Assembly (NCBI GenBank): GCA_048498695.1
Contig: JBEHXM010000001.1
Span: 19,940 to 83,939, forward strand
Origin: Bacteroidota bacterium
GTDB taxonomy: Bacteria; Bacteroidota; Bacteroidia; Sphingobacteriales; Sphingobacteriaceae
Length of the DNA stretch: 64,000 bases
Reading direction: 5' to 3'
Part shown: piece after piece, positions 1 to 64,000 of the stretch
How the letters are laid out: each line of letters starts with the position of its first letter
Numbering within the stretch: position 1 is the first letter of the stretch
Translations under genes and position numbers: made by a program
The notes under the pieces: model-generated
Seen by the model: only the letters and a program-made list of their open reading frames with translations
Database searches by the model: none
What the model was told of the DNA's origin: nothing

Positions 1-2321
1 CTTACCGTAAGCAGGGTGATCAGCATTGCTCCCGTACATGCTGCGAGGAATATCCATAGCGAAATATCAGTGTGATACTTATAGTTCTTTAACCATCCCG
101 ACAGAAAATACCATGAAACTGGTGTAGCAATTATACAGGATATCACCACCAGTTTCACAAAATCTTTTGACAGCATACCCCACAGGTTGAATACCGAAGC
201 GCCAAGCACCTTTCTTACACCTATTTCCTTGGTCCGCTGTTCGGCCACAAATGAGGCCAGTCCGAATAAACCCAGCGACGAAATGAATATGGCGATAAAA
301 GCCAGTATCGATGCCAATTTGCCTATGCGTTCCTCATCCGAGAATTTTTTGGCATACTCATCATCGGTAAACTGGTAATCGAACGGACTGCCAGGGTTAA
401 ATTTTTTGAAGACTCCGGCTATTTTAGCTAATGCCGGTGTTAACTGTGCGCCTGGTTTTATTTTAATCGTAATCAGGTTTGCCCAGTTATAGTCCATCAT
501 AAAAATGGTTGGCTGAACCGGCATATAGGGCGACTGCATCACCATATTATCGATCACACCAACAACGGTAAAAGTTCTTTTATTAAAGCGAATGATCTTC
601 CCGATCGGGTCTTTAAACCCAATCAGTTGCACCGCACTTTGGTTCAATATCATGCCGCTGCTATCAGATTTGAAACTTTTTGAAAAATCGCGTCCCTGGC
701 GAATATGCCAGCCTATGGTTTTGCCGAAGTCGTGCGTAACCGCAATGGTACCGAAAAGAGGGTTAGTTGAGGGGTCTTTACCATCCCAATCATATCCGAT
801 GCTATTGCTGAAAACACCCGTGGTCGGGCTGGACGACTGGGCCATATTTTCAACTACACCGGTGTTCAGCAGATCATTGCGGATGGCGTCATAATGGCCA
901 TATAGGTCTGGTGTGCTCATCGGCACAGTGATCAATCCCTGCCGGGTATAGCCAACCGGCCGGTTTTTGGCATATTGTATCTGCTTGAATACGATGATGG
1001 TACCAATAATAATGGTTATCGATATAGCAAACTGCAGCACTACGAGTATTTCCCGGGGCAGTGAAGCCAATCGGCCGGCCTTAAAGGTGCCTTTAAGTAC
1101 TTTAACCGGGTTGAACCCTGACAGGTAAAATGCAGGGTAGCTGCCCGAGACAAAACCTGTAAACAGGGTAAACACGATAACAAGAATCCAGAACACGGGG
1201 TTACCCCATGGAATGGACATCGATTTATCGGCTATGTTATTGAAGAATGGCAGCGATAATAGCACGATCAATATGGCAAGCACTAATGCAAGTGCGGCCA
1301 TCAATATCGACTCGCTCAGGAACTGCGCGATCAGTTGTTTCCTCATCGAGCCTATCGCCTTGCGGATGCCCACCTCTTTTGCGCGTTTCTCGGACCGTGC
1401 AGTACTCAGGTTCATGAAATTGATACAGGCCAGCAGCAATACAAACACTCCGATAATACCGAAAAGCCACACATACTGAATACGCCCGCCCTTGATCTTC
1501 CCGTTCTCAAAATCACTATACAGCCGCCACTTGTCCATAGGGTGCAGCAGCAGGTGTTCGTTTCCCTCTTCCTTCTTTACATATTTTTGGGTGATCAGTT
1601 CGATTTTGGCGGAGGTTTTGGCCATATCCACATTATCGTTCATCTGCACAAATATCTGGAAGCTGTGATTGTCCCACTGCGTTGAGGCCCTTTTGAACCA
1701 GTCTTCAGTGGTCATATATTTATCCCACGACATCAGGACATAAGTATCATTAAAGCTCGAATTCCTGGCTATATCATCAAATACACCGGCTACCTTAAGC
1801 GCATATTTATTGTTGACACGGACAGTTTTGCCGATAGGATTAACATCACCGAAAAGAGCCTTTGCGGCATTTTGACTCAGCATCATCGACGAAGGATCAC
1901 TAAGTGCATTAATATTTCCGTCGACCATATGAAGGCCCAGCATCTTTGGAAAGTCGGGCTGTACCCACATACCCGTCTTGATCAGTTTCTTTTCGCCTGA
2001 GCCAAGGATGAATCCGAAGTTCCAGGAGGTAAGCGTTACATATTTAAAATCCGAGGTGTATTTATTGTGCAGCTCGGCGCCAAGCGGGATAGCCATTGCT
2101 TGCCCGGTGCCGGTCTCGTTGTTAAAGGTTTGGGTGATCATCACCTGCGCTATCTTATCGTGATTGGCATGGGAATAATTAAACGTAAGTTCGTCATACA
2201 TCCAGAAACCGATAAGCATGGCTACCGCCATACCCAATGCCAGCCCTAATACATTAATAGACGAATAAACCTTGCTCTTGAGCAGATTACGCCAGGCGAT
2301 CTTGAAGTAATTTTTAAGCAT
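1..2321 (-). CDS. ABC transporter permease (FtsX/MacB-like), 3' end runs off the window
   Basis: ATG at 2321 gives MLKNYFKIAWRNLLKSKVYSSINVLGLALGMAVAMLIGFW, typical of Bacteroidetes FtsX-type permeases; the frame at the left edge reads AMLITLLTV. Translated by hand at both ends only; not in the ORF track. Confidence 0.85.
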   Translation of the reverse strand, partial: MLKNYFKIAWRNLLKSKVYSSINVLGLALGMAVAMLIGFWMYDELTFNYSHANHDKIAQVMITQTFNNETGTGQAMAIPLGAELHNKYTSDFKYVTLTSWNFGFILGSGEKKLIKTGMWVQPDFPKMLGLHMVDGNINALSDPSSMMLSQNAAKALFGDVNPIGKTVRVNNKYALKVAGVFDDIARNSSFNDTYVLMSWDKYMTTEDWFKRASTQWDNHSFQIFVQMNDNVDMAKTSAKIELITQKYVKKEEGNEHLLLHPMDKWRLYSDFENGKIKGGRIQYVWLFGIIGVFVLLLACINFMNLSTARSEKRAKEVGIRKAIGSMRKQLIAQFLSESILMAALALVLAILIVLLSLPFFNNIADKSMSIPWGNPVFWILVIVFTLFTGFVSGSYPAFYLSGFNPVKVLKGTFKAGRLASLPREILVVLQFAISITIIIGTIIVFKQIQYAKNRPVGYTRQGLITVPMSTPDLYGHYDAIRNDLLNTGVVENMAQSSSPTTGVFSNSIGYDWDGKDPSTNPLFGTIAVTHDFGKTIGWHIRQGRDFSKSFKSDSSGMILNQSAVQLIGFKDPIGKIIRFNKRTFTVVGVIDNMVMQSPYMPVQPTIFMMDYNWANLITIKIKPGAQLTPALAKIAGVFKKFNPGSPFDYQFTDDEYAKKFSDEERIGKLASILAFIAIFISSLGLFGLASFVAEQRTKEIGVRKVLGASVFNLWGMLSKDFVKLVVISCIIATPVSWYFLSGWLKNYKYHTDISLWIFLAACTGAMLITLLTV

Positions 2322-2351
2322 GTCCCCGAAGATTTTGGTGTTTATTCTTAA

Positions 2352-2379
2352 TAGACGCCCGGGGACCCAAAGACGTTGC
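2352..2379 (-). promoter_or_regulatory. Candidate ECF-sigma promoter (GCAAC-N17-CGTCTA)
   Basis: Minus strand reads GCAACgtctttgggtccccgggCGTCTA, ending 30 nt upstream of the permease ATG; resembles ECF -35 AAC / -10 CGT. Confidence 0.4.
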
Positions 2380-2559
2380 ACCAAACTAATAATAAGTATT
2401 ATACTATATGGTAAGTTTAAGATCAGATCCGGAGTTTATATCCTTTAAAGCAGGATTGATTACCTGATCAAAAAATATTTCCACCCGGCATAGGGGTAAG
2501 GGCTGATGCAGTTGTATTAGGTGTATAAAAACAAATTTTAACACTTAACACAACCCAAC

Positions 2560-3240
2560 ATGATAACTGCATTACTCATATGGCTGTTCAAGAAATACGG
2601 CAGGCCATTTATACAAAACAATAACCTCAGTATTTTAACGGTAATCCCTTATATTAAGTGTACGGTAATAGTGCTTGTACTGCTGCTAACCGGTTTTAAG
2701 GTTACGGCACAGGATCAAACCCTTAATTATAAGGTGATACATAATGGTAGTACCGTAGGCCATATGCAATTGCAGCAGCGTAAAAATGGCGACGATACCT
2801 TTCTGAAAATTGCATCGGAAGTAAAAATGCGTTTCATTTTTGGCATCCAGGTAAATGTGGAAGAAGAATCACATTACCGCGATGGTAAGCTGATCTGTTC
2901 GCATGTACACCGCGTAGTAAATGGCAAAGAAAAAGCCAACAAATACACTAAAGCTTCCGGCGATACCTATCAACTGATAGATGATAATAAAACCGGCTCG
3001 TTTAATCAAAAACAGATCGGATATAACCTGAGCATGATGTACCTGAAAGAACCTGTCGGCATATCGCAGATCTACTCCGATAACTTTCAGCAATACGTTC
3101 AAATAAAACAAGTAGGTGGCCATATCTACCGGATCGATTTGCCGGATGGCAATTACAACTTTTATACCTATGACAATGGTATTTGCAACAAGGTAGAGAT
3201 ACACCATTCATTTTATAAAATACAAATTCAGTTAGCTTAA
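2560..3240 (+). CDS. Secreted hypothetical protein (DUF6134-like)
   Basis: 226-aa ORF with a hydrophobic N-terminal segment ending VTAQ and a beta-strand-rich body; family assignment from memory. Confidence 0.7.
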   Translation: MITALLIWLFKKYGRPFIQNNNLSILTVIPYIKCTVIVLVLLLTGFKVTAQDQTLNYKVIHNGSTVGHMQLQQRKNGDDTFLKIASEVKMRFIFGIQVNVEEESHYRDGKLICSHVHRVVNGKEKANKYTKASGDTYQLIDDNKTGSFNQKQIGYNLSMMYLKEPVGISQIYSDNFQQYVQIKQVGGHIYRIDLPDGNYNFYTYDNGICNKVEIHHSFYKIQIQLA

Positions 3241-3252
3241 AATCCGATCATT

Positions 3253-4242
3253 ATGAAAATATTAGTTACCGGGGCAACCGGGTTTATTGGCCGGAGTTTA
3301 AGTGAGCAACTGGCACAAAACGGGCACGAGGTAATTGCCTTATGCCGCAATACCGATCATCCTTACCTCATCCGCCATCGGAACATTATTCCGGTTAAAG
3401 GGGATATTCTGGATACTGAGAGTTTAAAAGAGGCTATACAAGATTGCAGGCAGGTATACCACACCGCTGCCCTGGCCAAAATGTGGTGCCGCAACAAGGA
3501 CGATTATTACCAGATCAATGTAAATGGAACACGCAATGTTTTGAAAGCTGCCGCCGGAGCTGGGGTTGAAAAAGTGGTTTATACATCAACCTGCGGCGTT
3601 TGGGGGCCTACCATCAAACATCCTATGAACGAAGATGACCCGCGTGTCGATGGCTTTGCTATAGATTATGAGCGTACCAAATACCTGGCCGAAATTGAGG
3701 CCCGGAAGTTTGCTGAGCAGGGTTTGAAAATCGTTACCGTAAATCCATCAAGGGTTTATGGCAAAGGTCCGGTAACCGAAAGTAACAGCGTAGGCAAAAT
3801 GGTAAGCAGCTACCTGAAAGGCAAATGGCGCATTATCCCCGGCAGAGGCGAACAAGTTTCCAACTATGCTTACCTGGATGATGTGGTAAAGGGGCACATA
3901 CTGGCGATGGAGTGGGGCATACCCGGCGAGCGGTACATCCTTGGCGGCGAAGATATCAGTTTTAATACTTTTTTCGACACGCTGCAGCAGGTATCCGGTA
4001 AGGCATATAACATGCTTAAATTACCGCTCAGGGTAATTAATGCTTACAGTCATTTTGAGCAGATCAAAACCACACTTACAGGTATGCCCCCGATATTTTT
4101 ACCTGAATTTGCCGCTCGGCTGAAGAAGAACCAGAAATATAGTAGCCAGAAAGCCATCAGCCAATTGAATTACCAGATAACACCTTTTGAGGAAGGGATG
4201 AAACGCACTATAAATTACATCAACGGATCATGTCTCAATTAA
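3253..4242 (+). CDS. NAD-dependent epimerase/dehydratase (extended SDR; HpnA/DFR/3-beta-HSD-like)
   Basis: TGATGFIG Rossmann motif and YERTK (YxxxK) catalytic motif. Confidence 0.9.
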   Translation: MKILVTGATGFIGRSLSEQLAQNGHEVIALCRNTDHPYLIRHRNIIPVKGDILDTESLKEAIQDCRQVYHTAALAKMWCRNKDDYYQINVNGTRNVLKAAAGAGVEKVVYTSTCGVWGPTIKHPMNEDDPRVDGFAIDYERTKYLAEIEARKFAEQGLKIVTVNPSRVYGKGPVTESNSVGKMVSSYLKGKWRIIPGRGEQVSNYAYLDDVVKGHILAMEWGIPGERYILGGEDISFNTFFDTLQQVSGKAYNMLKLPLRVINAYSHFEQIKTTLTGMPPIFLPEFAARLKKNQKYSSQKAISQLNYQITPFEEGMKRTINYINGSCLN

Positions 4243-5021
4243 CCGCCATAGTAACAGGCGCCAGCGAAGGTTTGGGCAAATCCTTCGCCTTTGAGCTGGC
4301 ATCAAGGGATATTAACCTGGTATTGGTGGCTTTACCGGGTACCGGTTTACAGCAGCTGGAAGCCTATATTCAGAAGAACTTTGAAGTAAAGGTGATGATC
4401 TTTGAAACTGACCTCACCCGCGCTGATAATTGTACCTCGCTGTTCCAGTATTTAACTTCGATAGGGGTCAGAGCGGATATACTGATCAATAATGCAGGAA
4501 TAGGTAACTGGTCGTGGTTTGAAGATAAGAGTCTGGAGTTTTACCAGAAACAGATAGAACTGAATGTGATAGCACCAGTATTGCTAACTCACTTGTTTTT
4601 GAAACAGGCTGATGAAAAAAGCACCGCTTATGTATTGAATGTAGGCAGCCTTGCCAGTCATTTTGTGGTGCCGCAAAAGCAGGTGTATGGGGCTACCAAG
4701 GCGTTCATCAGCTATTTTACACGATGTCTGCAGCTGGAGATGCAAAGCGCAAATGTATGTATCACCCTGCTGAGCCCCGGCGGCATTAATACCAAACCGG
4801 AATTGCTGGTAATGAACCATACTTTAAAAGGCATTGCAAAAACCACTATCACAGAACCTGACCGTGTGGCTTATGAGGCCATACATGGTATGTTTTTGAA
4901 TAAGCGGGAAATTATTCCCGGTGCTATTAACAGGTTTATGATAGGGCTGAATACCCTACTGCCGGCTTTTATCCGGGAGATGATCATGAAGCGTAATCTA
5001 AAGCCGGTTTTGAAGGCATAA
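4230..5021 (+). CDS. Classical SDR oxidoreductase
   Basis: TGASEGLG, NNAG and YGATK motifs; overlaps the upstream gene. Confidence 0.9.
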   Translation: MSQLTAIVTGASEGLGKSFAFELASRDINLVLVALPGTGLQQLEAYIQKNFEVKVMIFETDLTRADNCTSLFQYLTSIGVRADILINNAGIGNWSWFEDKSLEFYQKQIELNVIAPVLLTHLFLKQADEKSTAYVLNVGSLASHFVVPQKQVYGATKAFISYFTRCLQLEMQSANVCITLLSPGGINTKPELLVMNHTLKGIAKTTITEPDRVAYEAIHGMFLNKREIIPGAINRFMIGLNTLLPAFIREMIMKRNLKPVLKA

Positions 5022-5028
5022 TAAAAAA

Positions 5029-5652
5029 GTGGTGAAAGCGCTTATCTTTGAGAGCATCTATAAGCCTCTTAAAGTGGAATACAGCGAAAGCACCGTAATT
5101 AATTTACTGAGAGAAGGGAACGGGCAGGCGTTTGAAAAAGTGTTCAGGCTGTATTTTAAAAGCCTGCATTCCTATGCTTATACGTTTATGAAAGATGACG
5201 AGCTTGCCGAAGAAATAGTGCAAAATATATTTTGCCGCATTTGGGAAAAACGAAGTCAGCTGAAAATAGATGGCTCAATAAAGGCTTATTTATACCGATC
5301 GGTACATAATGAAAGTTTGAATTACCTGAAGCAGCAAAAGAACAGGGCTAATTTACAAGTGCATTATAGCGGGAAAGATGAGGGGCTATCAGCCCAGGCA
5401 TCAGAGAAAATGATGGTAACTGAGTTGGAAACGCATATTCAGCAGGCTTTAAAAGAACTGCCGGAGCAATGCCGGACTATTTTTCAGATGAGCCGCTTTG
5501 AACAATTGAAATATCAGCAAATTGCTGATCAGCTTAACCTGTCTGTCAAAACTATTGAAAACCAGATGGGCAAAGCGTTGAAAATATTGAGAGTAAAACT
5601 GGCGGAATTTTTAACGCTTATTTTATATATATTAACTGTATTGCATAAATGA
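5029..5652 (+). CDS. ECF RNA polymerase sigma-70 factor (Bacteroidetes FecI-like); start may be GTG 5074
   Basis: Region 2 AEEIVQNIFCRIW and region 4 YQQIADQLNLSVKTIENQMGKALK. Confidence 0.92.
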   Translation: MVKALIFESIYKPLKVEYSESTVINLLREGNGQAFEKVFRLYFKSLHSYAYTFMKDDELAEEIVQNIFCRIWEKRSQLKIDGSIKAYLYRSVHNESLNYLKQQKNRANLQVHYSGKDEGLSAQASEKMMVTELETHIQQALKELPEQCRTIFQMSRFEQLKYQQIADQLNLSVKTIENQMGKALKILRVKLAEFLTLILYILTVLHK

Positions 5653-6626
5653 TGCCTTTGGACGATCATACAATGGATGATTTGCTGGTGAAATACCTGG
5701 CCGGCGAAGCTACGCCCGAAGAAAGGCTGCAGGCTGAGCAATGGATCAGCGTTAATGAAGCCAACCGAAAGTATTATGATGATTTCAAGCGGATATGGCA
5801 GGAGAGTGAAGGCATTGCCGGGGAAAGCCAGGTAAATGAAGATGCGGCATGGATGCGGCTGCAACACCGGATCAATAAAAAAGATATAGAGCCCCCTGTC
5901 CGCAGGGAACCCCGGCCAACAAACCAATGGTTAAGAATAGCGGCTTCTATTTTGTTAGTTGGCATAGTAGGTTATTGGGTATACAACCGGTACTATGATG
6001 CCCATATTATCAACAAAACAAGCGGCGGCAGGGTATTAACTCAAAATTTGTCGGATGGCTCAACAATCACACTTAACAGTAATTCGCAATTAAGCTACCC
6101 TGCTCACTTTACAGGCGATAACCGCCCGGTAAAATTAGTTGGCGAGGCGTTTTTTAAAATCGCGCCCGATAAAACCAAACCATTTATTATTTCGGTTAAA
6201 GGTGCAACGATTACGGTAGTTGGGACGTCTTTTGATGTAAAAAACAGGAAGGGAGAAACCGAGGTGATCGTAGCGACGGGTATTGTAAAAGTAAAAGCTC
6301 ACGGCAAAGAGGTACACTTATATCCCGGCGAAAAAGTGATGGTAACTGAAACCGGTACCGAACTGGTAAAACAGCAAAATAAAGGCAGCTTATATAATTA
6401 TTATATCACAGGGGAACTTGTTTGCGATCAGACGCCATTGTATCAACTGGTTGATAAACTGAACGAGATATACAAAGCGGATATCGTAATTGAAAACAAT
6501 AAACTACGCAACCTGCCAATTACCACCACTTTTAAAGATCAGTCGCTGGATGAGATATTAAAGGTGATCACCGAAACTTTTAATATCCGCGTAGAGCGTC
6601 AGGGCAGCCGCTTCCTGCTAAAATAA
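5649..6626 (+). CDS. FecR-family anti-sigma factor
   Basis: N-terminal LLVKYLAGEAT, one TM helix, LSDGSTITLN, GEAFF and VVGTSFDV FecR motifs. Confidence 0.92.
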   Translation: MMPLDDHTMDDLLVKYLAGEATPEERLQAEQWISVNEANRKYYDDFKRIWQESEGIAGESQVNEDAAWMRLQHRINKKDIEPPVRREPRPTNQWLRIAASILLVGIVGYWVYNRYYDAHIINKTSGGRVLTQNLSDGSTITLNSNSQLSYPAHFTGDNRPVKLVGEAFFKIAPDKTKPFIISVKGATITVVGTSFDVKNRKGETEVIVATGIVKVKAHGKEVHLYPGEKVMVTETGTELVKQQNKGSLYNYYITGELVCDQTPLYQLVDKLNEIYKADIVIENNKLRNLPITTTFKDQSLDEILKVITETFNIRVERQGSRFLLK

Positions 6627-6627
6627 A

Positions 6628-8316
6628 TTGATGATGCTAAACCTTATCAAATTTGCAAAACGGGTATCCATTGTTTTGTTCTGTTTTGCAGGTACACAGG
6701 GCTATGCACAGTCTGTTTTGCAGCGTAACATCACCATGAATGTAGATCATCAACGGCTTGATACGGTATTAAGGCTGATGGAGCAACGTGGTAAATTTCG
6801 TTTTTCGTATAACAGTAATCTCATCAATAAAGACAGCCTGGTTACGATGAGGGCTGCAAACGAAACGGTAAAAGATGCCCTTGACCAACTGCTTAATTAC
6901 TGTTTTGAATACCGGGAATCACAAAATTTTATCATACTCCGCTACGCGCCTAACCGGCTTTCGCTGCAAATGGATAAGGTGATGGGTGATGATCGCAATT
7001 ACCATATCAGTGGTTTTGTGGTGAATGAGCAAACCGGGCAAAAATTAATGAATGCCAGCGTATACGAAAGGCAAACGCTGGAATCCACCATTACCAATCA
7101 GGATGGCCATTTCGACCTGGATATAAAAAAGGATAATCATGCCATCATCCTTACGGCCAGCAAAGAGAACTATAAGGATACCACTGTAAATCTGTTAGGC
7201 GAGGTAATAGTTAATGGAAATAATAGTACCAATACCTCATTTAGTTATTTAACGGATGACATGTCAGACTTCGGAAAGTCGGGATTAGTGAAATTATTTA
7301 CCTCGTCTAAGCAAAAAATACAATCGCTTAATTTAGGGGGACTGATTACTGAACAGCCTTTCCAGGCTTCGTTGGTGCCCGGGCTGGGTTCGCATGGATC
7401 GTTAAGCGGGCAGGTAGTTAATAAGGCTTCGTTGAATCTTTTGGGCGGCTATAATGCGGGCAGCAATGGTGTGGAACTGGCCGGCTTGTTTAACCTGGAT
7501 AGAGGCAATGTGAGTTTTTTCCAGTTGGCGGGGGCCTTTAATTTAATTGGCGGCTCGGTAAATGGCTTTCAGATCGCCGGTGGTTTTAATGAAGTGGGCG
7601 GAAATATGAAAGGTGTGCAGATGGCTATAGGGCTGAATCACACCAAAGGACTAAATGGACTCCAGACGTCATTTTTAAATGTATCAGAAGGGAACTCAAG
7701 AGGCATACAGTTGGGGCTTTCAAACATCGTAACCAAACAATTCAGCGGCATACAATTAGGTGGGCTTTTTAACTATGCCCAGGACCTTAAAGGTTTTCAA
7801 ATTGGATTGATCAATGCTTCTGACAGATCTTCGGGGATCAGTATAGGCCTTTTAAATTTTGTTCAGAACGGCTATCAAAAATTGGTTGCTAATACTAACG
7901 AGACCATTAATACTAATCTGCTTTATAAAAACGGAACTCCTTTGCTTTATAACATTGTAGTAACAGGCGCTAATGCTTGGAATAAAAAGAAGCTATTTGC
8001 CGCTGGTTTAGGCTTTGGTAATGAACTGAGTATTTTTAACAGTTTAGCCGTAAATACCGAGCTGACCTCGCGGTATGTTTACCTGGGTAATTCAGATTAC
8101 CTGAACCTGCTCAACCGCCTGGATATTGGTTTGAATATAAAGGTTGCCAGATCATTCAGTATTATGGCCGGGCCATCATTGAATTATTATTATTCCGACC
8201 AAAAAAATGCCGTTGAAGGATATGATTTCATAAATGATCCCTCGCATCACCAGTTAAGCACTAATAAAAACTTCACCCGCTGGTTAGGCTGGACGGTGGG
8301 CATCACAATTTTCTAA
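6628..8316 (+). CDS. STN + carboxypeptidase-regulatory-like domain protein with G-x-Q/E repeat region (no TonB barrel recognisable); start probably 6631
   Basis: Signal peptide; STN-like RFSYNSNLI; SGFVVNEQTGQKLMNASVY; repeats GVELAGLFN, GFQIAGGFN, GIQLGGLFN; C-terminal aromatic residue (ITIF). Confidence 0.75.
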   Translation: MMMLNLIKFAKRVSIVLFCFAGTQGYAQSVLQRNITMNVDHQRLDTVLRLMEQRGKFRFSYNSNLINKDSLVTMRAANETVKDALDQLLNYCFEYRESQNFIILRYAPNRLSLQMDKVMGDDRNYHISGFVVNEQTGQKLMNASVYERQTLESTITNQDGHFDLDIKKDNHAIILTASKENYKDTTVNLLGEVIVNGNNSTNTSFSYLTDDMSDFGKSGLVKLFTSSKQKIQSLNLGGLITEQPFQASLVPGLGSHGSLSGQVVNKASLNLLGGYNAGSNGVELAGLFNLDRGNVSFFQLAGAFNLIGGSVNGFQIAGGFNEVGGNMKGVQMAIGLNHTKGLNGLQTSFLNVSEGNSRGIQLGLSNIVTKQFSGIQLGGLFNYAQDLKGFQIGLINASDRSSGISIGLLNFVQNGYQKLVANTNETINTNLLYKNGTPLLYNIVVTGANAWNKKKLFAAGLGFGNELSIFNSLAVNTELTSRYVYLGNSDYLNLLNRLDIGLNIKVARSFSIMAGPSLNYYYSDQKNAVEGYDFINDPSHHQLSTNKNFTRWLGWTVGITIF

Positions 8317-8362
8317 ATGCCATCAGCAAATCCGGACTGTTATGTTGCTTTTATCGCCATTC

Positions 8363-8379
8363 TGTGGAATAAGTCTACA
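8363..8379. promoter_or_regulatory. Candidate upstream activator (enhancer) site TGTGGA-N5-TCTACA
   Basis: Imperfect palindrome about 65 nt upstream of the sigma54-like element. Confidence 0.35.
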
Positions 8380-8443
8380 ATAATCAAAACCATATTTTAT
8401 TGTAAATAGCTGATAACGTGTGCTGTTGTTTTCTTTGGGTGCT

Positions 8444-8459
8444 TTGGCACAATTATGTA
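8444..8459 (+). promoter_or_regulatory. Sigma54 (RpoN) -24/-12-like promoter
   Basis: TTGGCACAATTATGTA versus consensus TGGCACNNNNTTGCW; -24 element intact, -12 GC reads GT; next to a sigma54 activator gene. Confidence 0.55.
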
Positions 8460-8494
8460 CTACTGTATTGTAATTAAATTTAAAATTAAAAACT

Positions 8495-8647
8495 ATGAAA
8501 AAATTATTTGCAGCGCTGATGTTATCAGCATTCACCTTAGGAACATTTGTAGCTACAGCTAGCCCGGTTATGCAACAGGATACAACAAAAAAGAAAACCG
8601 ACACTAAAAAAGACACCACAACAAAAAAACCACCTGTTAAGAAATAA
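8495..8647 (+). CDS. Small secreted Lys/Thr-rich protein (50 aa), below the ORF-track cutoff
   Basis: Hand translation MKKLFAALMLSAFTLGTFVATASPVMQQDTTKKKTDTKKDTTTKKPPVKK; Sec-type signal peptide, A-rich leader, terminator downstream. Confidence 0.8.
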   Translation: MKKLFAALMLSAFTLGTFVATASPVMQQDTTKKKTDTKKDTTTKKPPVKK

Positions 8648-8689
8648 TTAACCGGTAAAGCTGTTACTCACAACAAGCAATAGCTATAT

Positions 8690-8749
8690 ATTCTGCTGGA
8701 GTACGACCAATGTTTAACGTCGGTCATATTTCAGCAGAATCTTTTTTTT
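8690..8749 (+). terminator. Intrinsic terminator after the small ORF
   Basis: ATTCTGCTG...CAGCAGAAT stem followed by a T-run. Confidence 0.65.
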
Positions 8750-8852
8750 ATAAGCTTTCTAAGCTACATTTCCTTCCCCGAGGCTCGTGAAAGCCTCAAT
8801 ATTTCATTTATAAGCCTGTTTCTCGTAGTTTTGCCCCGGTAAAGCTAAGCTC

Positions 8853-10187
8853 ATGGCAAAAATATTGCTTGTTGAAGACGACCTTACTTTCTCTCAATTA
8901 CTGCAGGGCTTCCTGCAAAAGCACTCCCATGAGGTAACGGCTGCCCACACCATCAGGAATGGTCTTGGTTTTTTACAAAAACACAAATATGATGTTTTAC
9001 TCCTCGACTACCGTTTGCCGGATGGTACAGGGCTTGATGTATTGGCTAAGGCAATAGAGATGGGCTTATCCATCCCTATTATTATTATGACCAGCTTTAA
9101 CGATGTGCGCACGGCGGTGAAAGCGATCAGGTCGGGGGCATTTGATTACATAACAAAGCCCGTCAACCCGGATGAACTGCTGATGATCATGAACGGTGCT
9201 CTCGCCCAGGATAAAGCAGAAAAGACCAATGAACAAGATGATGGGCCAGAGTTTATAAAAGGCAGCAGTAGCCAATCCGATAAGCTTTTTGAATATATAG
9301 ATATCGTATCACCTACAGATATGTCGGTATTGATACAGGGTGAAAGCGGTACAGGAAAGGAGTATGTTGCCAGGATGATACATAGGCAAAGTAAAAGATT
9401 ATCCAAGCCTTTTGTAGCTATTGATTGCGGCGCGCTTTCAAAAGAACTGGCCGCAAGCGAATTGTTCGGTCATGTAAAAGGCTCTTTCACTGGTGCTATT
9501 ACCGACAAAAAAGGAACCTTTGAATTTGCCGAGGGCGGCACCCTGTTTATGGACGAGATAGGCAACCTGAGCTATGATGTACAAGTAAAGTTGTTGCGCG
9601 CCTTGCAGGAAAAAACCATACAGCCTATTGGCAGCAACAAACAAATACCTGTAAATGTGCGGATAATTGCCGCAACCAATGATGACCTGGTAAACAGTGT
9701 GAGCTCAGGCGATTTCAGGCAGGACCTGTACCACCGTATCAATGAATTTAAAATACAGCTATCTCCCTTACGTCTCAGAAGGGGAGATATGGATATTTTC
9801 ATTAGTTATTTTATCAAGCAGGCAAATGCTGAACTCGGTCGTGCATTGAAAGATATTTCGCCTGAAGCTAAAGCGGTATTAAATAAATACGAGTGGCCGG
9901 GTAATTTACGCGAACTGAAAAATGTGATCAAGCGTATGGTGCTGTTAAGTCAGGATGACGTGGCAAGCGTAGAGACATTGCCTGATGAAATGCTATTTAC
10001 GGTATCCGGCAGTTTGACGGTAGCGCCTGAATCGGACCTTAAAGCTCAGAATGAGATCAACGAAAAGAATTTAATCCAAAAAACCCTTCACCAGGTAAAA
10101 TACAATAAATCAAAAGCTGCCAAATTACTGAATATCGACCGCAAAACGCTTTACAGTAAGATTGAACGTTACGGGCTTGATAGATAA
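8853..10187 (+). CDS. Sigma54-dependent response regulator (NtrC/ZraR family)
   Basis: Receiver LLDYRLPDG, GESGTGKE, ELFGHVKGSFTGA (GAFTGA-like loop), WPGNLREL, Fis-type HTH. Confidence 0.95.
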   Translation: MAKILLVEDDLTFSQLLQGFLQKHSHEVTAAHTIRNGLGFLQKHKYDVLLLDYRLPDGTGLDVLAKAIEMGLSIPIIIMTSFNDVRTAVKAIRSGAFDYITKPVNPDELLMIMNGALAQDKAEKTNEQDDGPEFIKGSSSQSDKLFEYIDIVSPTDMSVLIQGESGTGKEYVARMIHRQSKRLSKPFVAIDCGALSKELAASELFGHVKGSFTGAITDKKGTFEFAEGGTLFMDEIGNLSYDVQVKLLRALQEKTIQPIGSNKQIPVNVRIIAATNDDLVNSVSSGDFRQDLYHRINEFKIQLSPLRLRRGDMDIFISYFIKQANAELGRALKDISPEAKAVLNKYEWPGNLRELKNVIKRMVLLSQDDVASVETLPDEMLFTVSGSLTVAPESDLKAQNEINEKNLIQKTLHQVKYNKSKAAKLLNIDRKTLYSKIERYGLDR

Positions 10188-10195
10188 CAATAAAC

Positions 10196-12715
10196 TTACC
10201 TGATAATATTTTTAATATTAAGCTTGCGTGTGGTTAAGGCAAGCTCATGCAATTTGCCGGCGAGCGATAATAGATGCCGGGTTCTTTTGTCAGTCAGCTT
10301 TCTATCCTGGTGTAATTCCAATTCGGCAAGCCTGAAGCCTTTTGCCAGTTCAGATGCACCAGCTTGTGCCGTGCGACCTGCAATACGGTGAGTTAAAAGC
10401 AATACCGTGTCCATCTTATGCTCATTAATACCTGCACGCAACTCGGCAACATCATTCAGGCTGTCTTCGGCAAAACGTATCAATATTTTGGCAATTAAGT
10501 TATGATCGCCAAGGGTCATCTTTTCAAGTGCTTTTATGTTCAGGCCCGGATGCGAATTTTCATTATAAACCTTTCGGTTATCGTTTTTTACCAGCGCCAC
10601 TAATTCGCTTTCTTTAAACGGTTTCATTAGCAAGCCGTTAAATCCGTATTGTAAAACTGAATCGCTCTCATCAGGCATCACCTGGGCCGTAAGGGCATAA
10701 AGCATGGTTTCTGCAGGCACTTTTTCGCGTAACAAACTGCAAAGCTCTGTGCCGCTCATTCCGGGCATGCGCATGTCAATAAATATATATTTTACCTCAT
10801 CGTCCCATGGAGCTTCCAGGATCTCATTTGGCGAGGAAAAACAACGGTATTCAATCTGGTTATGTTCAAATATCCTGGAGCAGAGTTCCAATATAAAAGA
10901 GTCGTCATCAACCACCCAAGCCTTTCCGGAAGAAAGGGAGGTAAATGCAGCATCTTCCTGTTTGGCAGTTGCCGCCTGGGTCAGGTCTTTTTCAAATTTA
11001 AGCTCAAAAATAAAGCTGCTGCCTTTACCCAATTCACTTTTTACCTGTATGTTGCCGCCCTGGTTTACAATAAGCTCTTTAGTAATGGCTAATCCAAGCC
11101 CTGTACCTGCATGGCCTTGCTTATCATTACCCGCCTGTTCAAATTCATTAAATATCCGGCCGATATCATTTTCTGAAAGCCCAACGCCTGTATCCGTTAC
11201 ATCAAATTTGTAGCCGATATGATCATCAATCTGTTTACCTCTTACGGTTAATATAACTTCACCTGAAGGGGTAAACTTTATGGCGTTGCCTAATAAATTG
11301 TATAATATTTGTTTTAAGCGGAAAGGATCGCCTTTAAGTGAAGCTGAAACAGTATGATCATAGTCGGTTTTAATAGTGAGCCCCTTTTTTTCAGCCTGAA
11401 GAAAGAGTATTGATATCACCTCATCAAGCAATTCTTCCAGGTTAAAGATCTCTTTTACAAAAGTGAATTTCCCGGATATGATCCTGTTGTAATCAAGCAC
11501 TTCGTTCACAATCTGTAATAAATGGCCTGACGATCTGTAAATGGCCTCAATATCTTTTCGTTGAGGATGTTCCTGTTGTTTGATCATTTCTGCATAGCCG
11601 ATAATGGACTGCAATGGGGTCCTGATCTCGTGACTCATATTGGAAAGGAAACGCTGCTTGGCAAGCCCATGATATTCGGCCTCGTCCTTGGCTACTTCAA
11701 GTTTCTTCCGGTAATTGTTAATGCGCGAGATATCTCTTAAAATAAAATAAACCAGCAATGCACTTAATATGAAAAATGCAAGCATAATTGTACCGATGCG
11801 TTCAATGCTGTTTTTTACCGCACTTTTAGCCATCTTGTTATTAGTTGCAGTTTGCACAAGAGTTTCTTTCTCTACCTTTTTCAAAAGGGTAAAAATTTGC
11901 CGCATTACATTTGCACTGGCCCTGGTTAGCACCGCTTCACGTTTAACAAACAGATCGCTTTTTACCTGCTGGGTTTTTTCCATCTTTTGCATGGTTTTCC
12001 CCATCCCCTTTAATAAGCTGTCCTGTTTTGCAAGGGCTATGGTGTCCCGCTTTACTTTCAGTTCCTCGTCAACAACCTTATAAGGCTGACCGGTCGCCAA
12101 TTGTTCAGGTTTGGGCTTTTTCCTGCCAAATAGCTTCTTTAAAAAGCCGGTATGCTGTTCTTGGGTAACAATTGTGTCGGTTGGATAAATAGTGGTAGTA
12201 GATGTTTTTTTCTCGGTAGTGGTAACCAGGCTATCGTTTTGTTTGGCACTTTTGAGTACCATCTGATTTAACGCAGAGACCTGGTCTGAGAATGATTTAT
12301 TATTGATAAGCCCTTCACGTACATTCAGATAATCTATAAAGAGTTTATCGCGGTCCTGTAATAGTTTTTTTAAAGCACTAAGCCGTTTTATCTGCCTGGG
12401 ACTATTTGCGTATAGGTGCTTCAAAGTGTCGATCTTCAGACTTAATTTCTTTGTTTCCAGGAAAAAGCCGTAATATTTTGCCGATTTATTGACCAGAAGA
12501 GATTTCTGTACCTGGTCGAGCCGGGTTACCCTGTGAGATAGTTCATTAACTAATCTTAATTTATCATTCGGGGCCGAAATATTATCAAAAGCATTTATCA
12601 CAGATGTAAACGCATTTTTACTGGTTTCCCAGGCCATAAACAAGGCGAAGAAAGCAAGTATAGAGGCGATGACTATTTTGCCTTTTACAGAATTGATAAA
12701 ACCGGTTTTATGCAA
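10196..12715 (-). CDS. Hybrid sensor histidine kinase (periplasmic sensor, HisKA, HATPase, REC, Hpt)
   Basis: SHEIRTPL H-box, NLLGNAIKFT, GTGLGLAI, receiver IDMRMPGMSG, Hpt-like THRIAG. Confidence 0.93.
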   Translation of the reverse strand: MHKTGFINSVKGKIVIASILAFFALFMAWETSKNAFTSVINAFDNISAPNDKLRLVNELSHRVTRLDQVQKSLLVNKSAKYYGFFLETKKLSLKIDTLKHLYANSPRQIKRLSALKKLLQDRDKLFIDYLNVREGLINNKSFSDQVSALNQMVLKSAKQNDSLVTTTEKKTSTTTIYPTDTIVTQEQHTGFLKKLFGRKKPKPEQLATGQPYKVVDEELKVKRDTIALAKQDSLLKGMGKTMQKMEKTQQVKSDLFVKREAVLTRASANVMRQIFTLLKKVEKETLVQTATNNKMAKSAVKNSIERIGTIMLAFFILSALLVYFILRDISRINNYRKKLEVAKDEAEYHGLAKQRFLSNMSHEIRTPLQSIIGYAEMIKQQEHPQRKDIEAIYRSSGHLLQIVNEVLDYNRIISGKFTFVKEIFNLEELLDEVISILFLQAEKKGLTIKTDYDHTVSASLKGDPFRLKQILYNLLGNAIKFTPSGEVILTVRGKQIDDHIGYKFDVTDTGVGLSENDIGRIFNEFEQAGNDKQGHAGTGLGLAITKELIVNQGGNIQVKSELGKGSSFIFELKFEKDLTQAATAKQEDAAFTSLSSGKAWVVDDDSFILELCSRIFEHNQIEYRCFSSPNEILEAPWDDEVKYIFIDMRMPGMSGTELCSLLREKVPAETMLYALTAQVMPDESDSVLQYGFNGLLMKPFKESELVALVKNDNRKVYNENSHPGLNIKALEKMTLGDHNLIAKILIRFAEDSLNDVAELRAGINEHKMDTVLLLTHRIAGRTAQAGASELAKGFRLAELELHQDRKLTDKRTRHLLSLAGKLHELALTTRKLNIKNIIR

Positions 12716-12947
12716 AACGTTGAATTTATTTTTAAGATTAACGTAAAATACCCGACTGTGTTTTATGTTGAATTATGAAGAGTTGAACTTATTTAAATTA
12801 TTCTATAATAAAAAAAGACACCTACTATTCATTATCAATATTTTTGATATGTTAATCCGATTGCGAATACAAGACGTTCGCAACTGAGAGTCTAAAATAT
12901 TGGTTATGCTCCCAAATAGAATTTCAATTCCGAACTGGGTCTTGATC

Positions 12948-12979
12948 AAAAAAGCCACTTACTGGTTATGTAAGTGGCT
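12948..12979 (-). terminator. Intrinsic terminator downstream of tRNA 3' fragment copy 1
   Basis: AGCCACTTAC/GTAAGTGGCT 10-bp stem with a U-run on the minus strand. Confidence 0.75.
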
Positions 12980-12988
12980 AATTATAGG

Positions 12989-13033
12989 GTGGAGAATATC
13001 GGAGTCGAACCGATGACCTCTTACATGCCATAC
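12989..13033 (-). repeat. tRNA-Ala(GGC) 3'-half direct repeat, copy 1 (att-like)
   Basis: Minus strand gtATGGCATGTAAGAGGTCATCGGTTCGACTCCGATATTCTCCAC: anticodon loop, T-arm GGTTCGA, acceptor 3' strand ATTCTCC-A; 44/45 identical to copy 2; no 5' half. Confidence 0.9.
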
Positions 13034-13184
13034 CCGGCTTAGTAAATTAAAAACAGGTAAAAATTCATTCAAATAGCTATCAATCAGATTTTTGCATGAA
13101 AAAGCACGCAGGGGAAGAATCTTCTTAACCGGACATTTTGCGGATAAAATGGGAACAGTAGAAGCTTCTTTTTTATTTGACTCG

Positions 13185-13805
13185 TCAAAGTATAATTATG
13201 TTTCCGAAAAATTCCTTCCGGTGAAAATCAGGTTTTTCAGAATTTATATTAGCCCAGCTCAGGAAATGGGGGTCCGGCAATTTTTCACCGCATGTAGTAA
13301 AGTTACCCCTGCAACTAAGACCGCTAAAGGATTTGTATTTGTGGAAAATAAATACATTGATCTCCAACAGTACAGTAAGCTCCCAGCATATTTTCCGTTC
13401 GGCATTTACGTTATTTAAGGTGATGGATATCTTGTCGGCGATGGTATTTACTACTTCATCTGGCAATGGATTTCTATTGGTGCGCCCAAGCCCGAACGCC
13501 GCCTTGACAGATCCCAGACAGTTGAATTCCAGGTTGTAATAATGATCATCTCCCGGGAAGGCAAAAAAGAATTCAACGCAATTGTCAAAGTGAACAGAGC
13601 CATTATTTGCCCGTGTTTTTACTCTTAGAAATGATTCCTCAATCCTGAACTTAAGAAACAGTACGGTGCCCGTATGACCCATTGTAAACCGGGCGACACA
13701 GTCAGAAGATCCGCTTCCCCACGGGTCGTTTGAAATATCGTAATAGGTTAATTTCTGATCGGCTTCGTCAATAGATGAAAGGGAGGGAACATTGATGCTC
13801 TGCAT
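13185..13805 (-). CDS. Carbohydrate-binding family 9-like (CBM9/DOMON-like) protein
   Basis: DNCVEFF, YYNLEFNCLG, NFTTCGE and W...KPDFH motifs; start chosen at MQSINV. Confidence 0.75.
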   Translation of the reverse strand: MQSINVPSLSSIDEADQKLTYYDISNDPWGSGSSDCVARFTMGHTGTVLFLKFRIEESFLRVKTRANNGSVHFDNCVEFFFAFPGDDHYYNLEFNCLGSVKAAFGLGRTNRNPLPDEVVNTIADKISITLNNVNAERKICWELTVLLEINVFIFHKYKSFSGLSCRGNFTTCGEKLPDPHFLSWANINSEKPDFHRKEFFGNIIIL

Positions 13806-13842
13806 TAGTGCTGTTCGTGGATTGCTTGACAAGGGCTGGGGT

Positions 13843-14601
13843 TCAAATGATATAACTCTCCTGATCAACAAAAAGAATGGCGTTTTTGTGCGCTCTGAGT
13901 ATGGTTGATGGATAGCGCTCAGATACTGCCTCTGACAAGGTATGGTCAATAGCCCGGGCCTTTAATTTACCGGGGACCATACAAAAAATATAGGGAGCCT
14001 GCATCAGGGCAGGGATAGTCAGCGTTAATGCATAATGGGGTACATCGTTTAGGCTCTCAAAACATCCGTCATTTACCTGTTGTTGCCTGCAATCTTCGTC
14101 CAGTGTTACCTTTTTTATAGTCTCAGGGTCTGAGAAATTTGCGACCGGCGGGTCATTGAACGCCAGGTGCGTGTTTTCTCCGATACCCATGCAAACAATA
14201 TCCGGCGGAAATTTTTGAAGCAGGTTTTTATAACGGATGCATTCATGTTCAACATCTGCCGTGTGACCATTGATCAGGTTAACCGACTTAAAAGGTACAT
14301 GACTGAATATCTTCTCATTCAAGAAGTTTCCAAAACTCTGAGGAGCGTCATCAGGCAGGCCCAGGTATTCATCCATATGGAATGCATTGATACGGCCCCA
14401 TGGAATATTTACATCCGTTAACAGGCATCCTAAAAATTCGTTTTGTGAGGGTGCTGCAGCAAAAATGATATTGACATCCGCCTTTTCTGAAGCAATCTGT
14501 TTAATTCTTTCAGCTGTTCTTTTTGCAGCATAATCGCCCAATGCCTTACGGTCTTTCACCACAAATACTTCCAGTTCGTCTATTTTGAAATTATGATCCA
14601 T
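13843..14601 (-). CDS. nagB: Glucosamine/galactosamine-6-phosphate deaminase family
   Basis: FHMDEY, CMGIGENTHLAFNDPP, ALTLTIP motifs; start at 14601 preferred over 14637. Confidence 0.85.
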   Translation of the reverse strand: MDHNFKIDELEVFVVKDRKALGDYAAKRTAERIKQIASEKADVNIIFAAAPSQNEFLGCLLTDVNIPWGRINAFHMDEYLGLPDDAPQSFGNFLNEKIFSHVPFKSVNLINGHTADVEHECIRYKNLLQKFPPDIVCMGIGENTHLAFNDPPVANFSDPETIKKVTLDEDCRQQQVNDGCFESLNDVPHYALTLTIPALMQAPYIFCMVPGKLKARAIDHTLSEAVSERYPSTILRAHKNAILFVDQESYII

Positions 14602-15814
14602 GATTTGCCTGGGATAGATTTTTAGCCATTTCTCCAAATATAATACGCCCCCCTATAATGGTTTGATGAATATTGATCTGCTCATCGAAAAGCACCAGGT
14701 CAGCATCTTTTCCAACTGCAATAGCGCCTTTGTTTTCAGATATGCCCATAATAGCTGCGGGTGTGCCCGTCATCATTTTAACGGCATCAATAAGGGGTAC
14801 ACCCGCCATGTTGATCATGTTCCTTACCAGGCGGTCGGCGGTCGCAACGCTTCCTGCAAACGCAGTTCTATCCGGAAGTTTTGCAACACCATCTTCTATG
14901 ATAACCTTTAGCCCGTTTTTTAAATCTCCCAGTACGCTTTCACCGGGAGGCATACCGGCGCCTCTCATTGCATCGGTAACCAGTGCGATCCTGTCCGGCC
15001 CTTTTAGTTTGTAAACCAATTTTAATAAGGCTTCCGGGAGGTGAACACCGTCAGCGATGATCTCAACGGTCATGTCGTCCATGAGAAAAGCACTTTCTAC
15101 AACACCGGCGTAACGATAGGCATTTTTCCTTGTAACTGTCGACGTACAAGAATAAAGATGAGTGACATGTGTGAATCCATGTTCAAAAGCATCCTTAACC
15201 TCTTCATAAATGGCTTCGGTATGCGCGATAGATGGCAGTACACCTTTTGAAGACATATATTTCCCGAATTCGATGGCCCCGGGCAGTTCAGGCGCTGCAC
15301 TCCATCTTTTTATAAAAGAGTTGTTCGCCAATATCTCCCGGTATTCCTGCGGGTCAGGATTTCTTATATAGCGAGGGTCCTGCGCACCTCTTTGGTTCAT
15401 TGCAAAATACGGCCCTTCAATATGCAAGCCTATAAATTGCGAACCGCGCTTATTGATACCATTTGCTTTTTTATAGGTTTCAAGGGTTTGAAGCAGATCA
15501 TCCTTTTCACAGCTCAGAGTGGTTGGTGTAATCGCGGTTGTGCCGTAGCGTGCGTGCAGTTCGGCTATGGCCAGAAAGCCATCCACACTGTTGTCCATAA
15601 AATCATGTCCGCCGCCTCCGTGTAAATGAATGTCGATAAAGCCGGGCGATAGATATTTCCCTTCGGCGTTAAGAACGTACTCCGTGTCATATTCGATATC
15701 ACCGGAAGAAATCAACTTTATTTTACCGTCCTCAATAACCAGGCTTCCATTCCCGATAATTTTATCAGGGGTTATAATTTTTGCGTTATATATTTTTAGG
15801 CTTAAACTATCCAT
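14591..15814 (-). CDS. nagA: N-acetylglucosamine-6-phosphate deacetylase
   Basis: PGFIDIHLHGGGG, HIEGPY, THLYS, DGVH, GSVAT motifs. Confidence 0.92.
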   Translation of the reverse strand: MDSLSLKIYNAKIITPDKIIGNGSLVIEDGKIKLISSGDIEYDTEYVLNAEGKYLSPGFIDIHLHGGGGHDFMDNSVDGFLAIAELHARYGTTAITPTTLSCEKDDLLQTLETYKKANGINKRGSQFIGLHIEGPYFAMNQRGAQDPRYIRNPDPQEYREILANNSFIKRWSAAPELPGAIEFGKYMSSKGVLPSIAHTEAIYEEVKDAFEHGFTHVTHLYSCTSTVTRKNAYRYAGVVESAFLMDDMTVEIIADGVHLPEALLKLVYKLKGPDRIALVTDAMRGAGMPPGESVLGDLKNGLKVIIEDGVAKLPDRTAFAGSVATADRLVRNMINMAGVPLIDAVKMMTGTPAAIMGISENKGAIAVGKDADLVLFDEQINIHQTIIGGRIIFGEMAKNLSQANHGS

Positions 15815-17421
15815 TATAAATTCGTTGAGGTTCTGGCGGGTCTTACAGCCATAATTTGGTTATACAAATCGTTTAGCTTTTCATTTCTCAAGGCATTCTC
15901 TGCAGCAATTTCTCCGTCTTTCAGGAAAGCACCATTTAGCGCCGCAAACGACTTGTTCAGCTCCAGGGATTTCCTTTTAAGGCTTTCTGCTTGTGGAACA
16001 AGTTTACCGGCAGATTCCAGGTTGAAATTATTGGCATTTACACGCTGTTCTAAAAGCAAAACTTTGAGATAGAACAACCTGATATCAGTCATCAATATGT
16101 AATGGCTATACTCATCTGTGTTTTTGGTCGGCTTTAGATTTTTGAAAAGGGATAAAGCTTCTGAGGTACTGTCAGCCAGGCTTTCCAGTGACAATTTGCT
16201 CTTCGACCGAACCTGGCCGTTTATAACCGGGTATGGTGTCATGAACAGTGCCCGCTGAAATTTTTCCGCAGCGGGCCTGGTAAGGCCATATTGTTTCAAA
16301 CAATAATCATTTATAAATTTCCTGGCATCTAATGGCTGTTCCGTTTTCAAGGCAGCTGTATAGGCGTTGATCAATAAATTGAATCCCGACAAAGGGCAAA
16401 CGCGCCTGATAGGATAAAAGGCCAACGGGTCATTATTAGAATCAAAAACAGTACAGTAAGCGCCGGAAGTTGACCATGAGGTCATCACTATACCCTTGTA
16501 ATTGAGTTTCCGTGTCTCAGGAATAAAGTTTTTGATATTATCGAAGTGGTTTTTCCATTTGGTCAGGTAGAAATTATCCGGTTCGCTTCGCAGTGCGGGC
16601 GCGCCCCAGATTTCATAGCCGCTGTTAAGCAACTGGGTATGATCACCGAAATGGCTAAGGTCCCAGCCATAGTTCCAGTCTACAAATATGGTTTCTTTTG
16701 GAAGCAAATGTATTTTGTCAGGGTAATGCAGGGCAATATCTGCCCAAACCACCGGTTTTTTTCCCATCCCAACCACAATGTCGCAGATCATTTTAATATA
16801 ATCAAAATACAGGCCCGAAAGACCTACCTGTGCTACTTTGCGCTGACATTTCTCACAATGACCGAGTAGAAATGTTTCGTCTCCGCCAATATGAATGTAA
16901 GGTGAATCATGCGTTTCCTCTATGTCTTTCAGCAAAGCTGTAAAAAGTGTTCGGCAGCTGTCCAGCTCTACCGGGCAAACCTGTGAGAAATCTTTTTGGT
17001 CTTCTCTCAGTTTTGTGTATTTATAATGTTTAAGTATATATTCCACATGCCCGAATGTTTGCTGCAGCGGAATTACTTCCATATTGAGGGTGTGGCAATA
17101 CCGGATAAACTCCTTTATCTCACTGCGTTTATAGGCATATTGGTTGGAGATCACGGTTTCTTTTGCATACGGGTAAGCCCCTTCCCATTCCATTATCAGT
17201 GCATTTATCCCCTGCCCATGCAGTTGATAAGCCAGCTTTTTGAGGGCAGTTAACTTCATTACCTGTATTCGCAAGTCGATATGGAATGCCTTTATTTTAA
17301 ATTGATCAGGTGCCGTTGGAGAGTTATTGGCACCTTTTACATAATTTGTAAAAAGAAGGATCAATAAAGTGATGCAAACTTTGGCTGATCGTTGTACAAT
17401 CTTGTTTTTGAGTAAGGCCAT
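15814..17421 (-). CDS. GH20 family hexosaminidase (HexD/GcnA-like), secreted
   Basis: Signal peptide, FHIDLR, IPLQQTFGHVEY, catalytic HIGGDE. Confidence 0.85.
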   Translation of the reverse strand: MALLKNKIVQRSAKVCITLLILLFTNYVKGANNSPTAPDQFKIKAFHIDLRIQVMKLTALKKLAYQLHGQGINALIMEWEGAYPYAKETVISNQYAYKRSEIKEFIRYCHTLNMEVIPLQQTFGHVEYILKHYKYTKLREDQKDFSQVCPVELDSCRTLFTALLKDIEETHDSPYIHIGGDETFLLGHCEKCQRKVAQVGLSGLYFDYIKMICDIVVGMGKKPVVWADIALHYPDKIHLLPKETIFVDWNYGWDLSHFGDHTQLLNSGYEIWGAPALRSEPDNFYLTKWKNHFDNIKNFIPETRKLNYKGIVMTSWSTSGAYCTVFDSNNDPLAFYPIRRVCPLSGFNLLINAYTAALKTEQPLDARKFINDYCLKQYGLTRPAAEKFQRALFMTPYPVINGQVRSKSKLSLESLADSTSEALSLFKNLKPTKNTDEYSHYILMTDIRLFYLKVLLLEQRVNANNFNLESAGKLVPQAESLKRKSLELNKSFAALNGAFLKDGEIAAENALRNEKLNDLYNQIMAVRPARTSTNL

Positions 17422-17437
17422 ATGCTTTAATTGGTTT

Positions 17438-17455
17438 AACGTGTACGTACACGTT
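17438..17455. promoter_or_regulatory. LacI-type operator 1
   Basis: Perfect 18-bp palindrome AACGTGTACGTACACGTT between the promoter and the GH20 start. Confidence 0.8.
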
Positions 17456-17457
17456 TA

Positions 17458-17487
17458 CAAAAATATCGCTTTATTTGAATTTTCAAA
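17458..17487 (-). promoter_or_regulatory. Bacteroidetes primary-sigma promoter for the GH20-nagA-nagB-CBM9 operon
   Basis: Minus strand TTTG (-33), 18 nt, TATTTTTG (-7, TAnnTTTG). Confidence 0.7.
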
Positions 17488-17667
17488 ATATTATTATGCA
17501 TACAAAATTTAATAGCTGAATCAGCCTGATTTCAGAAGGACAGAAAAAAATATAACAATTTTCCTAATCGCTTGGAATCAGACAAAATTCTCTCTTAAAA
17601 CATCAGGTTTACTACCGCACTCCTGATCAATTCGAGCCAGCTCAGGCAGCCAAAAATTAGTAGTTGA

Positions 17668-18726
17668 TTAATTCTTGTAAGATTTATAATTCTCTTTGGT
17701 TATGATGTCGATAGGCATATAATTCACCTGCCCGACATCTTCAATTTTGAACAGGAATTTGTATAAGGTCATGATTGCCAGGTAGCCCTGCTCTCTTGGA
17801 CGCTGGCTGATGATAAAACGGATGATACCATTTTCCAGCTGAGTGATATTTTCCTCAATAAAGTCGTATCCCACCAATAATATATCCGACTTGATTTTCG
17901 AAATAACTTTAGCTACCACATGCACTCTCGAATTTGTTACAAAAAGCACCCGGGCTTTAGGTGTGGAATTGATGGCCTTAGTGATCTGCTTTTCAATGGA
18001 GTTGATGTCAGTATGATTAACGTTCAGTGAAAGGACAGTATTTAAAAGTTGCTTTTCTTCAAAGAACTTCCGGAAGCCCTGCTCTTTTCTAAACAAATGG
18101 TGATCCAGCTCTAATTGTGTAGAAATATTGATCACAAAAATATCGTCATCTTCCTTCATCATAAAGCTCACCAACTGGGCTGCCAGACGTCCGCTTTGAT
18201 AAAGGTCCGGCCCGATGTAGCTCAGGCTGTCTTCTTTTGGCAGGTCTGAGTTGATAAACACAAAGGGAATATTCAGCTCTTTTAATTTTCTTACAAAGGT
18301 GGTTGCTTCTTCAACAAATGAAGGCGCGATCAAAACTCCCTGGGGTTCAGATTTTAAGACCGAATTAGCAACCTCAACAAAGTTTTCTCTTGAGTTGAGA
18401 TCATAAAATACGTAATCCACCGCCACTGCGAACTGTCTGAGTTCCAATATGGCCTGATCAATACCCGCAAGCGGGTAGCTCCAGTAATTGGTCTCAGTTG
18501 AGCTTTTTGGAATAACTACACTGATAGTTACCGTGTCGCGCTTTGCCAGCAAGCTCGCCATTTTATTAGGGCGGTAGTCCAGTTCCGAAATGATGGCGTT
18601 AATTTTCTTCCGGGTTTCATCGGAAACACCTTTACGATTATGTATAACCCGGTCGACAGTACCTATAGAGACATTAGCCAATCTTGCTATTTCCTTTACA
18701 CCTGACTGGTCAGATTTAGTTTTCAT
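17668..18726 (-). CDS. LacI-family transcriptional regulator
   Basis: HTH VKEIARLANVSIGTVDRVIHNR and YRPN hinge; start at MKTKS preferred over 18783, which would overlap the promoter region. Confidence 0.92.
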   Translation of the reverse strand: MKTKSDQSGVKEIARLANVSIGTVDRVIHNRKGVSDETRKKINAIISELDYRPNKMASLLAKRDTVTISVVIPKSSTETNYWSYPLAGIDQAILELRQFAVAVDYVFYDLNSRENFVEVANSVLKSEPQGVLIAPSFVEEATTFVRKLKELNIPFVFINSDLPKEDSLSYIGPDLYQSGRLAAQLVSFMMKEDDDIFVINISTQLELDHHLFRKEQGFRKFFEEKQLLNTVLSLNVNHTDINSIEKQITKAINSTPKARVLFVTNSRVHVVAKVISKIKSDILLVGYDFIEENITQLENGIIRFIISQRPREQGYLAIMTLYKFLFKIEDVGQVNYMPIDIITKENYKSYKN

Positions 18727-18802
18727 ATATGCGTCAAATATACACATCATTTTCCTACCTCGTAAGTATTTGATCTTCATCACAATAATTTTACTAAATG
18801 CG

Positions 18803-18822
18803 TATCGTGTACGTACACGATA
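18803..18822. promoter_or_regulatory. LacI-type operator 2 (divergent lacI / HGSNAT-like gene)
   Basis: Perfect 20-bp palindrome TATCGTGTACGTACACGATA. Confidence 0.8.
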
Positions 18823-18864
18823 TTTGTAATTTTTCAGTATTTTGCATTAAATAAAAAACAAAAA

Positions 18865-19986
18865 ATGACTGAGCAGATTAAAAAAACCAGGTTACGTTCC
18901 CTCGATGCGTTTCGGGGGCTTACCATTGCGGCGATGATCGTCGTCAACTCACCCGGCGATTGGGAACATGTATTTCCTCCTTTGAGACATTCTGAGTGGA
19001 ATGGCTGTACGCCGACCGATCTCGTATTCCCGTGCTTCATATTTATGATGGGATTGTCCATCGTGTTTGCTTTTTCATCTAAAAGAACAGACCCGAAGCT
19101 GCATGGCGGCATCATCATGAAAGCATTCCGGCGTATGCTGATCATTGTCGGCATAGGCCTTGCGCTGCAACTTATCCATCGTTTTGACTTCTCGCAATTA
19201 AGATTCCCGGGCGTGTTGCAAAGGATCGGCGTGGTGTATTTTATTGCTACCTGTTTATATATCAAACTTCCTGCAAAGAGTCTTTACGCTATAGCCGCCA
19301 CCATCCTGGTGTTATATTATGGTGTAGTATGCCTTTTCCCACCGGCAGGGCTAAGTGCTGTAACGCCTACTGAAAACGCCAGCGCCTGGTTTGATCATTT
19401 AGTTTTGTCACCTGGCCATTTAGCAAAGTTTGCTTACACCGACCCGTGCGGGATATTGGGCACCTTTCCGGCTGTTGTTACTGCGATGATCGGCATATTC
19501 GTGGGCCTTACACTCAAAAACGACAATCTGTCTGTTGAACGAAAAACCGTCAATTTATTGATAGGCGGAAATGTCCTGATCCTGGCCGGACTGATCTTCA
19601 GCCTGGTCTTTCCGTTTAACAAGCCCTTATGGTCAAGTTCTTATGTGCTTTATGCCGGCGGTATATGCACTGTAGGCTTCGCAATTTTTTACTGGATTAT
19701 TGATGTTAAAGGTAAGTTCAGCAAATCATGGCTGTTAAGCGTACTTGGGATCAATGCTATAACTGCATATGTGCTTTCAGAATCTTTACCAGGCCTGCTG
19801 CTTAACAGGGTGAAGATAAGCGATCAGGGCAAAGGGGCCCGTGGTATGAAAATATTTGATCAGTTTGTTTTTTCAAAAGTTTTTACTCCTGAATGGTCAT
19901 CACTTTTAACTGCTATTCTTTTGCTATTGCTGATATGGGGATTGATGTATATCCTCTATAAAAAACAATGGATCATCAAGATCTAA
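18865..19986 (+). CDS. Heparan-alpha-glucosaminide N-acetyltransferase-like membrane protein (NagX/DUF5009-like)
   Basis: RLRSLDAFRGLTI, DLVFPCFIF, PGVLQRIG, DPCGILGT, PFNKPLWSSSY motifs. Confidence 0.88.
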   Translation: MTEQIKKTRLRSLDAFRGLTIAAMIVVNSPGDWEHVFPPLRHSEWNGCTPTDLVFPCFIFMMGLSIVFAFSSKRTDPKLHGGIIMKAFRRMLIIVGIGLALQLIHRFDFSQLRFPGVLQRIGVVYFIATCLYIKLPAKSLYAIAATILVLYYGVVCLFPPAGLSAVTPTENASAWFDHLVLSPGHLAKFAYTDPCGILGTFPAVVTAMIGIFVGLTLKNDNLSVERKTVNLLIGGNVLILAGLIFSLVFPFNKPLWSSSYVLYAGGICTVGFAIFYWIIDVKGKFSKSWLLSVLGINAITAYVLSESLPGLLLNRVKISDQGKGARGMKIFDQFVFSKVFTPEWSSLLTAILLLLLIWGLMYILYKKQWIIKI

Positions 19987-20011
19987 CCAGCCTCAATATC
20001 TTTCCTAAAAT

Positions 20012-20046
20012 AAAAGCGCCACTCCGGTTTTAACGGTAGTGGCGCT
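20012..20046 (-). terminator. Terminator between convergent HGSNAT-like and susD genes
   Basis: AGCGCCACT/AGTGGCGCT stem with an A-run on the left. Confidence 0.7.
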
Positions 20047-20076
20047 GGATAAACATCAATCAACTAAAAATATTAT

Positions 20077-21711
20077 TTAATAACCTGGGTTTTGGTCTAA
20101 TTTGGCGTCTTTGTTCAGGTTGATCTCCGACTGAGGGATGGGTAATAACAAGTTCTTTTCTGTAAGCCCGGTAATTTTCTGCCCGCGGCCAACTACCCGT
20201 TGAAGCAAAGTTTTAGTCCGCATCAGGGTCATACGACGATTTTCCTCGGCAATCAGCTCTCTTACCCTTTCATCCAGTATAAAATCCATTGTTATCTGGG
20301 CTGAGGTAACCTGCGCTGCATTTGCCCTTGTCCTCAGTACATTGATGGATTCGGCCGCTCCGGCTTTATTCCCCTGTTTAAATTGTGCTTCCGCTTTTAG
20401 TAAATAGGTTTCTCCCAACCTCATTATGATAAAATCCTTGATCATACTGCTACCAAATGAATCATTGGGGTCAAACTGGTCCCATTTATTGGTTTTTGGA
20501 ACAATATTACGATTGGTATCAATCCCAGGCCCTGCAACCAGTTTTCCATAATCCGGAGAAGATGGGTCGTTGTAGTAGTATTTCCGGCGTATGTTATACT
20601 TTGAATTACGCATATCATTGGGGCCATAGAGGTTTAAAACAAAATAGGTTAATGCCATCCTGCTTATTCCCCTTCCGCCTAAGCTATCGCACAATAGCAT
20701 ACCCGGCGTGTTATAATATCTGCTGCCCCATGCTCTTCTGTGCTGGGAACCTAGGAAGCGGTAACCCGGAAATTTGTCCTGGCGGTCGGGCCCGGCACCA
20801 TTGGGTACCGATGCCGGATTTTCAGTTTCTTCTACCCAGATAGCCTCGGTATTACCCTGGGTACGCCGCTGATTTCCAAAAATAAACATGTCCGAAAAAG
20901 GATCGCCCGGCTGTGAGGCATGTACACCATAACGGGCTGTTATTAATTGAAATTTACCACTGTTAATGATGGTATTGCACTCTGCTTCAGCTTCAGCGTC
21001 TTTACCTCCTATGCGTAAATAAGCTTCCGCCAATAATTGTGAGGCCATAGATTTGTTTGGAAGTGATTTAGCCTCCAGGTCATCAATTGAAGGTGCGTTT
21101 ACCTTCGCAAAATTAAGGTCAGCCACAATAAGGTCATTAATGTCCTTTATGGGTGCTCTTACAAAATTTGTTTTAGGGCCTGTTATCGGCTCAGTCACCT
21201 TAGGGACACCACCAAACAGCGTAGCAAGGTAATTATAAGCCAAAGCTCTGTAAAACATAGCCTGGGCTTTGATCTTATTTCTGAAACTGGTTCCGGCCTG
21301 TATGGATGGTTTGTCGATATTGGCAAGTACCACGTTAGAGTTGTTAATGATATTATATGCCCATTGCCATACAAAAGCAACAGAAACATCAGCCGAAGAT
21401 AACTTTTCGTAATTGGTGTAGGGGATTGACATTGGGTCCAGGTCATCCGGAGCTTTATTATAAGCCACATCAGTACCCATTTGCCATACACACAGGAAAC
21501 CCTGGTTGCCATTCTGATCTTCGTTCATTGTATTCCAAAGAGAATACTGGCTTTGCAGACCCACAATGCTGGCCTCAAACGCTAATGAATCATTCAAAGC
21601 TTCAGGCGTAAATTTTGAATAGACCTTCTCCGTAAGAAAATCCTTTTTACAGGCCGGCAACATAATAGCCGCGGCCATGATCACGATCAATATATATTTA
21701 TACTTTTTCAT
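20077..21711 (-). CDS. SusD/RagB-family lipoprotein
   Basis: Lipobox LPAC, TPR-like N-terminal region, MRLGETYLLKAEA, DERVRELIAE motifs. Confidence 0.93.
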   Translation of the reverse strand: MKKYKYILIVIMAAAIMLPACKKDFLTEKVYSKFTPEALNDSLAFEASIVGLQSQYSLWNTMNEDQNGNQGFLCVWQMGTDVAYNKAPDDLDPMSIPYTNYEKLSSADVSVAFVWQWAYNIINNSNVVLANIDKPSIQAGTSFRNKIKAQAMFYRALAYNYLATLFGGVPKVTEPITGPKTNFVRAPIKDINDLIVADLNFAKVNAPSIDDLEAKSLPNKSMASQLLAEAYLRIGGKDAEAEAECNTIINSGKFQLITARYGVHASQPGDPFSDMFIFGNQRRTQGNTEAIWVEETENPASVPNGAGPDRQDKFPGYRFLGSQHRRAWGSRYYNTPGMLLCDSLGGRGISRMALTYFVLNLYGPNDMRNSKYNIRRKYYYNDPSSPDYGKLVAGPGIDTNRNIVPKTNKWDQFDPNDSFGSSMIKDFIIMRLGETYLLKAEAQFKQGNKAGAAESINVLRTRANAAQVTSAQITMDFILDERVRELIAEENRRMTLMRTKTLLQRVVGRGQKITGLTEKNLLLPIPQSEINLNKDAKLDQNPGY

Positions 21712-21721
21712 ATCAATTGAA

Positions 21722-24700
21722 TTAGCGAAGTGTAATATTAGCGCCTAAAATAAATGAGCGCACCAACGGATAGTTATTCTGGGTATCTCCTGTTATAGCA
21801 TAACTGGCTTCCGGGTCCCATCCAACCCATTTGGTGAATGTGGCCAGGTTTCTACCGGTAATGTACAGGGAGGCTCCTCCTATTTTTAACTTTTCAGCTA
21901 ACTTCTTTGAAAAATTATAACTGAACGTCACATCTTTGATCCTGGTGAAACTAGCATCCTCAGGATAACCATATCCACGGAAGTTGACGTAGGTAAGCTT
22001 AGGCCGTAAGTTGCTTTGATTAGTCGCTGTCCAGTATCCCAAACCGGCCGGCAGATTTTCCCTTCCGCCATAGTCCACAAAATCTATTATCCGGTTATCA
22101 AGCAAAACGCCCTGCACAGTCTGAATGAATATGCTCAGGTTAAGATTCTTATAGTGGAAGGTGTTGGTGATACCACCGGTCCATTTAGGAGTGGTCTGAC
22201 CGAGGATCATTTGATCTTTACCGTCAGTAGTGATCGTCTTACTTCCATCCAGATCAGCAAACTTCAGATCGCCTGGTGTTGCTCCGGGATCCTGGTTGGC
22301 AGGATCTTCTCCTACTTTCCAAACACCAGTTTGTTTATAGTCATAAACTACATTTACCGGGTGACCAATAAACAACCTGTTTCCAATATCGTCCTTTTTA
22401 TCACCGTATAGATCGACGATCTTATTGGTATTAGCCGAATAATTTAAGCTGGTTTCCCATCTAAAATTTGTACTCTGAACATTTTGAGTTTTCAGGGTTA
22501 GCTCAAAACCGGTGTTTGATACCTTTCCGATATTTGAAACTGTTTGATTATAACCTGTAGCTGTTGGCAGCGCACGATAAAGTACCAGGTCTTTGGTGTG
22601 TGTGTTATAAGTTTCGATGGTACCGCTGATCCGGTTATTTAATATAGCAAAATCCAGGGCTATATTACTACCATAAGTGCTTTCCCATTTCAAATTTTCG
22701 TTACCCAATACATCTGCTATTACGCCGGTGGTTGGCCTGCCATTTGATGGGATGGAAATGGTTGTAAAAGAAGATATCGTTGAGTTCGGAATTACAGCCG
22801 ATTGATTGCCGGATAATCCGTAAGAGCCTCTCAGCTTTAAGTTGTTAATGAATTTTACATCATTCATAAAGCTTTCGTTACTAATATTCCAGCCAAGGGC
22901 AATGGAAGGGAAGAGACCATATTTGTTGGTATTAGAACCAAATGGCGAATAGCCATCACGGCGGGCTGTAGCGGTTATTAAATAACGGCTGTCAAAGGAG
23001 TAATTTACCCTCAGCATCTGCGATATCATATTTGTGGTAATTGCCTCAGACTGGCCGGATATTGTACTGGCTCCCTGTACCGCATTAAATAATAAAGCAT
23101 CGTTGATAAACCCGGATGCATTAATGGTTGATGCAAATTCTTTATTTTCCTGTGAACTATACAAGGCGGTCACATCAAGGTGACTTTTACCCCAGTTTTT
23201 GTCATAGGTCAATATATTTTCAATGATCCAATTTTTCCTTTCCGTATTGTCTATCTCGGCTGTTCCGCCTGCTATATCGCCTGCCAAACGGCCCTGGTAG
23301 CTTTGGGCAAGGGAAGGCAAATAAGTATACCCGGCGTTAATTCGGTATTTTAAACCCGGTAAAGGCTTTAATTCGGCATATACATTGGTGATCAAATTCT
23401 GCCGCCTGGAGTTCCTGGTGGTGATGGTACCCAGCATAGGGCTTTGCAGTGCTTCTTCTCCTTCCATCGGGAAAATAGCATAAGTTCCGTCAGGATTTTT
23501 GTACCTGCCGTAAGGGCTGATTTCTTCTGCAAGAGCAAGACTTGCCCGGCCGCCGTCATTGTTAGTGGTTGCCATGTATAAATTTACCCCTGCATTCAGG
23601 TAATCAGTAATTGTAGCGTCAATATTTGAACGAATGCTTCCGCGCTTGGTCTGGTAACCCAACAGTACTCCCTTTTCGCTGAAATAATCACCGGCAACAT
23701 AGTATTTAACATCCTTGTTGCCGCCGGAAACACTCAGGGTATGATCTTGAATAAATCCGTTTTGTGATACCTTTTTCAGCCAGTCGGTGGTGGTATTAGT
23801 TGCATAATTGGCTTGCTCATAAGCATTAGGCACAGGAAAATCATTCTCAACTCCAGCCTGCTCTTTCCAGTCTGCATATTTCTTTACATATTCTGCCGGG
23901 CCCATCGGTTTTAAAACATGCGCCATGTCTTCAAAACCCGCATAGGTACTCAGCGTAATAGCGGCCTTCCCTGTTTTCCCACGCTTGGTGGTGATCAGTA
24001 TAACCCCATTGGCACCCCTGGTACCGTAAATAGCTACCGAAGAAACATCCTTTAAAATGTCGATGGATGCAATATCAGCGGTATTAATATCACTCAATGA
24101 GCCTCCTTCGAAGGGATTGCCATCGATAACGATCAGTGGATCGGTATTGCCATTGATTGAATTGATACCCCGAACGACAATGCCAGGTGAACTTCCGGGA
24201 ATATTGTTACCATCTGTTATGGTCACACCTGCAACTGTGCCTTCAATCGCTTTCAAAACGTTACTTGTCGGAATCTCTGACAAGCGTTCTTTAGGGACGG
24301 ATGAAATAGACCCGGTAAGGTCGGACCGTTTGGATGTACCGTACCCAACTACAACTACCTCGGCAAGTGATTTATTAATCGCTGTAAGGCTGATGGTCAG
24401 TGGGCGGTTGTCGGTCGGCTTTAGGGTGACCGTTCTGTAATTGATCATGCTGACCTGGAGTGTTCCTCCGTCTGGTACATTGATTTTGAAACTACCGTCT
24501 ACATCGGTAATAGTTCCCGTTGAACTGCTTTTTACTGCTACAGTTGCGCCCCCCAGGGGAGAATTGTTGGCACTGTCGATGATTTTTCCCGTAATTAATC
24601 TTCCCTGGGCGTATGCCTGGTTAACTGGAAAAACGATCATCGATAACAGGATACAGGCGAATACATACATACCTAGCTGCAGTAGTCGTCCCGATTTTTT

Positions 24701-24724
24701 TGAGTTGAGTCGATGTTTTACCAT
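21722..24724 (-). CDS. SusC/RagA-family TonB-dependent transporter
   Basis: VVVGYGT, DILKDVSSVAIYGTRGANGVILITTK, KWESTYG, terminal GANITLR. Confidence 0.95.
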   Translation of the reverse strand: MVKHRLNSKKSGRLLQLGMYVFACILLSMIVFPVNQAYAQGRLITGKIIDSANNSPLGGATVAVKSSSTGTITDVDGSFKINVPDGGTLQVSMINYRTVTLKPTDNRPLTISLTAINKSLAEVVVVGYGTSKRSDLTGSISSVPKERLSEIPTSNVLKAIEGTVAGVTITDGNNIPGSSPGIVVRGINSINGNTDPLIVIDGNPFEGGSLSDINTADIASIDILKDVSSVAIYGTRGANGVILITTKRGKTGKAAITLSTYAGFEDMAHVLKPMGPAEYVKKYADWKEQAGVENDFPVPNAYEQANYATNTTTDWLKKVSQNGFIQDHTLSVSGGNKDVKYYVAGDYFSEKGVLLGYQTKRGSIRSNIDATITDYLNAGVNLYMATTNNDGGRASLALAEEISPYGRYKNPDGTYAIFPMEGEEALQSPMLGTITTRNSRRQNLITNVYAELKPLPGLKYRINAGYTYLPSLAQSYQGRLAGDIAGGTAEIDNTERKNWIIENILTYDKNWGKSHLDVTALYSSQENKEFASTINASGFINDALLFNAVQGASTISGQSEAITTNMISQMLRVNYSFDSRYLITATARRDGYSPFGSNTNKYGLFPSIALGWNISNESFMNDVKFINNLKLRGSYGLSGNQSAVIPNSTISSFTTISIPSNGRPTTGVIADVLGNENLKWESTYGSNIALDFAILNNRISGTIETYNTHTKDLVLYRALPTATGYNQTVSNIGKVSNTGFELTLKTQNVQSTNFRWETSLNYSANTNKIVDLYGDKKDDIGNRLFIGHPVNVVYDYKQTGVWKVGEDPANQDPGATPGDLKFADLDGSKTITTDGKDQMILGQTTPKWTGGITNTFHYKNLNLSIFIQTVQGVLLDNRIIDFVDYGGRENLPAGLGYWTATNQSNLRPKLTYVNFRGYGYPEDASFTRIKDVTFSYNFSKKLAEKLKIGGASLYITGRNLATFTKWVGWDPEASYAITGDTQNNYPLVRSFILGANITLR

Positions 24725-24765
24725 AATTGATTAGTAAGCGTTTGGTTGATAATTGGTTTTTGATT

Positions 24766-24783
24766 AACGTTAACGTACACGTT
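24766..24783. promoter_or_regulatory. LacI-type operator 3 (susC)
   Basis: AACGTTAACGTACACGTT, 2 mismatches to operator 1. Confidence 0.75.
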
Positions 24784-24787
24784 ATAG

Positions 24788-24817
24788 CAAAATTATATAT
24801 TTATCGATAACTTCAAA
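24788..24817 (-). promoter_or_regulatory. Bacteroidetes primary-sigma promoter for susCD
   Basis: Minus strand TTTG, 18 nt, TAATTTTG; same geometry as the GH20 promoter. Confidence 0.7.
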
Positions 24818-24898
24818 ATATTTTTGAAATAAAAAATGCTTGAAAATCAACTTAATGGCGTGTAACCTCATCATTTTAATTAAAAAAACATATTTTTA

Positions 24899-24916
24899 AA
24901 CGTTAACGTACACGTA
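24899..24916. promoter_or_regulatory. LacI-type operator 4 (MFS transporter)
   Basis: AACGTTAACGTACACGTA. Confidence 0.7.
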
Positions 24917-25035
24917 AAATAAGTGAATTTCACTATCTTACACCGGATTTGGCAAACTTGCTTAGTCTGAATCGGGGTAGATGTATTTGTGTAAACCGCT
25001 TTTATATTTTTATAAAAAACTTAATCAGGTGCTAA

Positions 25036-26337
25036 ATGAATCTGGAGTCTTCTAACAGAACTGTTCCATTACTTACCATTTGCGTGGTGTTTTTCGTCCT
25101 CGGTTTTGCAACATGGATCAATGCCATGCTTATTCCTTTCTTCAAAGTAGCCTGCCAACTGACGAATTTTGAATCCTATTTCGTGACGTTCGCATTTTAC
25201 ATTTCTTACCTGGTGATTGCTCTTCCTGCGTCATTCTTATTAAAGCGCACAGGTTTTAAAATCGGGATCATGATCGGGCTTGCAGCTATGTCTGCAGGAG
25301 CACTCGTCTTTATTCCTGCAGCCGTCATGCGGTCATACCCCATATTCTTGCTGGGCTTATTTATTATAGGCACAGGGCTGGCTATTTTGCAAACCGCAGC
25401 CAACCCTTATGTGACCATGCTGGGAAGTCCGGAGCGGGCTGCGCAAAGGATCAGCATAATGGGGATTTGTAACAAGACGGCCGGGATAATGGCACCTTTA
25501 ATACTTGCGGCACTGATCATTAAGCCTAATGACAGCGAATTGTTCAAATCTATCCCACATTTGGATGACGTTCAGAGGGAAATCGTTTTGAATGGTATTA
25601 TACAGCGGGTTATATATCCCTATGCTGTAGTGGCTATCGTCCTCGCGGCTCTGAGCGCGTTGATTTATTTTTCGCCCCTGCCGGAAATTGACGACACAGC
25701 CGCACCGGAACGTTCAGAAAATGGTCAGGCACGGGACACCATATTTCAATACCCACACCTTATTTTAGGGGCAATTGCAATTTTCTTTCATGTCGGTTCG
25801 CAGATCATAGCCATCGACACTATTATTCCATATGCACAAAGTCTCGGTTACTCTATTTCTGCAGCAAAGGCATTTCCTTCGTTTACATTAATGGCGACTA
25901 TAATCGGCTACCTTATGGGCATCATTTTTATCCCAAAGGGGGTATCACAAAATCAGGCATTACAAATTTGTACGGTGCTGGGGCTACTCCTGTCAATTAT
26001 GGTGAACCTCACCGCAAGTAAAATTAATTTGTTCGGCACCGCCATCGAACTTCCCCTGGTATTCTTAATTAGTCTCGGCTTTGCTAACTCAATGATATGG
26101 GCCGGTATCTGGCCTCTTGCGCTTAAAGGCCTGGGAAAACATTTGAAGGTGGGTGCATCCATACTGATACTCGGTCTTTGTGGCAATGCCCTCCTTCCTT
26201 TACTTTATGGGTACATTGCCGATAAATGCAGTTTAAAAGTAGGGTATTTGATCCTGCTTCCCTGCTATTGTTATTTGATTTTCTATGCATTTTACGGCCA
26301 TAAGATTAAGGCATCGCCATTGCGCAGCAATCAATAA
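25036..26337 (+). CDS. MFS sugar transporter (FucP/GluP/NagP family)
   Basis: LQTAANPYVTMLG, FHVGSQI, GFANSMIWAGIWP motifs; multiple TM helices. Confidence 0.9.
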   Translation: MNLESSNRTVPLLTICVVFFVLGFATWINAMLIPFFKVACQLTNFESYFVTFAFYISYLVIALPASFLLKRTGFKIGIMIGLAAMSAGALVFIPAAVMRSYPIFLLGLFIIGTGLAILQTAANPYVTMLGSPERAAQRISIMGICNKTAGIMAPLILAALIIKPNDSELFKSIPHLDDVQREIVLNGIIQRVIYPYAVVAIVLAALSALIYFSPLPEIDDTAAPERSENGQARDTIFQYPHLILGAIAIFFHVGSQIIAIDTIIPYAQSLGYSISAAKAFPSFTLMATIIGYLMGIIFIPKGVSQNQALQICTVLGLLLSIMVNLTASKINLFGTAIELPLVFLISLGFANSMIWAGIWPLALKGLGKHLKVGASILILGLCGNALLPLLYGYIADKCSLKVGYLILLPCYCYLIFYAFYGHKIKASPLRSNQ

Positions 26338-26492
26338 TACGTGCCGACGACTAAGCCAAAAGAGCGTTATCTAGAAATTTAGTTTGAATTAATTTTCGTG
26401 AACCGGCAGTTTAGACAAAACAGGATTGGAGGCATTCCTGGTACCTAAAAAATGTAAATGCCAACTAAGACAAGCTTAAACTTTATCAGGAC

Positions 26493-26524
26493 AAAAAAGG
26501 CTTTACAAAAATTTGCAAAGCCTT
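26493..26524 (-). terminator. Intrinsic terminator downstream of tRNA 3' fragment copy 2
   Basis: AAGGCTTT/AAAGCCTT stem with an A-run on the left. Confidence 0.65.
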
Positions 26525-26534
26525 GATTGTCAAA

Positions 26535-26579
26535 GTGGAGAATATCGGAGTCGAACCGATGACCTCTTGCATGCCATAC
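26535..26579 (-). repeat. tRNA-Ala(GGC) 3'-half direct repeat, copy 2 (att-like)
   Basis: Minus strand gtATGGCATGCAAGAGGTCATCGGTTCGACTCCGATATTCTCCAC; U70 and discriminator A fit alanine identity; no 5' half. Confidence 0.9.
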
Positions 26580-26881
26580 TTTTAACTACTTTACAATTAT
26601 TTGATTTTTCTCGCCGGAATTGCTATGTATCAATTAATTAAGTAAAACTAATTGCTTGTAAATATTTTATTTCGAATCAATTAACTTTATCGGTGCTTTA
26701 TCACATGCTTGAAAAAGTCGTGCTTCTTGCATGCCGATTACTATCGCGGAACAACTAATATATCGCGTTATGAAGATATACGCCGTAAAGCCCGATGACG
26801 CGATGCTGTCGGGATGCCCTTGTTTACCTACAGAAATTCATCGCAGGGGGGAATTATGCTAAATCAATAACAGCCTGTTGC

Positions 26882-27922
26882 TTATTCCGCATTTAAAATA
26901 ACCTTCAAAGCCTTTTCCTCAGCAGCACGTTCAAAAGTGTCATAAGCCGCGACAATTTCTTCTAATTTAAAGTGGTGTGTGATGAGCTGCCTGGGTTGAA
27001 TTTTCTTTGACTGCACAGTTTTAAATAACATCGGCGTGCTTACAGTATCTACAAGCCTGGTGGTGATCGTTATATTTTTCGACCATAACGTTTCCAAGTG
27101 AAGGCTGGCGTTTTTCCCGTGGACGCCAATATTGGCGATATGACCTCCTGGGCCTATGATGGATTCGCACATTTCGAATGTTGCAGGAATGCCCACTGCT
27201 TCAATAGCCACGTCAACACCAGTGCCATTGGTCAGTGACAATATCTTTTCCAGAACATTTACGGTACTGCTGTTAATTGTCTGCGTTGCCCCAAATGATC
27301 TTGCCACTTCAAGGCGGTTTTCATCCAGGTCGATCATGATGATTTCGGCGGGCGTATAGAATTGGGCGGTTAATAAAGTTGCGAGTCCTATCGGGCCAGC
27401 GCCAACAATGGCAACGGTGTCACCGGGCTTCACCTGCCCGTTCAAAACGCCGCATTCAAAACCCGTCGGTAAAATATCGCTCAGCATGACTAAAGCTTCT
27501 TCGTCAGAACCGGCGGGAATCGGATACAAACTATTGTCAGCGTGAGGAATGCGGACATACCCCGCTTGGGTGCCATCGATCAGGTGTCCCAGAATCCAAC
27601 CTCCGTTTTCGCAATGCGAATACATCCCTTTCTTGCAGTAGGCACATTTTCCGCAGGAAGTGATGCAGGATATGATCACATGATCGCCTTTTTTAAAATT
27701 GCTGACAGCGCTTCCTGTTTCTTCTATGATGCCAACACCTTCGTGGCCTAGAATCCTGCCATCAGTCACTTCAGGCACATCGCCTTTCATAATATGCAGG
27801 TCAGTCCCGCAGATGGTTGTCTTCGTAATTTTGATGACCGCGTCTGTAGGTAATTCAATTTTTGGTTTTGGTTTTTCTTCCCAGGCCATTTTCCCGGCCC
27901 CGTGATATACTAATGCTTTCAT
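26882..27922 (-). CDS. Zinc-dependent alcohol dehydrogenase (MDR family)
   Basis: CGTDLH, GHEGVG, CGKCAYC, GAGPIG; start MKALVYHG supported by a promoter at 27943-27950. Confidence 0.92.
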   Translation of the reverse strand: MKALVYHGAGKMAWEEKPKPKIELPTDAVIKITKTTICGTDLHIMKGDVPEVTDGRILGHEGVGIIEETGSAVSNFKKGDHVIISCITSCGKCAYCKKGMYSHCENGGWILGHLIDGTQAGYVRIPHADNSLYPIPAGSDEEALVMLSDILPTGFECGVLNGQVKPGDTVAIVGAGPIGLATLLTAQFYTPAEIIMIDLDENRLEVARSFGATQTINSSTVNVLEKILSLTNGTGVDVAIEAVGIPATFEMCESIIGPGGHIANIGVHGKNASLHLETLWSKNITITTRLVDTVSTPMLFKTVQSKKIQPRQLITHHFKLEEIVAAYDTFERAAEEKALKVILNAE

Positions 27923-27942
27923 ATTTTCGAGATTTATTTCCT

Positions 27943-28007
27943 CAAAATTGCCATGAATCTGCATGAATTAAAATGACTCAGGACATGCACATAAGTGACC
28001 TTGGTCA
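27943..28007 (-). promoter_or_regulatory. Paired TGAY-N4-RTCA boxes (27974, 27996) + -7 element for adh
   Basis: TGACTCAGGACA and TGACCTTGGTCA 22 bp apart; CAATTTTG on the minus strand 23 nt from the proximal box. Confidence 0.7.
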
Positions 28008-28047
28008 AGCTCTTAATTTTAAGGTTTGCTTGCCCTGTGATCAAAAC

Positions 28048-28112
28048 TGACTAAGATCATTTATTCCACTGACGGCAATCAGCAAGCCGCTTTGAGAGGT
28101 GAATTAACTTTG
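28048..28112 (+). promoter_or_regulatory. Paired boxes (28048, 28070) + -7 element for hyp-pta-ackA
   Basis: TGACTAAGATCA and TGACGGCAATCA; TAACTTTG at 28105. Confidence 0.75.
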
Positions 28113-28131
28113 TGGTATAAAATTAGAAATC

Positions 28132-28539
28132 ATGACAACAGCAATCGAAGACAGCGAATTGGACGCTGAATTACAGGAGCTTTACCTGGTAAATAAACAA
28201 TGGTTATCTGACTTGGAATTCCTCGATACCGAATTGGAATTCTTAAGGAAGCTTGCCGCAACGGCATCAGTGGCGGTGATCAGAAACGAAGAATTGAACA
28301 GCCTTTATATTTTAGAGGACAGCTACTCCTTCCTTAAAACGGACCTGACGGCATACCTGCATCAGCTCGAACCCTTAATCAAAGGGGAATGCAAAGAACT
28401 GGATCTGAAATTGATCGAAAGTTATACGCAATTGAAGACACGTCTTGCCGAGATGTTTGAGCAATGCAGCAAGCTGAAGAAAGAGATTTTTGAAGTGACC
28501 AAAGCCGATATGATCGAGGCGCATGCTATTATTGAATAG
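28132..28539 (+). CDS. Hypothetical alpha-helical protein
   Basis: 135-aa acidic, Leu-rich ORF with WLSDLEFLDTELEFL; first gene of the pta-ackA operon. Confidence 0.75.
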   Translation: MTTAIEDSELDAELQELYLVNKQWLSDLEFLDTELEFLRKLAATASVAVIRNEELNSLYILEDSYSFLKTDLTAYLHQLEPLIKGECKELDLKLIESYTQLKTRLAEMFEQCSKLKKEIFEVTKADMIEAHAIIE

Positions 28540-28565
28540 TGGTAGCGTTATAAAACCTAATTATT

Positions 28566-30680
28566 ATGGCAAAAACAGTTTTAATTGCGGCTGCCGAGCC
28601 AGGCAGCGGAAAGTCTGTCATAACGATCGGGCTGGTCAACAGCCTTTTGTGTAAAACGAAAAAAGTAGCCTTTTTTAAACCGATCATCAACACAGATGAC
28701 AAGGACAAAAAAGATGTACATATCCAGACCGTCCTTAATCATTTTGAGATTCCGCTTGATTACACCGACACCTATGCGTTTACAAGGCAGGAAGCCATGC
28801 AATTCATAGAAAATGAGAGCCACGGGGAAATGATCGATGCAATCATTGGTAAATACAAGATGATGGAACAGAATTTTGATTTTACGGTGATGGAGGGTAG
28901 CGACTTTACAGGGGAAGGCGTGGCCATTGAATTTGAATTGAACCTGCTCATCGCTAAAAACCTGAGCAGCCCGGCCATCCTGGTGGTCTCAGGCGAATGT
29001 AAAACAGTGGGACAGATCGTCAATGAGAGCCTGAATTTCCTGCATAATTTCAAGGATCACGATATCCAGGTATTGGCTATGATCGTGAATAAGGTCAACC
29101 CGGAACAGTACGAACTGGTGAAAGATATACTTTCCAACCAATTGTCCGGCGATGTGATCCTCTCCGTAATTCCGGATGATCCCGGACTGAAGAACCCTAC
29201 TGTTAAAGAAATATTTGAATATCTCAACGGGGAATTGCTTTTCGGTGAAGAGCTTTTGGATAACCAGGTCGATAATTTTGTGACGGGCGCCATGCAGCTG
29301 CCTAATTTCCTTAACCATATCAAAGAAAACGTACTTATCGTTACGCCCGGAGACAGGGGGGATATTATTATAGGCTCCCTGCAGGCAAATCTGTCCTCCA
29401 GTTATCCCAAAGTTGCAGGAATTGTATTAACGGCGGGGACCAAGCCGGAAGAGCCCGTGATGCGCCTCATCAATGGCCTGCACAGTGTTGTTCCTATCCT
29501 GTCAGTAGAAACCGGTACATTTCAGGCCAGTACGCTCATCGGCGGACTGAGATCGAAGATCGCTTCGGACAATCCAAAAAAAATTCAACTGGCGATCGAT
29601 ACCTTCAATAAATACGTTGACGTTTCGGCGCTTGACAATCAAATTATCACTTACCAGTCTGAGGCGCTTACGCGCCATATGTTCCAGTACCAACTGGTAA
29701 AATGGGCGAAACGGCAAATTAAAACTATCGTATTGCCGGAAGGTGATGATGACCGGATATTAAAAGCGGCGGCACGGCTGGCAGGCCAGGGTATCGCGAG
29801 GCTCATCATCCTTGGAAACTCTTCGGAGGTCGCAGAATCCTATAAGCGGCTTGGCATCGACGTACCGTCGGGAATAACTATCATCAATCCTCAGAATTAT
29901 GGTCAATTTGAGGATTATGTCAGCACGCTGTTCGAGCTACGCAAATCCAAAGGAATGACAATGGAAATGGCACGTGACCTGATGTCGGACGTTTCCTATT
30001 TCGGGACGATGATGGTTTTCAAAGGCGATGCAGATGGCATGGTCTCGGGAGCTGTTCACACCACTCAGCACACCATCAGGCCGGCATTACAGGTCATCAA
30101 AACGAAACCGGGCATTACAACTGTATCATCGGTATTTTTTATGTGCCTGGAGGACAGAGTTTGTGTTTTTGGCGATTGCGCCGTCAACCCGAATCCAACA
30201 GCAGAACAATTGGCCGAAATCGCCATTTCTTCGGCGGAAACGAGCCTTGCATTCGATCTTGAACCCCGGATCGCGATGCTTTCCTATTCATCAGGAAATT
30301 CAGGGAGCGGCGAGGAGGTAGACAAGGTCCGCAGGGCGACAACTATCGTTAAACAATCCCGTCCTGAAATTAAAATTGAGGGGCCGATCCAATATGATGC
30401 GGCGGTCGATCCGGTGATCGGGAAACAAAAGCTGCCGGGCTCGGAAGTCGCCGGACAGGCCAGCGTCCTGATATTTCCTGACCTGAATACCGGAAACAAT
30501 ACCTACAAGGCGGTGCAGCGGGAAACCGGGGCACTAGCCATCGGGCCGATATTGCAGGGCCTGAATAAGCCGGTCAACGACCTGAGCAGGGGATGTACGG
30601 TTGAGGACGTGTTCAATACGATCATCATTACAGCCATCCAGGGCCAGCAGGTATATCAGCTGACGGAATCCTTAACTTAA
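28566..30680 (+). CDS. pta: Phosphate acetyltransferase (long form with DRTGG domain)
   Basis: TPGDRGD, LPEGDDDRIL, GAVHTTQHTIRPA, GPILQGLNKPVNDLSRG. Confidence 0.96.
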   Translation: MAKTVLIAAAEPGSGKSVITIGLVNSLLCKTKKVAFFKPIINTDDKDKKDVHIQTVLNHFEIPLDYTDTYAFTRQEAMQFIENESHGEMIDAIIGKYKMMEQNFDFTVMEGSDFTGEGVAIEFELNLLIAKNLSSPAILVVSGECKTVGQIVNESLNFLHNFKDHDIQVLAMIVNKVNPEQYELVKDILSNQLSGDVILSVIPDDPGLKNPTVKEIFEYLNGELLFGEELLDNQVDNFVTGAMQLPNFLNHIKENVLIVTPGDRGDIIIGSLQANLSSSYPKVAGIVLTAGTKPEEPVMRLINGLHSVVPILSVETGTFQASTLIGGLRSKIASDNPKKIQLAIDTFNKYVDVSALDNQIITYQSEALTRHMFQYQLVKWAKRQIKTIVLPEGDDDRILKAAARLAGQGIARLIILGNSSEVAESYKRLGIDVPSGITIINPQNYGQFEDYVSTLFELRKSKGMTMEMARDLMSDVSYFGTMMVFKGDADGMVSGAVHTTQHTIRPALQVIKTKPGITTVSSVFFMCLEDRVCVFGDCAVNPNPTAEQLAEIAISSAETSLAFDLEPRIAMLSYSSGNSGSGEEVDKVRRATTIVKQSRPEIKIEGPIQYDAAVDPVIGKQKLPGSEVAGQASVLIFPDLNTGNNTYKAVQRETGALAIGPILQGLNKPVNDLSRGCTVEDVFNTIIITAIQGQQVYQLTESLT

Positions 30681-30686
30681 AAATTT

Positions 30687-31904
30687 ATGAATATCCTGGT
30701 AATTAACAGCGGCAGCAGTTCAATTAAATATCAACTGTTTAAAATGCCGGATGAGAGCCCGCTATGCAGTGGCATAGTGGAAAGGATCGGACTCGACAAC
30801 GCCAGTATCAGCCATTCAGTTTTCCTTGATGGAAAGGAAATAAAGAGAAAGGTTACAGCCGTCATTCCCGGCCATCGGGTTGGTATGCAAGAAGTAGGCA
30901 AACTGCTAACCGACGCTGAATATGGGGTGATTAAGCATCCCGGAGATATACAGGTTGTAGGGCACAGGATCGTTCATGGCGGCGAAAAAATGACCATGCC
31001 AATTGTTATCACAGAAAATGTGAAAAAGGAAATTAAACGGCTGTTTTCATTGGCCCCATTGCATAACCCCGGCCACTACCAGGGTATCGAAGTTGCGCAG
31101 CAGTTATTTCATCAGGCGACACATATTGCGGTATTCGATACCGCATTCCACCAAACTCTGCCGGAGAAAGCGTTTCGCTATGCTATTCCTCAAAACTTTT
31201 ATGCTGATCAAGGCATCAGGGTGTACGGGTTTCATGGGATCAGCCACCAATATGTTTCAAAAAAAGCCATGGAATTCCTTGACAGGCCTGATGCTAAGAT
31301 CATCACGGTGCACCTTGGCAATGGCTGCAGCATGGCTGCGATAAACGCAGGAAAATCTATCGATACGACCATGGGACTGACACCCCTCGATGGTTTGATC
31401 ATGGGAACGCGCAGCGGTAGTATTGACCCTTCGGTATTGCTTTTCCTGATGTCAGAACTGAACTATAGCCAACAACAGTTAAATGATTTGCTTAATAAAA
31501 AGAGCGGAATGCTCGGGCTTACCGGATACAGTGATATGCGGGACATCCGAAAGCTTTTGGAACAGGACGACCAGCGCGCACACCTGGCCTACGAAATGTA
31601 CGCCTACCGTATTCAAAAATATATCGGCGCTTATGCCGCTGCGCTCAACGGACTCGATGCATTGGTGTTTACTGCAGGTGTCGGTGAACATGATGCTATC
31701 GTACGTAAAATGGTATGCAGCCAGCTGGATTTTCTCGGCATCAGGATGGACAATATTAGAAATTGCTCCGGCCAAACGGGTATAAGGGAAATCGGTTCCG
31801 CATTTTCCCGTGTAAATATCCTGGTAATCCCTACGAATGAAGAATTGGAAATAGCAGTGCAATGTGATGAACTGATAGCAGGCACGACCGTTGGAAATGT
31901 TTGA
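30687..31904 (+). CDS. ackA: Acetate kinase
   Basis: INSGSSSIK, GHRIVHGG, APLHNP, YGFHGISH, FTAGVGE, PTNEE. Confidence 0.96.
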   Translation: MNILVINSGSSSIKYQLFKMPDESPLCSGIVERIGLDNASISHSVFLDGKEIKRKVTAVIPGHRVGMQEVGKLLTDAEYGVIKHPGDIQVVGHRIVHGGEKMTMPIVITENVKKEIKRLFSLAPLHNPGHYQGIEVAQQLFHQATHIAVFDTAFHQTLPEKAFRYAIPQNFYADQGIRVYGFHGISHQYVSKKAMEFLDRPDAKIITVHLGNGCSMAAINAGKSIDTTMGLTPLDGLIMGTRSGSIDPSVLLFLMSELNYSQQQLNDLLNKKSGMLGLTGYSDMRDIRKLLEQDDQRAHLAYEMYAYRIQKYIGAYAAALNGLDALVFTAGVGEHDAIVRKMVCSQLDFLGIRMDNIRNCSGQTGIREIGSAFSRVNILVIPTNEELEIAVQCDELIAGTTVGNV

Positions 31905-31920
31905 GTTGTAAAATCTAAAT

Positions 31921-31958
31921 GCCCGCCTGTCATGTTTGAAATTGGCAGGCGGGCTTTT
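31921..31958 (+). terminator. Terminator after ackA
   Basis: GCCCGCCTG/CAGGCGGGC stem followed by TTTT. Confidence 0.75.
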
Positions 31959-31985
31959 ACGTTTTTAGAAATATCTTCTGTTCCT

Positions 31986-34229
31986 CTAGAAGAATAGACT
32001 GAATTTCAGTTTTGCAAAGAATGGTGTCCCTGGGGTAATGCTAACACCGTCAACGGGTGTTGCTTCGCTTCTCAACTTAGTTTCTTCCTCTACTGAATAT
32101 TCATCCCACTTAGTATTCAGCAAATTTTCAATGGAGAGACCGATCTCATAGCGTTTTTTCGTATAGTTAATAGCAAAGTCGGTTACATAATAGCCCCTTG
32201 CCTTGAGTGAGTAATCGTTATTTGCAGGGCGGTCGGTCATGCAGCGATAACTTAATCCGCCGTTGATGCCATTTTTCAATTTGAAGTCCAGTCCGCCCGT
32301 GCTGGTAAAGGTTGGCGCCAGTGCTACATATCCCTGGCCCTTCAGGCTATCCAGCAGGCGGGGCTTAGCGATATTCACGTTAAGCCTGCCATATAGCCAA
32401 TCGGTAAACTGGTAACGTGCAGTAAAATCTGCACCAATTCGCCGGGTCTGGCCTCCAGGCTCAACACCTCCGTCATCCGTAAACACAAATTCCTGGTGGA
32501 GGTAGAGGTACCAAAGGGCCATATTGATATATAACTTTGGCAAAGGTTTCCAATTTACGCCGAGGTCCGTGCCATAGGCAGAAGGCAAGGTTTGCAAACC
32601 GTTTTGATAGATCACCGCCCGGGTGTCGTTTGAATGAAATCCTTTTCCTGTTTTTAAATAGAACTGAAGTGACGGATCTGCGGTGAATTCGATGTTCAGT
32701 TTGGGGCTAAAGATAACGTTGCTGATCGAAGGGACAGAGGCGTCGAGCTTGTTGTCGTAATTGAAACGGAAATAATCAACTCGGGTTCCTGCATTGAACA
32801 CCCATTTCCCATATTCAATGCTTTCATCGATAAAGCCATTAATATTGTTCTCTAAAATATTGCCCAGCTGATCCACTGACAGCACATTATTTTGTGGGTC
32901 TACATGATCAAGTTCGGAATTGTTTGTCCGGTCGAGCCTCAGCCCAAGGCCTGCGGCAGAAGTTAAAGATGCGTTCGACCAATCGTTCCGGTGGCTAAAC
33001 CGGCCGTTGTAACCAAACAGATTTCTTGCTTCCCGTTGCTTTACAGCGTCACCATTCAGGCTATCCTCTGCGAAGAATGTACTGTTAACCCGCAAACGAA
33101 AATTATACCGGCTGTAGTAGATTTGATTTTCCAGCGAGTTGCCGTCTTTCAGATCAGTAGTTAGCCGGGCAATGATATTGGCCCTGTTTGAGCTGCCACC
33201 TTGCAGGCTGTCTATCGTGGCGAAACGGTTGAGGCTCCCATTGTCAATTAACCGAACCGGGATCTCGCCTGAAGCGCGCCAGTTGGTATTAAAATAGGAA
33301 GCTATGAAGGTGAATTTGTTGGCAGAATCCAGCATGATATTATATTTCCCGAACACGTTCACGCGTTTATAATGTTCAGCGAATTGAAAGGGGCCGTCTG
33401 TATAATTATACTCACCTGCTATATAGGCGTTTTGACCTTTTGCGCTGTTTCTTTCGTTCAACAAATTGATCATGGCCATTTCACGATGGGTATTGAACTG
33501 CCCTGCTTCCAGGCGTATCATGCTGTTGGTCAATGCATTTTTTGTCTGATAATTCACATAGCCGGCTGTGGTAAAGTCACCATAATTTGTATAATAAGGG
33601 CCCTTGCCAAAATCGTAGCCGGACACGGTTTCGGGGATCAGGTAATGCATATCTGCATATCCCTGGCCGTGAATGTGTGACACCATATTTACGGGCAGTC
33701 CATCGATGGAAATGTTTACGTCGGTGCCGTGGTCGGCATCAAATCCTCTCAGGAATATCTGTTCTGCTTTTCCTCCTCCCATGTGCTGGGCGATGAACAA
33801 ACCGGGTACCAGGCGCAGCAAGTCCTGCGATGAGTTGACCGGCCTCAAATTGAGATCGAGTTTGCAGATGGTATTGAAACAACAAGTGTTTAATTGCGGT
33901 GCAATTCTTACTTCCCTTAGATTGATGGAAGCAGGAGATAGTGCAAAAGTCATCCCGTTGCAGCATGACCTGGCACATACTTCCTGCGTCGCATATCCGA
34001 GGTAGGTGACCGTTATCATGGATGAATCTGAAGGTACCAGGATTTTGAAAATGCCAAACTTGTCCGTGCCGGAACTTCTTCCGGAAGACCTGGCGGTAAT
34101 GGTTGCAAACTCAATGGGCTGATGGGTAGCGGAGTCAATGACTTTTCCGCTGATTATTTTTTGTGCGTTGCTGATTTCTGAAAGGAGCAGCAGCGAACTA
34201 AACAAAAGTATTTTTTTAATAATAGACAT
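31986..34229 (-). CDS. TonB-dependent receptor (non-SusC; probable metal/cofactor substrate)
   Basis: Signal peptide, carboxypeptidase-like N-domain, plug QHMGGGKAEQIFLRGFDADHGTD, ENLLN, C-terminal F. Confidence 0.9.
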   Translation of the reverse strand: MSIIKKILLFSSLLLLSEISNAQKIISGKVIDSATHQPIEFATITARSSGRSSGTDKFGIFKILVPSDSSMITVTYLGYATQEVCARSCCNGMTFALSPASINLREVRIAPQLNTCCFNTICKLDLNLRPVNSSQDLLRLVPGLFIAQHMGGGKAEQIFLRGFDADHGTDVNISIDGLPVNMVSHIHGQGYADMHYLIPETVSGYDFGKGPYYTNYGDFTTAGYVNYQTKNALTNSMIRLEAGQFNTHREMAMINLLNERNSAKGQNAYIAGEYNYTDGPFQFAEHYKRVNVFGKYNIMLDSANKFTFIASYFNTNWRASGEIPVRLIDNGSLNRFATIDSLQGGSSNRANIIARLTTDLKDGNSLENQIYYSRYNFRLRVNSTFFAEDSLNGDAVKQREARNLFGYNGRFSHRNDWSNASLTSAAGLGLRLDRTNNSELDHVDPQNNVLSVDQLGNILENNINGFIDESIEYGKWVFNAGTRVDYFRFNYDNKLDASVPSISNVIFSPKLNIEFTADPSLQFYLKTGKGFHSNDTRAVIYQNGLQTLPSAYGTDLGVNWKPLPKLYINMALWYLYLHQEFVFTDDGGVEPGGQTRRIGADFTARYQFTDWLYGRLNVNIAKPRLLDSLKGQGYVALAPTFTSTGGLDFKLKNGINGGLSYRCMTDRPANNDYSLKARGYYVTDFAINYTKKRYEIGLSIENLLNTKWDEYSVEEETKLRSEATPVDGVSITPGTPFFAKLKFSLFF

Positions 34230-34367
34230 GATATTTTTATTGCATACCGTACCATTTCCAATTCGATATGAGTACGATACCGGGTTAAACTAAAAAGGGA
34301 GGTGCGTTTCCCTCGTTGGAACTGGGTGATAGAACAAAGTTCGATCGGATCAGGAAATAGAGCAGGT

Positions 34368-34736
34368 CTATTGAGGAGGCTGAATAATTCCCGGCGGCGG
34401 CAGATCTAGCAGGCTTGCCAGGTAGGGCGTGGAAATAACTGCCGTCAGGCCCGTATGGAACACGAACCTGTAAATGGGTTCGACTATACTTTCCTGGATA
34501 TTATCCTGTTGGCTTTCCCGGCTTTCCTTTTTTCCCTTTTCTTCGGCTTGCCTGATCTTCTTCATCAGGTAACATTTTCCATTGCAGTGTATCCAGGGTT
34601 TATTCTTGTTTTCGCAAAAGGAAGCGGTGATATATTTTTGATTAACCTTAAACGCAGCGCAAATGAAGTACCTGGAACAGTTCGAAACTGTCAGCGTAAT
34701 CAGAAGCATAAAAGCGATCATTCGGTTAAACATCAT
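34368..34736 (-). CDS. Cys-motif hypothetical protein (C-x9-CNGKC; ends IIQPPQ), candidate leader of the TonB receptor
   Basis: 122-aa ORF with hydrophobic N-terminus, FCENKNKPWIHCNGKCYL, Pro-rich C-terminus. Confidence 0.75.
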   Translation of the reverse strand: MMFNRMIAFMLLITLTVSNCSRYFICAAFKVNQKYITASFCENKNKPWIHCNGKCYLMKKIRQAEEKGKKESRESQQDNIQESIVEPIYRFVFHTGLTAVISTPYLASLLDLPPPGIIQPPQ

Positions 34737-34755
34737 TCGGGGTTCTTAATGCTGA

Positions 34756-34820
34756 CAAATCTACCCCGGCCTGAAAAGTCCTGCCATGAGCATCATCACC
34801 TGTAAAAATGATCTGTATCA
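34756..34820 (-). promoter_or_regulatory. Paired boxes (34787, 34809) + -7 element for the Cys-motif ORF / TBDR
   Basis: TGAGCATCATCA and TGATCTGTATCA; TAGATTTG on the minus strand 23 nt from the proximal box. Confidence 0.7.
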
Positions 34821-34929
34821 GTTTTGACATTTCCTGGTACAAGGGGGAATTTCAATGGATTGAGGGGCATGCAGCGTGGAAATCTCCGATTTCAGGCTTT
34901 CGGTGCCGAACGTCAAACACATTTAAAAA

Positions 34930-34972
34930 TGATTGAGGTCATTTTTAACGGGCAAAGCCGTGCTCAACTTTA
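34930..34972 (+). promoter_or_regulatory. Single box + -7 element for the exporter operon
   Basis: TGATTGAGGTCA at 34930; CAACTTTA at 34965. Confidence 0.6.
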
Positions 34973-35001
34973 CCGCTGTTTAAAATGCAATTGAATTGGA
35001 T

Positions 35002-36099
35002 ATGGTAAACAGGAATTTCAGCATATGCATGGTGACATTATTGTTTGTTGCCTGCAGCAGCAATAATACTTTGCACCCAGTAAGGAAAGATATCGTGGAA
35101 ACGGTATATGCCTCGGGAAAGGTGACAGGCGACGGGGAATACAACCTTTGCAGCCTGGCGGGCGGAACAATTGTCAGGAAACTTGTAAGGGACGGTGATC
35201 ACGTAGCGAAAGGACAGGTGATATATATCATCCGTTCAGAGTCGCCCGCAGCAAAGCTGGATGCCGCTAAAAGCACCTATATAAATGCCAGTGAAAATGC
35301 AGGAGCGCAATCTGCCGTGCTCGATAACCTTAAATTGGACATGCAGAATGCTTCATTGAAGTGCTCGAATGATTCCCTGCAATATATCCGCCTGAAAAAT
35401 TTGTATGATCAGGATATCGGCACCAGGAGCAACCTCGACCTTGCGTATACGACTTACCGGCTTTCCGAAAATCAAAAACGATCTGCCGGAAAAAAGTATT
35501 ATGCTGCCAAAAACGACCTTGCGGTAAGCGCGCAAAATGCAAAGAGCCAGATGGTAGCGGCAAGATCAGACCTTGACAATAATTATATCCGGAGCGAAAA
35601 AGATGGAACGGTTTATCAGACCTTGAGAGAAGAGGGGGATGCAATTCGTCCGGGCGATGCAGTGGCCCTTCTCGGTCCTCAAAACAAGATGATCATACGG
35701 CTTGCTGTCGATCAGCAGGATGTTAACCTGGTGAAAACCGGCCAGCTGGTGCTATTTAAAACCGATGTTACGGGCAATACTATTTACAAAGCCATTGTAA
35801 GGCAAATATACCCGCTGATGAATGAATCTGACCAGACCTTCAGAGTGGATGCCGTTCCTGATGAGGCTTCCGTTCAATCTTTTATTCACTCTTCGGTTGA
35901 AGGCAATATACTCATCCGCAAAAGCAAATCGGCCATTGTAATTCCCCGGTCGGCCTTGCTGGATGGCGATAGTGTGCGGATCGTGCGCAGTGGCAAGACT
36001 TTGCGGGTGCCGGTTCAGACAGGCGTATCCTCCTTGGAAGAGATCGAGATCACGAACGGCATACTGACTTCGGACGAACTAATCATGCCAGCCAAATGA
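35002..36099 (+). CDS. Efflux periplasmic adaptor (HlyD/MacA-like) lipoprotein
   Basis: Lipobox FVAC, VYASGKV, coiled-coil hairpin, IRSEKDGTV. Confidence 0.88.
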   Translation: MVNRNFSICMVTLLFVACSSNNTLHPVRKDIVETVYASGKVTGDGEYNLCSLAGGTIVRKLVRDGDHVAKGQVIYIIRSESPAAKLDAAKSTYINASENAGAQSAVLDNLKLDMQNASLKCSNDSLQYIRLKNLYDQDIGTRSNLDLAYTTYRLSENQKRSAGKKYYAAKNDLAVSAQNAKSQMVAARSDLDNNYIRSEKDGTVYQTLREEGDAIRPGDAVALLGPQNKMIIRLAVDQQDVNLVKTGQLVLFKTDVTGNTIYKAIVRQIYPLMNESDQTFRVDAVPDEASVQSFIHSSVEGNILIRKSKSAIVIPRSALLDGDSVRIVRSGKTLRVPVQTGVSSLEEIEITNGILTSDELIMPAK

Positions 36100-37355
36100 G
36101 CCTTTCTGTCAATTTAAGCATATCGAGGACGCACCTGCTTGCGCGTAAAAAACAGACGATGGTAGCTATGCTTGGCGTAACATTCGGCATCGCCATGTTT
36201 ATCCTGATGATCAGCTTTATGGAAGGCGTGAACCAGTTCTTGCAGGATACTATGCTCTCGTCAACTCCCGATATCCACATCTACAACGACCTGAAAACAG
36301 ACTATACTTCGTCGGTCACGAAGGATTATTTCCGGGACAACAATCAGCTGATCATCGTCCGGCACCCCAAACCAAAGCAGGTTCGCCTTAACCTTAAAAA
36401 CGCGGAAGGGATCATCGCCTCGCTGAAAAGTGACTCCAGGATCACCGCCATCTCACCGGAGCTAAGCACACAGGTTTTCTACAATTACGGCCCGGTGCAA
36501 ATAAATGGGTTCATCGACGGAGTAAACATTATGCAGGAGGCAAGACTATATGATCTGGCAGGAAAAATAACCGAAGGCAAGCTGCAAAACCTGCTGACAA
36601 CAACGAACGGACTGATCATGGGTTCGGGACTTGCCGCCAAACTGAATACCCATACCGGTGACCTCGTCACGTTAACTACCCCTTATGGCAGTACCATGCG
36701 ATTTAGAGTCGTGGGGTTGTTCACTATTGGTATCAGTGCAATTGATGATGTGAAGGGTTACGTTAACCTCACTACGGTCCAGCAGCTGATGGGGAAAGAC
36801 CGCAGCTATATCACGGATATCAATATCAAACTCAACAACAATGAAGCCGCTATCCCCATCGCTATCGCACTCTCGAAAATGACGGGCTATAAGGCTGACG
36901 ACTGGCAAACGGCAAATTCTTCAGTTATGGCGTCCAACCTGATCCGGAACGTGCTCACCTATGTGGTCAGCGTCACTTTGCTGATCGTCGCCGGATTCGG
37001 CATCTACAATATCATGAATATGACCATCGCCAATAAAATGAAGGATATTGCTATCCTGAAAGCGCAGGGATTTGAAAGGAAAGATATCATCGAAATATTC
37101 CTGAGCCAGTCTGTTGTGATTGGAAGCCTTGGGGCTATGCTGGGCATTCTCCTGGGATTTATCTTATCCTATATACTCTCCAGGATGCCCTTCCCGGAAA
37201 GCCAGTTTGTTGCGCTGAAATATTATCCGGTTGTTTTCCGGCCCTTGTATTATCTCTTCGGCTTTTTGTTTGGCGTATCGACCACTTTTCTTGCCGGGCT
37301 AATGCCATCCGTCAAGGCTGCAAAAATTGATCCTGTAATTATATTAAGAGGATAG
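36096..37355 (+). CDS. ABC permease (LolE/FtsX-like)
   Basis: MLGVTFGIAMFI, GFGIYNIMNM, KAAKIDPVIILRG. Confidence 0.88.
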   Translation: MSLSVNLSISRTHLLARKKQTMVAMLGVTFGIAMFILMISFMEGVNQFLQDTMLSSTPDIHIYNDLKTDYTSSVTKDYFRDNNQLIIVRHPKPKQVRLNLKNAEGIIASLKSDSRITAISPELSTQVFYNYGPVQINGFIDGVNIMQEARLYDLAGKITEGKLQNLLTTTNGLIMGSGLAAKLNTHTGDLVTLTTPYGSTMRFRVVGLFTIGISAIDDVKGYVNLTTVQQLMGKDRSYITDINIKLNNNEAAIPIAIALSKMTGYKADDWQTANSSVMASNLIRNVLTYVVSVTLLIVAGFGIYNIMNMTIANKMKDIAILKAQGFERKDIIEIFLSQSVVIGSLGAMLGILLGFILSYILSRMPFPESQFVALKYYPVVFRPLYYLFGFLFGVSTTFLAGLMPSVKAAKIDPVIILRG

Positions 37356-37358
37356 ATC

Positions 37359-38057
37359 ATGATAGAAGTGCTTAGGACCAACGACCTCCAGAAATATTTC
37401 AACGAGCCTGAACCCTTTCACGTGCTGAAGGATATTTCCATAAGCGTAAAAAAGGGAGAACTTGTGACGCTTACCGGGAAATCGGGCAGCGGTAAATCTA
37501 CCTTGTTGTACTTGCTCAGTACGCTGGATACGGACTATACGGGCGAAATCGTCATAAACGGAACAGCAGTGACCGGCCTCGGGCAAAATGAGCTGGCCAG
37601 GTTCAGGAATGAACATATCGGGTTTGTATTCCAATTTCACTTTTTACTGCCTGAATTCACTGTGCTGCAAAACGTGATGCTGCCGGCGCTTAAGCTGAAT
37701 AAATATCCAAAGGCAGAAATAGAACGCAATGCATTAGAAAAACTAAAAAAAATGGGTATGGATGGCTTCGCTGACAAGCTATCGGGCAAACTTTCCGGCG
37801 GGCAGCAGCAGCGCGTGGCAATCGCACGTGCTTTGATCAACGAGCCGACGATCATTATGGCTGATGAACCTACCGGGAACCTGGATAGTGCAAATGGGAA
37901 AAACGTCTTTGAGGTATTCCAGGCAATGGCCCATGAGGATGGTAAAACGATCATTATGGTCACACATGATCCTGATTTCGCACGACTTTCCGACCGGTCC
38001 ATCGAATTGATCGACGGCGGTATCGTGAATAAAAATGCGGCCTTTACAGTCGGTTAA
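37359..38057 (+). CDS. ABC ATP-binding protein (LolD/MacB-like)
   Basis: GKSGSGKST, LSGGQQQRV, ADEPTGNLD. Confidence 0.93.
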   Translation: MIEVLRTNDLQKYFNEPEPFHVLKDISISVKKGELVTLTGKSGSGKSTLLYLLSTLDTDYTGEIVINGTAVTGLGQNELARFRNEHIGFVFQFHFLLPEFTVLQNVMLPALKLNKYPKAEIERNALEKLKKMGMDGFADKLSGKLSGGQQQRVAIARALINEPTIIMADEPTGNLDSANGKNVFEVFQAMAHEDGKTIIMVTHDPDFARLSDRSIELIDGGIVNKNAAFTVG

Positions 38058-38332
38058 TTTTTCTGCACGTATTCGATCCTGCCGTCGCAGGAAAGCACGA
38101 TGTACCCTTTAAAATCTTCAATCGGCCTGAGCAGATGCTGTTCATTTGCGGGAATGTTGATGTTGTCGCCTTTATTCAGCTCGTAGGTCTCATTACCATA
38201 TACAAGCAATGCGCTGCCGGACTCGACAATAAGGAAGGCATCCGAGGTTGCAACATGCCTTGGCATGATCTTGCCCGCAGGGAACTCGACTTTGACAACC
38301 TGGTAATGATCATTGATGATTAACTTCTCCAT
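38054..38332 (-). CDS. Cupin domain protein
   Basis: MPRH...DAFLIVESG and IPANEQH cupin motifs. Confidence 0.8.
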   Translation of the reverse strand: MEKLIINDHYQVVKVEFPAGKIMPRHVATSDAFLIVESGSALLVYGNETYELNKGDNINIPANEQHLLRPIEDFKGYIVLSCDGRIEYVQKN

Positions 38333-38408
38333 TCTTGATATGTATTATATAGAAATAAACTAGCGGGGCCGTGAAAATCTCCATTGCAAATCAGGGCTGT
38401 TAACAGGA

Positions 38409-38504
38409 CAAAAATAAAAGACACTGACGTCCGCAATAGTGACGTCAATCATATTTTAACATGACACCTGTCATACCCCAGGCCTGTAATTAAGAACAAC
38501 TTTG
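38409..38504. promoter_or_regulatory. Bidirectional paired-box promoter (38440, 38462) for cupin and the nos operon
   Basis: TGACGTCAATCA and TGACACCTGTCA; TATTTTTG (minus, 38409-38416) and CAACTTTG (plus, 38497-38504), each 23 nt from its nearer box. Confidence 0.75.
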
Positions 38505-38620
38505 TCTCAAATAAACCAGGTAAGGTTTTAGTATTTAAGCCGCTTCGGGGCCCGTTTGACGCCAAAACTGCTTATCCAAAGCCTGATCGTAAACAATTAA
38601 AAGATTAAAAAATCGTAACG

Positions 38621-39115
38621 ATGAAAAAAAATCACTTATTAGCAGCACTGGCGATCACAATTGTAACCAGTCTCTTCATTTTCGGCTGCGGGGGAGGGAA
38701 CTCCCAGGAGGGCTCGACTGACACCACAGCAAAGGCGGCCAACACTTCGGCCCCGGCCAGTTCCGCGGCTGACGATGCAAAAGGCACCGGTAAATTTACT
38801 GACGTAAAACTAACCCACCCGCTTGACCAGAGCATGGTAAAACAGGGAAGTGCCATTTATGACGTAAAATGCAATGCCTGTCACAAACTTACCGGGGACA
38901 AATTAGTTGGTCCGGGCTGGAAAGGAGTAACTGACAGAAGGAAACCTGAATGGATCATGAACTTCGTAACCAACACGGACGCTATGCTTGAAAAGGATAC
39001 TGCGGCTAAGTCGATGGTTGAAGTGTGTATGGTGCGGATGCCAAACCAGCACCTGTCAGATGATGACGCAAGGCATATCCTGGAATTTATGCGCAATAAC
39101 GACGGCAAAAATTAA
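38621..39115 (+). CDS. Monoheme cytochrome c lipoprotein
   Basis: Lipobox IFGC, CNACH heme motif, VGPGW, RMPNQ axial Met. Confidence 0.92.
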   Translation: MKKNHLLAALAITIVTSLFIFGCGGGNSQEGSTDTTAKAANTSAPASSAADDAKGTGKFTDVKLTHPLDQSMVKQGSAIYDVKCNACHKLTGDKLVGPGWKGVTDRRKPEWIMNFVTNTDAMLEKDTAAKSMVEVCMVRMPNQHLSDDDARHILEFMRNNDGKN

Positions 39116-39145
39116 TTTTCTCTTTATCTCAATTCAATAATTATC

Positions 39146-41125
39146 ATGAACAAATTTTTAATAACGCTAGGGTCGCTTGCAATTATTGCAGGCACCCAAA
39201 GCTGTAAAATGAAAAATGCGGATTCCGTGGTTTCAGGAGACGCGGCCTCAAAGGTCTACGTGGCGCCGGGCAAATACGACGAGTTTTACAACTTCGTATC
39301 CGGTGGCTTCAGCGGCAATGTAACGGTCTATGGTTTACCATCCGGCCGCCTGCTTAAAACCATCCCTGTATTTTCGGTATTTCCGGAGAACGGGTATGGC
39401 TACAGTGAGGAAACCAAACCGATGCTGAACACCAGCAATGGCCCGGTTGCCTGGGATGACCAGCACCACCTGGAGCTGTCACAGACTGACGGCAAGCAGG
39501 ACGGCAGATGGTTGTTTGCCAATGCGAACAATACACCAAGGATTGCCAGGATTGATCTTGCTTCATTCAGGACCGCGGAAATCCTTCAGATCCCTAACAG
39601 CGCCGGTAACCACTCCTCACCATTTACAACTGAGAATACCGAGTATGTGGTGGCAGGTACCCGTTTTTCCGTACCGCTTGGAGATGCAGACGTGCCGATC
39701 AGTTCCTTCAAAAAGAACTTCAAGAGCACCGCCTCATTTATTAAAGTGGATAAAACCACTGGCAATATGAACGTAGCTTTCCAAATCGTTCTTCCAGGCA
39801 TGAACCTTGACCTGAGCCACGCCGGCAAAGGCCCGTCTCACGACTGGTTCTTCTTTTCCTGCTATAATACTGAGCAGGCTTACACGATGCTTGAAGTAAA
39901 TGCTTCCCAAAAAGATAAGGACTTTATTGTCGCTGTCAACTGGAAGAAAGCTGAAGAGTACGCCAATTCAGGAAAAGGCCACAAGATGCCGGCCTCTTAT
40001 GCACATAATACTTACGATGAAACTACTCATACGGCCAAGTCGGTTATTGAGAAGGACGTCCTGGTGTTAGATCCAAAAGATTGCCCTGATATGGTTTACA
40101 TGATCCCTTGTCCTAAGTCACCACACGGCGCCGATGTTGATCCTTCCGGAGAATATATCGTAGGCAGTGGTAAGCTGGCGGCCTTGATCCCTGTGTTTTC
40201 ATTTGAAAAGATCACCAAGGCGATCCAGGATAAGCAGTTCGAAGGCAGTTTCTACGGAATTCCGGTGATCAAATACGAAGCCGCGCTGCACGGAGAAGTG
40301 AAGAAACCAGGCCTGGGCCCTCTGCATACTGAATTTGACGGTAAGGGTAATGCTTATACCTCTATGTTCCTGTCTTCTGAAGTGGTAAAATGGCGCATCA
40401 GCGATTTACAGGTATTGGATAGGGCACCAACCTATTATTCAGTTGGTCACCTGATGATCCCGGGTGGTGATACAAAAAACCCTTCACCCAAATACCTGGT
40501 CGCTTATAATAAAATCACCAAAGACAGGTACCTGCCTACCGGGCCTGAATTGTGCCAATCCGCGCAATTATATGATATCTCAGGCGATAAGATGCAGTTG
40601 ATCCTGGACTTCCCGACGGCGGGCGAGCCGCACTATGGGCAAGCCTGTCCTGCAGCCCTGATCAAGGACAAACAGGTTAAGTTCTACGATATCGCTAAAA
40701 ATAAGAATGAGTTTGTGACGATGGGGGAAAAGAAGGCGAATGTGATCCGTAAAGGAAACCGTGTAGATGTTTACATGACTGCGATCAGATCCCACCTGGT
40801 ACCCGATAATATTGAGGGCGTATATGTGGGTGATGAAATTTATTTCCACGTTACCAACCTCGAACAGGACTGGGATATTCCGCATGGATTCGCAGTTAAG
40901 AACTCAAGTTCTGTTGACTTGCTGATCATGCCGGGCGAAACCCAGACAGTGAAGTTTACCGCACAAAAACAAGGGATCTATCCTTTCTACTGTACAGACT
41001 TCTGTTCTGCCCTTCACCAGGAGATGTCAGGTTACCTGAGAGTATCTCCAAAAGGAAGTAATGTTCCATTAAAGTTCGGAACAAATGTAATTGCACCGGA
41101 AACAGCCGCTGTAGCAACAAAATAA
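39146..41125 (+). CDS. nosZ: Sec-dependent (clade II) nitrous oxide reductase
   Basis: No twin-Arg, lipobox TQSC; DQHH, GNHSS, SPHG, GPLH, VGH CuZ-region His motifs; CuA FYCTDFCSALHQEM. Confidence 0.96.
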   Translation: MNKFLITLGSLAIIAGTQSCKMKNADSVVSGDAASKVYVAPGKYDEFYNFVSGGFSGNVTVYGLPSGRLLKTIPVFSVFPENGYGYSEETKPMLNTSNGPVAWDDQHHLELSQTDGKQDGRWLFANANNTPRIARIDLASFRTAEILQIPNSAGNHSSPFTTENTEYVVAGTRFSVPLGDADVPISSFKKNFKSTASFIKVDKTTGNMNVAFQIVLPGMNLDLSHAGKGPSHDWFFFSCYNTEQAYTMLEVNASQKDKDFIVAVNWKKAEEYANSGKGHKMPASYAHNTYDETTHTAKSVIEKDVLVLDPKDCPDMVYMIPCPKSPHGADVDPSGEYIVGSGKLAALIPVFSFEKITKAIQDKQFEGSFYGIPVIKYEAALHGEVKKPGLGPLHTEFDGKGNAYTSMFLSSEVVKWRISDLQVLDRAPTYYSVGHLMIPGGDTKNPSPKYLVAYNKITKDRYLPTGPELCQSAQLYDISGDKMQLILDFPTAGEPHYGQACPAALIKDKQVKFYDIAKNKNEFVTMGEKKANVIRKGNRVDVYMTAIRSHLVPDNIEGVYVGDEIYFHVTNLEQDWDIPHGFAVKNSSSVDLLIMPGETQTVKFTAQKQGIYPFYCTDFCSALHQEMSGYLRVSPKGSNVPLKFGTNVIAPETAAVATK

Positions 41126-41134
41126 TAATAATCC

Positions 41135-41170
41135 AAAATGGCAATGCCGCACTTGTGGCATTGCCATTTT
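41135..41170 (+). terminator. 14-bp perfect hairpin after nosZ (terminator or mRNA stabiliser)
   Basis: AAAATGGCAATGCC/GGCATTGCCATTTT. Confidence 0.7.
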
Positions 41171-41183
41171 AATCTGATTGATC

Positions 41184-41762
41184 ATGAAAAATTTAACCAT
41201 ACCCGGCAAAGCAAGTATCATAGGAGTGATATTATTTCTTGCTTCCTTGTGGATATTTCCAATGTGGAGAATTGATCTGCGTGCGCCCCAGTATCCTGGC
41301 GGCCTGTCGATGAAAATATGGATCAATGACGTCAAGGGGGATGTGGACATCATCAATGGATTAAACCATTATATAGGGATGAGCACCATCCATAAAAAGG
41401 ATTTCCCTGAGTTCGTATTTCTGCCGTCAACGATGGCCATATTTATGATCCTGGGAGTAGCCGTATTATTCATCAATAAGAAAATAGCCTACTATATCTG
41501 GACGTTGTTGTTTGCATTTATCGGCATATTTTCATTCTATGATTTTTATAAGTGGGAATATAACTACGGTCATAATTTGAACCCTGAGGCACCAATAAAA
41601 GTGCCGGGGATGTCTTACCAGCCGCCCCTTTTCGGGTATAAAAAGCTGCTCAACTTTGAAGTGCTTTCGCAACCGGATATTGCCGGATGGTTTTATATCG
41701 GTGCCGGGGTTATTCTGGTAGCAATAACTATTTATGAATTCAAAAAAAGTCTGGCAAAATGA
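41184..41762 (+). CDS. Clade II nos membrane protein (NosB-like)
   Basis: APQYPGGL, INGLNHYIGM, YNYGHNL, YQPPLFG motifs. Confidence 0.82.
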   Translation: MKNLTIPGKASIIGVILFLASLWIFPMWRIDLRAPQYPGGLSMKIWINDVKGDVDIINGLNHYIGMSTIHKKDFPEFVFLPSTMAIFMILGVAVLFINKKIAYYIWTLLFAFIGIFSFYDFYKWEYNYGHNLNPEAPIKVPGMSYQPPLFGYKKLLNFEVLSQPDIAGWFYIGAGVILVAITIYEFKKSLAK

Positions 41763-42178
41763 AAAAGATCATATTCTTATTACTTGTATGCGGAATTACG
41801 GCATGCAAGAGACAGTTTGAACCTATCAATTATGGACATGAAGCCTGCGCGCATTGCAAAATGACCATCATGGACAAGCGCTTTGCAGCAGAGATATTAA
41901 CCGGCAAGGGCAGGGCCATTAAGTTTGATGATTTAGGTTGTTTGCTGAAATATGTTAAGGACGAACACTTTGCAGATCCTGAAGCTAAATTTTTTGTTGC
42001 GGACTACAATCACCCGGGTGGCGAGTTTTTAGATGCGCGCACAGCGACCTATATCCATAGCGAACAATTGCAATCACCTATGGGCGGTAACTACGCCTCT
42101 TCGGCAACAAATGAATCTGCTAATCAATTGAATGCGTCTTTTAAAGCTGCGCTGTTAACCTGGAATAACCTGAAGTAA
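41759..42178 (+). CDS. nosL: Copper chaperone lipoprotein
   Basis: Lipobox ITAC, CAHCKM, KFDDLGC, SPMGG. Confidence 0.9.
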   Translation: MKKIIFLLLVCGITACKRQFEPINYGHEACAHCKMTIMDKRFAAEILTGKGRAIKFDDLGCLLKYVKDEHFADPEAKFFVADYNHPGGEFLDARTATYIHSEQLQSPMGGNYASSATNESANQLNASFKAALLTWNNLK

Positions 42179-42179
42179 A

Positions 42180-43421
42180 ATGAAAGCCGCCTGCCGCTAT
42201 ATTGCCCTTTTATTTGCCCTGGTATTCTCAGGAACGGCATGCCGTGCTGCGGTTATCCGGGTAAAGCCGGGTTACAACGCCATACACCATGCCATTGCGA
42301 AAGCGAATAAAGGTGATTCGGTACTGATCACACCCGGAGTTTACCGGGAGCATGATATTGCCGTTCAAAAGAGAATAGTAATAACGGGCATATCCTATCC
42401 TGTTATAGATGGCGAAAATAAATACCAGGTCTTTCTGATCCAATGCGATTCTGTAGCCGTCAATGGCCTCCAGATCCAGCATGTTGGAAAAGCAAGTATG
42501 ACCGATATGGCCGGGATCAAAATCATCAATGCGAAAGGCGTTACAGTTGACCATAATAAGCTAGTCAATACCACTTTTGGAGTTTATCTGCAAAACGCAT
42601 CATTTTGTAATATTTCCAACAATATTATCCATAGTGACTCGAAAGACGAACTGAATGGCGGAAACGGAATACATGCCTGGCGGTCCGATCATTTGTCGAT
42701 CACGGGCAATACCATTTCGGGTCAACGGGACGGCATTTATTTTGAATTTGTGACCGAATCGAAAATAATATCGAACCGGTCATTTGGAAATGCCAGGTAT
42801 GGCCTGCATTTCATGTTTTCACATCACGATACTTATACCAAAAATACGTTTAATGATAATGGTGCGGGCGTTGCCGTCATGTACTCTCATGGGGTAAATA
42901 TGAATGATAATGATTTTCTTCATAACTGGGGTGATGCTTCTTATGGCTTGCTGCTGAAGGAAATCACAGATAGCAAAATCTCACATAACCAGTTTATTAA
43001 AAATACTATCGGCCTCCATATGGAAGGTACAACGCGTGTCGACGTGAAACAAAATTTATTCCAGGACAACGGCTGGGCAGCGAGAGTGCAGGCCAGCTGC
43101 AGCGGAAGTAATTTTATACAAAATAATTTTATCGGCAACTCATTCGACATTGCGACGAACGGTACGATGATGCTGAATAATTTCGACAGTAATTATTGGG
43201 ATAAATATGATGGCTACGACCTGAATAAAAATAAGATAGGAGATGTGCCCTATTACCCGGTCAGCGTTTATTCAGTTGTCACGGAAAAAATTCCTTCCGC
43301 TATGATCCTGTATCATAGCCTGCTGACGGATATCATGGACCAGGTGGAGAAAGTCCTGCCAACCATTATTCCCGACAAGCTAAAAGACGACCACCCACTG
43401 ATGAAAAAAATAAAATTATGA
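42180..43421 (+). CDS. nosD: N2O reductase maturation protein
   Basis: CASH/beta-helix repeats, RDGIYFE, RYGLHFMFS, NYWDKY. Confidence 0.93.
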   Translation: MKAACRYIALLFALVFSGTACRAAVIRVKPGYNAIHHAIAKANKGDSVLITPGVYREHDIAVQKRIVITGISYPVIDGENKYQVFLIQCDSVAVNGLQIQHVGKASMTDMAGIKIINAKGVTVDHNKLVNTTFGVYLQNASFCNISNNIIHSDSKDELNGGNGIHAWRSDHLSITGNTISGQRDGIYFEFVTESKIISNRSFGNARYGLHFMFSHHDTYTKNTFNDNGAGVAVMYSHGVNMNDNDFLHNWGDASYGLLLKEITDSKISHNQFIKNTIGLHMEGTTRVDVKQNLFQDNGWAARVQASCSGSNFIQNNFIGNSFDIATNGTMMLNNFDSNYWDKYDGYDLNKNKIGDVPYYPVSVYSVVTEKIPSAMILYHSLLTDIMDQVEKVLPTIIPDKLKDDHPLMKKIKL

Positions 43422-44143
43422 TCTCAATCGCCCACCTCACTAAATCATTTGGAAAGTTCAAGGCGTTGGATAATGTCACCCTTGGATTTGAAAAAGGAAC
43501 GACGATCTCTCTCCTGGGGCCGAACGGTTCAGGGAAAACAACGCTGATCAAATCGATATTAGGCCTTGTCATACCAGAAAGCGGGTCGATAACGATCAAT
43601 GGCGAAGCGATACGTTCCAGCGTAGATTACCGGTCGCGTATAGGCTATATGCCCCAAATCGGACGATATCCCGAGAACATGACTATCAAACAAGTAATCG
43701 GAATGATCAAGGAGATGCGGAAGGATTGCACCGTATATGACAACGACCTGTTGAATGGTTTCGACATTCCAGCGATCCAGCACAAGACGATGCGCAGCCT
43801 CTCCGGTGGTACCCGGCAAAAAGTGAGCGCCTGCCTGGCATTCCTTTTTTCGCCGGATATCTATATCCTTGATGAACCGACTGCGGGGCTTGACCCGGTT
43901 TCGAGTGAGCTGTTAAAAGAAAAAATCCGGAAAGAGCGGGCTAAAGGGAAATTATTCCTGATCACTTCACACGTGTTGAGTGACCTCGATGACATCACCA
44001 CCCATATCGTGTATTTACAGGATGGAAAAGTGATGTTTTATAATGAGGTGGATGAATTGAAACGTTCCACCGGCGAAGAGAAATTAAATAAAGTGATCGC
44101 GACGATCATGCAGGAAGAATTATTAACTGTAGCCACTTACTAA
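43418..44143 (+). CDS. nosF: ABC ATPase of the nos maturation system
   Basis: GPNGSGKTT, LSGGTRQK, LDEPTAGLD; position in the nosDFY run. Confidence 0.88.
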   Translation: MISIAHLTKSFGKFKALDNVTLGFEKGTTISLLGPNGSGKTTLIKSILGLVIPESGSITINGEAIRSSVDYRSRIGYMPQIGRYPENMTIKQVIGMIKEMRKDCTVYDNDLLNGFDIPAIQHKTMRSLSGGTRQKVSACLAFLFSPDIYILDEPTAGLDPVSSELLKEKIRKERAKGKLFLITSHVLSDLDDITTHIVYLQDGKVMFYNEVDELKRSTGEEKLNKVIATIMQEELLTVATY

Positions 44144-44144
44144 A

Positions 44145-44912
44145 ATGAAAACGATCATTAAATACATCCTACTGGATCTGTTTAAAAATAAAACGGTCCT
44201 GGTATACACATTTATACTGGCCGTATTGGCGGTGAGCGTATTGAGCATGAGCGGAAATTCTTCCAAAGGCTTGTTAAGCCTGCTTAACATTACGTTGTTA
44301 TTTGTGCCAATCATCAGCATTCTATTTGCTACGATCTACTTTTTTAATTCGATGGAGTTTATTGAGCTGCTGCTGGCCCAGCCAGTGAGGCGGAGGACTA
44401 TGATCCTTGCCGAATTTACAGGTGTTGCATCTGCGTTGTGCATAGCTTACCTGCTGGGCGTAGGCTTGCCGTCGATCCTGCTGAATTACAGCATCGCATC
44501 GATCACTCTAATCTTCAGCGGAATATTCCTTACCCTGATATTTACGGCTATAGCGCTCTTTATTTTTGTATTATTTAAAGACAAAACCAAAGGCATCGGT
44601 GCGGCAATCATCACCGCTTTGTTTTTTACCCTGTTGTTTGACGGTCTGTTACTTTCATTTATTTATTCGTTCAGCGAGTACCCGATTGACAAACCACTGC
44701 TCGGGCTGATCTCTTTTAACCCGGTTGACCTCGGCAGGATTTTGGTATTACTGCAACTGGATGTGGCGGTCATGATGGGTTATTCCGGTGCTTTATTTAA
44801 GGAGTTTATGGGTTCGGTCATCGGCAGCGTCTATACTTTAACCTGCATGTCCCTTTGGATAATTGTTCCTTTGACTGCTTCCATCAGAAAGTTTAAAAGA
44901 AAAGACTTATAA
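44145..44912 (+). CDS. nosY: ABC permease of the nos maturation system
   Basis: EFIELLLAQPVRR, FNPVDLGR; position after nosF. Confidence 0.88.
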   Translation: MKTIIKYILLDLFKNKTVLVYTFILAVLAVSVLSMSGNSSKGLLSLLNITLLFVPIISILFATIYFFNSMEFIELLLAQPVRRRTMILAEFTGVASALCIAYLLGVGLPSILLNYSIASITLIFSGIFLTLIFTAIALFIFVLFKDKTKGIGAAIITALFFTLLFDGLLLSFIYSFSEYPIDKPLLGLISFNPVDLGRILVLLQLDVAVMMGYSGALFKEFMGSVIGSVYTLTCMSLWIIVPLTASIRKFKRKDL

Positions 44913-44950
44913 TCCCCAAACGTTTCGTCAGGTACTCCAGGATACAACAA

Positions 44951-45307
44951 TTAAATACCTTCGTAAATAATCCCGGAGGTTGGCGTTTCCTTCAACTCTA
45001 TGCGTTTTAGCGCAGGCAGGCCAGGCTTTACCTTGTTCCATATCCACACTGAAAGCAATTCTGCGGTCGGGTTCTCCAGGCCCGGAATATTGTTTAAGAG
45101 GTGATGATCAAGTGTATCGAGGACGGGTTTCATCAGGGCCTTGATATCGCCAAAATCCAGCACCCATCCTTCTTTGTCCAGGACGGCGCCTTCAATATAC
45201 AATGTTAAATGATAGGTATGGCCGTGCATCTCCCGGCATTTATGGCCATCAGGTACATTCGGCAGAAAATGGGCCGAGTCAAAAGTAAATTGTTTATAAA
45301 TAAGCAT
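44951..45307 (-). CDS. queD: 6-carboxy-5,6,7,8-tetrahydropterin synthase
   Basis: FDSAHFL, KCREMHGHTY, LDHHLLN, ENPTAE, ETPTS. Confidence 0.92.
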   Translation of the reverse strand: MLIYKQFTFDSAHFLPNVPDGHKCREMHGHTYHLTLYIEGAVLDKEGWVLDFGDIKALMKPVLDTLDHHLLNNIPGLENPTAELLSVWIWNKVKPGLPALKRIELKETPTSGIIYEGI

Positions 45308-45339
45308 GGGTGTTTAAATATTTAGAAATAGGGGGAGTA

Positions 45340-45672
45340 CTACCAGCCTAGCTCTTTCCGGCCGTCTTCGCTGATCTTGTCAGCGGACCATTCAGGTTCA
45401 AAGGTGAGGTTGATGCGGATCTCATAACCGGGGCAGGCTTCTTTACCCATTATGGCAACACTGCCCCTGATGTATTCACCCGCCGGGCAGGCGGGCGTTG
45501 AGAGTGTCATGGTGATCTCCGCTACTCGGTTAGCTTTATCGATCTCAATACCATAGATCAGACCCAGATCAACAATATTGAGTTCAAGCTCCGGGTCACG
45601 CACGAGTGAAAGCAGTTGCAGAAGACGTATTTTTTCCTCGTAACAGGGGTCAAATATTGCGATATCTTTCAT
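45340..45672 (-). CDS. DUF59 / SufT-like metal-sulfur cluster assembly factor
   Basis: DPELELNIVDLGLIY, TLSTPACP, FEPEW motifs. Confidence 0.88.
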   Translation of the reverse strand: MKDIAIFDPCYEEKIRLLQLLSLVRDPELELNIVDLGLIYGIEIDKANRVAEITMTLSTPACPAGEYIRGSVAIMGKEACPGYEIRINLTFEPEWSADKISEDGRKELGW

Positions 45673-46924
45673 TTCTTAATTGATTAACGACGTTAAAAGT
45701 ATGCCAGCAGTAAATGATGGATGCTGCTATCATCATCGTGCAGCCCGGATACATCAGGTATCCCGACCGGATGACAATACCGCTTAGGAAAAGAAGAAAC
45801 CCCGGGAGGTAAAGCGCAAGCTGGAGCATAACCAGTTGTTCATAATAAAGGTCTTTTGGCTGAAGCGCCGCTAAACGATCAGGTTTTGTTAAATGCATCC
45901 ATATAATAAAGGGCAAGGTTTTAAATGTCTGCCCCATGATGAGCGTGGTGATAAATCCCCCGAAAAATGAATACCCGTAAGCTGTGATCATAGCCACCGG
46001 CGCACTTCTGGAATGCAAAAGATAGGCCAGCATGATAAGTCCTGGCAGCGCAATCGAGCCAATGGCAACGAAAGTCACTTTCATGCCGGCATCCATTTTC
46101 TTCCGAATAGCGCTTTTATAACATTGCCATATATAACACAGGTAACAAAAGATCCCCAGGCCGACCAGGGAAATATACCAGATGGTTCCGTGGCTGGAAC
46201 GCAGTACGAGCCCTTCGATTAAAAAAAGAACAAGCCCTGAGTTGATCAGGTAATAGGCTAGCGTCAGGAAAGTTTTTACCTCCTTCCTGCTAAGCAGGAA
46301 CATGGGCACGAGCCGGGAACTGACACCAATGACCAGTAACAAAAACCAGCCGGCCATTCCAATACTTGCATGCACCTTCAGGTAATGCAGGTGATCTTCC
46401 GGGAGGAAACTTAACCTGAAATTAAATAAGAGGGTGATTCCGGCGATGGCAGTCAAGACCAGCCAGATATGTGCAGTCAGGATAAAGTCTATCGTGATAT
46501 TCCTGAGTGGGGAACGGCTTGCGGTAAGACAAATGTTGACCGAATGCAGCAGTAGAGCGGTCAGAATAGCAAACGCCCCTGCAAATATCGGCCAGGTTAA
46601 TTCAAAGTTCCAGAAGGAATGAACCAAAAGGCAGGTACCCAATATCAAAAAAACAAAAGCAATAACGGGCAACCGCTCACTATAGAGCCGGGTGTCTGCA
46701 ATAACGGGCATCAGCTGGTTACTCGCCCCAAGGATGATCATAGTGCCCCATCCAAACACAGTCAGATGGGTGATTGCAAGGAGGTGCGGCTGAAAAAAAT
46801 GCCCGGAAAAATCCCGGATGGTATACAGGGCCATCAGGCTGATGATCACCAGGCAACAAGCCGCTGTTAAATAATAGGGCAGGATGGCTGCTTTGCCCGG
46901 TATGTGTCGTTCAGATAAGTTCAT
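45650..46924 (-). CDS. Polytopic membrane protein with His motifs (NnrS / oxidase-subunit-I-like)
   Basis: THLTVFGW and VHASIGMAGW; roughly 12 hydrophobic segments; family by inference. Confidence 0.65.
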   Translation of the reverse strand: MNLSERHIPGKAAILPYYLTAACCLVIISLMALYTIRDFSGHFFQPHLLAITHLTVFGWGTMIILGASNQLMPVIADTRLYSERLPVIAFVFLILGTCLLVHSFWNFELTWPIFAGAFAILTALLLHSVNICLTASRSPLRNITIDFILTAHIWLVLTAIAGITLLFNFRLSFLPEDHLHYLKVHASIGMAGWFLLLVIGVSSRLVPMFLLSRKEVKTFLTLAYYLINSGLVLFLIEGLVLRSSHGTIWYISLVGLGIFCYLCYIWQCYKSAIRKKMDAGMKVTFVAIGSIALPGLIMLAYLLHSRSAPVAMITAYGYSFFGGFITTLIMGQTFKTLPFIIWMHLTKPDRLAALQPKDLYYEQLVMLQLALYLPGFLLFLSGIVIRSGYLMYPGCTMMIAASIIYCWHTFNVVNQLRNERYRNI

Positions 46925-46931
46925 TCAATGA

Positions 46932-47744
46932 TTAGTTGCACACGTAGGAAGGATAGATAAGGATAATGACCTCAGATTCCATTTTCCGGTAGACGTAACT
47001 GAAATTTCTTTCTTTCAGTTCCGGCAGAAGGTATATCGGAATCCTTTTGTGCCGAACATACAAGGCCTCCCAGCTTTGCAGGTGCTGCAACTCATCTAAA
47101 ATGGTGATCATGGGTTTTGGCATTTCCATTTCCCGTACATCGACCTCGGTAAACTTTAAATTATAGTGCTGCAGAATGGTGTCAAATAATTGCGGGTCTT
47201 CGGCAGTTGCAGGCTTTGTTTCCTCCAGGCTGCCGGTGACGTTATTGTTTGTTATATAGGTGCAGACCAAATCAGGTTGTTTTTTTGAAACGGTGATCAC
47301 AAAGCCCTTAGCTTTCAGGAGCCGGATAAGTGGTGCCGGTTCAAACGAGTTAATGACCAGCATCGTTTCATTTGGCTTAACCATCGACAGCTTTTTCAAA
47401 ATGGCGTTCAAAGGATCTTCTCCCGCTGCCAGTTGGGGCCTTGCGTCGTGTGAGATTACCAGGTTGATAGCCACGCCCCTTTCAGGTGCAGGCGCCGCAG
47501 CTTCAAACTCCGATTGGCCGGGTTTGATATCGAATCCGATAGATGCCAGGTTCTCCATAATTTTCTCGACCGGGCATTCCCCGATGGACGCTGCTTCAGC
47601 AATGGTCACACGGGGTGCCAGCAACCGCCGCAGGAACGGGTTCTTCAATTTCTTAAAATGTGCACTGAGGGAGATCAGGGTGTCGATCGCCTGGGGATTG
47701 TCTTTGATGATATCGCCTATTTTGGTTGCCGGTGTGATGGTCAT
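46932..47744 (-). CDS. DUF1858/DUF2249-like multi-domain protein
   Basis: N-terminal KLKNPFLRRLLAPRVTI; two SirA-like modules (HDARP...INSFEPAPL; DVREMEMPKPM...HKRIP). Confidence 0.72.
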   Translation of the reverse strand: MTITPATKIGDIIKDNPQAIDTLISLSAHFKKLKNPFLRRLLAPRVTIAEAASIGECPVEKIMENLASIGFDIKPGQSEFEAAAPAPERGVAINLVISHDARPQLAAGEDPLNAILKKLSMVKPNETMLVINSFEPAPLIRLLKAKGFVITVSKKQPDLVCTYITNNNVTGSLEETKPATAEDPQLFDTILQHYNLKFTEVDVREMEMPKPMITILDELQHLQSWEALYVRHKRIPIYLLPELKERNFSYVYRKMESEVIILIYPSYVCN

Positions 47745-47761
47745 ATCGTAAAATTTAAGGA

Positions 47762-47783
47762 AAGCCGGTCATGCCACCGGCTT
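47762..47783 (-). terminator. Hairpin after ric
   Basis: AAGCCGGT/ACCGGCTT stem. Confidence 0.5.
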
Positions 47784-47791
47784 AATCCAGG

Positions 47792-48739
47792 TTATACATG
47801 AGCTTCCTGTTCCAGCGTTATTGCTTTCGGGAATAAGATATTATTTTCAAGATGGATATGCAGGTGGAGGTCATTCTCAAAGTCCGCCAGCATTTTATAG
47901 AGCAATGCATAGCTGTTGCAGGCGTTTTGCGGCAGCGTGTAGTTATGCGTTAAAATCCTGATCTGCTCGGCGAGGTCGCCTACGATGTCATGATCATTTT
48001 CCATCGCTGCAATGGGTTCTTCAACAGAATGAAAGATGGATTGTTCATTGTCCGAAATTGTTTTTTCCAGCCCTTTGATATAGGGAAAAAGGACGACTTC
48101 TTCTTTTTGCAAATGGACGGTTAACTCGTCGGCCATTTCACCAACCAGGTTCCGGATCATATTCAATTCAGCGTGTTGCTGGCCGTGCCTGTTAGCGACC
48201 TTCTCGCTTAAATCCTTTAAAATGGGAAGATTTTGTTTTACATAAGAATGGTGGACGTTAACTATGTAGTCCGCCAGGAAGGATAGTGACCAGGCATTAA
48301 AATCATGCTGAGGCACAGCAGCTGTTACCTGGTCTGCTTTTTTGAGCTCCTCCTGTACCTGTAAAATATCAAGGCCATTTTCCTTGCAGGCGTCCTTTAG
48401 GGTCTTTTTGCCGCCGCAGCAAAAATCCAGGCCCAGCTTTTTGAAGATCTCTGCTTTTCGAAGGTCTCCTTTTACGATCTCGCCCAGCGTTTCTTCTTTC
48501 ACGTTGGGATCGTTTTTACGGATTTCCACTTCCCATACGAGCGGACCATTTTGAAGGTAATTCCAGGTAAAGCAATTCCCGCGTTCACCAAGTAGCTGGT
48601 AATAAAGCGGTTTGGGGTCGTGGTCGTTGTGGATCACAAATCCTTCGCCACCGGTTAGCAGGTCAAAATGCTCGAAGATTGTTGGATGTTTCAAGCGGGG
48701 CTCTATTTTAGTTACGTCTAATACTGTTACACTATTCAT
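47792..48739 (-). CDS. ric: Iron-sulfur cluster repair di-iron protein with N-terminal DUF2249 module
   Basis: DFCCGG (ScdA_N), HHSYV, HLQKEE, MENDH, HIHLENNILFP; N-terminal HPTIF...NDHDPKPL. Confidence 0.92.
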   Translation of the reverse strand: MNSVTVLDVTKIEPRLKHPTIFEHFDLLTGGEGFVIHNDHDPKPLYYQLLGERGNCFTWNYLQNGPLVWEVEIRKNDPNVKEETLGEIVKGDLRKAEIFKKLGLDFCCGGKKTLKDACKENGLDILQVQEELKKADQVTAAVPQHDFNAWSLSFLADYIVNVHHSYVKQNLPILKDLSEKVANRHGQQHAELNMIRNLVGEMADELTVHLQKEEVVLFPYIKGLEKTISDNEQSIFHSVEEPIAAMENDHDIVGDLAEQIRILTHNYTLPQNACNSYALLYKMLADFENDLHLHIHLENNILFPKAITLEQEAHV

Positions 48740-48746
48740 GATTATT

Positions 48747-50054
48747 TTAATTAATGGTTTCTAATATTTTTTCTTTGAGGGCCGTTTTCTCACGCTTAGC
48801 TGTCTGTGTTACCGCTGCCGGCTTCCCGGTTACTGAAATTAGCAGTAACGTTGCACCGCAGAACAACAGGATGGCCGCAACCCATAGCAGCCAGGGATAA
48901 AAGGGGCTGCTCAGCATGTACATGACTGAAATCCCCTGTACCATCAGAATTGCCTCATTTGCCGCAACAGCTGCTGCAAAAACCACGATCGCCTTTTTCG
49001 ACAGCGATTCTCTGGCGACAAAAAATCCGGCATGAAATAGGTGGGCGAAAAGGTATAAAGTCACAAAGCCCAGCATGACCAGGTGCAGGTAACCAATGAT
49101 GATAGGCCGGTCACCGAAGACTTCATTTCCAACCGAAGGAAATACAATGCCGATCTGCACAGTCGTTTTAATGAAAAATGACATCATTGACAAGCCGCCG
49201 ATGAATTTTGGAAACGGCCTGATTTGCCAGAAGGTATTTTTCATGGCGATCATCGTGGATGTGAAATGGTACAATAGGACGGCCAATAGAACACATCCGC
49301 CTATTGCAATTCCCCGGATGTAATTATTGGGGTAATGCCATAAGTAGGAAAGGAATAATGTCGGCAGGACTGCCAGGGTCAAAACCACTGCGAAATGATC
49401 GACCCTTGTTCGGGCGGATTTCGTTAACCCGGTGTAATATAGGTTGAACAATAACGCAAACAGGGCTAACGTAAAAAAGCCGTTGTATTGTAAATGAAGG
49501 TACGTATAAATTGAGTCTTTGTATAGCAGGAGATTCGCATGATGTGAGGCCATCATATAGGCCAAAGTGAAAGGCCCCACCGAAGAAAGACTTGCAAAGA
49601 TCAGGGCGGCGATGCTTAGTAAAGTGACCGCCCGGCCGGCATTGCTCTGGAGCAAATCCCTAATAAATATCCAGCTAAATCCGTAGGTGAAAAAGATAAA
49701 CAGCGTTGAGAAAATGATCGAATAAAGGCCATACCCCTCGAATGGAAAACTTAACAGCATGCCTAGTGCCGCGAGTAGTATACCTGAAAGCAGTATTTTG
49801 TATTTGGCCTGGCGGTTCAACCTGGCCGGCAATATCTCATAAACCATCAGGGTAAAGAGGCACAAGGTTATCCAGCCTCCGAATGCGAAGTGTGAATGTG
49901 CGTGCAGCAAGTTTTTAAAATCTATCCAGGGCAGAGAGAACAGGATTTTGGAACGCAGGATCATCCCCAGGAAAGCTACGATGGCAAGGTTTGCCAGAGA
50001 AATCATTAACCACCTGTTTTTTTCCTTATTCATCGTTGTTGTGTTTATTAGCAC
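48747..50054 (-). CDS. Polytopic membrane protein with His motifs (NnrS / oxidase-subunit-I-like)
   Basis: HAHSHFAFGGW, YLHLQYNGF, YLHLVMLGF; roughly 12 TM segments. Confidence 0.65.
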   Translation of the reverse strand: MLINTTTMNKEKNRWLMISLANLAIVAFLGMILRSKILFSLPWIDFKNLLHAHSHFAFGGWITLCLFTLMVYEILPARLNRQAKYKILLSGILLAALGMLLSFPFEGYGLYSIIFSTLFIFFTYGFSWIFIRDLLQSNAGRAVTLLSIAALIFASLSSVGPFTLAYMMASHHANLLLYKDSIYTYLHLQYNGFFTLALFALLFNLYYTGLTKSARTRVDHFAVVLTLAVLPTLFLSYLWHYPNNYIRGIAIGGCVLLAVLLYHFTSTMIAMKNTFWQIRPFPKFIGGLSMMSFFIKTTVQIGIVFPSVGNEVFGDRPIIIGYLHLVMLGFVTLYLFAHLFHAGFFVARESLSKKAIVVFAAAVAANEAILMVQGISVMYMLSSPFYPWLLWVAAILLFCGATLLLISVTGKPAAVTQTAKREKTALKEKILETIN

Positions 50055-50055
50055 A

Positions 50056-50075
50056 TAAAGACCTTTTAGTCCTTA
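50056..50075. promoter_or_regulatory. Candidate Rrf2 operator
   Basis: Inverted repeat TAAAGAC-N6-GTCCTTA in the 34-nt gap between rrf2 and the next gene. Confidence 0.4.
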
Positions 50076-50088
50076 ATTTGCCGAAATT

Positions 50089-50523
50089 TTATTCAGTTCT
50101 CAGGAAGCCATTTCCTTTTTTTAATTTATTTGCCATGGCTCCGATCGTTGATTCCTCCATCATGTCCTTTATGTTTGACCGTATAGCTTTATAGGTATGA
50201 TGAAGCGGGCAGGGTTCAGCTTCAGAACAGAATTTTAAACCCAGTATACAGCCGGCAAATAACTGGTCACCGTCTACTGCCCTGATAATATCGATCAGCT
50301 TTATTTCATGTTGCTTCTCATCCAGGTAATACCCGCCGTTGACGCCCTTTTGTGAGCTCACGATATGGTGACGGGTTAAGAGCTGCATGATCTTCGCCGT
50401 AAAATGCTGGGGCGCCAGGATGTGTTCACATATCTGTATGATCCCTACCTTTTTGTCCAGGCAGCTCTCGGCGGATATATAAATCGCCGCTCTAATCGCG
50501 TACTCACTGGACTTTGAAAACAT
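50089..50523 (-). CDS. Rrf2-family Fe-S regulator (NsrR-like)
   Basis: MFSKSSEYAIRA, SQKGVNGGY, C-x6-C-x5-CPLH. Confidence 0.9.
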   Translation of the reverse strand: MFSKSSEYAIRAAIYISAESCLDKKVGIIQICEHILAPQHFTAKIMQLLTRHHIVSSQKGVNGGYYLDEKQHEIKLIDIIRAVDGDQLFAGCILGLKFCSEAEPCPLHHTYKAIRSNIKDMMEESTIGAMANKLKKGNGFLRTE

Positions 50524-50572
50524 TGCTCATTGTATCATTGATATCTTCCAAACATCTGCAAGGAATTATGAT

Positions 50573-50668
50573 GCAAGGTAGCCCGGCCAGCTTTGCCAAC
50601 CGATGACCGGGGTCATGCTGATAAATGATTTACATCATGTTTATTTCCGGCCCGGAGAGTTAATATTG
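50573..50668. promoter_or_regulatory. Bidirectional paired-box promoter (50604, 50626) for rrf2 and usp
   Basis: TGACCGGGGTCA and TGATTTACATCA; TACCTTGC (minus) and TAATATTG (plus), each 23 nt from its nearer box. Confidence 0.7.
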
Positions 50669-50719
50669 TTTATTCACTCCGGGTCCTTTTGGACCGCAGG
50701 TATTTAAAGTAAGCAGGAT

Positions 50720-51559
50720 ATGAAAACGATCATCGTCATCAATGATAATTCAGCCGAGGCGCTGCACGCAGCTGTACTGGCATTGGATATCGCAGAAAAG
50801 GTGGGAGCCAATTTATTGATAACGAACGAAGTGAAGGACAAGGAACTCATCACCAAAGCAGGAACGATCCTTTCCGGGCACCATGAAGAATCAACTGAAC
50901 CGCTGACTGAAGCATCAGATCTTCCCGGGCACCTTAAATTACTTTATGATGCCAATGCAGACTTTATCCCAGAGATAAACGATATGGATATATCTGATTT
51001 TCGGGAGGAGGATTTAACCCGCTTTGTGATCAGTAATAATATCTGGATGATCGTAGCCGGTACAAGGGAATTGTCAGAACAGCATACAGCCGACCTCCAT
51101 ATTAATATTCAGTCGGTTCTTAACCATGTCAGGTGCCCGCTGCTCCTTGTCCCGGAAAAGTCCAATTGGAAGGGCTTTGAACAGATCGTATATATAGCGG
51201 ATCTGCGATACTGCCGGCTTCACGCGGTAAGGTACCTCGCGGAATTGGCACAGCCGTATGAAGCTAATGTCCTGGTTGACCATCTTTCTGCCAAGGGCCT
51301 CCCGCATATGGAGGAAAATTATGCGTTGAAAATGTTTAATGAGGAAATAGCGGCGAAAGTGAACTACGACCGGCTTTTTTTTAATAATATAAAAGAAAGG
51401 GATTTGATCAAAGCGATAGATGTGATGATAAATGGGATGCATTCCGATTTGCTGGTTATGGTGAATCACCGTTTTCATTTTGAAGAAATACTGGGAAGAT
51501 ATATAACCCACACTTTGCCTGCGAATATTACGATCCCCTTATTAATATTTCCTTATTAA
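50720..51559 (+). CDS. Universal stress protein (tandem USP domains)
   Basis: IIVINDNSAEA, CPLLLVP, LLVMVNH, IPLLIFP. Confidence 0.85.
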   Translation: MKTIIVINDNSAEALHAAVLALDIAEKVGANLLITNEVKDKELITKAGTILSGHHEESTEPLTEASDLPGHLKLLYDANADFIPEINDMDISDFREEDLTRFVISNNIWMIVAGTRELSEQHTADLHINIQSVLNHVRCPLLLVPEKSNWKGFEQIVYIADLRYCRLHAVRYLAELAQPYEANVLVDHLSAKGLPHMEENYALKMFNEEIAAKVNYDRLFFNNIKERDLIKAIDVMINGMHSDLLVMVNHRFHFEEILGRYITHTLPANITIPLLIFPY

Positions 51560-51671
51560 ATTAACTGGGAAGATCCTGGAAAAACTTCCTGCAGGATTAC
51601 ATATAAGCTGCGAAGACCTGTAACTATTGATGTTTTACTCCGTAACTTTAATACGATTCCCTATAATTTGA

Positions 51672-54248
51672 ATGAATAATCAAGCAGACAATCAAAATAA
51701 TCAGGAGACGGAATGTTTTTGGCATTTTGATAGCCATATTGTCATCGAAAAAATGTCATGCAGTGAGGAAGGCCTTGATAGCAAAACTGCGCAGGAGCGT
51801 CTCGCCGTTTTTGGGTTGAATACCCTAAAACGCAATGCGAAGTCTTCAAAAGCCCTTCTGTTCCTGTCCCAGTTCAAAAGCCCGGTTACCATCTTATTGA
51901 TTATTGCGGCATTGCTGTCGGCCGGGTTGGGCGACGTGCCGGATACCATCATCATTCTTGCGATCGTCCTGATCAGCAGCCTGCTGGGTTTTCTACAGGA
52001 AAGCGGTGCCGCAAATGCGGTCAACGATCTGCTGAAAATGGTTCAGGTACATTGCACCGTTTATAGGAACCTTCAAATCACCGAATTGCCGATTGAACAA
52101 ATTGTCCCAGGCGATGTCGTTTCGTTAACGGCGGGGGACATCATACCAGGGGACAGCCTGATATTGGAATCCCAGGAATTATTCATTGACGAGGCCGCGT
52201 TCACTGGGGAGACCTATCCTGTTGAAAAGTCGGCGGGCATTGCACCGTTAGGCGCTCCGATCTCTAAAAGGTCAAACTCCCTTTTTATGGGTTCCCACGT
52301 GATCAGCGGTAAAGCGAAAGCACTTGTCGTAAAAACCGGCATGAAAACGGAATTCGGTAAGATTTCTCATGCACTCCAGTTCTCGCCACCAGAAACCGAC
52401 TTCGAAAAAGGAATCCGCAGGTTCGGTTATATGCTGATGGAAATCACTTTGGTGCTCGTGCTCGTTATTTTCGCGATCAATGTCTTACTTCATAAGCCCG
52501 CACTAGACTCATTCCTGTTTTCGCTGGCGCTGGCAGTCGGCCTGACCCCGCAGCTGTTGCCGGCCATTATCAGCGTGAACCTCTCGAAAGGAGCAAGACG
52601 AATGGCCGCAAAAAAAGTGATCGTCAAACGCCTGGCATCCATTGAAAATTTTGGCAGCATGGATATTCTGTGTTCTGATAAAACAGGTACGATCACAGAA
52701 GGGAAAGTGAAACTGAAACAAACCCTGGATGTCGAAGGAAAGCAAAGCGATAAGGTGGGACATTTTGCCTGGCTCAACGCCTCCATGCAAGAGGGATTTC
52801 ATAATCCGGTAGATGAAGCCATCTGCGCCCAGGGTGGCTATCAATCCGGGTCATACAGGGTTAAGACGGAGGTCCCGTATGACTTTATCAGAAAACGACT
52901 TACCGTTGAAGTAACAGGGGAAAGCGGCAATCAAGCGATCACAAAGGGCGCATTTAACAATATCCTCGCCATCTGTGACCGGGTCGAATTGCCTTCAGGT
53001 GATATTGTTCCCCTCATCCACGAAAAGGATTCGATAACCGCCATTTACGAAGAATTAAGCGATGAGGGATACCGGACATTGGGCGTGGCTTATAAACCCT
53101 GCGATGGGAACAGCCTCTTCACGCGTGAAGATGAGAAGGAAATGGTCTTTTTAGGATTCGTCACACTATATGATCCGCCTAAACTGAGTGTAGCGCATAC
53201 TATCGACAAGTTGCAAGGTCTTGGCGTTAAGCTAAAAATCATCACAGGCGATAATGCCCTCGTAGCGAAAAGTCTTGCTCGTCAAATTGAGATTACCTCG
53301 CCGAAGATACTGACGGGCGTTCAATTGTCTAAAATGAGCAATGCAGCGCTGATCCATCAGGCGGTGATTACAGACATTTTCGCCGAAGTCGAGCCGAATC
53401 AAAAGGAAAGGATCATAGCGGCATTGAAGAAGGCAGGGCATGTGGTGGGATTTATGGGTGACGGAATTAATGATGCACCTGCCCTGCATTCGGCAGATGT
53501 AGGTATTTCGGTGGCATCAGCAGTGGATGTCGCGAAAGAGGCGGCGGATATTGTCCTGCTCGACCAGGATCTGGATGTTTTGTACGATGGAATTATTGAG
53601 GGACGGAAAACATTTACCAATACGATGAAATATATATTTATGGCGACGAGCGCAAATTTTGGGAACATGTTCAGCATGGCAGGCGCATCGCTCTTTCTGT
53701 CGTTTCTTCCCCTGCTGCCCAAGCAGATCCTACTAACAAATTTACTCACGGACTTCCCTGAAATGGCCATTGCCACAGATAAGGTTGACGAGATTAATAT
53801 CCGGTCGCCTCAGAAATGGGAACTCAACTTCATACGGCGGTTCATGCTCATTTTCGGGCTCCTGAGTTCGATATTCGACTATCTCACATTCGGCGTTTTG
53901 CTGCTGGTGATGCATGCCAGGGAAGATATTTTTCAAACCGGGTGGTTTGTAGAGTCTGTGATCTCTGCCATACTTATCGTGCTGGTGATCAGGACGAGGT
54001 CGTCCTTCTTGAAAAGTTTGCCGGGCAAGTATCTTTTAACGGCAACGATTGCTGTATTGATCTTTGTGCTGATCCTGCCAGTGACACCGATTGCCAACTG
54101 GTTCGGTTTTGTACAGCTTCCGCCGATATTTTATTTGTATATGCTCGGTATTATCACAGGATACTTGCTTGCTGCCGAAGCAGCTAAGAGATGGTTTTAC
54201 AGAAAAGCCGGATCCTTATCAGGACGGCTCAATTTAAAATATTCCTAA
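51672..54248 (+). CDS. mgtA: Magnesium-translocating P-type ATPase
   Basis: FTGET, VGLTPQLLP, CSDKTGT, TGDN, GDGINDAP, SANFGNMFS. Confidence 0.9.
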   Translation: MNNQADNQNNQETECFWHFDSHIVIEKMSCSEEGLDSKTAQERLAVFGLNTLKRNAKSSKALLFLSQFKSPVTILLIIAALLSAGLGDVPDTIIILAIVLISSLLGFLQESGAANAVNDLLKMVQVHCTVYRNLQITELPIEQIVPGDVVSLTAGDIIPGDSLILESQELFIDEAAFTGETYPVEKSAGIAPLGAPISKRSNSLFMGSHVISGKAKALVVKTGMKTEFGKISHALQFSPPETDFEKGIRRFGYMLMEITLVLVLVIFAINVLLHKPALDSFLFSLALAVGLTPQLLPAIISVNLSKGARRMAAKKVIVKRLASIENFGSMDILCSDKTGTITEGKVKLKQTLDVEGKQSDKVGHFAWLNASMQEGFHNPVDEAICAQGGYQSGSYRVKTEVPYDFIRKRLTVEVTGESGNQAITKGAFNNILAICDRVELPSGDIVPLIHEKDSITAIYEELSDEGYRTLGVAYKPCDGNSLFTREDEKEMVFLGFVTLYDPPKLSVAHTIDKLQGLGVKLKIITGDNALVAKSLARQIEITSPKILTGVQLSKMSNAALIHQAVITDIFAEVEPNQKERIIAALKKAGHVVGFMGDGINDAPALHSADVGISVASAVDVAKEAADIVLLDQDLDVLYDGIIEGRKTFTNTMKYIFMATSANFGNMFSMAGASLFLSFLPLLPKQILLTNLLTDFPEMAIATDKVDEINIRSPQKWELNFIRRFMLIFGLLSSIFDYLTFGVLLLVMHAREDIFQTGWFVESVISAILIVLVIRTRSSFLKSLPGKYLLTATIAVLIFVLILPVTPIANWFGFVQLPPIFYLYMLGIITGYLLAAEAAKRWFYRKAGSLSGRLNLKYS

Positions 54249-54473
54249 TTCGGTGCTGTCTTTGTCGCGATAACCCCATTCCTGTCCATCCTTCAACTCG
54301 GGATATTTAAACTGCTTATCTTTCAAAATGCAGCAGATCATCCAAACAAAGACAAATGGCCATACAATACCCATTATCATAATCAATAGAGGCGGGGGAT
54401 CGAGGTTGATCAGGGCAGCATAAGCGAACAAGTAGATTGTTGTCACAATGACGGATTCCTTTGCGCTGTTCAT
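54234..54473 (-). CDS. Small two-TM hypothetical protein
   Basis: 79-aa ORF with two hydrophobic segments and a charged tail, 67 nt downstream of hemA. Confidence 0.6.
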   Translation of the reverse strand: MNSAKESVIVTTIYLFAYAALINLDPPPLLIMIMGIVWPFVFVWMICCILKDKQFKYPELKDGQEWGYRDKDSTELGIF

Positions 54474-54540
54474 AACTGTTTAATTTAGTTATAACAACCA
54501 TTGGATGTGGGTAATGTTTTGACTAATAATAGTTTGCGGG

Positions 54541-55818
54541 TTAAAAGCCAGCTACGGTAACAAATTCGCTGATGGCCTGAATTTGATGGCAGCCCTGGCG
54601 ATTCTGAGTTCTCATGTTTTCCGCAGTTCTGTTAATAATTTGGCGAATCTGTTGCTCTGCTAAAATATAAGGACATTTTGTTCCCGGATTGTTTAACTCA
54701 CGGGCATGTACCAATGCAATGTTATTGAGGGTGTTTTTTAAAGTCTTTAATGCGGGGGCATATTGCCTCATCTGAACCCATTCAGAAAACAAGAGCATGT
54801 GTTTGTGAATAATTTCTTGTGCTTTGGGTACTTCAGCTTCCCGATTTTTGATAATACCATCTTTCATGCAAGATATCTCATCCACATTGACTAGCTGTAT
54901 CCCCGCGAATTCCTGCACTCCTGGCTCAACATTGTAAGGAATTGAAAGGTCGATGATCAGTTTTTGATCACCGGGATTAAAATGCGATGTTAACACGGTA
55001 GGGCTATCGGCACCTGTGGCCACAAGGATAATATCAGCGATGGAAATTTGCCTGGAGAGGTCTGCCAATGAGGCATAAGCCAGATTCAGCTCTTTCGCCA
55101 GGGATGCTGCCTTTTCTTCAGTCCTGTTGATCAAAGTAATATTGGTGTTCTCCAAATAGTCGACAAGATTTTTGCAGGTGTTTTTACCGATTTTCCCGGT
55201 GCCGAATAACAGAATTCTTTTATTACCAAAATCCTGAATACGTTCCCGGATATATTGAACGGCAGAAAATGATACCGATACGGAGCCGCTGCTTAATTTT
55301 GTTTCATTTTTGATTTCCTTGGAGGCTTGTAAAACCCCGTTGACCAGTCGCTCTAAGAAGCCGTTCATCCCATTGTTTTCTTTTGAAAACTTGACAGCCT
55401 GCTTTATCTGCCCCACGATTTCGTAGTCACCCAGGATCTGTGAATCAAGACCTCCGACTACCTGGAACAAATGCATTGCAGCATCCATTCCGGATTTAAT
55501 GTAGCTTAATTCCCGGAAGGTTTGTTCATCGCCGCGGGTCTCATCGCAAATCAGCCTGATCAGTTGGTCCACGTTTTCCGAATTGGCGTAAACTTCCGTG
55601 CGGTTACAGGTAGAGATAATGAATAAACCTCCAATAGAGCCGTTATTAGCTTTTTGTAATATACGTCCGTATTGTTCCCGGCTTATTGCAAACAGGCCCC
55701 TCGTTTCGGCATCGGCTTTTTTGTAACTGATACCTGCGAGGAAGAATCTGCTTAAATCCGCTTTGTCATGCTGCATCATTATCTTATAAAATGTGTTGAT
55801 CAATTTTTTACCTGGCAT
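54541..55818 (-). CDS. hemA: Glutamyl-tRNA reductase (start may be 55779)
   Basis: GISYK, STCNRTE, GLDSQILGD, GTGKIG, INRT, DLSIP. Confidence 0.93.
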   Translation of the reverse strand: MPGKKLINTFYKIMMQHDKADLSRFFLAGISYKKADAETRGLFAISREQYGRILQKANNGSIGGLFIISTCNRTEVYANSENVDQLIRLICDETRGDEQTFRELSYIKSGMDAAMHLFQVVGGLDSQILGDYEIVGQIKQAVKFSKENNGMNGFLERLVNGVLQASKEIKNETKLSSGSVSVSFSAVQYIRERIQDFGNKRILLFGTGKIGKNTCKNLVDYLENTNITLINRTEEKAASLAKELNLAYASLADLSRQISIADIILVATGADSPTVLTSHFNPGDQKLIIDLSIPYNVEPGVQEFAGIQLVNVDEISCMKDGIIKNREAEVPKAQEIIHKHMLLFSEWVQMRQYAPALKTLKNTLNNIALVHARELNNPGTKCPYILAEQQIRQIINRTAENMRTQNRQGCHQIQAISEFVTVAGF

Positions 55819-55844
55819 CCACCGCCGGCCGTATTTCTCAGGGG

Positions 55845-55909
55845 TAAAATTGAGGATTGTTTCTATTTGAGCTCATGACGATTATCATAGGCCTAAGTGA
55901 TTATCATCA
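55845..55909 (-). promoter_or_regulatory. Paired boxes (55876, 55898) + -7 element for hemA
   Basis: TGACGATTATCA and TGATTATCATCA; CAATTTTA on the minus strand at 55845-55852. Confidence 0.72.
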
Positions 55910-55938
55910 CATTTTCCGATTTACAAAAGGTATTTTAA

Positions 55939-56003
55939 TGACCGAGGTCACAGGTGGCAATGACCGCTATCATTGTCGTTGGGGCGTTATGTCAGCAATT
56001 TTG
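55939..56003 (+). promoter_or_regulatory. Paired boxes (55939, 55961) + -7 element for LOG-hemH
   Basis: TGACCGAGGTCA and TGACCGCTATCA; CAATTTTG at 55996. Confidence 0.75.
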
Positions 56004-56022
56004 TTCATGCTGACCAAATCAA

Positions 56023-56748
56023 ATGAGGATGAATAAATCTGAGATCATATTTCTGGACGGGCCCCATTCCCGGTTAAGCGAACTGCGGTTCACCGTGCAA
56101 ACCCTGTTTGAATTTGTCAGGGGATTCCGGGCCATGCATTTTATAGGGCCGTGCATTACCGTATTTGGATCGGCACGTTTTAAAGAGGACCATCCCTACT
56201 ATTCACTTACCAGGGAAGCTTCTGCGGAGTTTGCGAGGCTGGGGTTCACGATTTTGACGGGTGGCGGGCCGGGCCTGATGGAGGCTGCCAACCGCGGGGC
56301 CAGGGATGTGGGCGGGCGCTCAGTGGGTTGTAACATTCAGCTTCCAATGGAGCAAAAACCAAACCCATACCTGGATAAATGGATCAATGTAAAGCACTTT
56401 TTCCTTCGTAAAGTCCTGCTCGTTAAATATTCCTTTGCTTTCGTGGTTATGCCGGGAGGCTATGGTACACTGGATGAATACTTTGAGGCATTGACCCTAA
56501 TCCAGACTCATAAGATCAAGGATTTTCCCGTGATCATTTTTGGGAAAGAATACCATAAGGACCTGATCGCACATATGGAGCGGATGCAGGCTAACTCTAC
56601 GATCGGCGCCAACGATATTAATCTTTGCCTGGTCACCGACAGCATTGAAGAGGCTAAACAATTGATCATTGAAAAAAGTATCAACCAATATGGCCTGAAG
56701 CCGAAGAATAAGATCAAACCATTAAAGTGGCTGTTCGAACATGTTTAA
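56023..56748 (+). CDS. LOG-family Rossmann-fold protein (TIGR00730-like)
   Basis: VFGSAR, TGGGPGLMEAAN, PGGYGTLDE. Confidence 0.9.
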   Translation: MRMNKSEIIFLDGPHSRLSELRFTVQTLFEFVRGFRAMHFIGPCITVFGSARFKEDHPYYSLTREASAEFARLGFTILTGGGPGLMEAANRGARDVGGRSVGCNIQLPMEQKPNPYLDKWINVKHFFLRKVLLVKYSFAFVVMPGGYGTLDEYFEALTLIQTHKIKDFPVIIFGKEYHKDLIAHMERMQANSTIGANDINLCLVTDSIEEAKQLIIEKSINQYGLKPKNKIKPLKWLFEHV

Positions 56749-57805
56749 AGAAATGACAATGAATAAGAAAGGAATATTGCTGGTTAATCTCGGCACGCCT
56801 GATAGTCCCTCTACGCCGGACGTCAGAAAATATCTGAAAGAATTCCTAATGGATGAAAGAGTGATCGATATTCATCCATTTCTCCGGACCTTGCTGGTTA
56901 AGGGAATGATCGTACCCTTCAGGGCGCCAAAATCAGCTAAATTATACAAAGCTATTTGGAGCGACAAAACCGGCTCTCCCTTGCTTAGGTACAGCAAGCT
57001 ACAGCAAAGCCTTTTGCAGGAAAGATTAGGGGATGAATACCTGGTGGATTTAGGTATGCGGTATCAGAACCCTTCCATTGAAGAGGCCCTAAACCGGTTA
57101 CTGGCTGCAAACGTCGACCATATCACGGTAATTCCCTTGTTTCCTCAATATGCATCAGCAAGCTCCGGTTCTGTCTATCAGAAAGTGATGCGGGTTCTCG
57201 CAAACCGGGCGGTCATACCCAGCTTATCCTTTGTGAATTCGTTCCACGACGATGAACTGATGATCAGTGCATTTGCTGAAAACGGACAGATTTTTAATCC
57301 GCAGGAATACGACCATGTTTTATTCAGTTTTCATGGGGTTCCTAAACGGCAGTTACGAAAAGCGGGGTGCAATGACTCTCATGATCAAATGGGTATTTGT
57401 TGTAAGGGCCTGACGGATCGGAACAAGAATTGTTATGCGGCACAATGCCACGACACTGCAAGACTGATCGCAGCAAGACTGGATCTGCCTGATTCACAAT
57501 ATTCAATTTCATTCCAGTCCCGGTTAGGCAATGATCCATGGATAGAACCTTATACAAGCGGGGTGCTGACTGAATTGGCCAATTCAGGGAAAAGGAGGGT
57601 ATTAGTATTTTGCCCTGCATTCGTTTCTGATTGCCTGGAGACGATCTACGAGATCAGGGAGGAAGGCCTGGAAACTTTTCAAATGTCCGGAGGTGTTGAG
57701 CTCGATCTTGTGCCCAGCCTGAATGATTCGGCGACCTGGATCGAAGCCCTCGCGGGGCTGGCCATTAAAAATAGCCCGGTAACGGAATATGCCTTTGAAT
57801 ATTGA
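56741..57805 (+). CDS. hemH: Ferrochelatase
   Basis: LLVNLGTPDSP, PLFPQYASAS, FSFHGVP, FQSRLG, FVSDCLET. Confidence 0.94.
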   Translation: MFKEMTMNKKGILLVNLGTPDSPSTPDVRKYLKEFLMDERVIDIHPFLRTLLVKGMIVPFRAPKSAKLYKAIWSDKTGSPLLRYSKLQQSLLQERLGDEYLVDLGMRYQNPSIEEALNRLLAANVDHITVIPLFPQYASASSGSVYQKVMRVLANRAVIPSLSFVNSFHDDELMISAFAENGQIFNPQEYDHVLFSFHGVPKRQLRKAGCNDSHDQMGICCKGLTDRNKNCYAAQCHDTARLIAARLDLPDSQYSISFQSRLGNDPWIEPYTSGVLTELANSGKRRVLVFCPAFVSDCLETIYEIREEGLETFQMSGGVELDLVPSLNDSATWIEALAGLAIKNSPVTEYAFEY

Positions 57806-57830
57806 TTGCGGGTACTTCAGAACCTATTGT

Positions 57831-57895
57831 TGCTGACTGTCAATATATTTCGTGACATCGGTCATTTATAAACACGTGCCGCTGATCGAATTTTG
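57831..57895 (+). promoter_or_regulatory. Paired boxes (57831, 57853) + -7 element for the L,D-transpeptidase
   Basis: TGCTGACTGTCA and TGACATCGGTCA; GAATTTTG at 57888. Confidence 0.65.
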
Positions 57896-57913
57896 TTTTA
57901 AACATTAAGCGTT

Positions 57914-59377
57914 ATGAAAACTCTAAAAACATTCTTAGCAACGTTCGACAAAAGCAAGCACCTGCATATCACGGTTGGTTTGATTTTGGTTGCGCTCCTT
58001 CAGGCCCCACTTGCCGGCAGGGCGCAGCAATCCTTATCGGACATTTCGGTTTCTTCAGAAATTAAGAAACAATTATTCGACCCGGGAACGACCAAATCGC
58101 TGTTTTTTCCGAAGTCGGTTTCTGCTTTTTATTCATCAAATAATTTTCAGCCGGTTTGGATAAACAGCCAAGTATACTCGAAGCAGACAGGGGAAGCTAT
58201 GATGCTGCTGGATTGTGTCCTGCAGTATGGACTGTCGCACAAAGATTATCATCCCAATGAACTGACCTATGATGTTTTGCGGGATATTTCTGAAAAACCG
58301 GCTTCTGTTAGTTTGGAAAAAAAAGCAAGGTTCGAGTTATTGTTGACAGATGCGCTGCTCACACTGATGAACAATATGCACTTTGGAAAACTAAACCCAT
58401 ATTGCAGCGCAGAAAAAATTGATGTCGGCATCGCCGGCTTTAGTGCACCTGATAGTTTAAGCCTGGCTTTGAAAAGCCCGCTTTTCATGAGGACCATTGA
58501 AAATTCGCAGCCGAGGGTAAAAGCGTATCGCGATCTTCAGGACCATATGCGGCAGTTAGAGGGCGTTTATAAAGAAGATTGCTACGTTACTCCGGAGGCG
58601 GACGTAAGAAAAATGGCCATCAATATGGAACGTATCCGTTGGGGATCATTCGATGAAAACACCTATATCCAAATTAACATACCAACTTATGCTTTGTTGT
58701 TAAAACTACCGGACACCTGCTACAAATTTAAAGTTATTGTCGGAAAGCCTGAAACTCCCACACCAACCCTGCTGAGCGCGATCACCTATTTTACGACAGC
58801 ACCGGAATGGAGAGTGCCTAAAAGTATCTTTGCGAAGGAAATACTGCCAAAAGCAATAAAGGATACAGCCTTCCTTGAAAATAATCATTATGCAATTTAT
58901 GATCACCAGGGTAATTTTCTTGAACCGACCCACGGGCAATTGATCGAAGCCGGCAAGCACCCATCTCTATACTATGCAAGACAATCAGCCGGATGCGATA
59001 ATTCTCTTGGATTGATCGTTTTCCGTTTCCAGAATATCTATGACGTTTATCTTCACGATACTCCCGAACAAAAATTATTTAAAGGGAATGAGCGGGCTTT
59101 CAGCCATGGCTGCATACGGGTAGAGCAGGCTAAGGAACTTGCCGCACTTTTGCTGACGGCGGATCGTGCTAAAGATCAAATTAAAACAATGCGGAACGCT
59201 ATTGCTGCTTATCAGACCAGGGATTTTAAGTTGCATAAACAAATCCCTTTAAAAATAACCTACCTGACCTGTGAAATGCACGAAGGCGAGTTGATCCTGC
59301 ATCCCGATATTTACGATCTTGATAAAAGCCTGGAGCTTGCCCTATATGGCGGCAACGAAACGCTGACCAACAGGTAA
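57914..59377 (+). CDS. L,D-transpeptidase (YcbB/LdtD-like scaffold + YkuD domain)
   Basis: INMERIRW, VIVGKPETPTP, VYLHDTP, SHGCIRV. Confidence 0.9.
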   Translation: MKTLKTFLATFDKSKHLHITVGLILVALLQAPLAGRAQQSLSDISVSSEIKKQLFDPGTTKSLFFPKSVSAFYSSNNFQPVWINSQVYSKQTGEAMMLLDCVLQYGLSHKDYHPNELTYDVLRDISEKPASVSLEKKARFELLLTDALLTLMNNMHFGKLNPYCSAEKIDVGIAGFSAPDSLSLALKSPLFMRTIENSQPRVKAYRDLQDHMRQLEGVYKEDCYVTPEADVRKMAINMERIRWGSFDENTYIQINIPTYALLLKLPDTCYKFKVIVGKPETPTPTLLSAITYFTTAPEWRVPKSIFAKEILPKAIKDTAFLENNHYAIYDHQGNFLEPTHGQLIEAGKHPSLYYARQSAGCDNSLGLIVFRFQNIYDVYLHDTPEQKLFKGNERAFSHGCIRVEQAKELAALLLTADRAKDQIKTMRNAIAAYQTRDFKLHKQIPLKITYLTCEMHEGELILHPDIYDLDKSLELALYGGNETLTNR

Positions 59378-59391
59378 GAAGCAAAATGCGG

Positions 59392-60201
59392 TCAAATGTT
59401 TGTATCGGGAGGAAAAAGCGGGCTGAATTTAATATCTTCAATGCTGCCTTTGAAGTATGGGTAGTCTCCTGATGGTAAACTCCATATGGCTTTGAAATCA
59501 GCAGGGATCTTATAACCTGTTATAGTTTTGATATTATCTGCGACGGCAGTCCACTTGTAAGAGATGTATTGTCCCTTTACAGCGTAATAGCGGTCATTCG
59601 TTTCAAACCGCAGGAAGCGTCCCTCTTCGGTGAAATAAAATAGCCCTTTGGCTTTAATTCCGTGATCCTCAATGGTACCTTCGACAGTGATCCGGTCAAT
59701 GCTTCTCCAGGTAATATATCGTTGCAGGGCATAAATAGGCAGGAATATTGTTTCTGCTAAAATGGTCACTAACTCTGCCTGGTCCATTTCTTTGCCTTTG
59801 TCATTAGAGACTGTGAACCATTTGAAAATTTTGATAATCATATTACCTGTGCCCCGGCGGTATTTGTCCATCGCTGTGAATGGTATGAGCCCGGCAACCC
59901 TGGCGTTCATTTTAGCCAGCCTCACCGGTTCCGGGAAATAATTGGCCTGCTCACAGGCTAACTGCACCCATCCCTTGCCAGGCGACATGCAAAGGTTTGC
60001 GTCGCTCCATTTAATACTCGCGCAAAAGAAAGCTTCACCACCGGTATAGCCGCAATTGAGCAGGTATCTTCTGAGTATATCCGGTAATTCCGCCATCGGT
60101 CTTCTGCGGATCAGGTTACTCCCCGACCGAAGGCAAAGCATTGCCTCTTCAGTTTTCTCCCGGTCAAATCTGGTTACAATACTCTGGTTGAAAAACATCA
60201 A
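59392..60201 (-). CDS. Hypothetical protein (DUF6544-like)
   Basis: LPDILRRYL, Q-x-N...EPVRL, DQAELVTILAE; family from memory. Confidence 0.7.
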   Translation of the reverse strand: MMFFNQSIVTRFDREKTEEAMLCLRSGSNLIRRRPMAELPDILRRYLLNCGYTGGEAFFCASIKWSDANLCMSPGKGWVQLACEQANYFPEPVRLAKMNARVAGLIPFTAMDKYRRGTGNMIIKIFKWFTVSNDKGKEMDQAELVTILAETIFLPIYALQRYITWRSIDRITVEGTIEDHGIKAKGLFYFTEEGRFLRFETNDRYYAVKGQYISYKWTAVADNIKTITGYKIPADFKAIWSLPSGDYPYFKGSIEDIKFSPLFPPDTNI

Positions 60202-60218
60202 AATAATATTGGGGTTTA

Positions 60219-60261
60219 CAAAAGTCCCAGTTATATGATTGTCTTCAAATGAGCAAGATCA
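60219..60261 (-). promoter_or_regulatory. Single box (60250) + -7 element for the DUF6544-like gene
   Basis: TGAGCAAGATCA; GACTTTTG on the minus strand 23 nt away. Confidence 0.5.
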
Positions 60262-60293
60262 CATTCGTCAATATTTTGATTCAATCTCAAATT

Positions 60294-60358
60294 TGCTTTA
60301 GATCATGCCTGGAAATGACTTAAATCATTATTCAAACGGCCCTGATTTTTCAACTTTA
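60294..60358 (+). promoter_or_regulatory. Paired boxes (60294, 60316) + -7 element for usp
   Basis: TGCTTTAGATCA and TGACTTAAATCA; CAACTTTA at 60351. Confidence 0.65.
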
Positions 60359-60371
60359 CACTGTAGATGAT

Positions 60372-61259
60372 GTGAAACTTAAATTGAAAATTATGAAAAA
60401 TTTACTCATTGCCACCGATTTTTCAGTGAACGCCAAGCACGCTGCCGAATATGGTTATTTTCTTGCTTCGCAGCTAAAAGAGGATATTATTTTGTGCAAT
60501 ACTTTTTTCGTACCAGCCGAGGCTCCTCAATCTGCGATGATCGCCTGGCCCCTTGTAGAATATGACGAACTGAACGAGGCAAGTGCAAAGGAGTTAAACG
60601 AACTGAGAGACACCCTTTTAAAGAATGATCATGATTTCAGATTTAAACCAGCCATTAAGTGCGCCAATGAACCCGGCTTATTAGCCGATACGCTGAATAC
60701 CTTCATCGAAGAAGGCAATATAGAAATGACCATCCTGGGGACACATGGAAACACTGGTCTGAATACCCTGATCATGGGGAACCATAGCCGCAAAATGATT
60801 GACGCGGCAAAAGGATTACTGATGCTTGTGCCCTTAACCGCAAAAATTACACCGATAAAGAAGATCGCATTTGCAACCGACTTCCGCGACCCTGAACAAG
60901 ACCTGAAAATCATTTACAAATTGATACAAACGATCCGTCCTTTGAATGCGGAATTACTGGTTACTCATATAACCCATGAAAGCTGGCCGGAGACCAATCT
61001 GAGGAAATCCCTGGAGCATTTCCTGACTGAGATATCCAATAAGGCGGACTACCCCAAAATATATTACCGGATTGTGCGCAGCGACAAACCGGAAAAAGGG
61101 CTGGAATGGCTCTGCGACCACGGACAGGTCGATGTGCTGGCGATGGTACACCGTGACCATGGCGTTTTAATGGAAATCCTAAATGGGAGCCACACTAAGA
61201 GAATTGCAGATATCATCAGGATCCCATTACTTGTTATACCGGAAAATTTTGCGGAGTAG
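60372..61259 (+). CDS. Universal stress protein (tandem USP domains); start probably MKNLLIATDFS
   Basis: LIATDFSVNA, ILGTHG, KKIAFATDF, IPLLVIP. Confidence 0.9.
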   Translation: MKLKLKIMKNLLIATDFSVNAKHAAEYGYFLASQLKEDIILCNTFFVPAEAPQSAMIAWPLVEYDELNEASAKELNELRDTLLKNDHDFRFKPAIKCANEPGLLADTLNTFIEEGNIEMTILGTHGNTGLNTLIMGNHSRKMIDAAKGLLMLVPLTAKITPIKKIAFATDFRDPEQDLKIIYKLIQTIRPLNAELLVTHITHESWPETNLRKSLEHFLTEISNKADYPKIYYRIVRSDKPEKGLEWLCDHGQVDVLAMVHRDHGVLMEILNGSHTKRIADIIRIPLLVIPENFAE

Positions 61260-61308
61260 TGTTGCAGGTGTGAAAAATGATCAGTGGCCAGGCAGGCAAA
61301 TCAAAAGA

Positions 61309-61333
61309 AAGCCCTTCTAATTTAGAAGGGCTT
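61309..61333. terminator. Bidirectional terminator between usp and phosphoketolase
   Basis: AAGCCCTTCTAA/TTAGAAGGGCTT flanked by A- and T-rich runs. Confidence 0.75.
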
Positions 61334-61343
61334 ATTTATTTCG

Positions 61344-63746
61344 TTACTTCGTGCTCCACTTCCAGTTCAGGACTTCCGGCATATCTTTGCCGTTTGCGTT
61401 AATATATTCTTTGTGTGCAATTAGCATATCCTGAAGTTTCTGCTGTAAGTAAACGCCTTTGCTTCCGGTTTTAGGGAGGCGGTCTATTGCATCAATTACC
61501 AGGTGGTATCGGTCCATCTCGTTCAGGACGGTCATATCAAAGGCTGTTGTAATAGTGCCTTCTTCCTTATAACCCCTGACATGGATATTGTTGTTATTTG
61601 TCCGGTTATAGGTGAGCCGGTGTACCAGCCAGGGATAGCCATGGAAGGCGAAGATAACGGGCTTGTTCGTTGTAAACAGGCTATCAAATTCATGATCGTC
61701 GAGTCCATGGGGATGTTCCGATTTGCGTTCCAGTTTCAAAAGGTCAACGACATTGATCACCCTGATTTTCAGGTCGGGCAGATGCTCCCTCAGAATAGAT
61801 ACTGCAGCCAGCGTCTCCAGGGTCGGCACATCCCCGCAGCAGGCCATAACAAGGTCAGGCTCACAATCTTCATCGTTGCTGGCCCAATCCCATATCCCGA
61901 TGCCCCTGGTACAATGATCAACGGCCTCTCGCATACTAAGCCATTGCGGCGCTGGATGTTTACCGGCGACAATGACATTCACATAGTGATAAGTGCGCAG
62001 GCAATGGTCCATGACAGACAAAAGGCAATTAGCATCAGGAGGAAGGTATACCCGAACTATATTGGATTTTTTATTGACCATATGATCTATGAAACCCGGG
62101 TCTTGATGAGTAAATCCATTATGGTCCTGCCTCCAAACGGTTGATGTCAGTAAAATATTCAATGACGCAATCTTCCTTCGCCAGGGGATCTCGCACGTCA
62201 TTTTCAGCCATTTGGCATGTTGATTGAACATAGAATCGACAATATGAATAAAGGCTTCGTAGCAGTTGAAAAGGCCGTGCCTTCCGGTTAACAGATAGCC
62301 TTCCAGCCAACCCTCGCACTGATGTTCACTCAGCATCTCCATTACCCTTCCGGATGTTGCCAGGAAGTCATCACTTTCAATGACCGGAGCACCCCATTGA
62401 CGGTTCGTCACCTGGAAAACTTCATCCAGTTTGTTTGACATAGTCTCATCGGGCCCGAATATCCTGAAATTATTTCGGTCGTCGTTCAGGCGGATAACGT
62501 CACGCAGAAACCTGCCGGTAACATGAACGTCACCTTCCCCAGGGTCACCATGGTTGCCGATAGGGATGCCATAATCCCGAAAGTCCGGGAGATGAAGGTC
62601 GTGTAACAACATACCTCCGTTCGCATGCGGATTGGCGCCCATCCGCCGATTACCTTCCGGGGCAAGGGCAGCGAGCTCCTTAATCAACCGACCGTTCTCG
62701 TCAAAAAGTTCCTCGGGCCGGTAACTTTTCATCCACGCCTCCAGTTGGGCGAGGTGATCTGCAGGCGAAGACGGTGAAACAGAGAGTGGGATCTGATGGG
62801 AGCGAAAAGTTCCTTCAACGGGCCTTTGGTCTACTACTTTTGGACCTGTCCACCCTTTGGGCGATCTCAGAATGATCATAGGCCACACTGGGCGGGGGCC
62901 ACCCGGATGTTCTTTCGCATTATATTTGATCTGCCTGATCCGGTCGACTGCATAGTCCAGGGCCGTTGCCATTCGCTGGTGCATATAAGACGGGTCGGAA
63001 CCCTCAACGAATATTGGTAGATAGCCATAACCCTGAAAAAGGGCCTCCAATTCTTCATGAGGAATTCTCGCGAGTATTGTTGGGTTGGATATTTTATATC
63101 CGTTTAAATGAAGGATCGGTAATACCGTGCCATCCCGGAGCGGGTTGATGAACTTATTGGAATGCCAGGCAGTTGCTAATGGCCCGGTTTCCGCCTCCCC
63201 GTCTCCGACCACACAGGCGACAATAAGATCAGGATTATCCAGGACTGCACCAAATGAGTGGCTCAGGGAATATCCCAGTTCGCCGCCTTCGTGAATCGAT
63301 CCGGGCGTTTGGGGAGAGGCGTGGCTGGAGATTCCCCCGGGAAATGAAAATTGTGTAAAAAGCTGTTTTAATCCTGCCTCATCGCGGGTTACCGCCGGAT
63401 AAGTCTCGCTGTAGGTCCCTTCCAGATAGGTAGCCGATACCACCGCCGGACCTCCGTGGCCTGGGCCCGAAACATAGATCATATTCAGGTCGTATTCCCT
63501 GATGATCCTGTTAAGATGGGTATAGATAAAATTTTGGCCGGGCGTAGTACCCCAATGACCAAGGAGCATACTTTTTACATGCTCCATCTTCAATGGCAGT
63601 TTCAATAATGGATTATCGCGGAGGTATAACTGCCCGACTGACAAATAATTTGCAGCCCGCCAATAGGCGTCCATCTTAGCTAACAATTCTTCCGGCAGAG
63701 GACGCACCTCATTTAAAGCTTCCTCCAAAGTTCGGTTTTCTTCCAT
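61344..63746 (-). CDS. xfp: Xylulose-5-P/fructose-6-P phosphoketolase
   Basis: [45 protein letters not shown]. Confidence 0.96.
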
Positions 63747-63782
63747 CTTGAATGATCAGGTAGTTGTCGTTAAAAATTGATA

Positions 63783-64000
63783 TTAAATCTGAATCGTATT
63801 AAGCTTTCGTTCAGCGAGAAGTAGCTGATCGAGAAGATCCGTCATTTGTTGTTTATGAAAAAATAATTGCGGAAACAGCTGCCGGTAATAAGCAATGCCT
63901 GATTCCAGTTCGCCCCTGAATTTCTGCAGGTACTTTTGTTTCTTTTCGCTCAAGTTCTTCAGGTGCGTATTAAGTTCCTTCTGGAAGTAATCGATATACA
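63783..64000 (-). CDS. C-terminal 71 aa of a gene entering from the right edge (hypothetical)
   Basis: Hand translation ...YIDYFQKELNTHLKNLSEKKQKYLQKFRGELESGIAYYRQLFPQLFFHKQQMTDLLDQLLLAERKLNTIQI*; stop lies 36 nt before the xfp start. Confidence 0.7.
   Translation of the reverse strand, partial: YIDYFQKELNTHLKNLSEKKQKYLQKFRGELESGIAYYRQLFPQLFFHKQQMTDLLDQLLLAERKLNTIQI

Follow-up and report, generated by a model that had tools for sequence, protein, structure and literature searches.

NBU1 of Bacteroides reportedly targets the 3' end of a tRNA-Leu gene, and NBU1, NBU2 and the CTnDOT-type elements are said to use tyrosine integrases of the Bacteroidota. Tandem accretion of ICEs, IMEs and CIMEs at a tRNA gene has been described for ICESt1/CIME of Streptococcus thermophilus and for the IME_Sag2603_tRNAlys array of S. 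agalactiae; a CIME is a cis-mobilizable element, defined as one that retains attL and attR and has lost its genes for integration and transfer (PMC5704250).

Here we analyse a 64-kb stretch of DNA (the window) on contig C1 of a draft Mucilaginibacter genome of 241 contigs, with an estimated contamination of 3.1%. We argue that elements have integrated in tandem at the single tRNA-Ala(GGC) gene and that the window covers the distal two-thirds of the resulting array, a reading to which we assign a probability of about 0.8. The process is a textbook one; the host and the element family are new. As in the Streptococcus arrays, integration appears to have occurred in the 3' part of a tRNA gene that is rebuilt by the incoming element, older elements seem to have decayed to attL/attR modules, and an internal att site (here the repeat F2) is chimeric. 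Unlike those arrays, the host is a soil genus of the Bacteroidota, crossover in the anticodon loop would duplicate 43 nt together with a private terminator, and the cargo is a polysaccharide utilisation locus (PUL) in island A and a 66-kb respiratory and metal-related block in island B, which includes clusters conserved in the genus; the islands here are also known from sequence alone.

Compared by description, and not by IntN1 or IntDOT sequence, the locus shares with NBU1, NBU2 and CTnDOT-type elements a Bacteroidota tyrosine recombinase with an N-terminal arm-binding domain, a small HTH excisionase-type gene beside int and, on the putative resident ICE (contigs C168 and C11), a conjugation module with a relaxase and a VirB4/TraG ATPase, whereas its target is the anticodon loop of tRNA-Ala(GGC) and the islands of the window have neither mob nor int genes. 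It resembles classical tRNA-linked genomic islands in its tRNA-derived direct repeats, a 3' flank that varies among relatives and its accessory metabolic cargo, and departs from them in that no integrase is kept, a clear compositional signature is absent and two to three islands lie in series.

Headless tRNA-Ala(GGC) halves and their terminators

The features discussed below are as follows, in window positions and with the strand where one applies.

1-12952: segment L, variable region from F1 to the backbone shared with the relative G004; it reaches some 7 kb past the left end of the window, to C1:12918
12953-12979, minus strand: intrinsic terminator T1, directly 3' of F1; AGCCACTTAC-loop-GTAAGTGGCT and a T run
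12989-13033, minus strand: F1, headless tRNA-Ala(GGC) 3' half (positions 32-74) plus GT, read as the distal att scar of island A
13034-26534: island A, between F1 and F2, 13.5 kb
13034-13102: truncated integrase-proximal (P) arm of island A, from alignment to the P arms of integrase-bearing elements
13185-26337: cargo of island A, an amino-sugar PUL, from Pfam
26478-26489: arm-type repeat AAACTTTATCAG, just past T2 on the P' side of island A
26497-26524, minus strand: intrinsic terminator T2, directly 3' of F2
26535-26579, minus strand: F2, headless tRNA-Ala(GGC) 3' half plus GT, read as the hybrid att site where island B meets island A
26580 to the intact tRNA gene: island B, ~65.7 kb
26580-26760: P arm of island B, with arm repeats and a core-like motif
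26882-64000: the part of the island B cargo inside the window, from Pfam

F1 and F2 are 45-nt direct repeats with a single difference (G/A at 13023 versus 26569), and the first-pass annotation of this DNA had their coordinates and their one mismatch exactly right. No other direct repeats of at least 30 nt occur in the whole 64-kb window, which excludes a chance origin. Their reverse complement matches positions 32-74 of tRNA-Ala(GGC) over an identity span of 43 nt, beginning, as had been proposed, with the anticodon loop ATGGCAT and running through the 3' side of the anticodon stem, the variable loop and the T arm to the 3' acceptor strand with U70, A73 and one more base. The two bases beyond this span are GT in both fragments, against GC in the live gene. 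ARAGORN called no tRNA anywhere in the window, and both fragments lack the 5' half and the D arm. The GT and the missing D arm had also been noticed before, and both observations stood when the live gene was brought into the comparison. Across the 43 nt, F2 and the live gene do not differ; the mismatch in F1, C40 to U in the anticodon stem, is a drift mutation.

The top two terminator-like hairpins between 12500 and 27200 are those directly 3' of F1 (12979-12953, 10 pairs) and of F2 (26524-26497, 12 pairs), both on the minus strand, where terminators had been noted before. T1 with F1 is 87% identical over 93 nt to a fragment and terminator on C168, and 85% identical to attL of the ICEs in relatives G031 and G033. 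T2 with F2 is 89-91% identical to the terminators behind the intact tRNA gene and behind a fragment on C9. T2 arrived with the attP of island A.

The intact tRNA gene and the order of the array

An intact tRNA-Ala(GGC) had been expected on the minus strand beyond position 64000. The only such gene in the assembly (C27 c[16..90], ARAGORN) lies there, at the C170/C27 junction and on the minus strand, at window-equivalent positions ~92258-92332, about 28 kb beyond the window end. The path to it joins C1 to C170 and C170 to C27. A DUF3570 ORF is split between the ends of C1 (Pfam profile positions 116-235) and C170 (247-397), which overlap by 9 nt in frame; in a second assembly, GCA_048497975.1, a single contig spans the tRNA, the whole of C170 and the end of C1 at 100% identity, and the DUF3570 gene is intact, at 439 aa. 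The F1 and F2 junctions are each spanned in that assembly at 99.99% identity. A search of the end-overlap graph gave C170-C27, C1-C144, C27-C54 and C62-C66 as the sole links, the left end of C1 overlapping C144 by 99 nt. Exact-protein look-ups of backbone genes of C27 and of the left part of C1 returned no matches.

On the minus strand the order is a 5' flank (fatty-acid hydroxylase, MFS, LpxB), the tRNA, island B, F2, island A, F1, a 20-kb variable segment and the backbone, in agreement with the earlier claim of at least two stacked elements. Two observations count against an array: the 5' flank of the tRNA in the second assembly is merely ~80% identical to C27, and two further headless fragments, on C168 and C9, are unplaced in the array within the 241-contig draft.

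In the close relative G004, contig C32 is collinear with C27 and then carries the tRNA, 8.4 kb, the equivalent of C1:12917->373, and C144. The interval from tRNA to backbone is 8.4 kb there versus about 99 kb here, so that alignment to relatives did reveal the empty site that had been anticipated, in near-empty form. At least eight relatives preserve the 5' flank of the tRNA, and each of them has a different 3' flank. The clean near-empty site comes from G004 only, more distant relatives being without synteny, and this too we count against the array; DNA-level comparison with 30 relatives gave 65-75% identity and little conserved order.

Segment L encodes a MacB-like permease, DUF6134, an epimerase, an SDR, an ECF sigma/FecR/STN protein, a sigma54 response regulator and a hybrid histidine kinase (Pfam). 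No att scar was found at its far end, and C1 held no third tRNA-like fragment at up to five mismatches per 22-mer. The sigma54 regulator/kinase pair is present on G002:C86, where the att site is absent.

Integrases beside identical fragments

An integrase of 421 aa (Arm-DNA-bind_5, SAM_5 and Phage_integrase domains) is encoded on C168, where an identical headless fragment lies 200 nt away. At six of six other Mucilaginibacter loci a homologue (68-94% identity) is separated from an identical fragment by 168-212 nt. This supports the earlier view that the fragments are scars of tyrosine integrases that recombine in the anticodon loop. The association is also found in G011, G013, G014, G015 and G002; a dedicated tyrosine-integrase family stands 170-212 nt from identical fragments on C168 and at no fewer than nine other Mucilaginibacter loci. 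The intact tRNA is arrayed with one or two fragments in G031, G032, G033, G011, G013, G014 and G015. Arm repeats match at both ends of single elements in G031, G013 and G014, and we therefore regard them as att-arm signatures. The proposal that the elements used related attP sites was partly sustained: terminators and arm-type repeats are common to them, but the subtypes differ.

The second assembly lacks the C168 integrase; an HTH_17 excisionase-like gene adjoins an identical int on Logan contigs. C11 carries a relaxase, a VirB4/TraG ATPase, ParA and a primase. C168 and C11 are unlinked contigs, and homology to a 119-kb element of G031 supports their linkage in one putative resident ICE, a possible helper for islands A and B.

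Island A

The PUL of island A comprises genes for a CBM9-like protein, NagB, NagA, a GH20 hexosaminidase, a LacI regulator, an HGSNAT-like acyltransferase, SusD, SusC and an MFS transporter. Its collinear homologue occurs in just two of 18 genus relatives (G007 and G018), elsewhere in the genome and without att sites or integrase. Both att ends are retained here, with F2, the terminator and an arm on one side and F1 and ~70 nt of P arm on the other. Those ~70 nt can be aligned to the P arms of integrase-bearing elements before the sequences diverge, with 79-81% identity to the attR flanks of G011 and G013; no arm repeats and no integrase gene follow. The repeat AAACTTTATCAG at the opposite end is of the same type as the repeats around the C9 fragment and at attL of the G031 ICE.

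Island B

Within the window, island B encodes ADH, pta-ackA, a TonB receptor, MacAB and cytochrome c with a clade II nosZ-L-D-F-Y cluster, together with a ric/DUF2249/Rrf2 operon, Usp, a P-type ATPase, hemA, LOG, hemH, an L,D-transpeptidase and a phosphoketolase. Beyond the window it continues with a cbb3 oxidase, hemN, a PAS kinase/Crp-type regulator, ApbE and DUF3570, and on the tRNA side with a metal-related module (two-component system, cytochrome b561, VIT1, DoxX, multicopper oxidase, ChrA), followed by a terminator and the intact tRNA.

Its att ends are also kept, as tRNA, terminator and arms on one side and F2 with the full P arm on the other. The P arm has repeats AACTTTATCGG (26683-26693) and TGCTTTATCACA (26694-26705) and a core-like motif CTTCTTGCATGCCGATTAC (26723-26741), at a spacing equal to that of integrase-bearing relatives, and the integrase gene is absent behind it. 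The two ends differ in arm-repeat type, with GTGTTACCT beside the tRNA and CTTTATC beside F2; this counts against the array, and suggests that island B is probably composite.

The sole cbb3 oxidase cluster of the genome and the hemN-regulator cluster lie in island B, and are collinear in G003, G004, G011 and G013, far from their tRNA-Ala, which we likewise count against the array. The cargo is missing from the complete genomes G013 and G018, and ADH, pta-ackA and nos are dispersed in G004; G011:C22 carries a 28-kb block with most of the right-half genes. A diverged, collinear second copy of much of the cargo is found on C4, starting right behind tRNA-Asp and an integrase. The G004 backbone gave no link between C82 and C4 (the tRNA-Asp island).

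The claim that a second island begins at 26580 was upheld as to the tRNA at its far end and the G004 synteny; it needs qualifying in that the island is probably composite and includes the genus-conserved cbb3 and hemN clusters. We had also considered that the DNA right of F2 is ordinary chromosome, with its housekeeping-looking genes and no integrase, and dropped this on the evidence of the C4 paralogue behind tRNA-Asp and int, the C1-C170-tRNA link and the synteny with G004.

Mobility genes and composition

A PF00589 search and tblastn detected no integrase or integrase remnant in islands A and B or in the rest of C1, C170 and C144, nor were integrase pseudogenes found beside F1, F2 or the C9 fragment. 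The expectation that the flanking contigs would yield both an intact tRNA-Ala(GGC) and an integrase was thus borne out for the tRNA but not for the integrase, which C1, C170 and C144 all lack. Pfam annotation of the main non-overlapping ORFs of A and B, a few of which had no Pfam match, revealed no integrase, excisionase, relaxase or T4SS genes. This absence counts against the array, and past mobility is accordingly deduced solely from the att ends. Because neither island keeps integrase or transfer genes while each keeps attL and attR, both are, to judge from their sequences, CIME-like. GC content does not set them apart (0.40-0.44 in A, 0.43-0.48 in B and 0.41-0.46 in the left segment), a further point against the array.

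Discussion

We believe that the locus is best explained by repeated integration at one tRNA gene. The attP of the element family would combine an integrase-proximal arm, the tRNA sequence between the anticodon loop and the 3' end, a terminator of its own and, as a fourth part, a distal arm that bears short direct repeats. Strand exchange by the tyrosine integrase in or at the 7-nt anticodon loop would allow the element's tRNA copy to restore a working gene, while the former 3' half, now headless, would end up at the element's far end. Every newcomer would then reuse the rebuilt gene and shift older elements outward, in which case A arrived before B. We presume that both islands once had integrases, lost by deletion exactly at the arm/integrase boundary, and that B is a fusion of at least two elements. 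The resulting CIME-like modules would depend for any movement on a helper integrase, such as the one from the putative resident ICE (C168 and C11).

Of this account, the fragments with their terminators and arms, the continuous path as far as the tRNA, the integrases beside such fragments in relatives and the near-empty site of G004 are directly observed.

F1 and F2 might instead be tRNA pseudogenes in decay, or copies of a terminator module, with no tie to site-specific integration; this would fit the want of an integrase next to either in the window. It is nevertheless already contradicted, and we give it the least credence of all: every fragment, here and in at least 10 other genomes, starts at the same base of the anticodon loop, fragments pair with an intact tRNA in direct orientation, and in most cases there is an integrase at a fixed distance, with arm repeats. 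Scarcely more probable is an artefact of assembly or binning, by mis-joins across the conserved tRNA fragment or by mixing of two co-occurring Mucilaginibacter populations. The draft state and estimated contamination of the genome, some redundant fragments (C214, C193, and C4 versus C1), the unlike 5' flanks of the tRNA in the two assemblies and the lack of the C168 integrase from the second would all be compatible with it. Yet contig overlaps in the assembly, at 99 nt, exceed the 45-nt repeat in length, F1, F2, C1/C170 and C170/tRNA each fall within single contigs of the second assembly at 99.99-100% identity, G004 synteny links the outer flanks independently, and redundancy between contigs amounts to just tens of kb in 5 Mb.

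A more serious alternative, which we still consider unlikely, is that island B is mainly native chromosome (cbb3, hemN, hemA/H and the nos region), trapped between att sites by gene capture during ICE accretion or excision or by rearrangement of the array, so that only island A and the att ends derive from mobile elements. The cco-hemN-regulator cluster, collinear elsewhere in four relatives and with cco in single copy here, would be expected of native DNA, as would the G011:C22 block, the unmatched arm types at the ends of B and its lack of mobility genes. Against this, both outer flanks of the array keep the order of G004, and B must therefore have entered between them; its left edge is an intact integrase-proximal arm that stops exactly at the expected integrase start; the homologous block on C4 likewise starts behind a tRNA and an integrase; and ADH, pta-ackA and nos are missing in G013 and G018 and dispersed in G004.

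We raise tentatively, and with more doubt than conviction, the further idea that the ~66-kb low-oxygen block (clade II nos, ric, pta-ackA, phosphoketolase, cbb3, hemN and hemA/H) might be a metabolic island, mobilizable in cis, through which the capacity for N2O reduction and microaerobic growth passes among Mucilaginibacter lineages by way of tRNA-targeting ICEs. It draws on the att ends, on the diverged copy behind tRNA-Asp and an integrase, and on the second assembly, in which the array is 100% identical but the 5' flank only ~80%.

The analysis delineates a family of Mucilaginibacter integrases that has a precise target, the tRNA-Ala(GGC) anticodon loop, and arm repeats that can be recognised, an aid to delimiting islands in Bacteroidota genomes. 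It also gives a firm basis for placing a nos cluster on a tRNA-integrated island. A tRNA hotspot of a common soil genus houses both a glycan-utilisation locus and a complete clade II N2O-reductase/low-oxygen respiration package; as both cargoes are bounded by recombination sites, the horizontal spread of N2O-sink capacity becomes directly testable.

The headless fragments match the only tRNA-Ala(GGC) gene

The two headless tRNA-Ala(GGC) 3' halves, F1 (window 12989-13033) and F2 (26535-26579), form a 45-nt direct repeat with one mismatch, which a repeat search returned as the sole direct-repeat family of at least 30 nt in the window. ARAGORN found no tRNA in the window, and one tRNA-Ala(GGC) gene in the whole 241-contig assembly (contig C27, c[16..90]). 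The reverse complement of F1 and F2 matches this gene over 43 nt. The match begins at base 1 of the anticodon loop, ATGGCAT, takes in the 3' strand of the anticodon stem, the variable loop, the T arm and the acceptor strand (including U70), and ends one base past A73; beyond this stretch the fragments carry GT where the gene has GC. F1, the outermost scar, is alone in carrying a mutation relative to the gene, to which F2 is identical. The minus-strand hairpins directly downstream of F1 and F2 are the two strongest terminator-like hairpins in 12.5-27.2 kb. The first-pass annotation had described the repeat correctly in every detail (coordinates, start at the loop, GT for GC, minus-strand terminators).

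The intact tRNA lies 65.7 kb beyond F2

The contig that holds the window, C1, continues for 19.3 kb past it without a tRNA. A DUF3570 protein is split between two contigs: the last ORF of C1 covers its N-terminal side (Pfam profile positions 116-235), the first ORF of contig C170 its C-terminal side (positions 247-397), and the two contig ends share a 9-nt in-frame overlap. The tRNA sits at the other end of C170, where 72 nt are shared with C27, 15 of them being specific to the C170-type terminator flank. In a second assembly (GCA_048497975.1), contig JBEHYW010000027.1 carries, at 100% identity, the intact tRNA, the whole of C170 and the final 7.8 kb of C1, and its DUF3570 gene (439 aa) is uninterrupted; F1 and F2 are each covered at 99.99% identity by further contigs of this assembly (window 5730-16560 and 17669-30622, respectively). 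The overlaps, the split gene and the second-assembly contig together place the tRNA on the minus strand at window-equivalent ~92258-92332, to the right of 64000 as had been predicted, and the interval from F2 to the tRNA, island B, measures ~65.7 kb.

The two assemblies are identical through the array, the tRNA and 58 nt upstream of it. Farther upstream, in a fatty-acid hydroxylase gene, identity falls abruptly to ~80% (second-assembly locus L085:1-396 versus C27:91-493), which could reflect a recombination event at the tRNA, the co-occurrence of two lineages or a chimeric join. An exact-protein look-up gave no exact matches for the backbone proteins of C27 and the left part of C1.

At least eight relatives share the 5' side of the tRNA (263-aa protein, LpxB, MFS); on the 3' side, every one of them differs. 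In the close relative G004, collinearity with C27 extends over 20 kb and ends at the tRNA, past which come 8.4 kb of other genes, then collinearity with C1 from 12917 to 373, then with contig C144, which overlaps the left end of C1 by 99 nt. Our genome therefore holds ~99 kb where G004 has 8.4 kb: island B (65.7 kb), island A between F1 and F2 (13.5 kb) and a variable segment left of F1 (20 kb). Left of the window, C1:7915-8353 carries a ~430-nt repeat that recurs on at least six other contigs at 82-91% identity and in many copies in relatives G018, G006 and G013, and looks like a MITE or IS fragment. The second assembly's annotation calls a 50-aa gene at window 8495-8647 (L086:2766-2918).

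Related fragments adjoin a family of tyrosine integrases

Our genome belongs to the genus Mucilaginibacter. Two further headless copies in it (C168:4114-4158 and C9:15919-15961) fit nowhere in the contiguous array. All copies are alike for ~50 nt beyond the tRNA 3' end, terminator included, and form two subfamilies. The C168 copy has as its neighbour a tyrosine integrase of 421 aa (domains Arm-DNA-bind_5, Phage_int_SAM_5 and Phage_integrase), whose start is 200 nt away on the anticodon-loop side; next come DUF4099/DUF3945 genes, of a kind characteristic of conjugative elements in Bacteroidota. The second assembly lacks this integrase. Each of its homologues (68-94% identity) in six other Mucilaginibacter genomes is preceded at 168-212 nt by an identical headless fragment, with two direct arm-type repeats in the interval (e.g. 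GTTTTATCACAG twice) and a TTGCATGC motif immediately upstream of the integrase start codon. More distant integrases (30-72%) adjoin fragments in G011, G013, G014, G015 and G002.

The start base is identical in every fragment, and fragment-bearing genomes also hold the intact tRNA, in direct orientation, 12-221 kb away. In G031 the order is tRNA, 119 kb, integrase with fragment, 22 kb, second fragment. The single elements of G031, G013 and G014 carry one arm-repeat type at both ends: on the tRNA side it follows the terminator, on the fragment side it precedes the integrase. These are therefore attL/attR structures. Judged from these sequences, the element attP carries the tRNA 3' half and a private terminator, with crossover in or at the anticodon loop. 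Together with the intact tRNA reached through C170, this supports the earlier proposal of elements stacked at tRNA-Ala(GGC).

tRNA-like chimeras lie just downstream of a headless fragment in Mucilaginibacter sp. OK268 (L053:2091-2497) and M. pedocola (L055:2438-2520). They have the tRNA-Ala acceptor and T arm with another hairpin replacing the anticodon arm, and two were called tRNA-Ile(GAT) by ARAGORN; L055 has an 18-nt hairpin within the anticodon loop of an otherwise tRNA-Ala-like sequence.

Islands A and B retain att ends and lack integrases

Features of islands A and B (window coordinates; B cargo in order along the island)
13034-26534: island A, with an amino-sugar polysaccharide utilisation locus (PUL) as cargo: CBM9-like, NagB, NagA, GH20, LacI, HGSNAT-like, SusD, SusC, MFS
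26683-26705: two arm repeats of B
26723-26741: core-like motif of B
B cargo 1: ADH, pta-ackA, TonB receptor, MacAB
B cargo 2: cytochrome c and clade II nosZLDFY; ric/DUF2249/Rrf2 operon
B cargo 3: Usp, P-type ATPase, hemA, LOG, hemH, L,D-transpeptidase, phosphoketolase
B cargo 4: cbb3 oxidase (ccoI-NO-P-G-H), hemN, 2-hydroxyacid dehydrogenase, Crp-type response regulator with PAS kinase
B cargo 5: CcmE-like, ApbE, DUF3570, thioredoxin
B cargo 6: two-component system, cytochrome b561, VIT1, DoxX, multicopper oxidase, ChrA

At its right end island A has F2, the F2 terminator and a CTTTATCAG arm repeat. At its left end it keeps ~70 nt of the integrase-proximal arm (the stretch between fragment and integrase in integrase-bearing relatives), with 79-81% identity to the attR flanks of G011 and G013; the remainder of the arm is missing. 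No integrase or integrase remnant was found in A. Of 18 genus relatives, just 2 have a collinear PUL homologue; it lies elsewhere in their genomes, and neither att sites nor an integrase accompany it.

Island B has a complete integrase-proximal arm immediately to the right of F2; the integrase is missing after it, the ADH gene ending at 26882, and no mobility gene was found among the cargo. The complete genomes G013 and G018 lack the ADH, pta-ackA and nos part, which in G004 is scattered over four loci. A diverged collinear copy (67-76% nucleotide identity) at C4:35633-82542 (L047, L068, L069) runs from ADH to LOG through pta-ackA, MacAB, nos, ric, Usp, ATPase and hemA, starts 8 kb behind a tRNA-Asp(GTC), terminator, GGTTACCT arm repeats and a 410-aa integrase, and recurs in the second assembly. 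The island status of B rests on this absence or dispersal in relatives and on the C4 copy, with its setting and its recurrence.

The arm repeats are of different types at the two ends of B, GTGTTACCT beside the intact tRNA and CTTTATC beside F2, which suggests that B is probably a fusion of at least two elements whose internal att site was lost. Homology to the C4 copy ends at C1:101078, ahead of the ApbE-to-ChrA module, consistent with this module being a remnant of its own. The cco-hemN-regulator cluster, with cco single-copy in our genome, is collinear in G003, G004, G011 and G013 far from their tRNA-Ala, so some of B may be native DNA that was captured. In G011, a 28-kb block of B-like genes (C22:94929-126200; MacAB, PAS kinase to hemN, cbb3, L,D-transpeptidase, phosphoketolase, ATPase) ends beside a tRNA-Lys/tRNA-Leu cluster, and the nos-ric cluster lies within a 46-kb stretch (C70:54800-100800) without homologues in our genome; these too may be islands.

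The C4 block also encodes a Rieske/4Fe-4S/molybdopterin oxidoreductase and a SLAC1-type channel; its tRNA-Asp arm repeats read ATTCGGTTACCT (twice), and the 35 kb upstream of tRNA-Asp has no paralogue in the genome. Other pieces of the second copy lie on C19 (hemH) and C114 (hemN to PAS kinase). At C82:19936-19956, a 21-nt copy of the tRNA-Asp 3' end adjoins another tyrosine integrase (426 aa, ~20.4-21.8 kb) and is a candidate for the distal att site of the tRNA-Asp island; synteny with G004 gave no link between C82 and C4. A third partial nos set (nosL/D/F/Y-like; C214:580-4414) is 77% identical in nucleotides to the C1 copy; against G011, its proteins are 84-91% and those of C1 87-93% identical, a hint that the draft may mix strains or species. 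Because the draft holds redundant fragments (C214, C193), it is likely, not proven, that one cell carries both the C1 and the C4 copy.

A model for the array

We propose that elements would have integrated successively into a rebuilt tRNA gene, shifting older ones outward. The sole drift mutation lies in the outermost F1 and F2 equals the gene, which is consistent with A having arrived before B. Both would then have lost their integrases through deletions ending at the arm/integrase boundary. We infer that A and B are now CIME-like modules, in the sense of cis-mobilizable elements that keep att ends without integration and transfer genes (class definition from PMC5704250). A related candidate ICE in the genome, which shows homology to the G031 element of 119 kb, could in principle recombine their att sites. 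Its putative parts are:
C168: the integrase
public contigs: HTH_17 beside an identical integrase gene
C11: relaxase, VirB4/TraG ATPase, ParA, primase

We conclude that the repeat is real and that its interpretation, integrative elements that accumulated in tandem at a tRNA gene and decayed there, is supported. The system is of a known kind; the host genus and the integrase/att family are new, making it a clear new example, and the cargo of the array is ecologically relevant.

Follow-up and report, generated by a model that had tools for sequence, protein, structure and literature searches.

The analyzed window of 64,000 nucleotides belongs to a Mucilaginibacter MAG from soil (241 contigs). According to Pfam and NCBIfam scans, its predicted target block (Table 1) carries adh; a 135-aa ORF with pta and ackA; a 122-aa ORF with a TonB receptor gene; hlyD-macB-ABC; a cupin gene; a cytochrome c gene followed by nosZ, a 194-aa ORF, and nosLDFY; the genes from rrf2 to queD; usp with a P-type ATPase gene; hemA; a LOG-like gene with hemH; ykuD; a DUF6920 gene; and a further usp. 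Pfam bore out the targets named in an earlier sequence-only reading of this DNA, which were adh, pta-ackA, nos, hemA and hemH, the rrf2-ric operon, transporters, USPs, and the YkuD transpeptidase. Past the window, the island continues with genes for a phosphoketolase, a cbb3 oxidase cluster, hemN, an ldhA-like gene, a regulator, and a kinase. The island occurs a second time in this genome in diverged form, and this copy could stem from a co-binned relative because the assembly is a MAG of 241 contigs. The G+C content of the island was slightly above that of its left flank.

Table 1. Features of the island. Plain positions use window numbering, and those with a contig prefix (C1, C114) use contig numbering; fractions are box scores, and numbers in parentheses after start codons are nucleotides past the -7 element.
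Feature	Position	Strand	Boxes	-7 element	Start codon	Pfam matches
Predicted target block	26882-61259	.				
Zn-alcohol dehydrogenase (adh) promoter	27943-28007	-	distal 27996-28007, 8/8; proximal 27974-27985, 7/8	CAATTTTG 27943-27950	ATG 27922 (20), gives MKALVYHG	
135-aa ORF, pta, ackA promoter	28048-28112	+	distal 28048-28059, 8/8; proximal 28070-28081, 8/8	TAACTTTG 28105-28112	ATG 28132 (19)	PTA_PTB, Acetate_kinase
122-aa ORF, TonB-dependent receptor promoter	34756-34820	-	distal 34809-34820, 8/8; proximal 34787-34798, 7/8	TAGATTTG 34756-34763	ATG 34736 (19)	Plug, CarbopepD_reg_2
HlyD-MacB-ABC exporter promoter	34908-34972	+	weak distal 34908-34919, 5/8; strong proximal 34930-34941, 8/8	CAACTTTA 34965-34972		HlyD_3, FtsX/MacB_PCD, ABC_tran
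Divergent promoters, one pair	38409-38504	.	38440-38451 and 38462-38473, both 8/8			Cupin_2, Cytochrom_C, nos_propeller, NosL, NosD
-7 facing cupin gene	38409-38416	-		TATTTTTG		
-7 facing cytochrome c, nosZ, nosLDFY	38497-38504	+		CAACTTTG		
Divergent promoters, one pair	50573-50668	.	50604-50615 and 50626-50637, both 8/8			Rrf2, ScdA_N/Hemerythrin, FeS_assembly_P, PTPS, Usp, E1-E2_ATPase
-7 facing rrf2-ric-DUF2249-DUF59-queD operon	50573-50580	-		TACCTTGC		
-7 facing USP and P-type ATPase genes	50661-50668	+		TAATATTG		
hemA (glutamyl-tRNA reductase) promoter	55845-55909	-	distal 55898-55909, 8/8; proximal 55876-55887, 8/8	CAATTTTA 55845-55852		GlutR_N
LOG-like gene, ferrochelatase (hemH) promoter	55939-56003	+	distal 55939-55950, 8/8; proximal 55961-55972, 8/8	CAATTTTG 55996-56003	ATG 56023 (19)	Lysine_decarbox, Ferrochelatase
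YkuD L,D-transpeptidase promoter	57831-57895	+	distal 57831-57842, 7/8; proximal 57853-57864, 8/8	GAATTTTG 57888-57895	ATG 57914 (18)	YkuD
DUF6920 gene promoter	60219-60283	-	weak distal 60272-60283, 5/8; proximal 60250-60261, 7/8	GACTTTTG 60219-60226		DUF6920
Tandem-USP gene promoter	60294-60358	+	distal 60294-60305, 7/8; proximal 60316-60327, 8/8	CAACTTTA 60351-60358		Usp
Island continuation past window	C1:81283-100552					
Regulator paralogues (REC-cNMP-HTH_Crp)	C1:98316-99368; C114:2832-3884					

Box pairs and promoter geometry

The motif TGAY-N4-RTCA occurred 24 times in the window compared with 4.45 expected, a number reached by none of 100 shuffles. The nine 22-bp pairs claimed in the sequence-only reading were recovered at every coordinate; both boxes were exact in five (28048, 38440, 50604, 55876, and 55939), and one box had one mismatch in the other four (27974, 34787, 57831, and 60294). 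The two boxes reported as single, at 34930 and 60250, were also present, each accompanied at 22 bp by a weak partner (5/8). The DUF6920 boxes and the 60294 pair together form an array of four boxes that repeat every 22 bp, and the divergent arrangement at 50604 was repeated in the second island (C4:76765). Scans for pairs and composite matches yielded none in the window left of 27.9 kb; the earlier reading had seen none in the intergenic regions left of 26.6 kb. Across the whole genome (5.03 Mb), exact-exact pairs up to 100 bp apart showed spacings of 22 bp (n = 9) and otherwise only of 41, 52, 63, 74, and 85 bp, which are a by-product of double pairs. With at most one mismatch, 22 pairs were counted at spacing 22, compared to 0-9 (mostly 0-5) at each other spacing from 12 to 60. 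In this histogram, proposed beforehand as a check, the 22-bp spacing stands out genome-wide; the box pairs are real.

A TAnnTTTG-like element recurred at a distance of exactly 23 nt from the edge of the pair; at this gap, 17 of 44 flanks scored at least 5/6, versus 0-2 flanks at each other gap from 10 to 39. All 13 elements previously placed at this distance were re-derived with coordinates. When pair spacing was plotted genome-wide against distance to the TAnnTTTG element in a grid of 10 x 5 cells, 29 matches fell at 22 bp/23 nt and 0-4 in each of the 49 other cells. Nearly all of these composite matches (28 of 29) were on contigs C1, C4, or C114, in the studied island or its diverged second copy. 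Lone boxes showed no enrichment of a -7 element at gap 23. The start codon was commonly 18-20 nt past the predicted -7 element, and the median distance over 248 promoters of relatives was 22 nt. The boxes were upstream of the -7 element without overlap, and no conserved -33 element was seen in the 23-nt gap. The proximal box was centered 29.5 bp before the first T of the downstream -7 element, or at about -41.5 from the predicted transcription start, and the second box was 22 bp further upstream (about -63.5) on nearly the same helix face. An A4 tract and a T4 tract flanked the distal box; the box cores, these tracts, and the -7 element were conserved, and the spacers were not. The two-site geometry proposed earlier is rigid and conserved, as judged from the flank scan, the grid, and the loci of relatives described below.

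This layout suggests that an FNR/CRP-family activator occupies the pairs as two tandem dimers, possibly cooperatively, at Bacteroidota-type sigma-A promoters; the proximal dimer would occupy the class II activator position of Escherichia coli, with the second dimer 22 bp upstream. A possible but clearly less probable variant keeps the same regulator and regulon and has the 34-bp unit read by a pre-formed tetramer (dimer of dimers). One tetramer would fit the spacing, fixed at 22 bp (rarely 23 bp) over many families, as well as the lack of enrichment for lone boxes with a promoter and the half-site partner that "single" sites keep 22 bp away, and the A/T tracts around the distal box are compatible with DNA wrapping. 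This variant is opposed by the very weak distal box at some functional-looking promoters (34908, 60272, and C1:85601) and by arrays of three and four boxes repeating every 22 bp and a peak at spacing 44. To our knowledge, CRP/FNR proteins are dimers, which also speaks against a tetramer.

The candidate regulator and its kinase

The activator had been predicted to lie outside the window, and a search for Crp/Fnr or REC-Crp genes beyond position 64000 had been suggested; the contig of the window carries a REC-cNMP-HTH_Crp gene 14.4 kb beyond the end of the window. A profile search gave only four HTH_Crp_2 matches in the genome, the two strongest being 350-aa proteins with Response_reg, cNMP_binding, and HTH_Crp_2 domains. 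The single activator of the earlier proposal thus gives way to two paralogous regulators, along with the second, diverged island. Their sequences contain D53, T83, and K105, and the recognition helix reads T-E-T-V-S-R, with an E-x-x-S-R that presumably corresponds, as read from the unaligned sequence, to the E209/S212/R213 motif known from E. coli FNR. Each regulator gene overlaps by 4 nt a kinase gene (PAS-HisKA-HATPase) just upstream. The kinase PAS domain matched the BjFixL heme domain with an E value of 5.6e-34 (8js5, 1dp6), and residues aligned with the presumed FixL heme-pocket positions, which we take to be the proximal His and two Arg, were identical. The kinase scored 171 bits in NCBIfam versus a FixL cut-off of 850, and the regulator was under the Fnr and FixK cut-offs. 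At both paralogous loci, one box pair was located upstream of the kinase gene and the distal box of another contained the TGA stop codon of the regulator; the stop-codon pair recurred in 8 of 11 same-genus loci (L002-L012).

The REC-cNMP-HTH_Crp response regulator is most likely the activator in this Mucilaginibacter, given its domains and linkage to the pairs, and sequence similarity suggests heme binding and oxygen specificity for the kinase. At low O2, the soluble FixL-like heme-PAS histidine kinase would phosphorylate the REC-Crp regulator, which would then directly induce about 28 promoters in the two island copies in one step. A search for RNA runs yielded none that could be used. The predicted targets would serve fermentation (adh, pta-ackA, phosphoketolase, and the ldhA-like gene), N2O respiration (nos), and heme synthesis (hemA, hemH, and hemN), with the rrf2-ric operon assigned to NO and Fe-S stress, and would further include the cbb3 oxidase, USPs, transporters, the YkuD transpeptidase, and the kinase-regulator operon itself. 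Among them is the enzyme that destroys N2O, a greenhouse gas. Taken as a whole, tandem sites included, we consider this REC-Crp/kinase hypoxia regulon the probable explanation. It is unlikely that the kinase instead senses NO, CO, or redox state and that the island is a nitrosative or redox-stress regulon: ric (ScdA/hemerythrin), the Rrf2 regulator, and the nos genes are within the regulon and weaker PAS matches include other heme-PAS sensors (e.g., the DosP family), but the best PDB matches were FixL heme domains with identical His/Arg pocket positions, most targets have functions typical of low-oxygen conditions (fermentation, cbb3 oxidase, oxygen-independent hemN, and USPs), and an FNR-type Cys motif replaces the receiver in sister regulators.

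Occurrence across Bacteroidota

The layout, described in the sequence-only reading as that of an island-wide regulon, is not peculiar to this island and is widespread in the phylum. The regulator was present in 24 of 24 same-genus genomes and in 10 of 16 other families sampled. In 80 loci around regulator homologues (from Mucilaginibacter, Pedobacter, Daejeonella, and Flavobacterium), we counted 170 pairs at spacing 22 (other spacings: 0-15) and 132 -7 elements at gap 23 (any other gap: at most 14); pairs were physically tied to REC-Crp genes in 75 of these loci, as in the present genome. Across families, the layout occurred at both orthologous and non-orthologous promoters; orthologues with a box pair were found in 8 loci of relatives for ykuD and in 17 for USP. 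Among 301 genomes of the phylum, 37 had exact pairs and none matched a reversed-pattern control. The regulator was found in 41 of these genomes, together with pairs in 21, leaving 20 regulator-positive genomes without an exact pair and 16 pair-positive genomes without the REC form.

Receiver-less FNR homologues were found beside the same layout in other Bacteroidota (G117, G320, G172, G262, G077, and others). These proteins have an N-terminal FNR-type Cys motif (e.g., HVDCKHC-x8-C) in place of the receiver and no adjacent kinase, and they probably sense oxygen directly. They were 31-41% identical to regulator residues 150-350 and had an E-T-A-I-R helix; the pairs were immediately adjacent, with the -7 element at gap 23, and one directly followed the stop codon of the homologue itself. 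The pairing therefore belongs to the DNA-binding module rather than to the receiver, and the layout alone does not single out the REC form as the binder.

Binding of the pairs by a one-component FNR-like protein encoded at C10:22380-23069, with REC-Crp doing something else or only modulating, is quite improbable. This 229-aa protein does combine cNMP_binding and HTH_Crp_2 domains with four N-terminal Cys, and Cys-motif FNR homologues adjoin identical pairs elsewhere in the phylum. Its recognition helix, however, reads E-T-L-F-K versus E-T-x-(S/I)-R in the REC form and the pair-linked FNR homologues, and identities of 29% to the regulator module and 27-34% to the pair-linked homologues place it in another subfamily. 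Moreover, its gene is on an unrelated contig, away from any pair, and the linkage described above, here and in relatives, is to REC-Crp genes. That the pairs are repeat or mobile-element remnants, chance clusters, or repressor operators is scarcely credible: the higher G+C content and the two island copies could be cited for it, but the spacers are not conserved as the box cores, the A/T tracts, and the -7 element are, the layout is kept at orthologous and non-orthologous promoters across families, boxes upstream of the -7 element without a -33 element fit simple steric repression poorly, and the reversed pattern gave no match in the 301 genomes.

Relation to known systems

In the literature and curated families, we found no published study or family for this regulator or layout. 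The REC-Crp/kinase system resembles the FixL-FixJ-FixK oxygen cascade of rhizobia and Caulobacter (FixLJ-FixK2 in Bradyrhizobium diazoefficiens) in its FixL-like heme-PAS kinase, in an FNR/FixK-type module that would read a TGA-N6-TCA palindrome, and in comparable targets (cbb3 oxidase, nos, hemN, and other heme synthesis genes). It differs in the direct fusion of receiver and Crp/Fnr module in one protein, which dispenses with the FixJ (REC-LuxR) step and with a separate fixK gene and shortens the cascade by one step. In addition, the sites are obligate 22-bp pairs, whereas FixK2 boxes are single. FixK2 controls nos (PMC5582078).

The system shares with E. coli FNR and CRP a palindrome with N4 between 4-5-bp half-sites and the E-x-x-S-R helix. 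The 29.5 bp between the box center and the start of the downstream element equals the distance from -41.5 to -12 in class II promoters, and the second dimer would sit near the class I position, as in tandem ("class III") promoters. The layout would represent FNR/FixK-kind regulation with a geometry equal to class II plus a second dimer. The boxes are not of the canonical TTGAT-N4-ATCAA type cited earlier for FNR/CRP-family proteins; only 17 of 262 sites have before TGA the T that is found in the TTGAT of E. coli FNR. The second site, optional and variably placed in E. coli, is obligatory here at a fixed 22 bp, and the promoters are of the Bacteroidota -7 type without a conserved -33 element. 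The signal would arrive by receiver phosphorylation rather than via an Fe-S cluster or cAMP.

Box pairs and promoter geometry

The palindrome TGAY-N4-RTCA (the box) had 24 exact matches in the window, compared to 4.45 expected, and none of 100 dinucleotide-preserving shuffles reached this number. All nine pairs of boxes named in the sequence-only reading were located at their positions, five with both boxes exact and four with one mismatch in one box, and no pair occurred in the window left of 27.9 kb. When the whole genome (5.03 Mb, 241 contigs), of which the window is C1:19940-83939, was scanned, the proposed spacing was found to be fixed rather than random: exact boxes within 100 bp of each other were paired at 22 bp (n = 9), and the other exact spacings (41, 52, 63, 74, and 85) derived from adjacent double pairs. 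With one mismatch allowed, 22 pairs were present genome-wide at spacing 22 versus 0 to 9 (mostly 0 to 5) at any other spacing between 12 and 60. A TAnnTTTG-like -7 element scoring at least 5/6 lay exactly 23 nt from the pair edge, as had been claimed, in 17 of 44 flanks, compared to two or fewer at any other gap from 10 to 39 nt, and the 13 promoters recognized in that reading were all re-derived with coordinates. On a grid of pair spacing (18-27) by gap (21-25), 29 composite hits (a pair plus a -7 element) occupied the cell (22, 23), with 0 to 4 in each of the other 49 cells; the window left of 27.9 kb held no composite hit either.

The two boxes previously described as singles are present, each with a partner matching 5/8 core positions 22 bp away. 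A wider regulon of single boxes was rejected: lone boxes (7-8 of 8 positions) with a -7 element at gap 23 were not enriched over other gaps. The pairs at 38440 and 50604 are each predicted to serve two divergent promoters, and three intergenic regions contain four boxes each (see table). In relatives, further peaks at spacings of 44 and 65-66 suggest arrays like that at 60250-60327.

Alignment of oriented promoters, 24 from this genome and 262 (all distinct) from relatives, gave the following operator consensus: AAAA-n-TGAY-N4-RTCA-n-TTTT-(5 nt)-TGAY-N4-NTCA-T-(22 nt)-TAnnTTTG. The TGA-N6-TCA core, with half-sites separated by N4, was almost invariant among the 262 promoters of relatives, and A4/T4 flanks were confined to the distal box. 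The outer T/A of TTGAT-N4-ATCAA was not conserved in these 262 sites; the base preceding TGA was A in 87, C in 66, G in 92, and T in 17, and the mirror position after TCA was A in only 13. Because the base before TGA is almost never T, the box is not the canonical TTGAT-N4-ATCAA.

The pairs are accompanied by TAnnTTTG, the -7 element of the Bacteroidota sigma-A promoter, and in the aligned promoters of the genome and its relatives no -33 element (TTTG, expected some 19-21 nt before the -7 element) was conserved in the 23-nt gap, the only conserved base there being a T directly after the proximal box. From the center of the proximal box to the first T of the downstream -7 element is 29.5 bp, equal to the distance between -41.5 and the -12 T in Escherichia coli class II promoters. 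Judged by predicted -7 positions, the sites would fit class II geometry (a site about 41.5 bp upstream of the transcription start, overlapping the -35/-33 region). The center of the distal box would then fall around -63.5, roughly where class I sites lie, and face almost the same side of the helix. Start codons are often found 18-20 nt after the predicted -7 element, which fits the short leaders of Bacteroidota. None of the RNA runs searched for this sequence contained it; the matching DNA runs came from soil or root metagenomes and contained no more than 0.23 of the words sampled.

Two start codons stood out. The adh open reading frame as annotated starts at 27964, upstream of its predicted -7 element (27943-27950); the ATG at 27922, which gives MKALVYHG 20 nt after that element, is probably the true start and the annotated one wrong. 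The kinase ATG lies just 6 nt after a -7-like element (C1:100552-100623, outside the window), so its mRNA may be leaderless; relatives repeat this short distance at their kinase genes (19 promoter-ORFs).

The probable regulator, its kinase, and receiver-less homologues

HTH_Crp_2 matched only four stretches of the genome, and the best match, on the same contig (C1), lies 14.4 kb past the end of the window, consistent with the proposal that a CRP/FNR-like activator, to be sought among Crp/Fnr or REC-Crp genes beyond position 64000, is not encoded in the window. This regulator of 350 residues combines Response_reg, cNMP_binding, and HTH_Crp_2 in one polypeptide. Its receiver domain (Response_reg, E 6.9e-28) is normal, with the acidic pocket, phospho-acceptor Asp, and conserved Thr and Lys of a response regulator (E9, D10, D53, T83, and K105, read from the sequence), and its recognition helix, TETVSRTL, would correspond to the E-x-x-S-R motif of E. 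coli FNR (E209/S212/R213). A 4-nt overlap joins the regulator start to the end of the gene for a soluble 395-residue PAS-HisKA-HATPase kinase. No NCBIfam model reached its cut-off for either protein (bits versus cut-off: Fnr, 96/228, the best for the C-terminal module; FixK, 80/300; FixL, 171/850 for the kinase), and among PDB entries none spans the receiver together with the Crp module of such a protein.

A paralogous kinase-regulator pair, 84% identical, is present on contig C114. In both copies, one box pair separates the kinase gene from a divergently oriented ccmE-like gene, and a second follows immediately after the regulator gene, its distal box beginning with the three bases of the regulator's TGA stop. 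These positions make the system look autoregulated and physically tied to its own sites; the pair after the regulator is predicted to drive the ldhA-like and hemN genes. The overlap of stop codon and box recurs in eight of the 11 same-genus loci that were fetched (L002-L011, near position 1467).

The mechanism that we favor, and consider likely, is direct activation of the surrounding block of genes (the island) under low oxygen. Low oxygen would free the haem-PAS kinase to phosphorylate the REC-Crp regulator, and two regulator dimers would then bind a pair cooperatively, the proximal one serving as a class II activator that replaces the -33 contact and the distal one contacting polymerase or bending the DNA towards it. 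The whole island would be switched on directly, amounting to a FixL-FixJ-FixK cascade shortened by one step.

Homologues lacking the receiver bear on the origin of the pairing. Thirteen pair-positive genomes without the REC form were searched in full, and 10 of them (G172, G117, G121, G320, G204, G073, G077, G298, G262, and G314) encode an FNR-like homologue of 229-264 residues. These proteins are 31-41% identical to regulator residues 150-350, most with an E-T-A-I-R helix, and nine of the 11 homologues sequenced carry an N-terminal Cys motif, e.g., HVDCKHC-x8-C. The same layout was found within the fetched stretch for six of the 11 (loci L109, L110, L111, L112, L113, and L116): the pair adjoins the regulator stop codon in four of the six, lies 85 nt beyond it in L116, and is kilobases away in L112, and a -7 element at gap 23 occurs in five, L113 having pairs but no -7 element. 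Stop-codon-adjacent pairs at receiver-less homologues were seen in L109, L110, and L111. Bridging of two Crp-type dimers by phosphorylated receivers was rejected as the sole cause of obligate pairs, since homologues with no REC form share the layout; the identical 22-bp pairs and 23-nt gap indicate that pairing belongs to the DNA-binding module of this clade. Its input has been exchanged, with either a probable Fe-S cluster or a phospho-receiver placed on the same module.

In relatives of other families, a 34-nt form dominates all box-N(0-30)-box matches, and such a 34-bp unit might be read by a pre-formed tetramer instead of two cooperating dimers. We regard the tetramer as unlikely and retain two cooperating dimers, one on the A4/T4-flanked distal box and one on the proximal box.

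The kinase PAS domain aligned with the haem domain of Bradyrhizobium japonicum FixL (8js5, 1dp6) with E 5.6e-34. RHDGYIARY and IGIGREVTG in the kinase correspond to RHDSYISRY and IGIGRIVTG in FixL, stretches that presumably contain the FixL proximal His and two pocket Arg, and by these residues the kinase is a putative haem-binding PAS sensor with a proximal His and a distal-pocket Arg. Beside this likeness, a kinase signal other than O2 is improbable in our view, and oxygen is kept as the predicted input. Still less probable is that a third Crp/Fnr-family protein of this genome, the 229-residue FNR-like protein on contig C10, binds the pairs: it does have four N-terminal Cys, but its identity to the regulator module is 29%, its helix reads E-T-L-F-K, no pair lies near its gene, and it belongs to another Crp/Fnr subfamily. 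That the pairs are non-regulatory repeats or repressor sites is hardly credible.

A 117-residue stand-alone receiver gene between the 115-residue target gene and hemN could act as a phosphate sink or form a side branch of the signaling pathway. Receiver-only fragments in relatives (G020:C27:7989-8378, G013:C1:5155332-5155736, and G028:C133:17569-17958), 56-72% identical to the regulator N-terminus and interrupted by stops, may be decayed extra regulator copies.

Conservation and relation to known systems

Every one of the 24 same-genus genomes had the regulator, as did 10 of the 16 other families in the sample, and at least 579 stretches of public genomes encode a relative. Neighborhoods of about 21 kb around homologues were compared at 80 loci (1.46 Mb altogether), the genera including Mucilaginibacter, Pedobacter, Arcticibacter, Daejeonella, and Flavobacterium; they held 170 pairs at spacing 22 versus 0-15 at other spacings, and 75 loci had at least one pair. 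The -7 element (at least 5/6) was at gap 23 in 132 cases, 74 of them perfect, compared to 14 or fewer at any other gap. Within 10 kb of the regulator, pairs recurred at promoters of ldhA-like genes (56), the kinase operon (19), the 115-residue gene (18), and genes for USP (17), YkuD (8), adh (4), cyt c-nos (3), and LOG (3).

Among 301 evenly sampled genomes of the phylum, exact pairs occurred in 37 and a reversed-pattern control in none; the regulator was found in 41 (40 in the class), 21 of which also had pairs. A strict phyletic two-by-two table of regulator versus pairs was discarded, its absences being too soft because only six candidates were scored per genome.

The nearest known systems are FixLJ-FixK2 and the class II and tandem promoters of E. 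coli FNR/CRP. Relative to these, the receiver here is fused to the Crp/Fnr module, the box lacks the outer T, the obligatory second site lies at a constant distance of 22 bp, and the promoter is of the Bacteroidota -7 type. In FixL-FixJ-FixK, a separate FixJ (REC plus LuxR/GerE HTH) activates fixK, whereas the REC-Crp/Fnr fusion dispenses with a FixJ-type step. PMC5582078 describes rhizobial FixLJ-FixK2 as also controlling nos. No REC-Crp regulator, Bacteroidota FixL-like kinase, or tandem 22-bp FNR boxes were described in the full-text literature searched (including PMC4999443 and PMC1274295), and nothing was found there on nos control in clade II nosZ Bacteroidota.

The analysis offers a concrete circuit of sensor kinase, fused regulator, exact operator, and about 28 target promoters, so that regulon membership becomes predictable from sequence across hundreds of species. 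It would show how an activator takes the place of the -33 element in the unusual Bacteroidota promoter, and it presents a natural experiment in signal-input swapping, with a Cys-motif N-terminus (probably Fe-S) or a phospho-receiver on one DNA-binding and promoter architecture. In soils, clade II nosZ Bacteroidota are considered an important sink for N2O. A broader reading, which as a whole we hold to be possible rather than probable, is that aerobic and facultative Bacteroidota have their own phylum-wide promoter class, whose FNR-type module would function solely as a dimer of dimers bound to a composite operator of 34-44 bp. This operator, a distal palindrome with A4/T4 flanks and a core proximal palindrome exactly 22 bp apart, would replace the -33 element, and over evolution the input would have been swapped between direct Fe-S sensing of oxygen (Cys motif) and a phospho-receiver that takes its signal from a FixL-like haem kinase. 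Clade II N2O reduction in soil Sphingobacteriaceae would be under the master control of this switch, and self-contained hypoxia islands, each comprising a regulator and all of its regulon, would undergo duplication or transfer as whole blocks.

Island content and the second copy

The genome is a Mucilaginibacter MAG (Sphingobacteriaceae), as this genus supplies the closest loci among public genomes. Pfam matches upheld the gene list drawn up earlier for the window, and further predicted targets lie beyond it (see table). By position, 28 of the 29 composite hits fell on C1 (47.9-100.6 kb), C4 (44.8-81.8 kb), or C114, confining the regulon to two island copies. The second, syntenic copy shares the promoter layout at about 50-90% amino-acid identity (NosZ, 90%; pta, 80%; regulator, 84%) and includes nos, pta-ackA, rrf2-ric, hemA, the regulator, and the kinase. 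It may be an old duplication or transfer, or else a co-binned relative in this 241-contig MAG; relatives with complete genomes carry two or three regulator copies, which makes real duplication plausible.

Features of the island and its regulatory system (window positions unless a contig is named)
Feature	Location	Remark
Zn-alcohol dehydrogenase; pta-ackA	island, window	Pfam
TonB-dependent receptor; HlyD-MacB-ABC exporter	island, window	Pfam
Cupin; cytochrome c-nosZ-nosLDFY	island, window	Pfam
rrf2-...-ric-DUF2249-DUF59-queD operon; USP + P-type ATPase	island, window	Pfam
hemA; LOG-like gene + ferrochelatase	island, window	Pfam
YkuD transpeptidase; DUF6920; second USP	island, window	Pfam
Phosphoketolase	61344-63746	NCBIfam
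Four-box regions	27974-28081; 55876-55972; 60250-60327	
Array at strict 22-bp period	60250, 60272 (weak), 60294, 60316	two divergent promoters
592-aa gene with phosphoketolase	beyond window	behind bidirectional pair C1:85579/85601
ccoI	island, C1 beyond window	
cbb3 oxidase cluster	C1 beyond window	
Promoter of the fused ccoNO gene	C1:88210-88275	boxes 23 not 22 bp apart; usual 23-nt gap to TAGTTTTA
115-aa gene	beyond window	pair C1:94848
Stand-alone receiver gene	C1:95386-95739, beyond window	
hemN; ldhA-like dehydrogenase	C1 beyond window	
Stop-codon/box overlap	C1:98285-98318, outside window	
Regulator	C1:98316-99368	
C10 protein	C10:22380-23069	
Second island copy	C4:43699-82542 + C114:332-5620	
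Regulon genes with no Pfam or NCBIfam match	28132-28539; 34368-34736; 41178-41762; 45650-46924; 48747-50054	

The 23-bp spacing was also seen in some other families, e.g., in genome G036. The G+C content was 44-47% across the island (window 28001-64000), slightly higher than the 41-43% to its left (1-28000). Integration of the island at a tRNA gene was rejected, as ARAGORN detected no intact tRNA gene in the window. All five of the unmatched regulon genes have paralogues in the second island, with 51-83% identity.

Follow-up and report, generated by a model that had tools for sequence, protein, structure and literature searches.

CruR (Bp2923) of Bordetella pertussis, a member of the Pfam family DUF2946, is the leader of cruR-bfrG(crtA)-bp2921 (PMC9426467; PMC12914433). 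The spacing of 45 residues between its cysteines and Pro-Pro is conserved, and the operon partners of its homologues are TBDT, PepSY_TM, MbnPH and Sco genes (PMC9426467). Control of its downstream gene depends on copper, RAPP and Rho, and Rho-dependent termination was shown for this leader (PMC9426467; PMC12914433). CutF of Rhodobacter capsulatus controls a multicopper oxidase in Cu-induced detoxification, with a stem-loop over the Shine-Dalgarno site (PMC9973294; bioRxiv 10.1101/2025.02.05.636593), and its model invokes disulfides (bioRxiv 10.1101/2025.02.05.636593). [quoted passage not shown] In the known arrest peptides of the RAPP/RGPP/RAGP type, two Pro codons occupy the P and A sites (PMC10987492, PMC12992588). 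RAPP/RGPP uORFs before Cu-related genes were reported missing from Bacteroidota in a survey of such arrest peptides (PMC12992588), which leaves this role for another motif.

The DNA analysed here, referred to as the window, is a stretch of 64,000 nt from a Bacteroidota bacterium (GCA_048498695.1 JBEHXM010000001.1:19940-83939). It contains a small ORF ahead of a TonB-dependent receptor gene (Table 1), for which the first-pass annotation had suggested a role as Bacteroidota counterpart of CruR. This core idea held in every test that was run. Judged from anatomy, conservation, spacing, gene order, promoter placement and leader folding, there is a reasonable probability that the small ORF is a cis-acting nascent-chain copper sensor, which would form the leader of a copper-acquisition transcript and stall at its Pro-Pro. 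The closest relative found (L108) shares 91% protein identity.

Table 1. Positions of the features in the window, given in the direction of transcription
Feature	Position	Strand	Remarks
CRP/FNR-like palindrome AAATGA-N6-TCATTT, distal, candidate	34927..34944		sole perfect match in window
Second CRP/FNR-like palindrome, candidate	34806..34823		1 mismatch; about 80 nt upstream of ATG; kept in L108
-7 promoter box TAGATTTG (Bacteroidota consensus TAnnTTTG)	34756..34763	(-)	ends 19 nt before ATG; identical in L108
Small ORF, 122 aa	34368-34736	(-)	member of an unnamed Bacteroidota family; without Pfam/NCBIfam match
N-terminal hydrophobic anchor/signal, residues about 6-29	34650..34721	(-)	hydrophobicity, charge bias, AlphaFold2 helix
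Cysteine triad C41-x9-C51-N-G-K-C55, candidate metal site	34572..34616	(-)	C41, C51, G53 and C55 invariant in 124 members
PPP, residues 113-115, then Gly	34392..34400	(-)	extra polyproline, subclade-specific
Tail I-I-Q-P-P-Q, candidate arrest module	34371..34388	(-)	P120/P121 invariant; C55-P120 spacing 65
Leader RNA, 138 nt	34230..34367	(-)	small-ORF stop to receptor ATG (34229); three hairpins
Hairpin H0, 7 pairs	34328..34346	(-)	22-40 nt past stop; kept and stronger in L108
Hairpin H1, terminator-like, 6-bp stem then TTTAGTTT	34295..34314	(-)	stem kept in L108, U-run lost
Hairpin H2, 9-bp stem with two G-U pairs, plus inner stem	34244..34280	(-)	ends 14 nt before receptor ATG
TonB-dependent receptor, 747 aa, presumed regulated gene	31986..34229	(-)	Plug and CarboxypepD_reg domains

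The small ORF starts with MMFNRMIAFMLLITLTVSNCS, continues with C41-x9-C51-N-G-K-C55 and ends with LPPPGIIQPPQ and TAG. The export-like N-terminus, the Cys motif and the PPQ-stop end previously ascribed to this 122-aa ORF were thus all present. The ORF agrees with the rules for CutF-like proteins in its length (122 aa), the position of PP (residues 120-121), its CxxxC (C51-NGK-C55) and its distance of 138 nt to the receptor gene. When the window ORF and 124 relatives were compared with Pfam and NCBIfam, only scattered weak matches at E<=1 and no family model were obtained. The family comprises 3517 representative clusters and was found in 144 of the 401 Bacteroidota genomes sampled and in 69 of 179 genera. 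Among 124 diverse members, only C41, C51, G53, C55, P120 and P121 were invariant, and residues 29-60 around the cysteines were strongly conserved, far beyond the three Cys. The distance from C55 to PP fell between 64 and 69 residues for 238 of the 249 members, most often at 65 (124 members). PP was located 1-5 residues ahead of the stop codon in 222 of 249 members (1 residue in the window copy). The spacer from the charged helix to the tail was variable in sequence and fixed in length. The family tail reads [IV]-[FW]-[HQR]-P-P followed by 1-5 residues, and the QPP-type arrest signal proposed in the first-pass annotation was too narrow to describe it. Besides the window copy, only P0001 has PPP, so that LPPPG is a trait of the window subclade and not of the whole family. 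The protein features of the small ORF exceed chance.

Structure prediction with AlphaFold2 placed a helix over residues 2-40 and gave a helical hairpin modelled with confidence (mean pLDDT 79), a tail with pLDDT 63-75 and a pTM of 0.41; a compact domain was absent. The best 19-residue hydrophobicity had a median of 1.96 over the family members, and the flanks of the anchor carried a charge of +2.35 on the N side and about +0.35 net on the C side. These charges fit an N-in/C-out topology. With the hydrophobic core (1.96) and the positive N flank as proxy, the N-terminus would fit a signal or an N-in/C-out anchor. No conserved cleavage site or lipobox was seen in the family alignment.

The next gene was located on the same strand, 27-700 nt downstream, in 85 of 87 family copies. 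Receptor linkage and terminal PP of the homologues had been set beforehand as refutation tests; PP was invariant in 124 members, and a TonB receptor was the immediate downstream gene in 65 of the 87 copies. MbnP took this place in 9 copies, and most copies without a receptor directly downstream were followed by MbnP/MbnH or SCO1 genes instead. PepSY_TM was the second downstream gene at 29 loci; MbnH, SCO1/SenC and DUF3347 were close by at various loci, and YtkA-like was also among the downstream families. Orthologues of the window receptor (55-59% identical) come after family members at 17 other loci, and the same gene layout was found in other Bacteroidota families. The gap between the small ORF and the next gene had a median of 144 nt, versus 4 nt between the next two genes. 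The three intact copies in this genome each precede a receptor of their own, and such a single copy in every operon agrees with action in cis; at some loci (L063, L066) two tandem family genes precede one receptor. The window locus is located about 4.4 kb from nosZ, and N2O reductase is a multi-copper enzyme. Cys clusters of the window receptor were considered as a copper site and rejected, since they were not kept in the 17 orthologues. Comparison of the receptor with solved structures gave generic plug-domain matches only.

An oxygen-box promoter had been proposed upstream of the small ORF, and two CRP/FNR-like palindromes were indeed present there as candidate boxes by sequence match; within the window, 17 such matches with up to two mismatches were found (8.2 expected). 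The TAnnTTTG box was present upstream of 73 of 85 family copies, and for 65 of 87 its end was 4-9 nt ahead of the ATG. With 19 nt between box and ATG, the 5' end in the window is unusually long. Inside the leader, a TAnnTTTG box was found in only 2 of 85 cases, and the window leader contains none. As nearly all leaders are without their own promoter box, the downstream gene depends on the promoter of the small ORF.

Over its first 80 nt, the window leader contains 31% C and 15% G. Folding of the family leaders against shuffled sequences gave a mean z of -2.2, with 52% below -2, and the controls gave -1.0 (upstream DNA) and -0.18 (coding DNA). Hairpins at the position of H2 were found in 29 of 80 leaders versus 22 of 189 controls. 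The z-scores of the window hairpins taken singly were -1.6 to -1.8, and by themselves the RNA features of the window are not convincing. All three hairpins were kept in L108, where the 9-bp stem carries three one-sided changes that preserve pairing. RNAalifold analysis of nine related Mucilaginibacter leaders returned one 5-bp helix only; the other hairpins of these leaders differ in sequence, were left unaligned by MAFFT and are visible in per-sequence folds. In a DNA-level search of 60 related genomes only the codons of the Cys motif were conserved, which makes leader alignment impossible at genus level. A single leader structure common to the family was not found.

Two earlier claims about the leader stood in part. 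The weak terminator is present in the window, but it is not family-wide and the nearest relative is without the U-run; as terminator-like hairpins were found in only 18 of 85 leaders, a conserved intrinsic terminator was rejected as the family switch. Clean terminator-like examples 6-12 nt past the stop codon were found for the C66 paralogue and at Pedobacter loci. The 9-bp stem was recovered with its two G-U pairs and its end 14 nt before the ATG, but it does not cover the start region. Ahead of the ATG of the downstream gene, positions -15 to -1 contain little G and are comparatively unpaired, and a last hairpin that hides the receptor start codon was therefore rejected. Complementarity between stop region and start region (-7.45 kcal/mol) was modestly above that of mismatched controls (-6.02 kcal/mol). 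Rho is encoded in this genome; together with the C-rich and G-poor beginning of the leader, this would make a Rho-dependent route feasible.

Like CruR, the small ORF comes first in its operon and begins with an export signal or anchor, and the distance between its Cys motif and the Pro-Pro close to the stop codon is likewise fixed. Both are followed by a long intergenic leader (162 nt in CruR, 138 nt here). Two of the three copies in this genome form operons in the order small ORF, TonB-dependent transporter and PepSY_TM, and MbnPH and Sco genes are located downstream in relatives; these partners are the ones reported for CruR homologues and for crtA. The two systems differ in the Cys motif (C-x9-C-x3-C here versus CXXC), the tail ([IV]-[FW]-[HQR]-P-P versus RAPP), the spacing (65 versus 45 residues) and the promoter, which abuts the ATG in most members of the small-ORF family; Rho-dependent termination is conjectured here. 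Sequence homology was undetectable, as DUF2946 (PF11162) gave no match with the window ORF at E<=1. It was also absent among the best 25 of 73 families weakly matched by the 124 members, and in a six-frame search of the whole genome the best E was 0.24, located elsewhere, with none over the cut-off.

Like CutF, the small ORF has CxxxC (C51-NGK-C55) and another Cys upstream of it, begins with a hydrophobic segment and has PP among its last 15 residues; in both cases a gene on the same strand lies downstream and the leader is folded. However, the CutF tail is PPP, and the target here is an uptake receptor with a G-poor, relatively unpaired region from -15 to -1. Translation in Bacteroidota is generally considered to begin independently of Shine-Dalgarno pairing.

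A C-terminal x-x-P-P near the stop codon of a small exported or anchored protein upstream of a regulated gene is also found in the RAPP/RGPP/RAGP peptides (ApdA, ApdP, SecM); Arg-Ala/Gly before PP is absent here, and arrest is predicted. DUF6660 (PF20365), a family of uncharacterised Bacteroidota mini-proteins, has an N-terminal anchor, a Cys cluster, a spacer that is variable in sequence and fixed in length (44-49), and a tail of [IV]-W-Q-P-P-[KQR] plus 2-4 residues. Its N-terminal two thirds are unalignable with the small-ORF family, and its cluster is CSPFCxCxCC, in contrast to C-x9-C-x3-C. An hhalign comparison of the two families aligned the last 21 columns only (IFhPP versus IWQPP), with a probability of 55%. 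The DUF6660 Pfam model gave no match at E<=1 in a six-frame search of the genome and was absent among the best 25 of the 73 families weakly matched by the 124 members. The small-ORF family was more widely spread in the sample (144 of 401 genomes versus 31 of 201 for DUF6660). That two families with unalignable N-terminal parts end in the same tail would agree with an arrest module that stands by itself.

If the small ORF is a copper sensor, transcription would start at the -7 box just upstream, and in most relatives at the ATG or within a few bases of it. The N-terminal hydrophobic segment would anchor or export the nascent chain and place C41, C51 and C55 on the periplasmic side. With the ribosome at the invariant Pro-Pro, 65 residues past C55, the triad would be newly out of tunnel and translocon, and Cu binding or disulfide formation at the triad may set the length of the pause at [IV]-[FW/I]-[HQR]-P-P. 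The position of the paused ribosome would then decide the fate of the folded, C-rich 138-nt leader and with it receptor expression, either by Rho-dependent or hairpin-dependent termination, as in CruR, or by opening of a structure, as in CutF. Repression by copper would be the expected output, because the regulated genes form an uptake system. In the proteome of the organism, RAPP/RGPP was found once versus 10.7 expected, a tenfold avoidance. [FW][QHR]PP was found 7 times versus 11.4 expected, a ratio of 0.61 that is close to the 0.62 of [QHR]PP in general; without such special avoidance, the short motif by itself probably does not stall ribosomes strongly. The tail, being neither RAPP nor PPP, also counts against the copper-sensor reading, as do the lack of a leader structure common to the family, the small share of leaders with terminator-like hairpins, the relatively unpaired segment before the downstream ATG, the modest complementarity of stop and start regions and the tandem copies. 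On the present sequence evidence, the small-ORF family, whose build resembles that of the copper-sensing, ribosome-stalling leaders CruR and CutF, probably switches copper-uptake genes on and off.

The lack of special avoidance of the short tail motif would also suit a stable, inner-membrane-anchored periplasmic copper handler, acting as chaperone, thiol reductant or hand-over partner between receptor and PepSY_TM, with F-x-P-P as a structural or docking motif. The strong conservation of residues 29-60, the confident AlphaFold2 hairpin with its moderately confident tail and the tandem copies point in the same direction, and small periplasmic binding proteins are common in copper operons. This role is nevertheless considered rather unlikely, though it keeps some weight. 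The downstream sets (several TonB receptor subfamilies, MbnP/MbnH, and lipoprotein plus SCO1) are without a shared protein and hence without a common docking partner. The gene is almost always the first one and is followed by a leader of about 144 nt, whereas gaps of about 4 nt separate the other genes. Moreover, the 25-35 residues before the tail vary yet have a fixed length, which would be unusual in a folded domain; DUF6660, otherwise unalignable, carries this tail as well; and the model has a pTM of 0.41 and lacks a compact domain.

A leader that acts in cis by arrest may also sense a cue other than copper, such as the periplasmic thiol-disulfide state, export by Sec/YidC or another thiophilic metal. 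SecM, MifM and VemP are arrest leaders that report Sec/YidC export activity. The three invariant cysteines could report disulfide formation, as the CutF model invokes, CutF-like proteins are not all Cu-specific, and the window copy is located under CRP/FNR-like boxes and adjoins anaerobic genes. The downstream families, however, are linked to copper (MbnP/MbnH, SCO1/SenC, PepSY_TM, DUF3347, YtkA-like) and not to Sec, YidC or Dsb, and nosZ is about 4.4 kb away, so that a non-copper cue appears improbable. The low significance of the single hairpins (z of -1.6 to -1.8) would agree with chance or decaying sequence without function as the source of the ORF and the RNA features. This is contradicted by thousands of homologues that share the invariant residues and have kept their length, by the phylum-wide gene order and by three intact copies in the genome; the number of homologues, the invariants and the gene order refute this reading, which is given practically no credence.

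Beyond the window locus, it is tentatively proposed, with less confidence than the copper-sensor role of the small ORF itself, that [IV]-[FW]-[QHR]-P-P-[KQR] plus 1-4 residues and a stop codon may be a Bacteroidota-specific arrest module. It would replace RAPP/RGPP and be attached to at least two unalignable metal-sensing domains, those of the small-ORF family and of DUF6660. Together with leaderless or near-leaderless transcripts, it might constitute a phylum-wide co-transcriptional switch for copper-uptake and metal-transport operons.

Copper uptake in Bacteroidota is poorly understood, and to our knowledge a regulator of the receptor/PepSY_TM and MbnP/MbnH operons has not been described. 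The small-ORF family, present in about one third of the sampled genomes and without a database model, would give these copper operons a candidate regulator. It is also a possible marker of copper-acquisition loci, including one near the copper-dependent N2O reductase. With its invariant residues, its fixed spacer of 65 residues and a promoter that abuts the ATG, the family lends itself to direct tests of the hypothesis. A Pro-Pro tail common to two unalignable families would fill the RAPP/RGPP gap in Bacteroidota (PMC12992588) and, if true, would provide ribosome studies with a new arrest sequence, from a phylum generally held to start translation without Shine-Dalgarno pairing.

The small ORF begins with a hydrophobic N-terminus, followed by C41-x9-C51-N-G-K-C55, a highly charged stretch and a hydrophobic, poorly conserved stretch, and its C-terminal end is LPPPGIIQPPQ-TAG. 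The first-pass annotation had described this ORF, the gap behind it and the hairpins in the gap from the sequence, and these descriptions were all correct. An AlphaFold2 model (mean pLDDT 79, pTM 0.41) placed helices at residues 2-40, a Cys loop at 41-55, a helix over the charged stretch (56-80) and mostly coil in the remainder; no compact domain was predicted beyond the helical hairpin.

Features of the small ORF, its leader and its upstream region
Feature	Position	Strand	Description
Small ORF	34368-34736	-	122 residues
Hairpin H0	34346-34328	-	7 pairs
Hairpin H1	34314-34295	-	6 pairs, then TTTAGTTT; terminator-like
Hairpin H2	34280-34244	-	9-bp stem with two G-U pairs, plus inner stem; ends 14 nt before the ATG
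-7 box TAGATTTG	34756-34763	-	Ends 19 nt before the ATG of the window copy, which is an exception
CRP/FNR-like palindrome	34806-34823		Upstream of the window copy
CRP/FNR-like palindrome	34927-34944		Upstream of the window copy

No match to the small ORF was obtained with the Pfam and NCBIfam models. A word-indexed search returned 61 relatives of 112-131 aa, and an exhaustive HMMER search returned 3517 representative clusters at E<=0.001. A profile was also run against 401 Bacteroidota genomes of high quality, sampled evenly over the phylum. Of these, 144 contained the unnamed family, often in 2-3 copies per genome, and it was represented in 69 of the 179 genera. Conservation was assessed by aligning 124 diverse members, which shared 24-57% identity with the window protein; the sole invariant columns were C41, C51, G53, C55, P120 and P121; N32, I36, N43, P47 and L57 were nearly invariant. 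Among 249 members, the first Pro lay 65 residues beyond the second Cys of CxxxC in 124 and 64-69 residues beyond it in 238, and the sequence of the 25-35 residues preceding the tail was hardly conserved across the family. The C-terminal consensus was [IV]-[FW]-[HQR]-P-P, with 1-5 residues after PP in 222/249 members (commonest 3). The best 19-residue hydrophobicity of the N-terminal segment had a median of 1.96 over the members, and because the net charges of its N and C flanks are +2.35 and about +0.35, an N-in/C-out topology with the cysteines outside the cytoplasm is favoured from the sequences.

A similar tail was found in DUF6660 (PF20365), which was present in 31 of 201 sampled genomes. 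Its members combine an anchor, a CSPFCxCxCC cluster and a sequence-variable spacer with a fixed length of 44-49 residues to PP, and end in IWQPP[KQR] plus 2-4 residues (IWQPP in 19/27). In a profile-profile comparison with the family, the last 21 columns alone aligned (IFhPP versus IWQPP, probability 55%). A portable tail module would fit these data, since the sensing parts cannot be aligned and yet both families have the same tail, the same stop distance and a spacer of fixed length. RAPP/RGPP uORFs ahead of Cu-related genes are reported to be missing in Bacteroidota, and avoidance of these arrest motifs has been reported across phyla (PMC12992588). The window genome agrees, with one RAPP/RGPP occurrence versus 10.7 expected in long ORFs (1.23 million residues), a strong avoidance; [FW][QHR]PP occurred 7 times in its long ORFs versus 11.4 expected and was avoided no more than [QHR]PP generally. 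By analogy with regulated arrest peptides, the tail, if arresting, probably depends on its upstream context or on a signal. Outside the window, contig C64 of the genome (C64:23134-23487, + strand) appears to encode a third small protein with the same build: a 117-aa Cys-rich ORF without a Pfam match has a hydrophobic N-terminus and the tail CWRPPRLLS, a -7 box stops 5 nt short of its ATG, and a small secreted-protein gene lies 62 nt downstream.

Gene order was surveyed for 87 copies, mostly from one order, of which 84 lie in 80 loci of species-representative genomes and three in the window genome; start codons were assigned by rule. A same-strand gene followed 27-700 nt downstream in 85 of the copies; in 65 of the 87 it encoded a TonB-dependent receptor (Pfam check), and in nine MbnP, with an MbnH-type di-haem peroxidase encoded next. 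PepSY_TM was the second downstream gene in 29 copies, DUF3347 occurred as well, and several copies were followed by a lipoprotein gene and SCO1/SenC. Loci of other Bacteroidota families showed the same partners, namely a receptor, a YtkA-like protein plus receptor, or MbnP. These partners point to copper. Each of the three copies in the window genome precedes its own receptor; in the window this is a 747-aa protein with CarboxypepD_reg and Plug domains, whose ATG lies at 34229, 138 nt past the small ORF. A cytochrome c gene that precedes nosZ starts about 4.4 kb from the window copy. By its best matches, the organism belongs to Sphingobacteriaceae, close to Mucilaginibacter.

The window receptor contains seven cysteines, including CARSCC and TCCFNTIC between N-terminal domain and plug (33860-33980, residues about 85-121), none of which is conserved among 17 orthologues 55-59% identical; most family-linked receptors have 0-2 Cys. 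Divergently, upstream of the window copy, an HlyD-type adaptor gene is followed by genes for a MacB-type permease and an ABC ATPase (34996-38057, + strand). At the C4 paralogue, the adaptor and permease genes at least have homologues from the same protein clusters, and the arrangement is listed for own-genome locus L084 and for locus L008; its recurrence may represent an exporter tied to copper acquisition, or mere duplication of the whole locus. In many Mucilaginibacter loci (among others L005, L012, L015, L029, L032, L041, L042, L049, L055 and L071), one or two tandem same-strand genes directly upstream of the family gene encode secreted proteins of about 121 aa (cluster 1, 33 copies) with the consensus ...GKWxG...DGN..PLTY.FK.DG.KLTG... 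and no Pfam match.

A Bacteroidota -7 box (TAnnTTTG) was located within 120 nt upstream of 73/85 copies. It ended 4-9 nt before the ATG in 65/87 copies, so these mRNAs should be leaderless or nearly so. Box density per kb was 7.55 upstream, 0.63 in coding DNA and 0.14 in the leaders, that is, between small ORF and next gene; as only 2 of 85 leaders contained a box, the downstream gene is probably transcribed from the promoter of the small ORF. The gap to the next gene had a median of 144 nt (10th-90th percentile 86-290), and the subsequent operon gap a median of 4 nt. The palindrome AAATGA-N6-TCATTT with up to two mismatches occurred 17 times in the window versus 8.2 expected, a number reached by no shuffle; the sites include both in the table and those at 50623-50640 and 60313-60330, and probably mark a CRP/FNR-family regulon covering the anaerobic genes of the window. 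The earlier view that the window copy is wired into another regulon fits these predicted boxes.

The hairpins of the window leader folded weakly better than shuffles when taken alone (z -1.6 to -1.8). Over 77 leaders of related loci, hence not independent samples, the mean fold z-score was -2.2 with 52% below -2, versus -1.0 for length-matched DNA upstream of the small ORF and -0.18 for coding DNA. With no account taken of relatedness in this or the other cross-locus statistics, a hairpin with six or more pairs ended 10-24 nt before the downstream ATG in 29/80 leaders versus 22/189 control upstream regions. Positions -15 to -1 of the downstream gene were G-poor and relatively unpaired, so the hairpin abuts the start region without covering it. 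Complementarity between stop-codon region and next start region was in modest excess (native -7.45, mismatched pairs -6.02 kcal/mol), with 27% of native pairs within the best tenth. H0, H1 and H2 all persist, with diverged loops, in L108, a soil metagenome contig that carries the closest relative found (91% protein identity), and three one-sided changes in H2 keep pairing through G-U. The weak terminator proposed by the first-pass annotation is present in the window; it is not general, as 18/85 leaders have terminator-like hairpins and the U-run following H1 is lost in L108. Clean terminator-like hairpins 6-12 nt past the stop were found at the C66 paralogue and in a Pedobacter group. At genus level, conservation as DNA was limited to the Cys-motif codons. 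In Mucilaginibacter receptor/PepSY_TM leaders (L014, L019, L035, L039, L040, L044, L047, L058), two shared, short and conserved boxes that are mutually complementary, ACAG(T/C)T and CTGTA, flank two hairpins of species-differing sequence, with a third hairpin near the ATG; this layout is a candidate conserved leader RNA architecture.

The family does not belong to DUF2946/CruR, from which it differs by HMM, CXXC and RAPP, nor to the RAPP-type arrest peptides or DUF6660. None of the 124 members matched DUF2946 or DUF6660 among the families listed at E<=1, and the window genome contained no match to either. The likeness is one of function and layout, in which the family would work like CruR and CutF. 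The small ORF-receptor-PepSY_TM operons at C4 and C66 have the order of cruR-bfrG-bp2921. DUF2946 genes head operons with TBDT, PepSY_TM, ScoC, PCuAC, YcnI, CopC and MbnPH at long intergenic distances (PMC9426467), and crtA is followed by PepSY_TM in >75% and preceded by cruR in >40% of cases (PMC12914433). The small ORF agrees with the CutF-like rules of Öztürk et al. (PMC9973294) wherever these can be checked, and 19% of their 5334 CutF-like proteins are from Bacteroidota, so the family may already be present in that list without a name. No published description was found of the family's cysteine triad, its 65-residue spacer, its ATG-abutting promoter, or the [FW][HQR]PP tail that it has in common with DUF6660.

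The best-supported reading is that the small ORF is a cis-acting translated leader whose nascent chain would report copper or a copper-dependent thiol state, sensed at the periplasmic face, by an altered ribosome dwell time at PP. With a ribosome reading PP, about 65 residues would separate C55 from the peptidyl-transferase centre, which should place the triad just clear of tunnel and translocon. In the main rival reading, which we consider less likely, the small protein would be a stable copper-handling membrane protein; a docking role is argued against by the downstream partners, which have no protein in common. A simple one-leader model is hard to fit to L063 (5484, 6001) and L066 (3674, 4214), where two tandem family genes, each with its own PP tail, precede a single receptor gene.

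Two ways in which the translated leader could be coupled to the downstream gene agree with the data. Under termination control, Rho would load behind the released ribosome, as for CruR; this is plausible for the window because the first 80 nt of the leader contain 31% C and 15% G and Rho is encoded in the genome. In paralogues with a terminator 6-12 nt past the stop, a ribosome positioned at the stop codon would cover part of the 5' arm and a PP-held ribosome would not, so that, by standard ribosome footprint sizes, stalling would favour termination. In the other coupling, the paused ribosome would open leader structure, as for CutF, which the modest stop/start complementarity supports. An uptake system would be expected to be repressed by copper.
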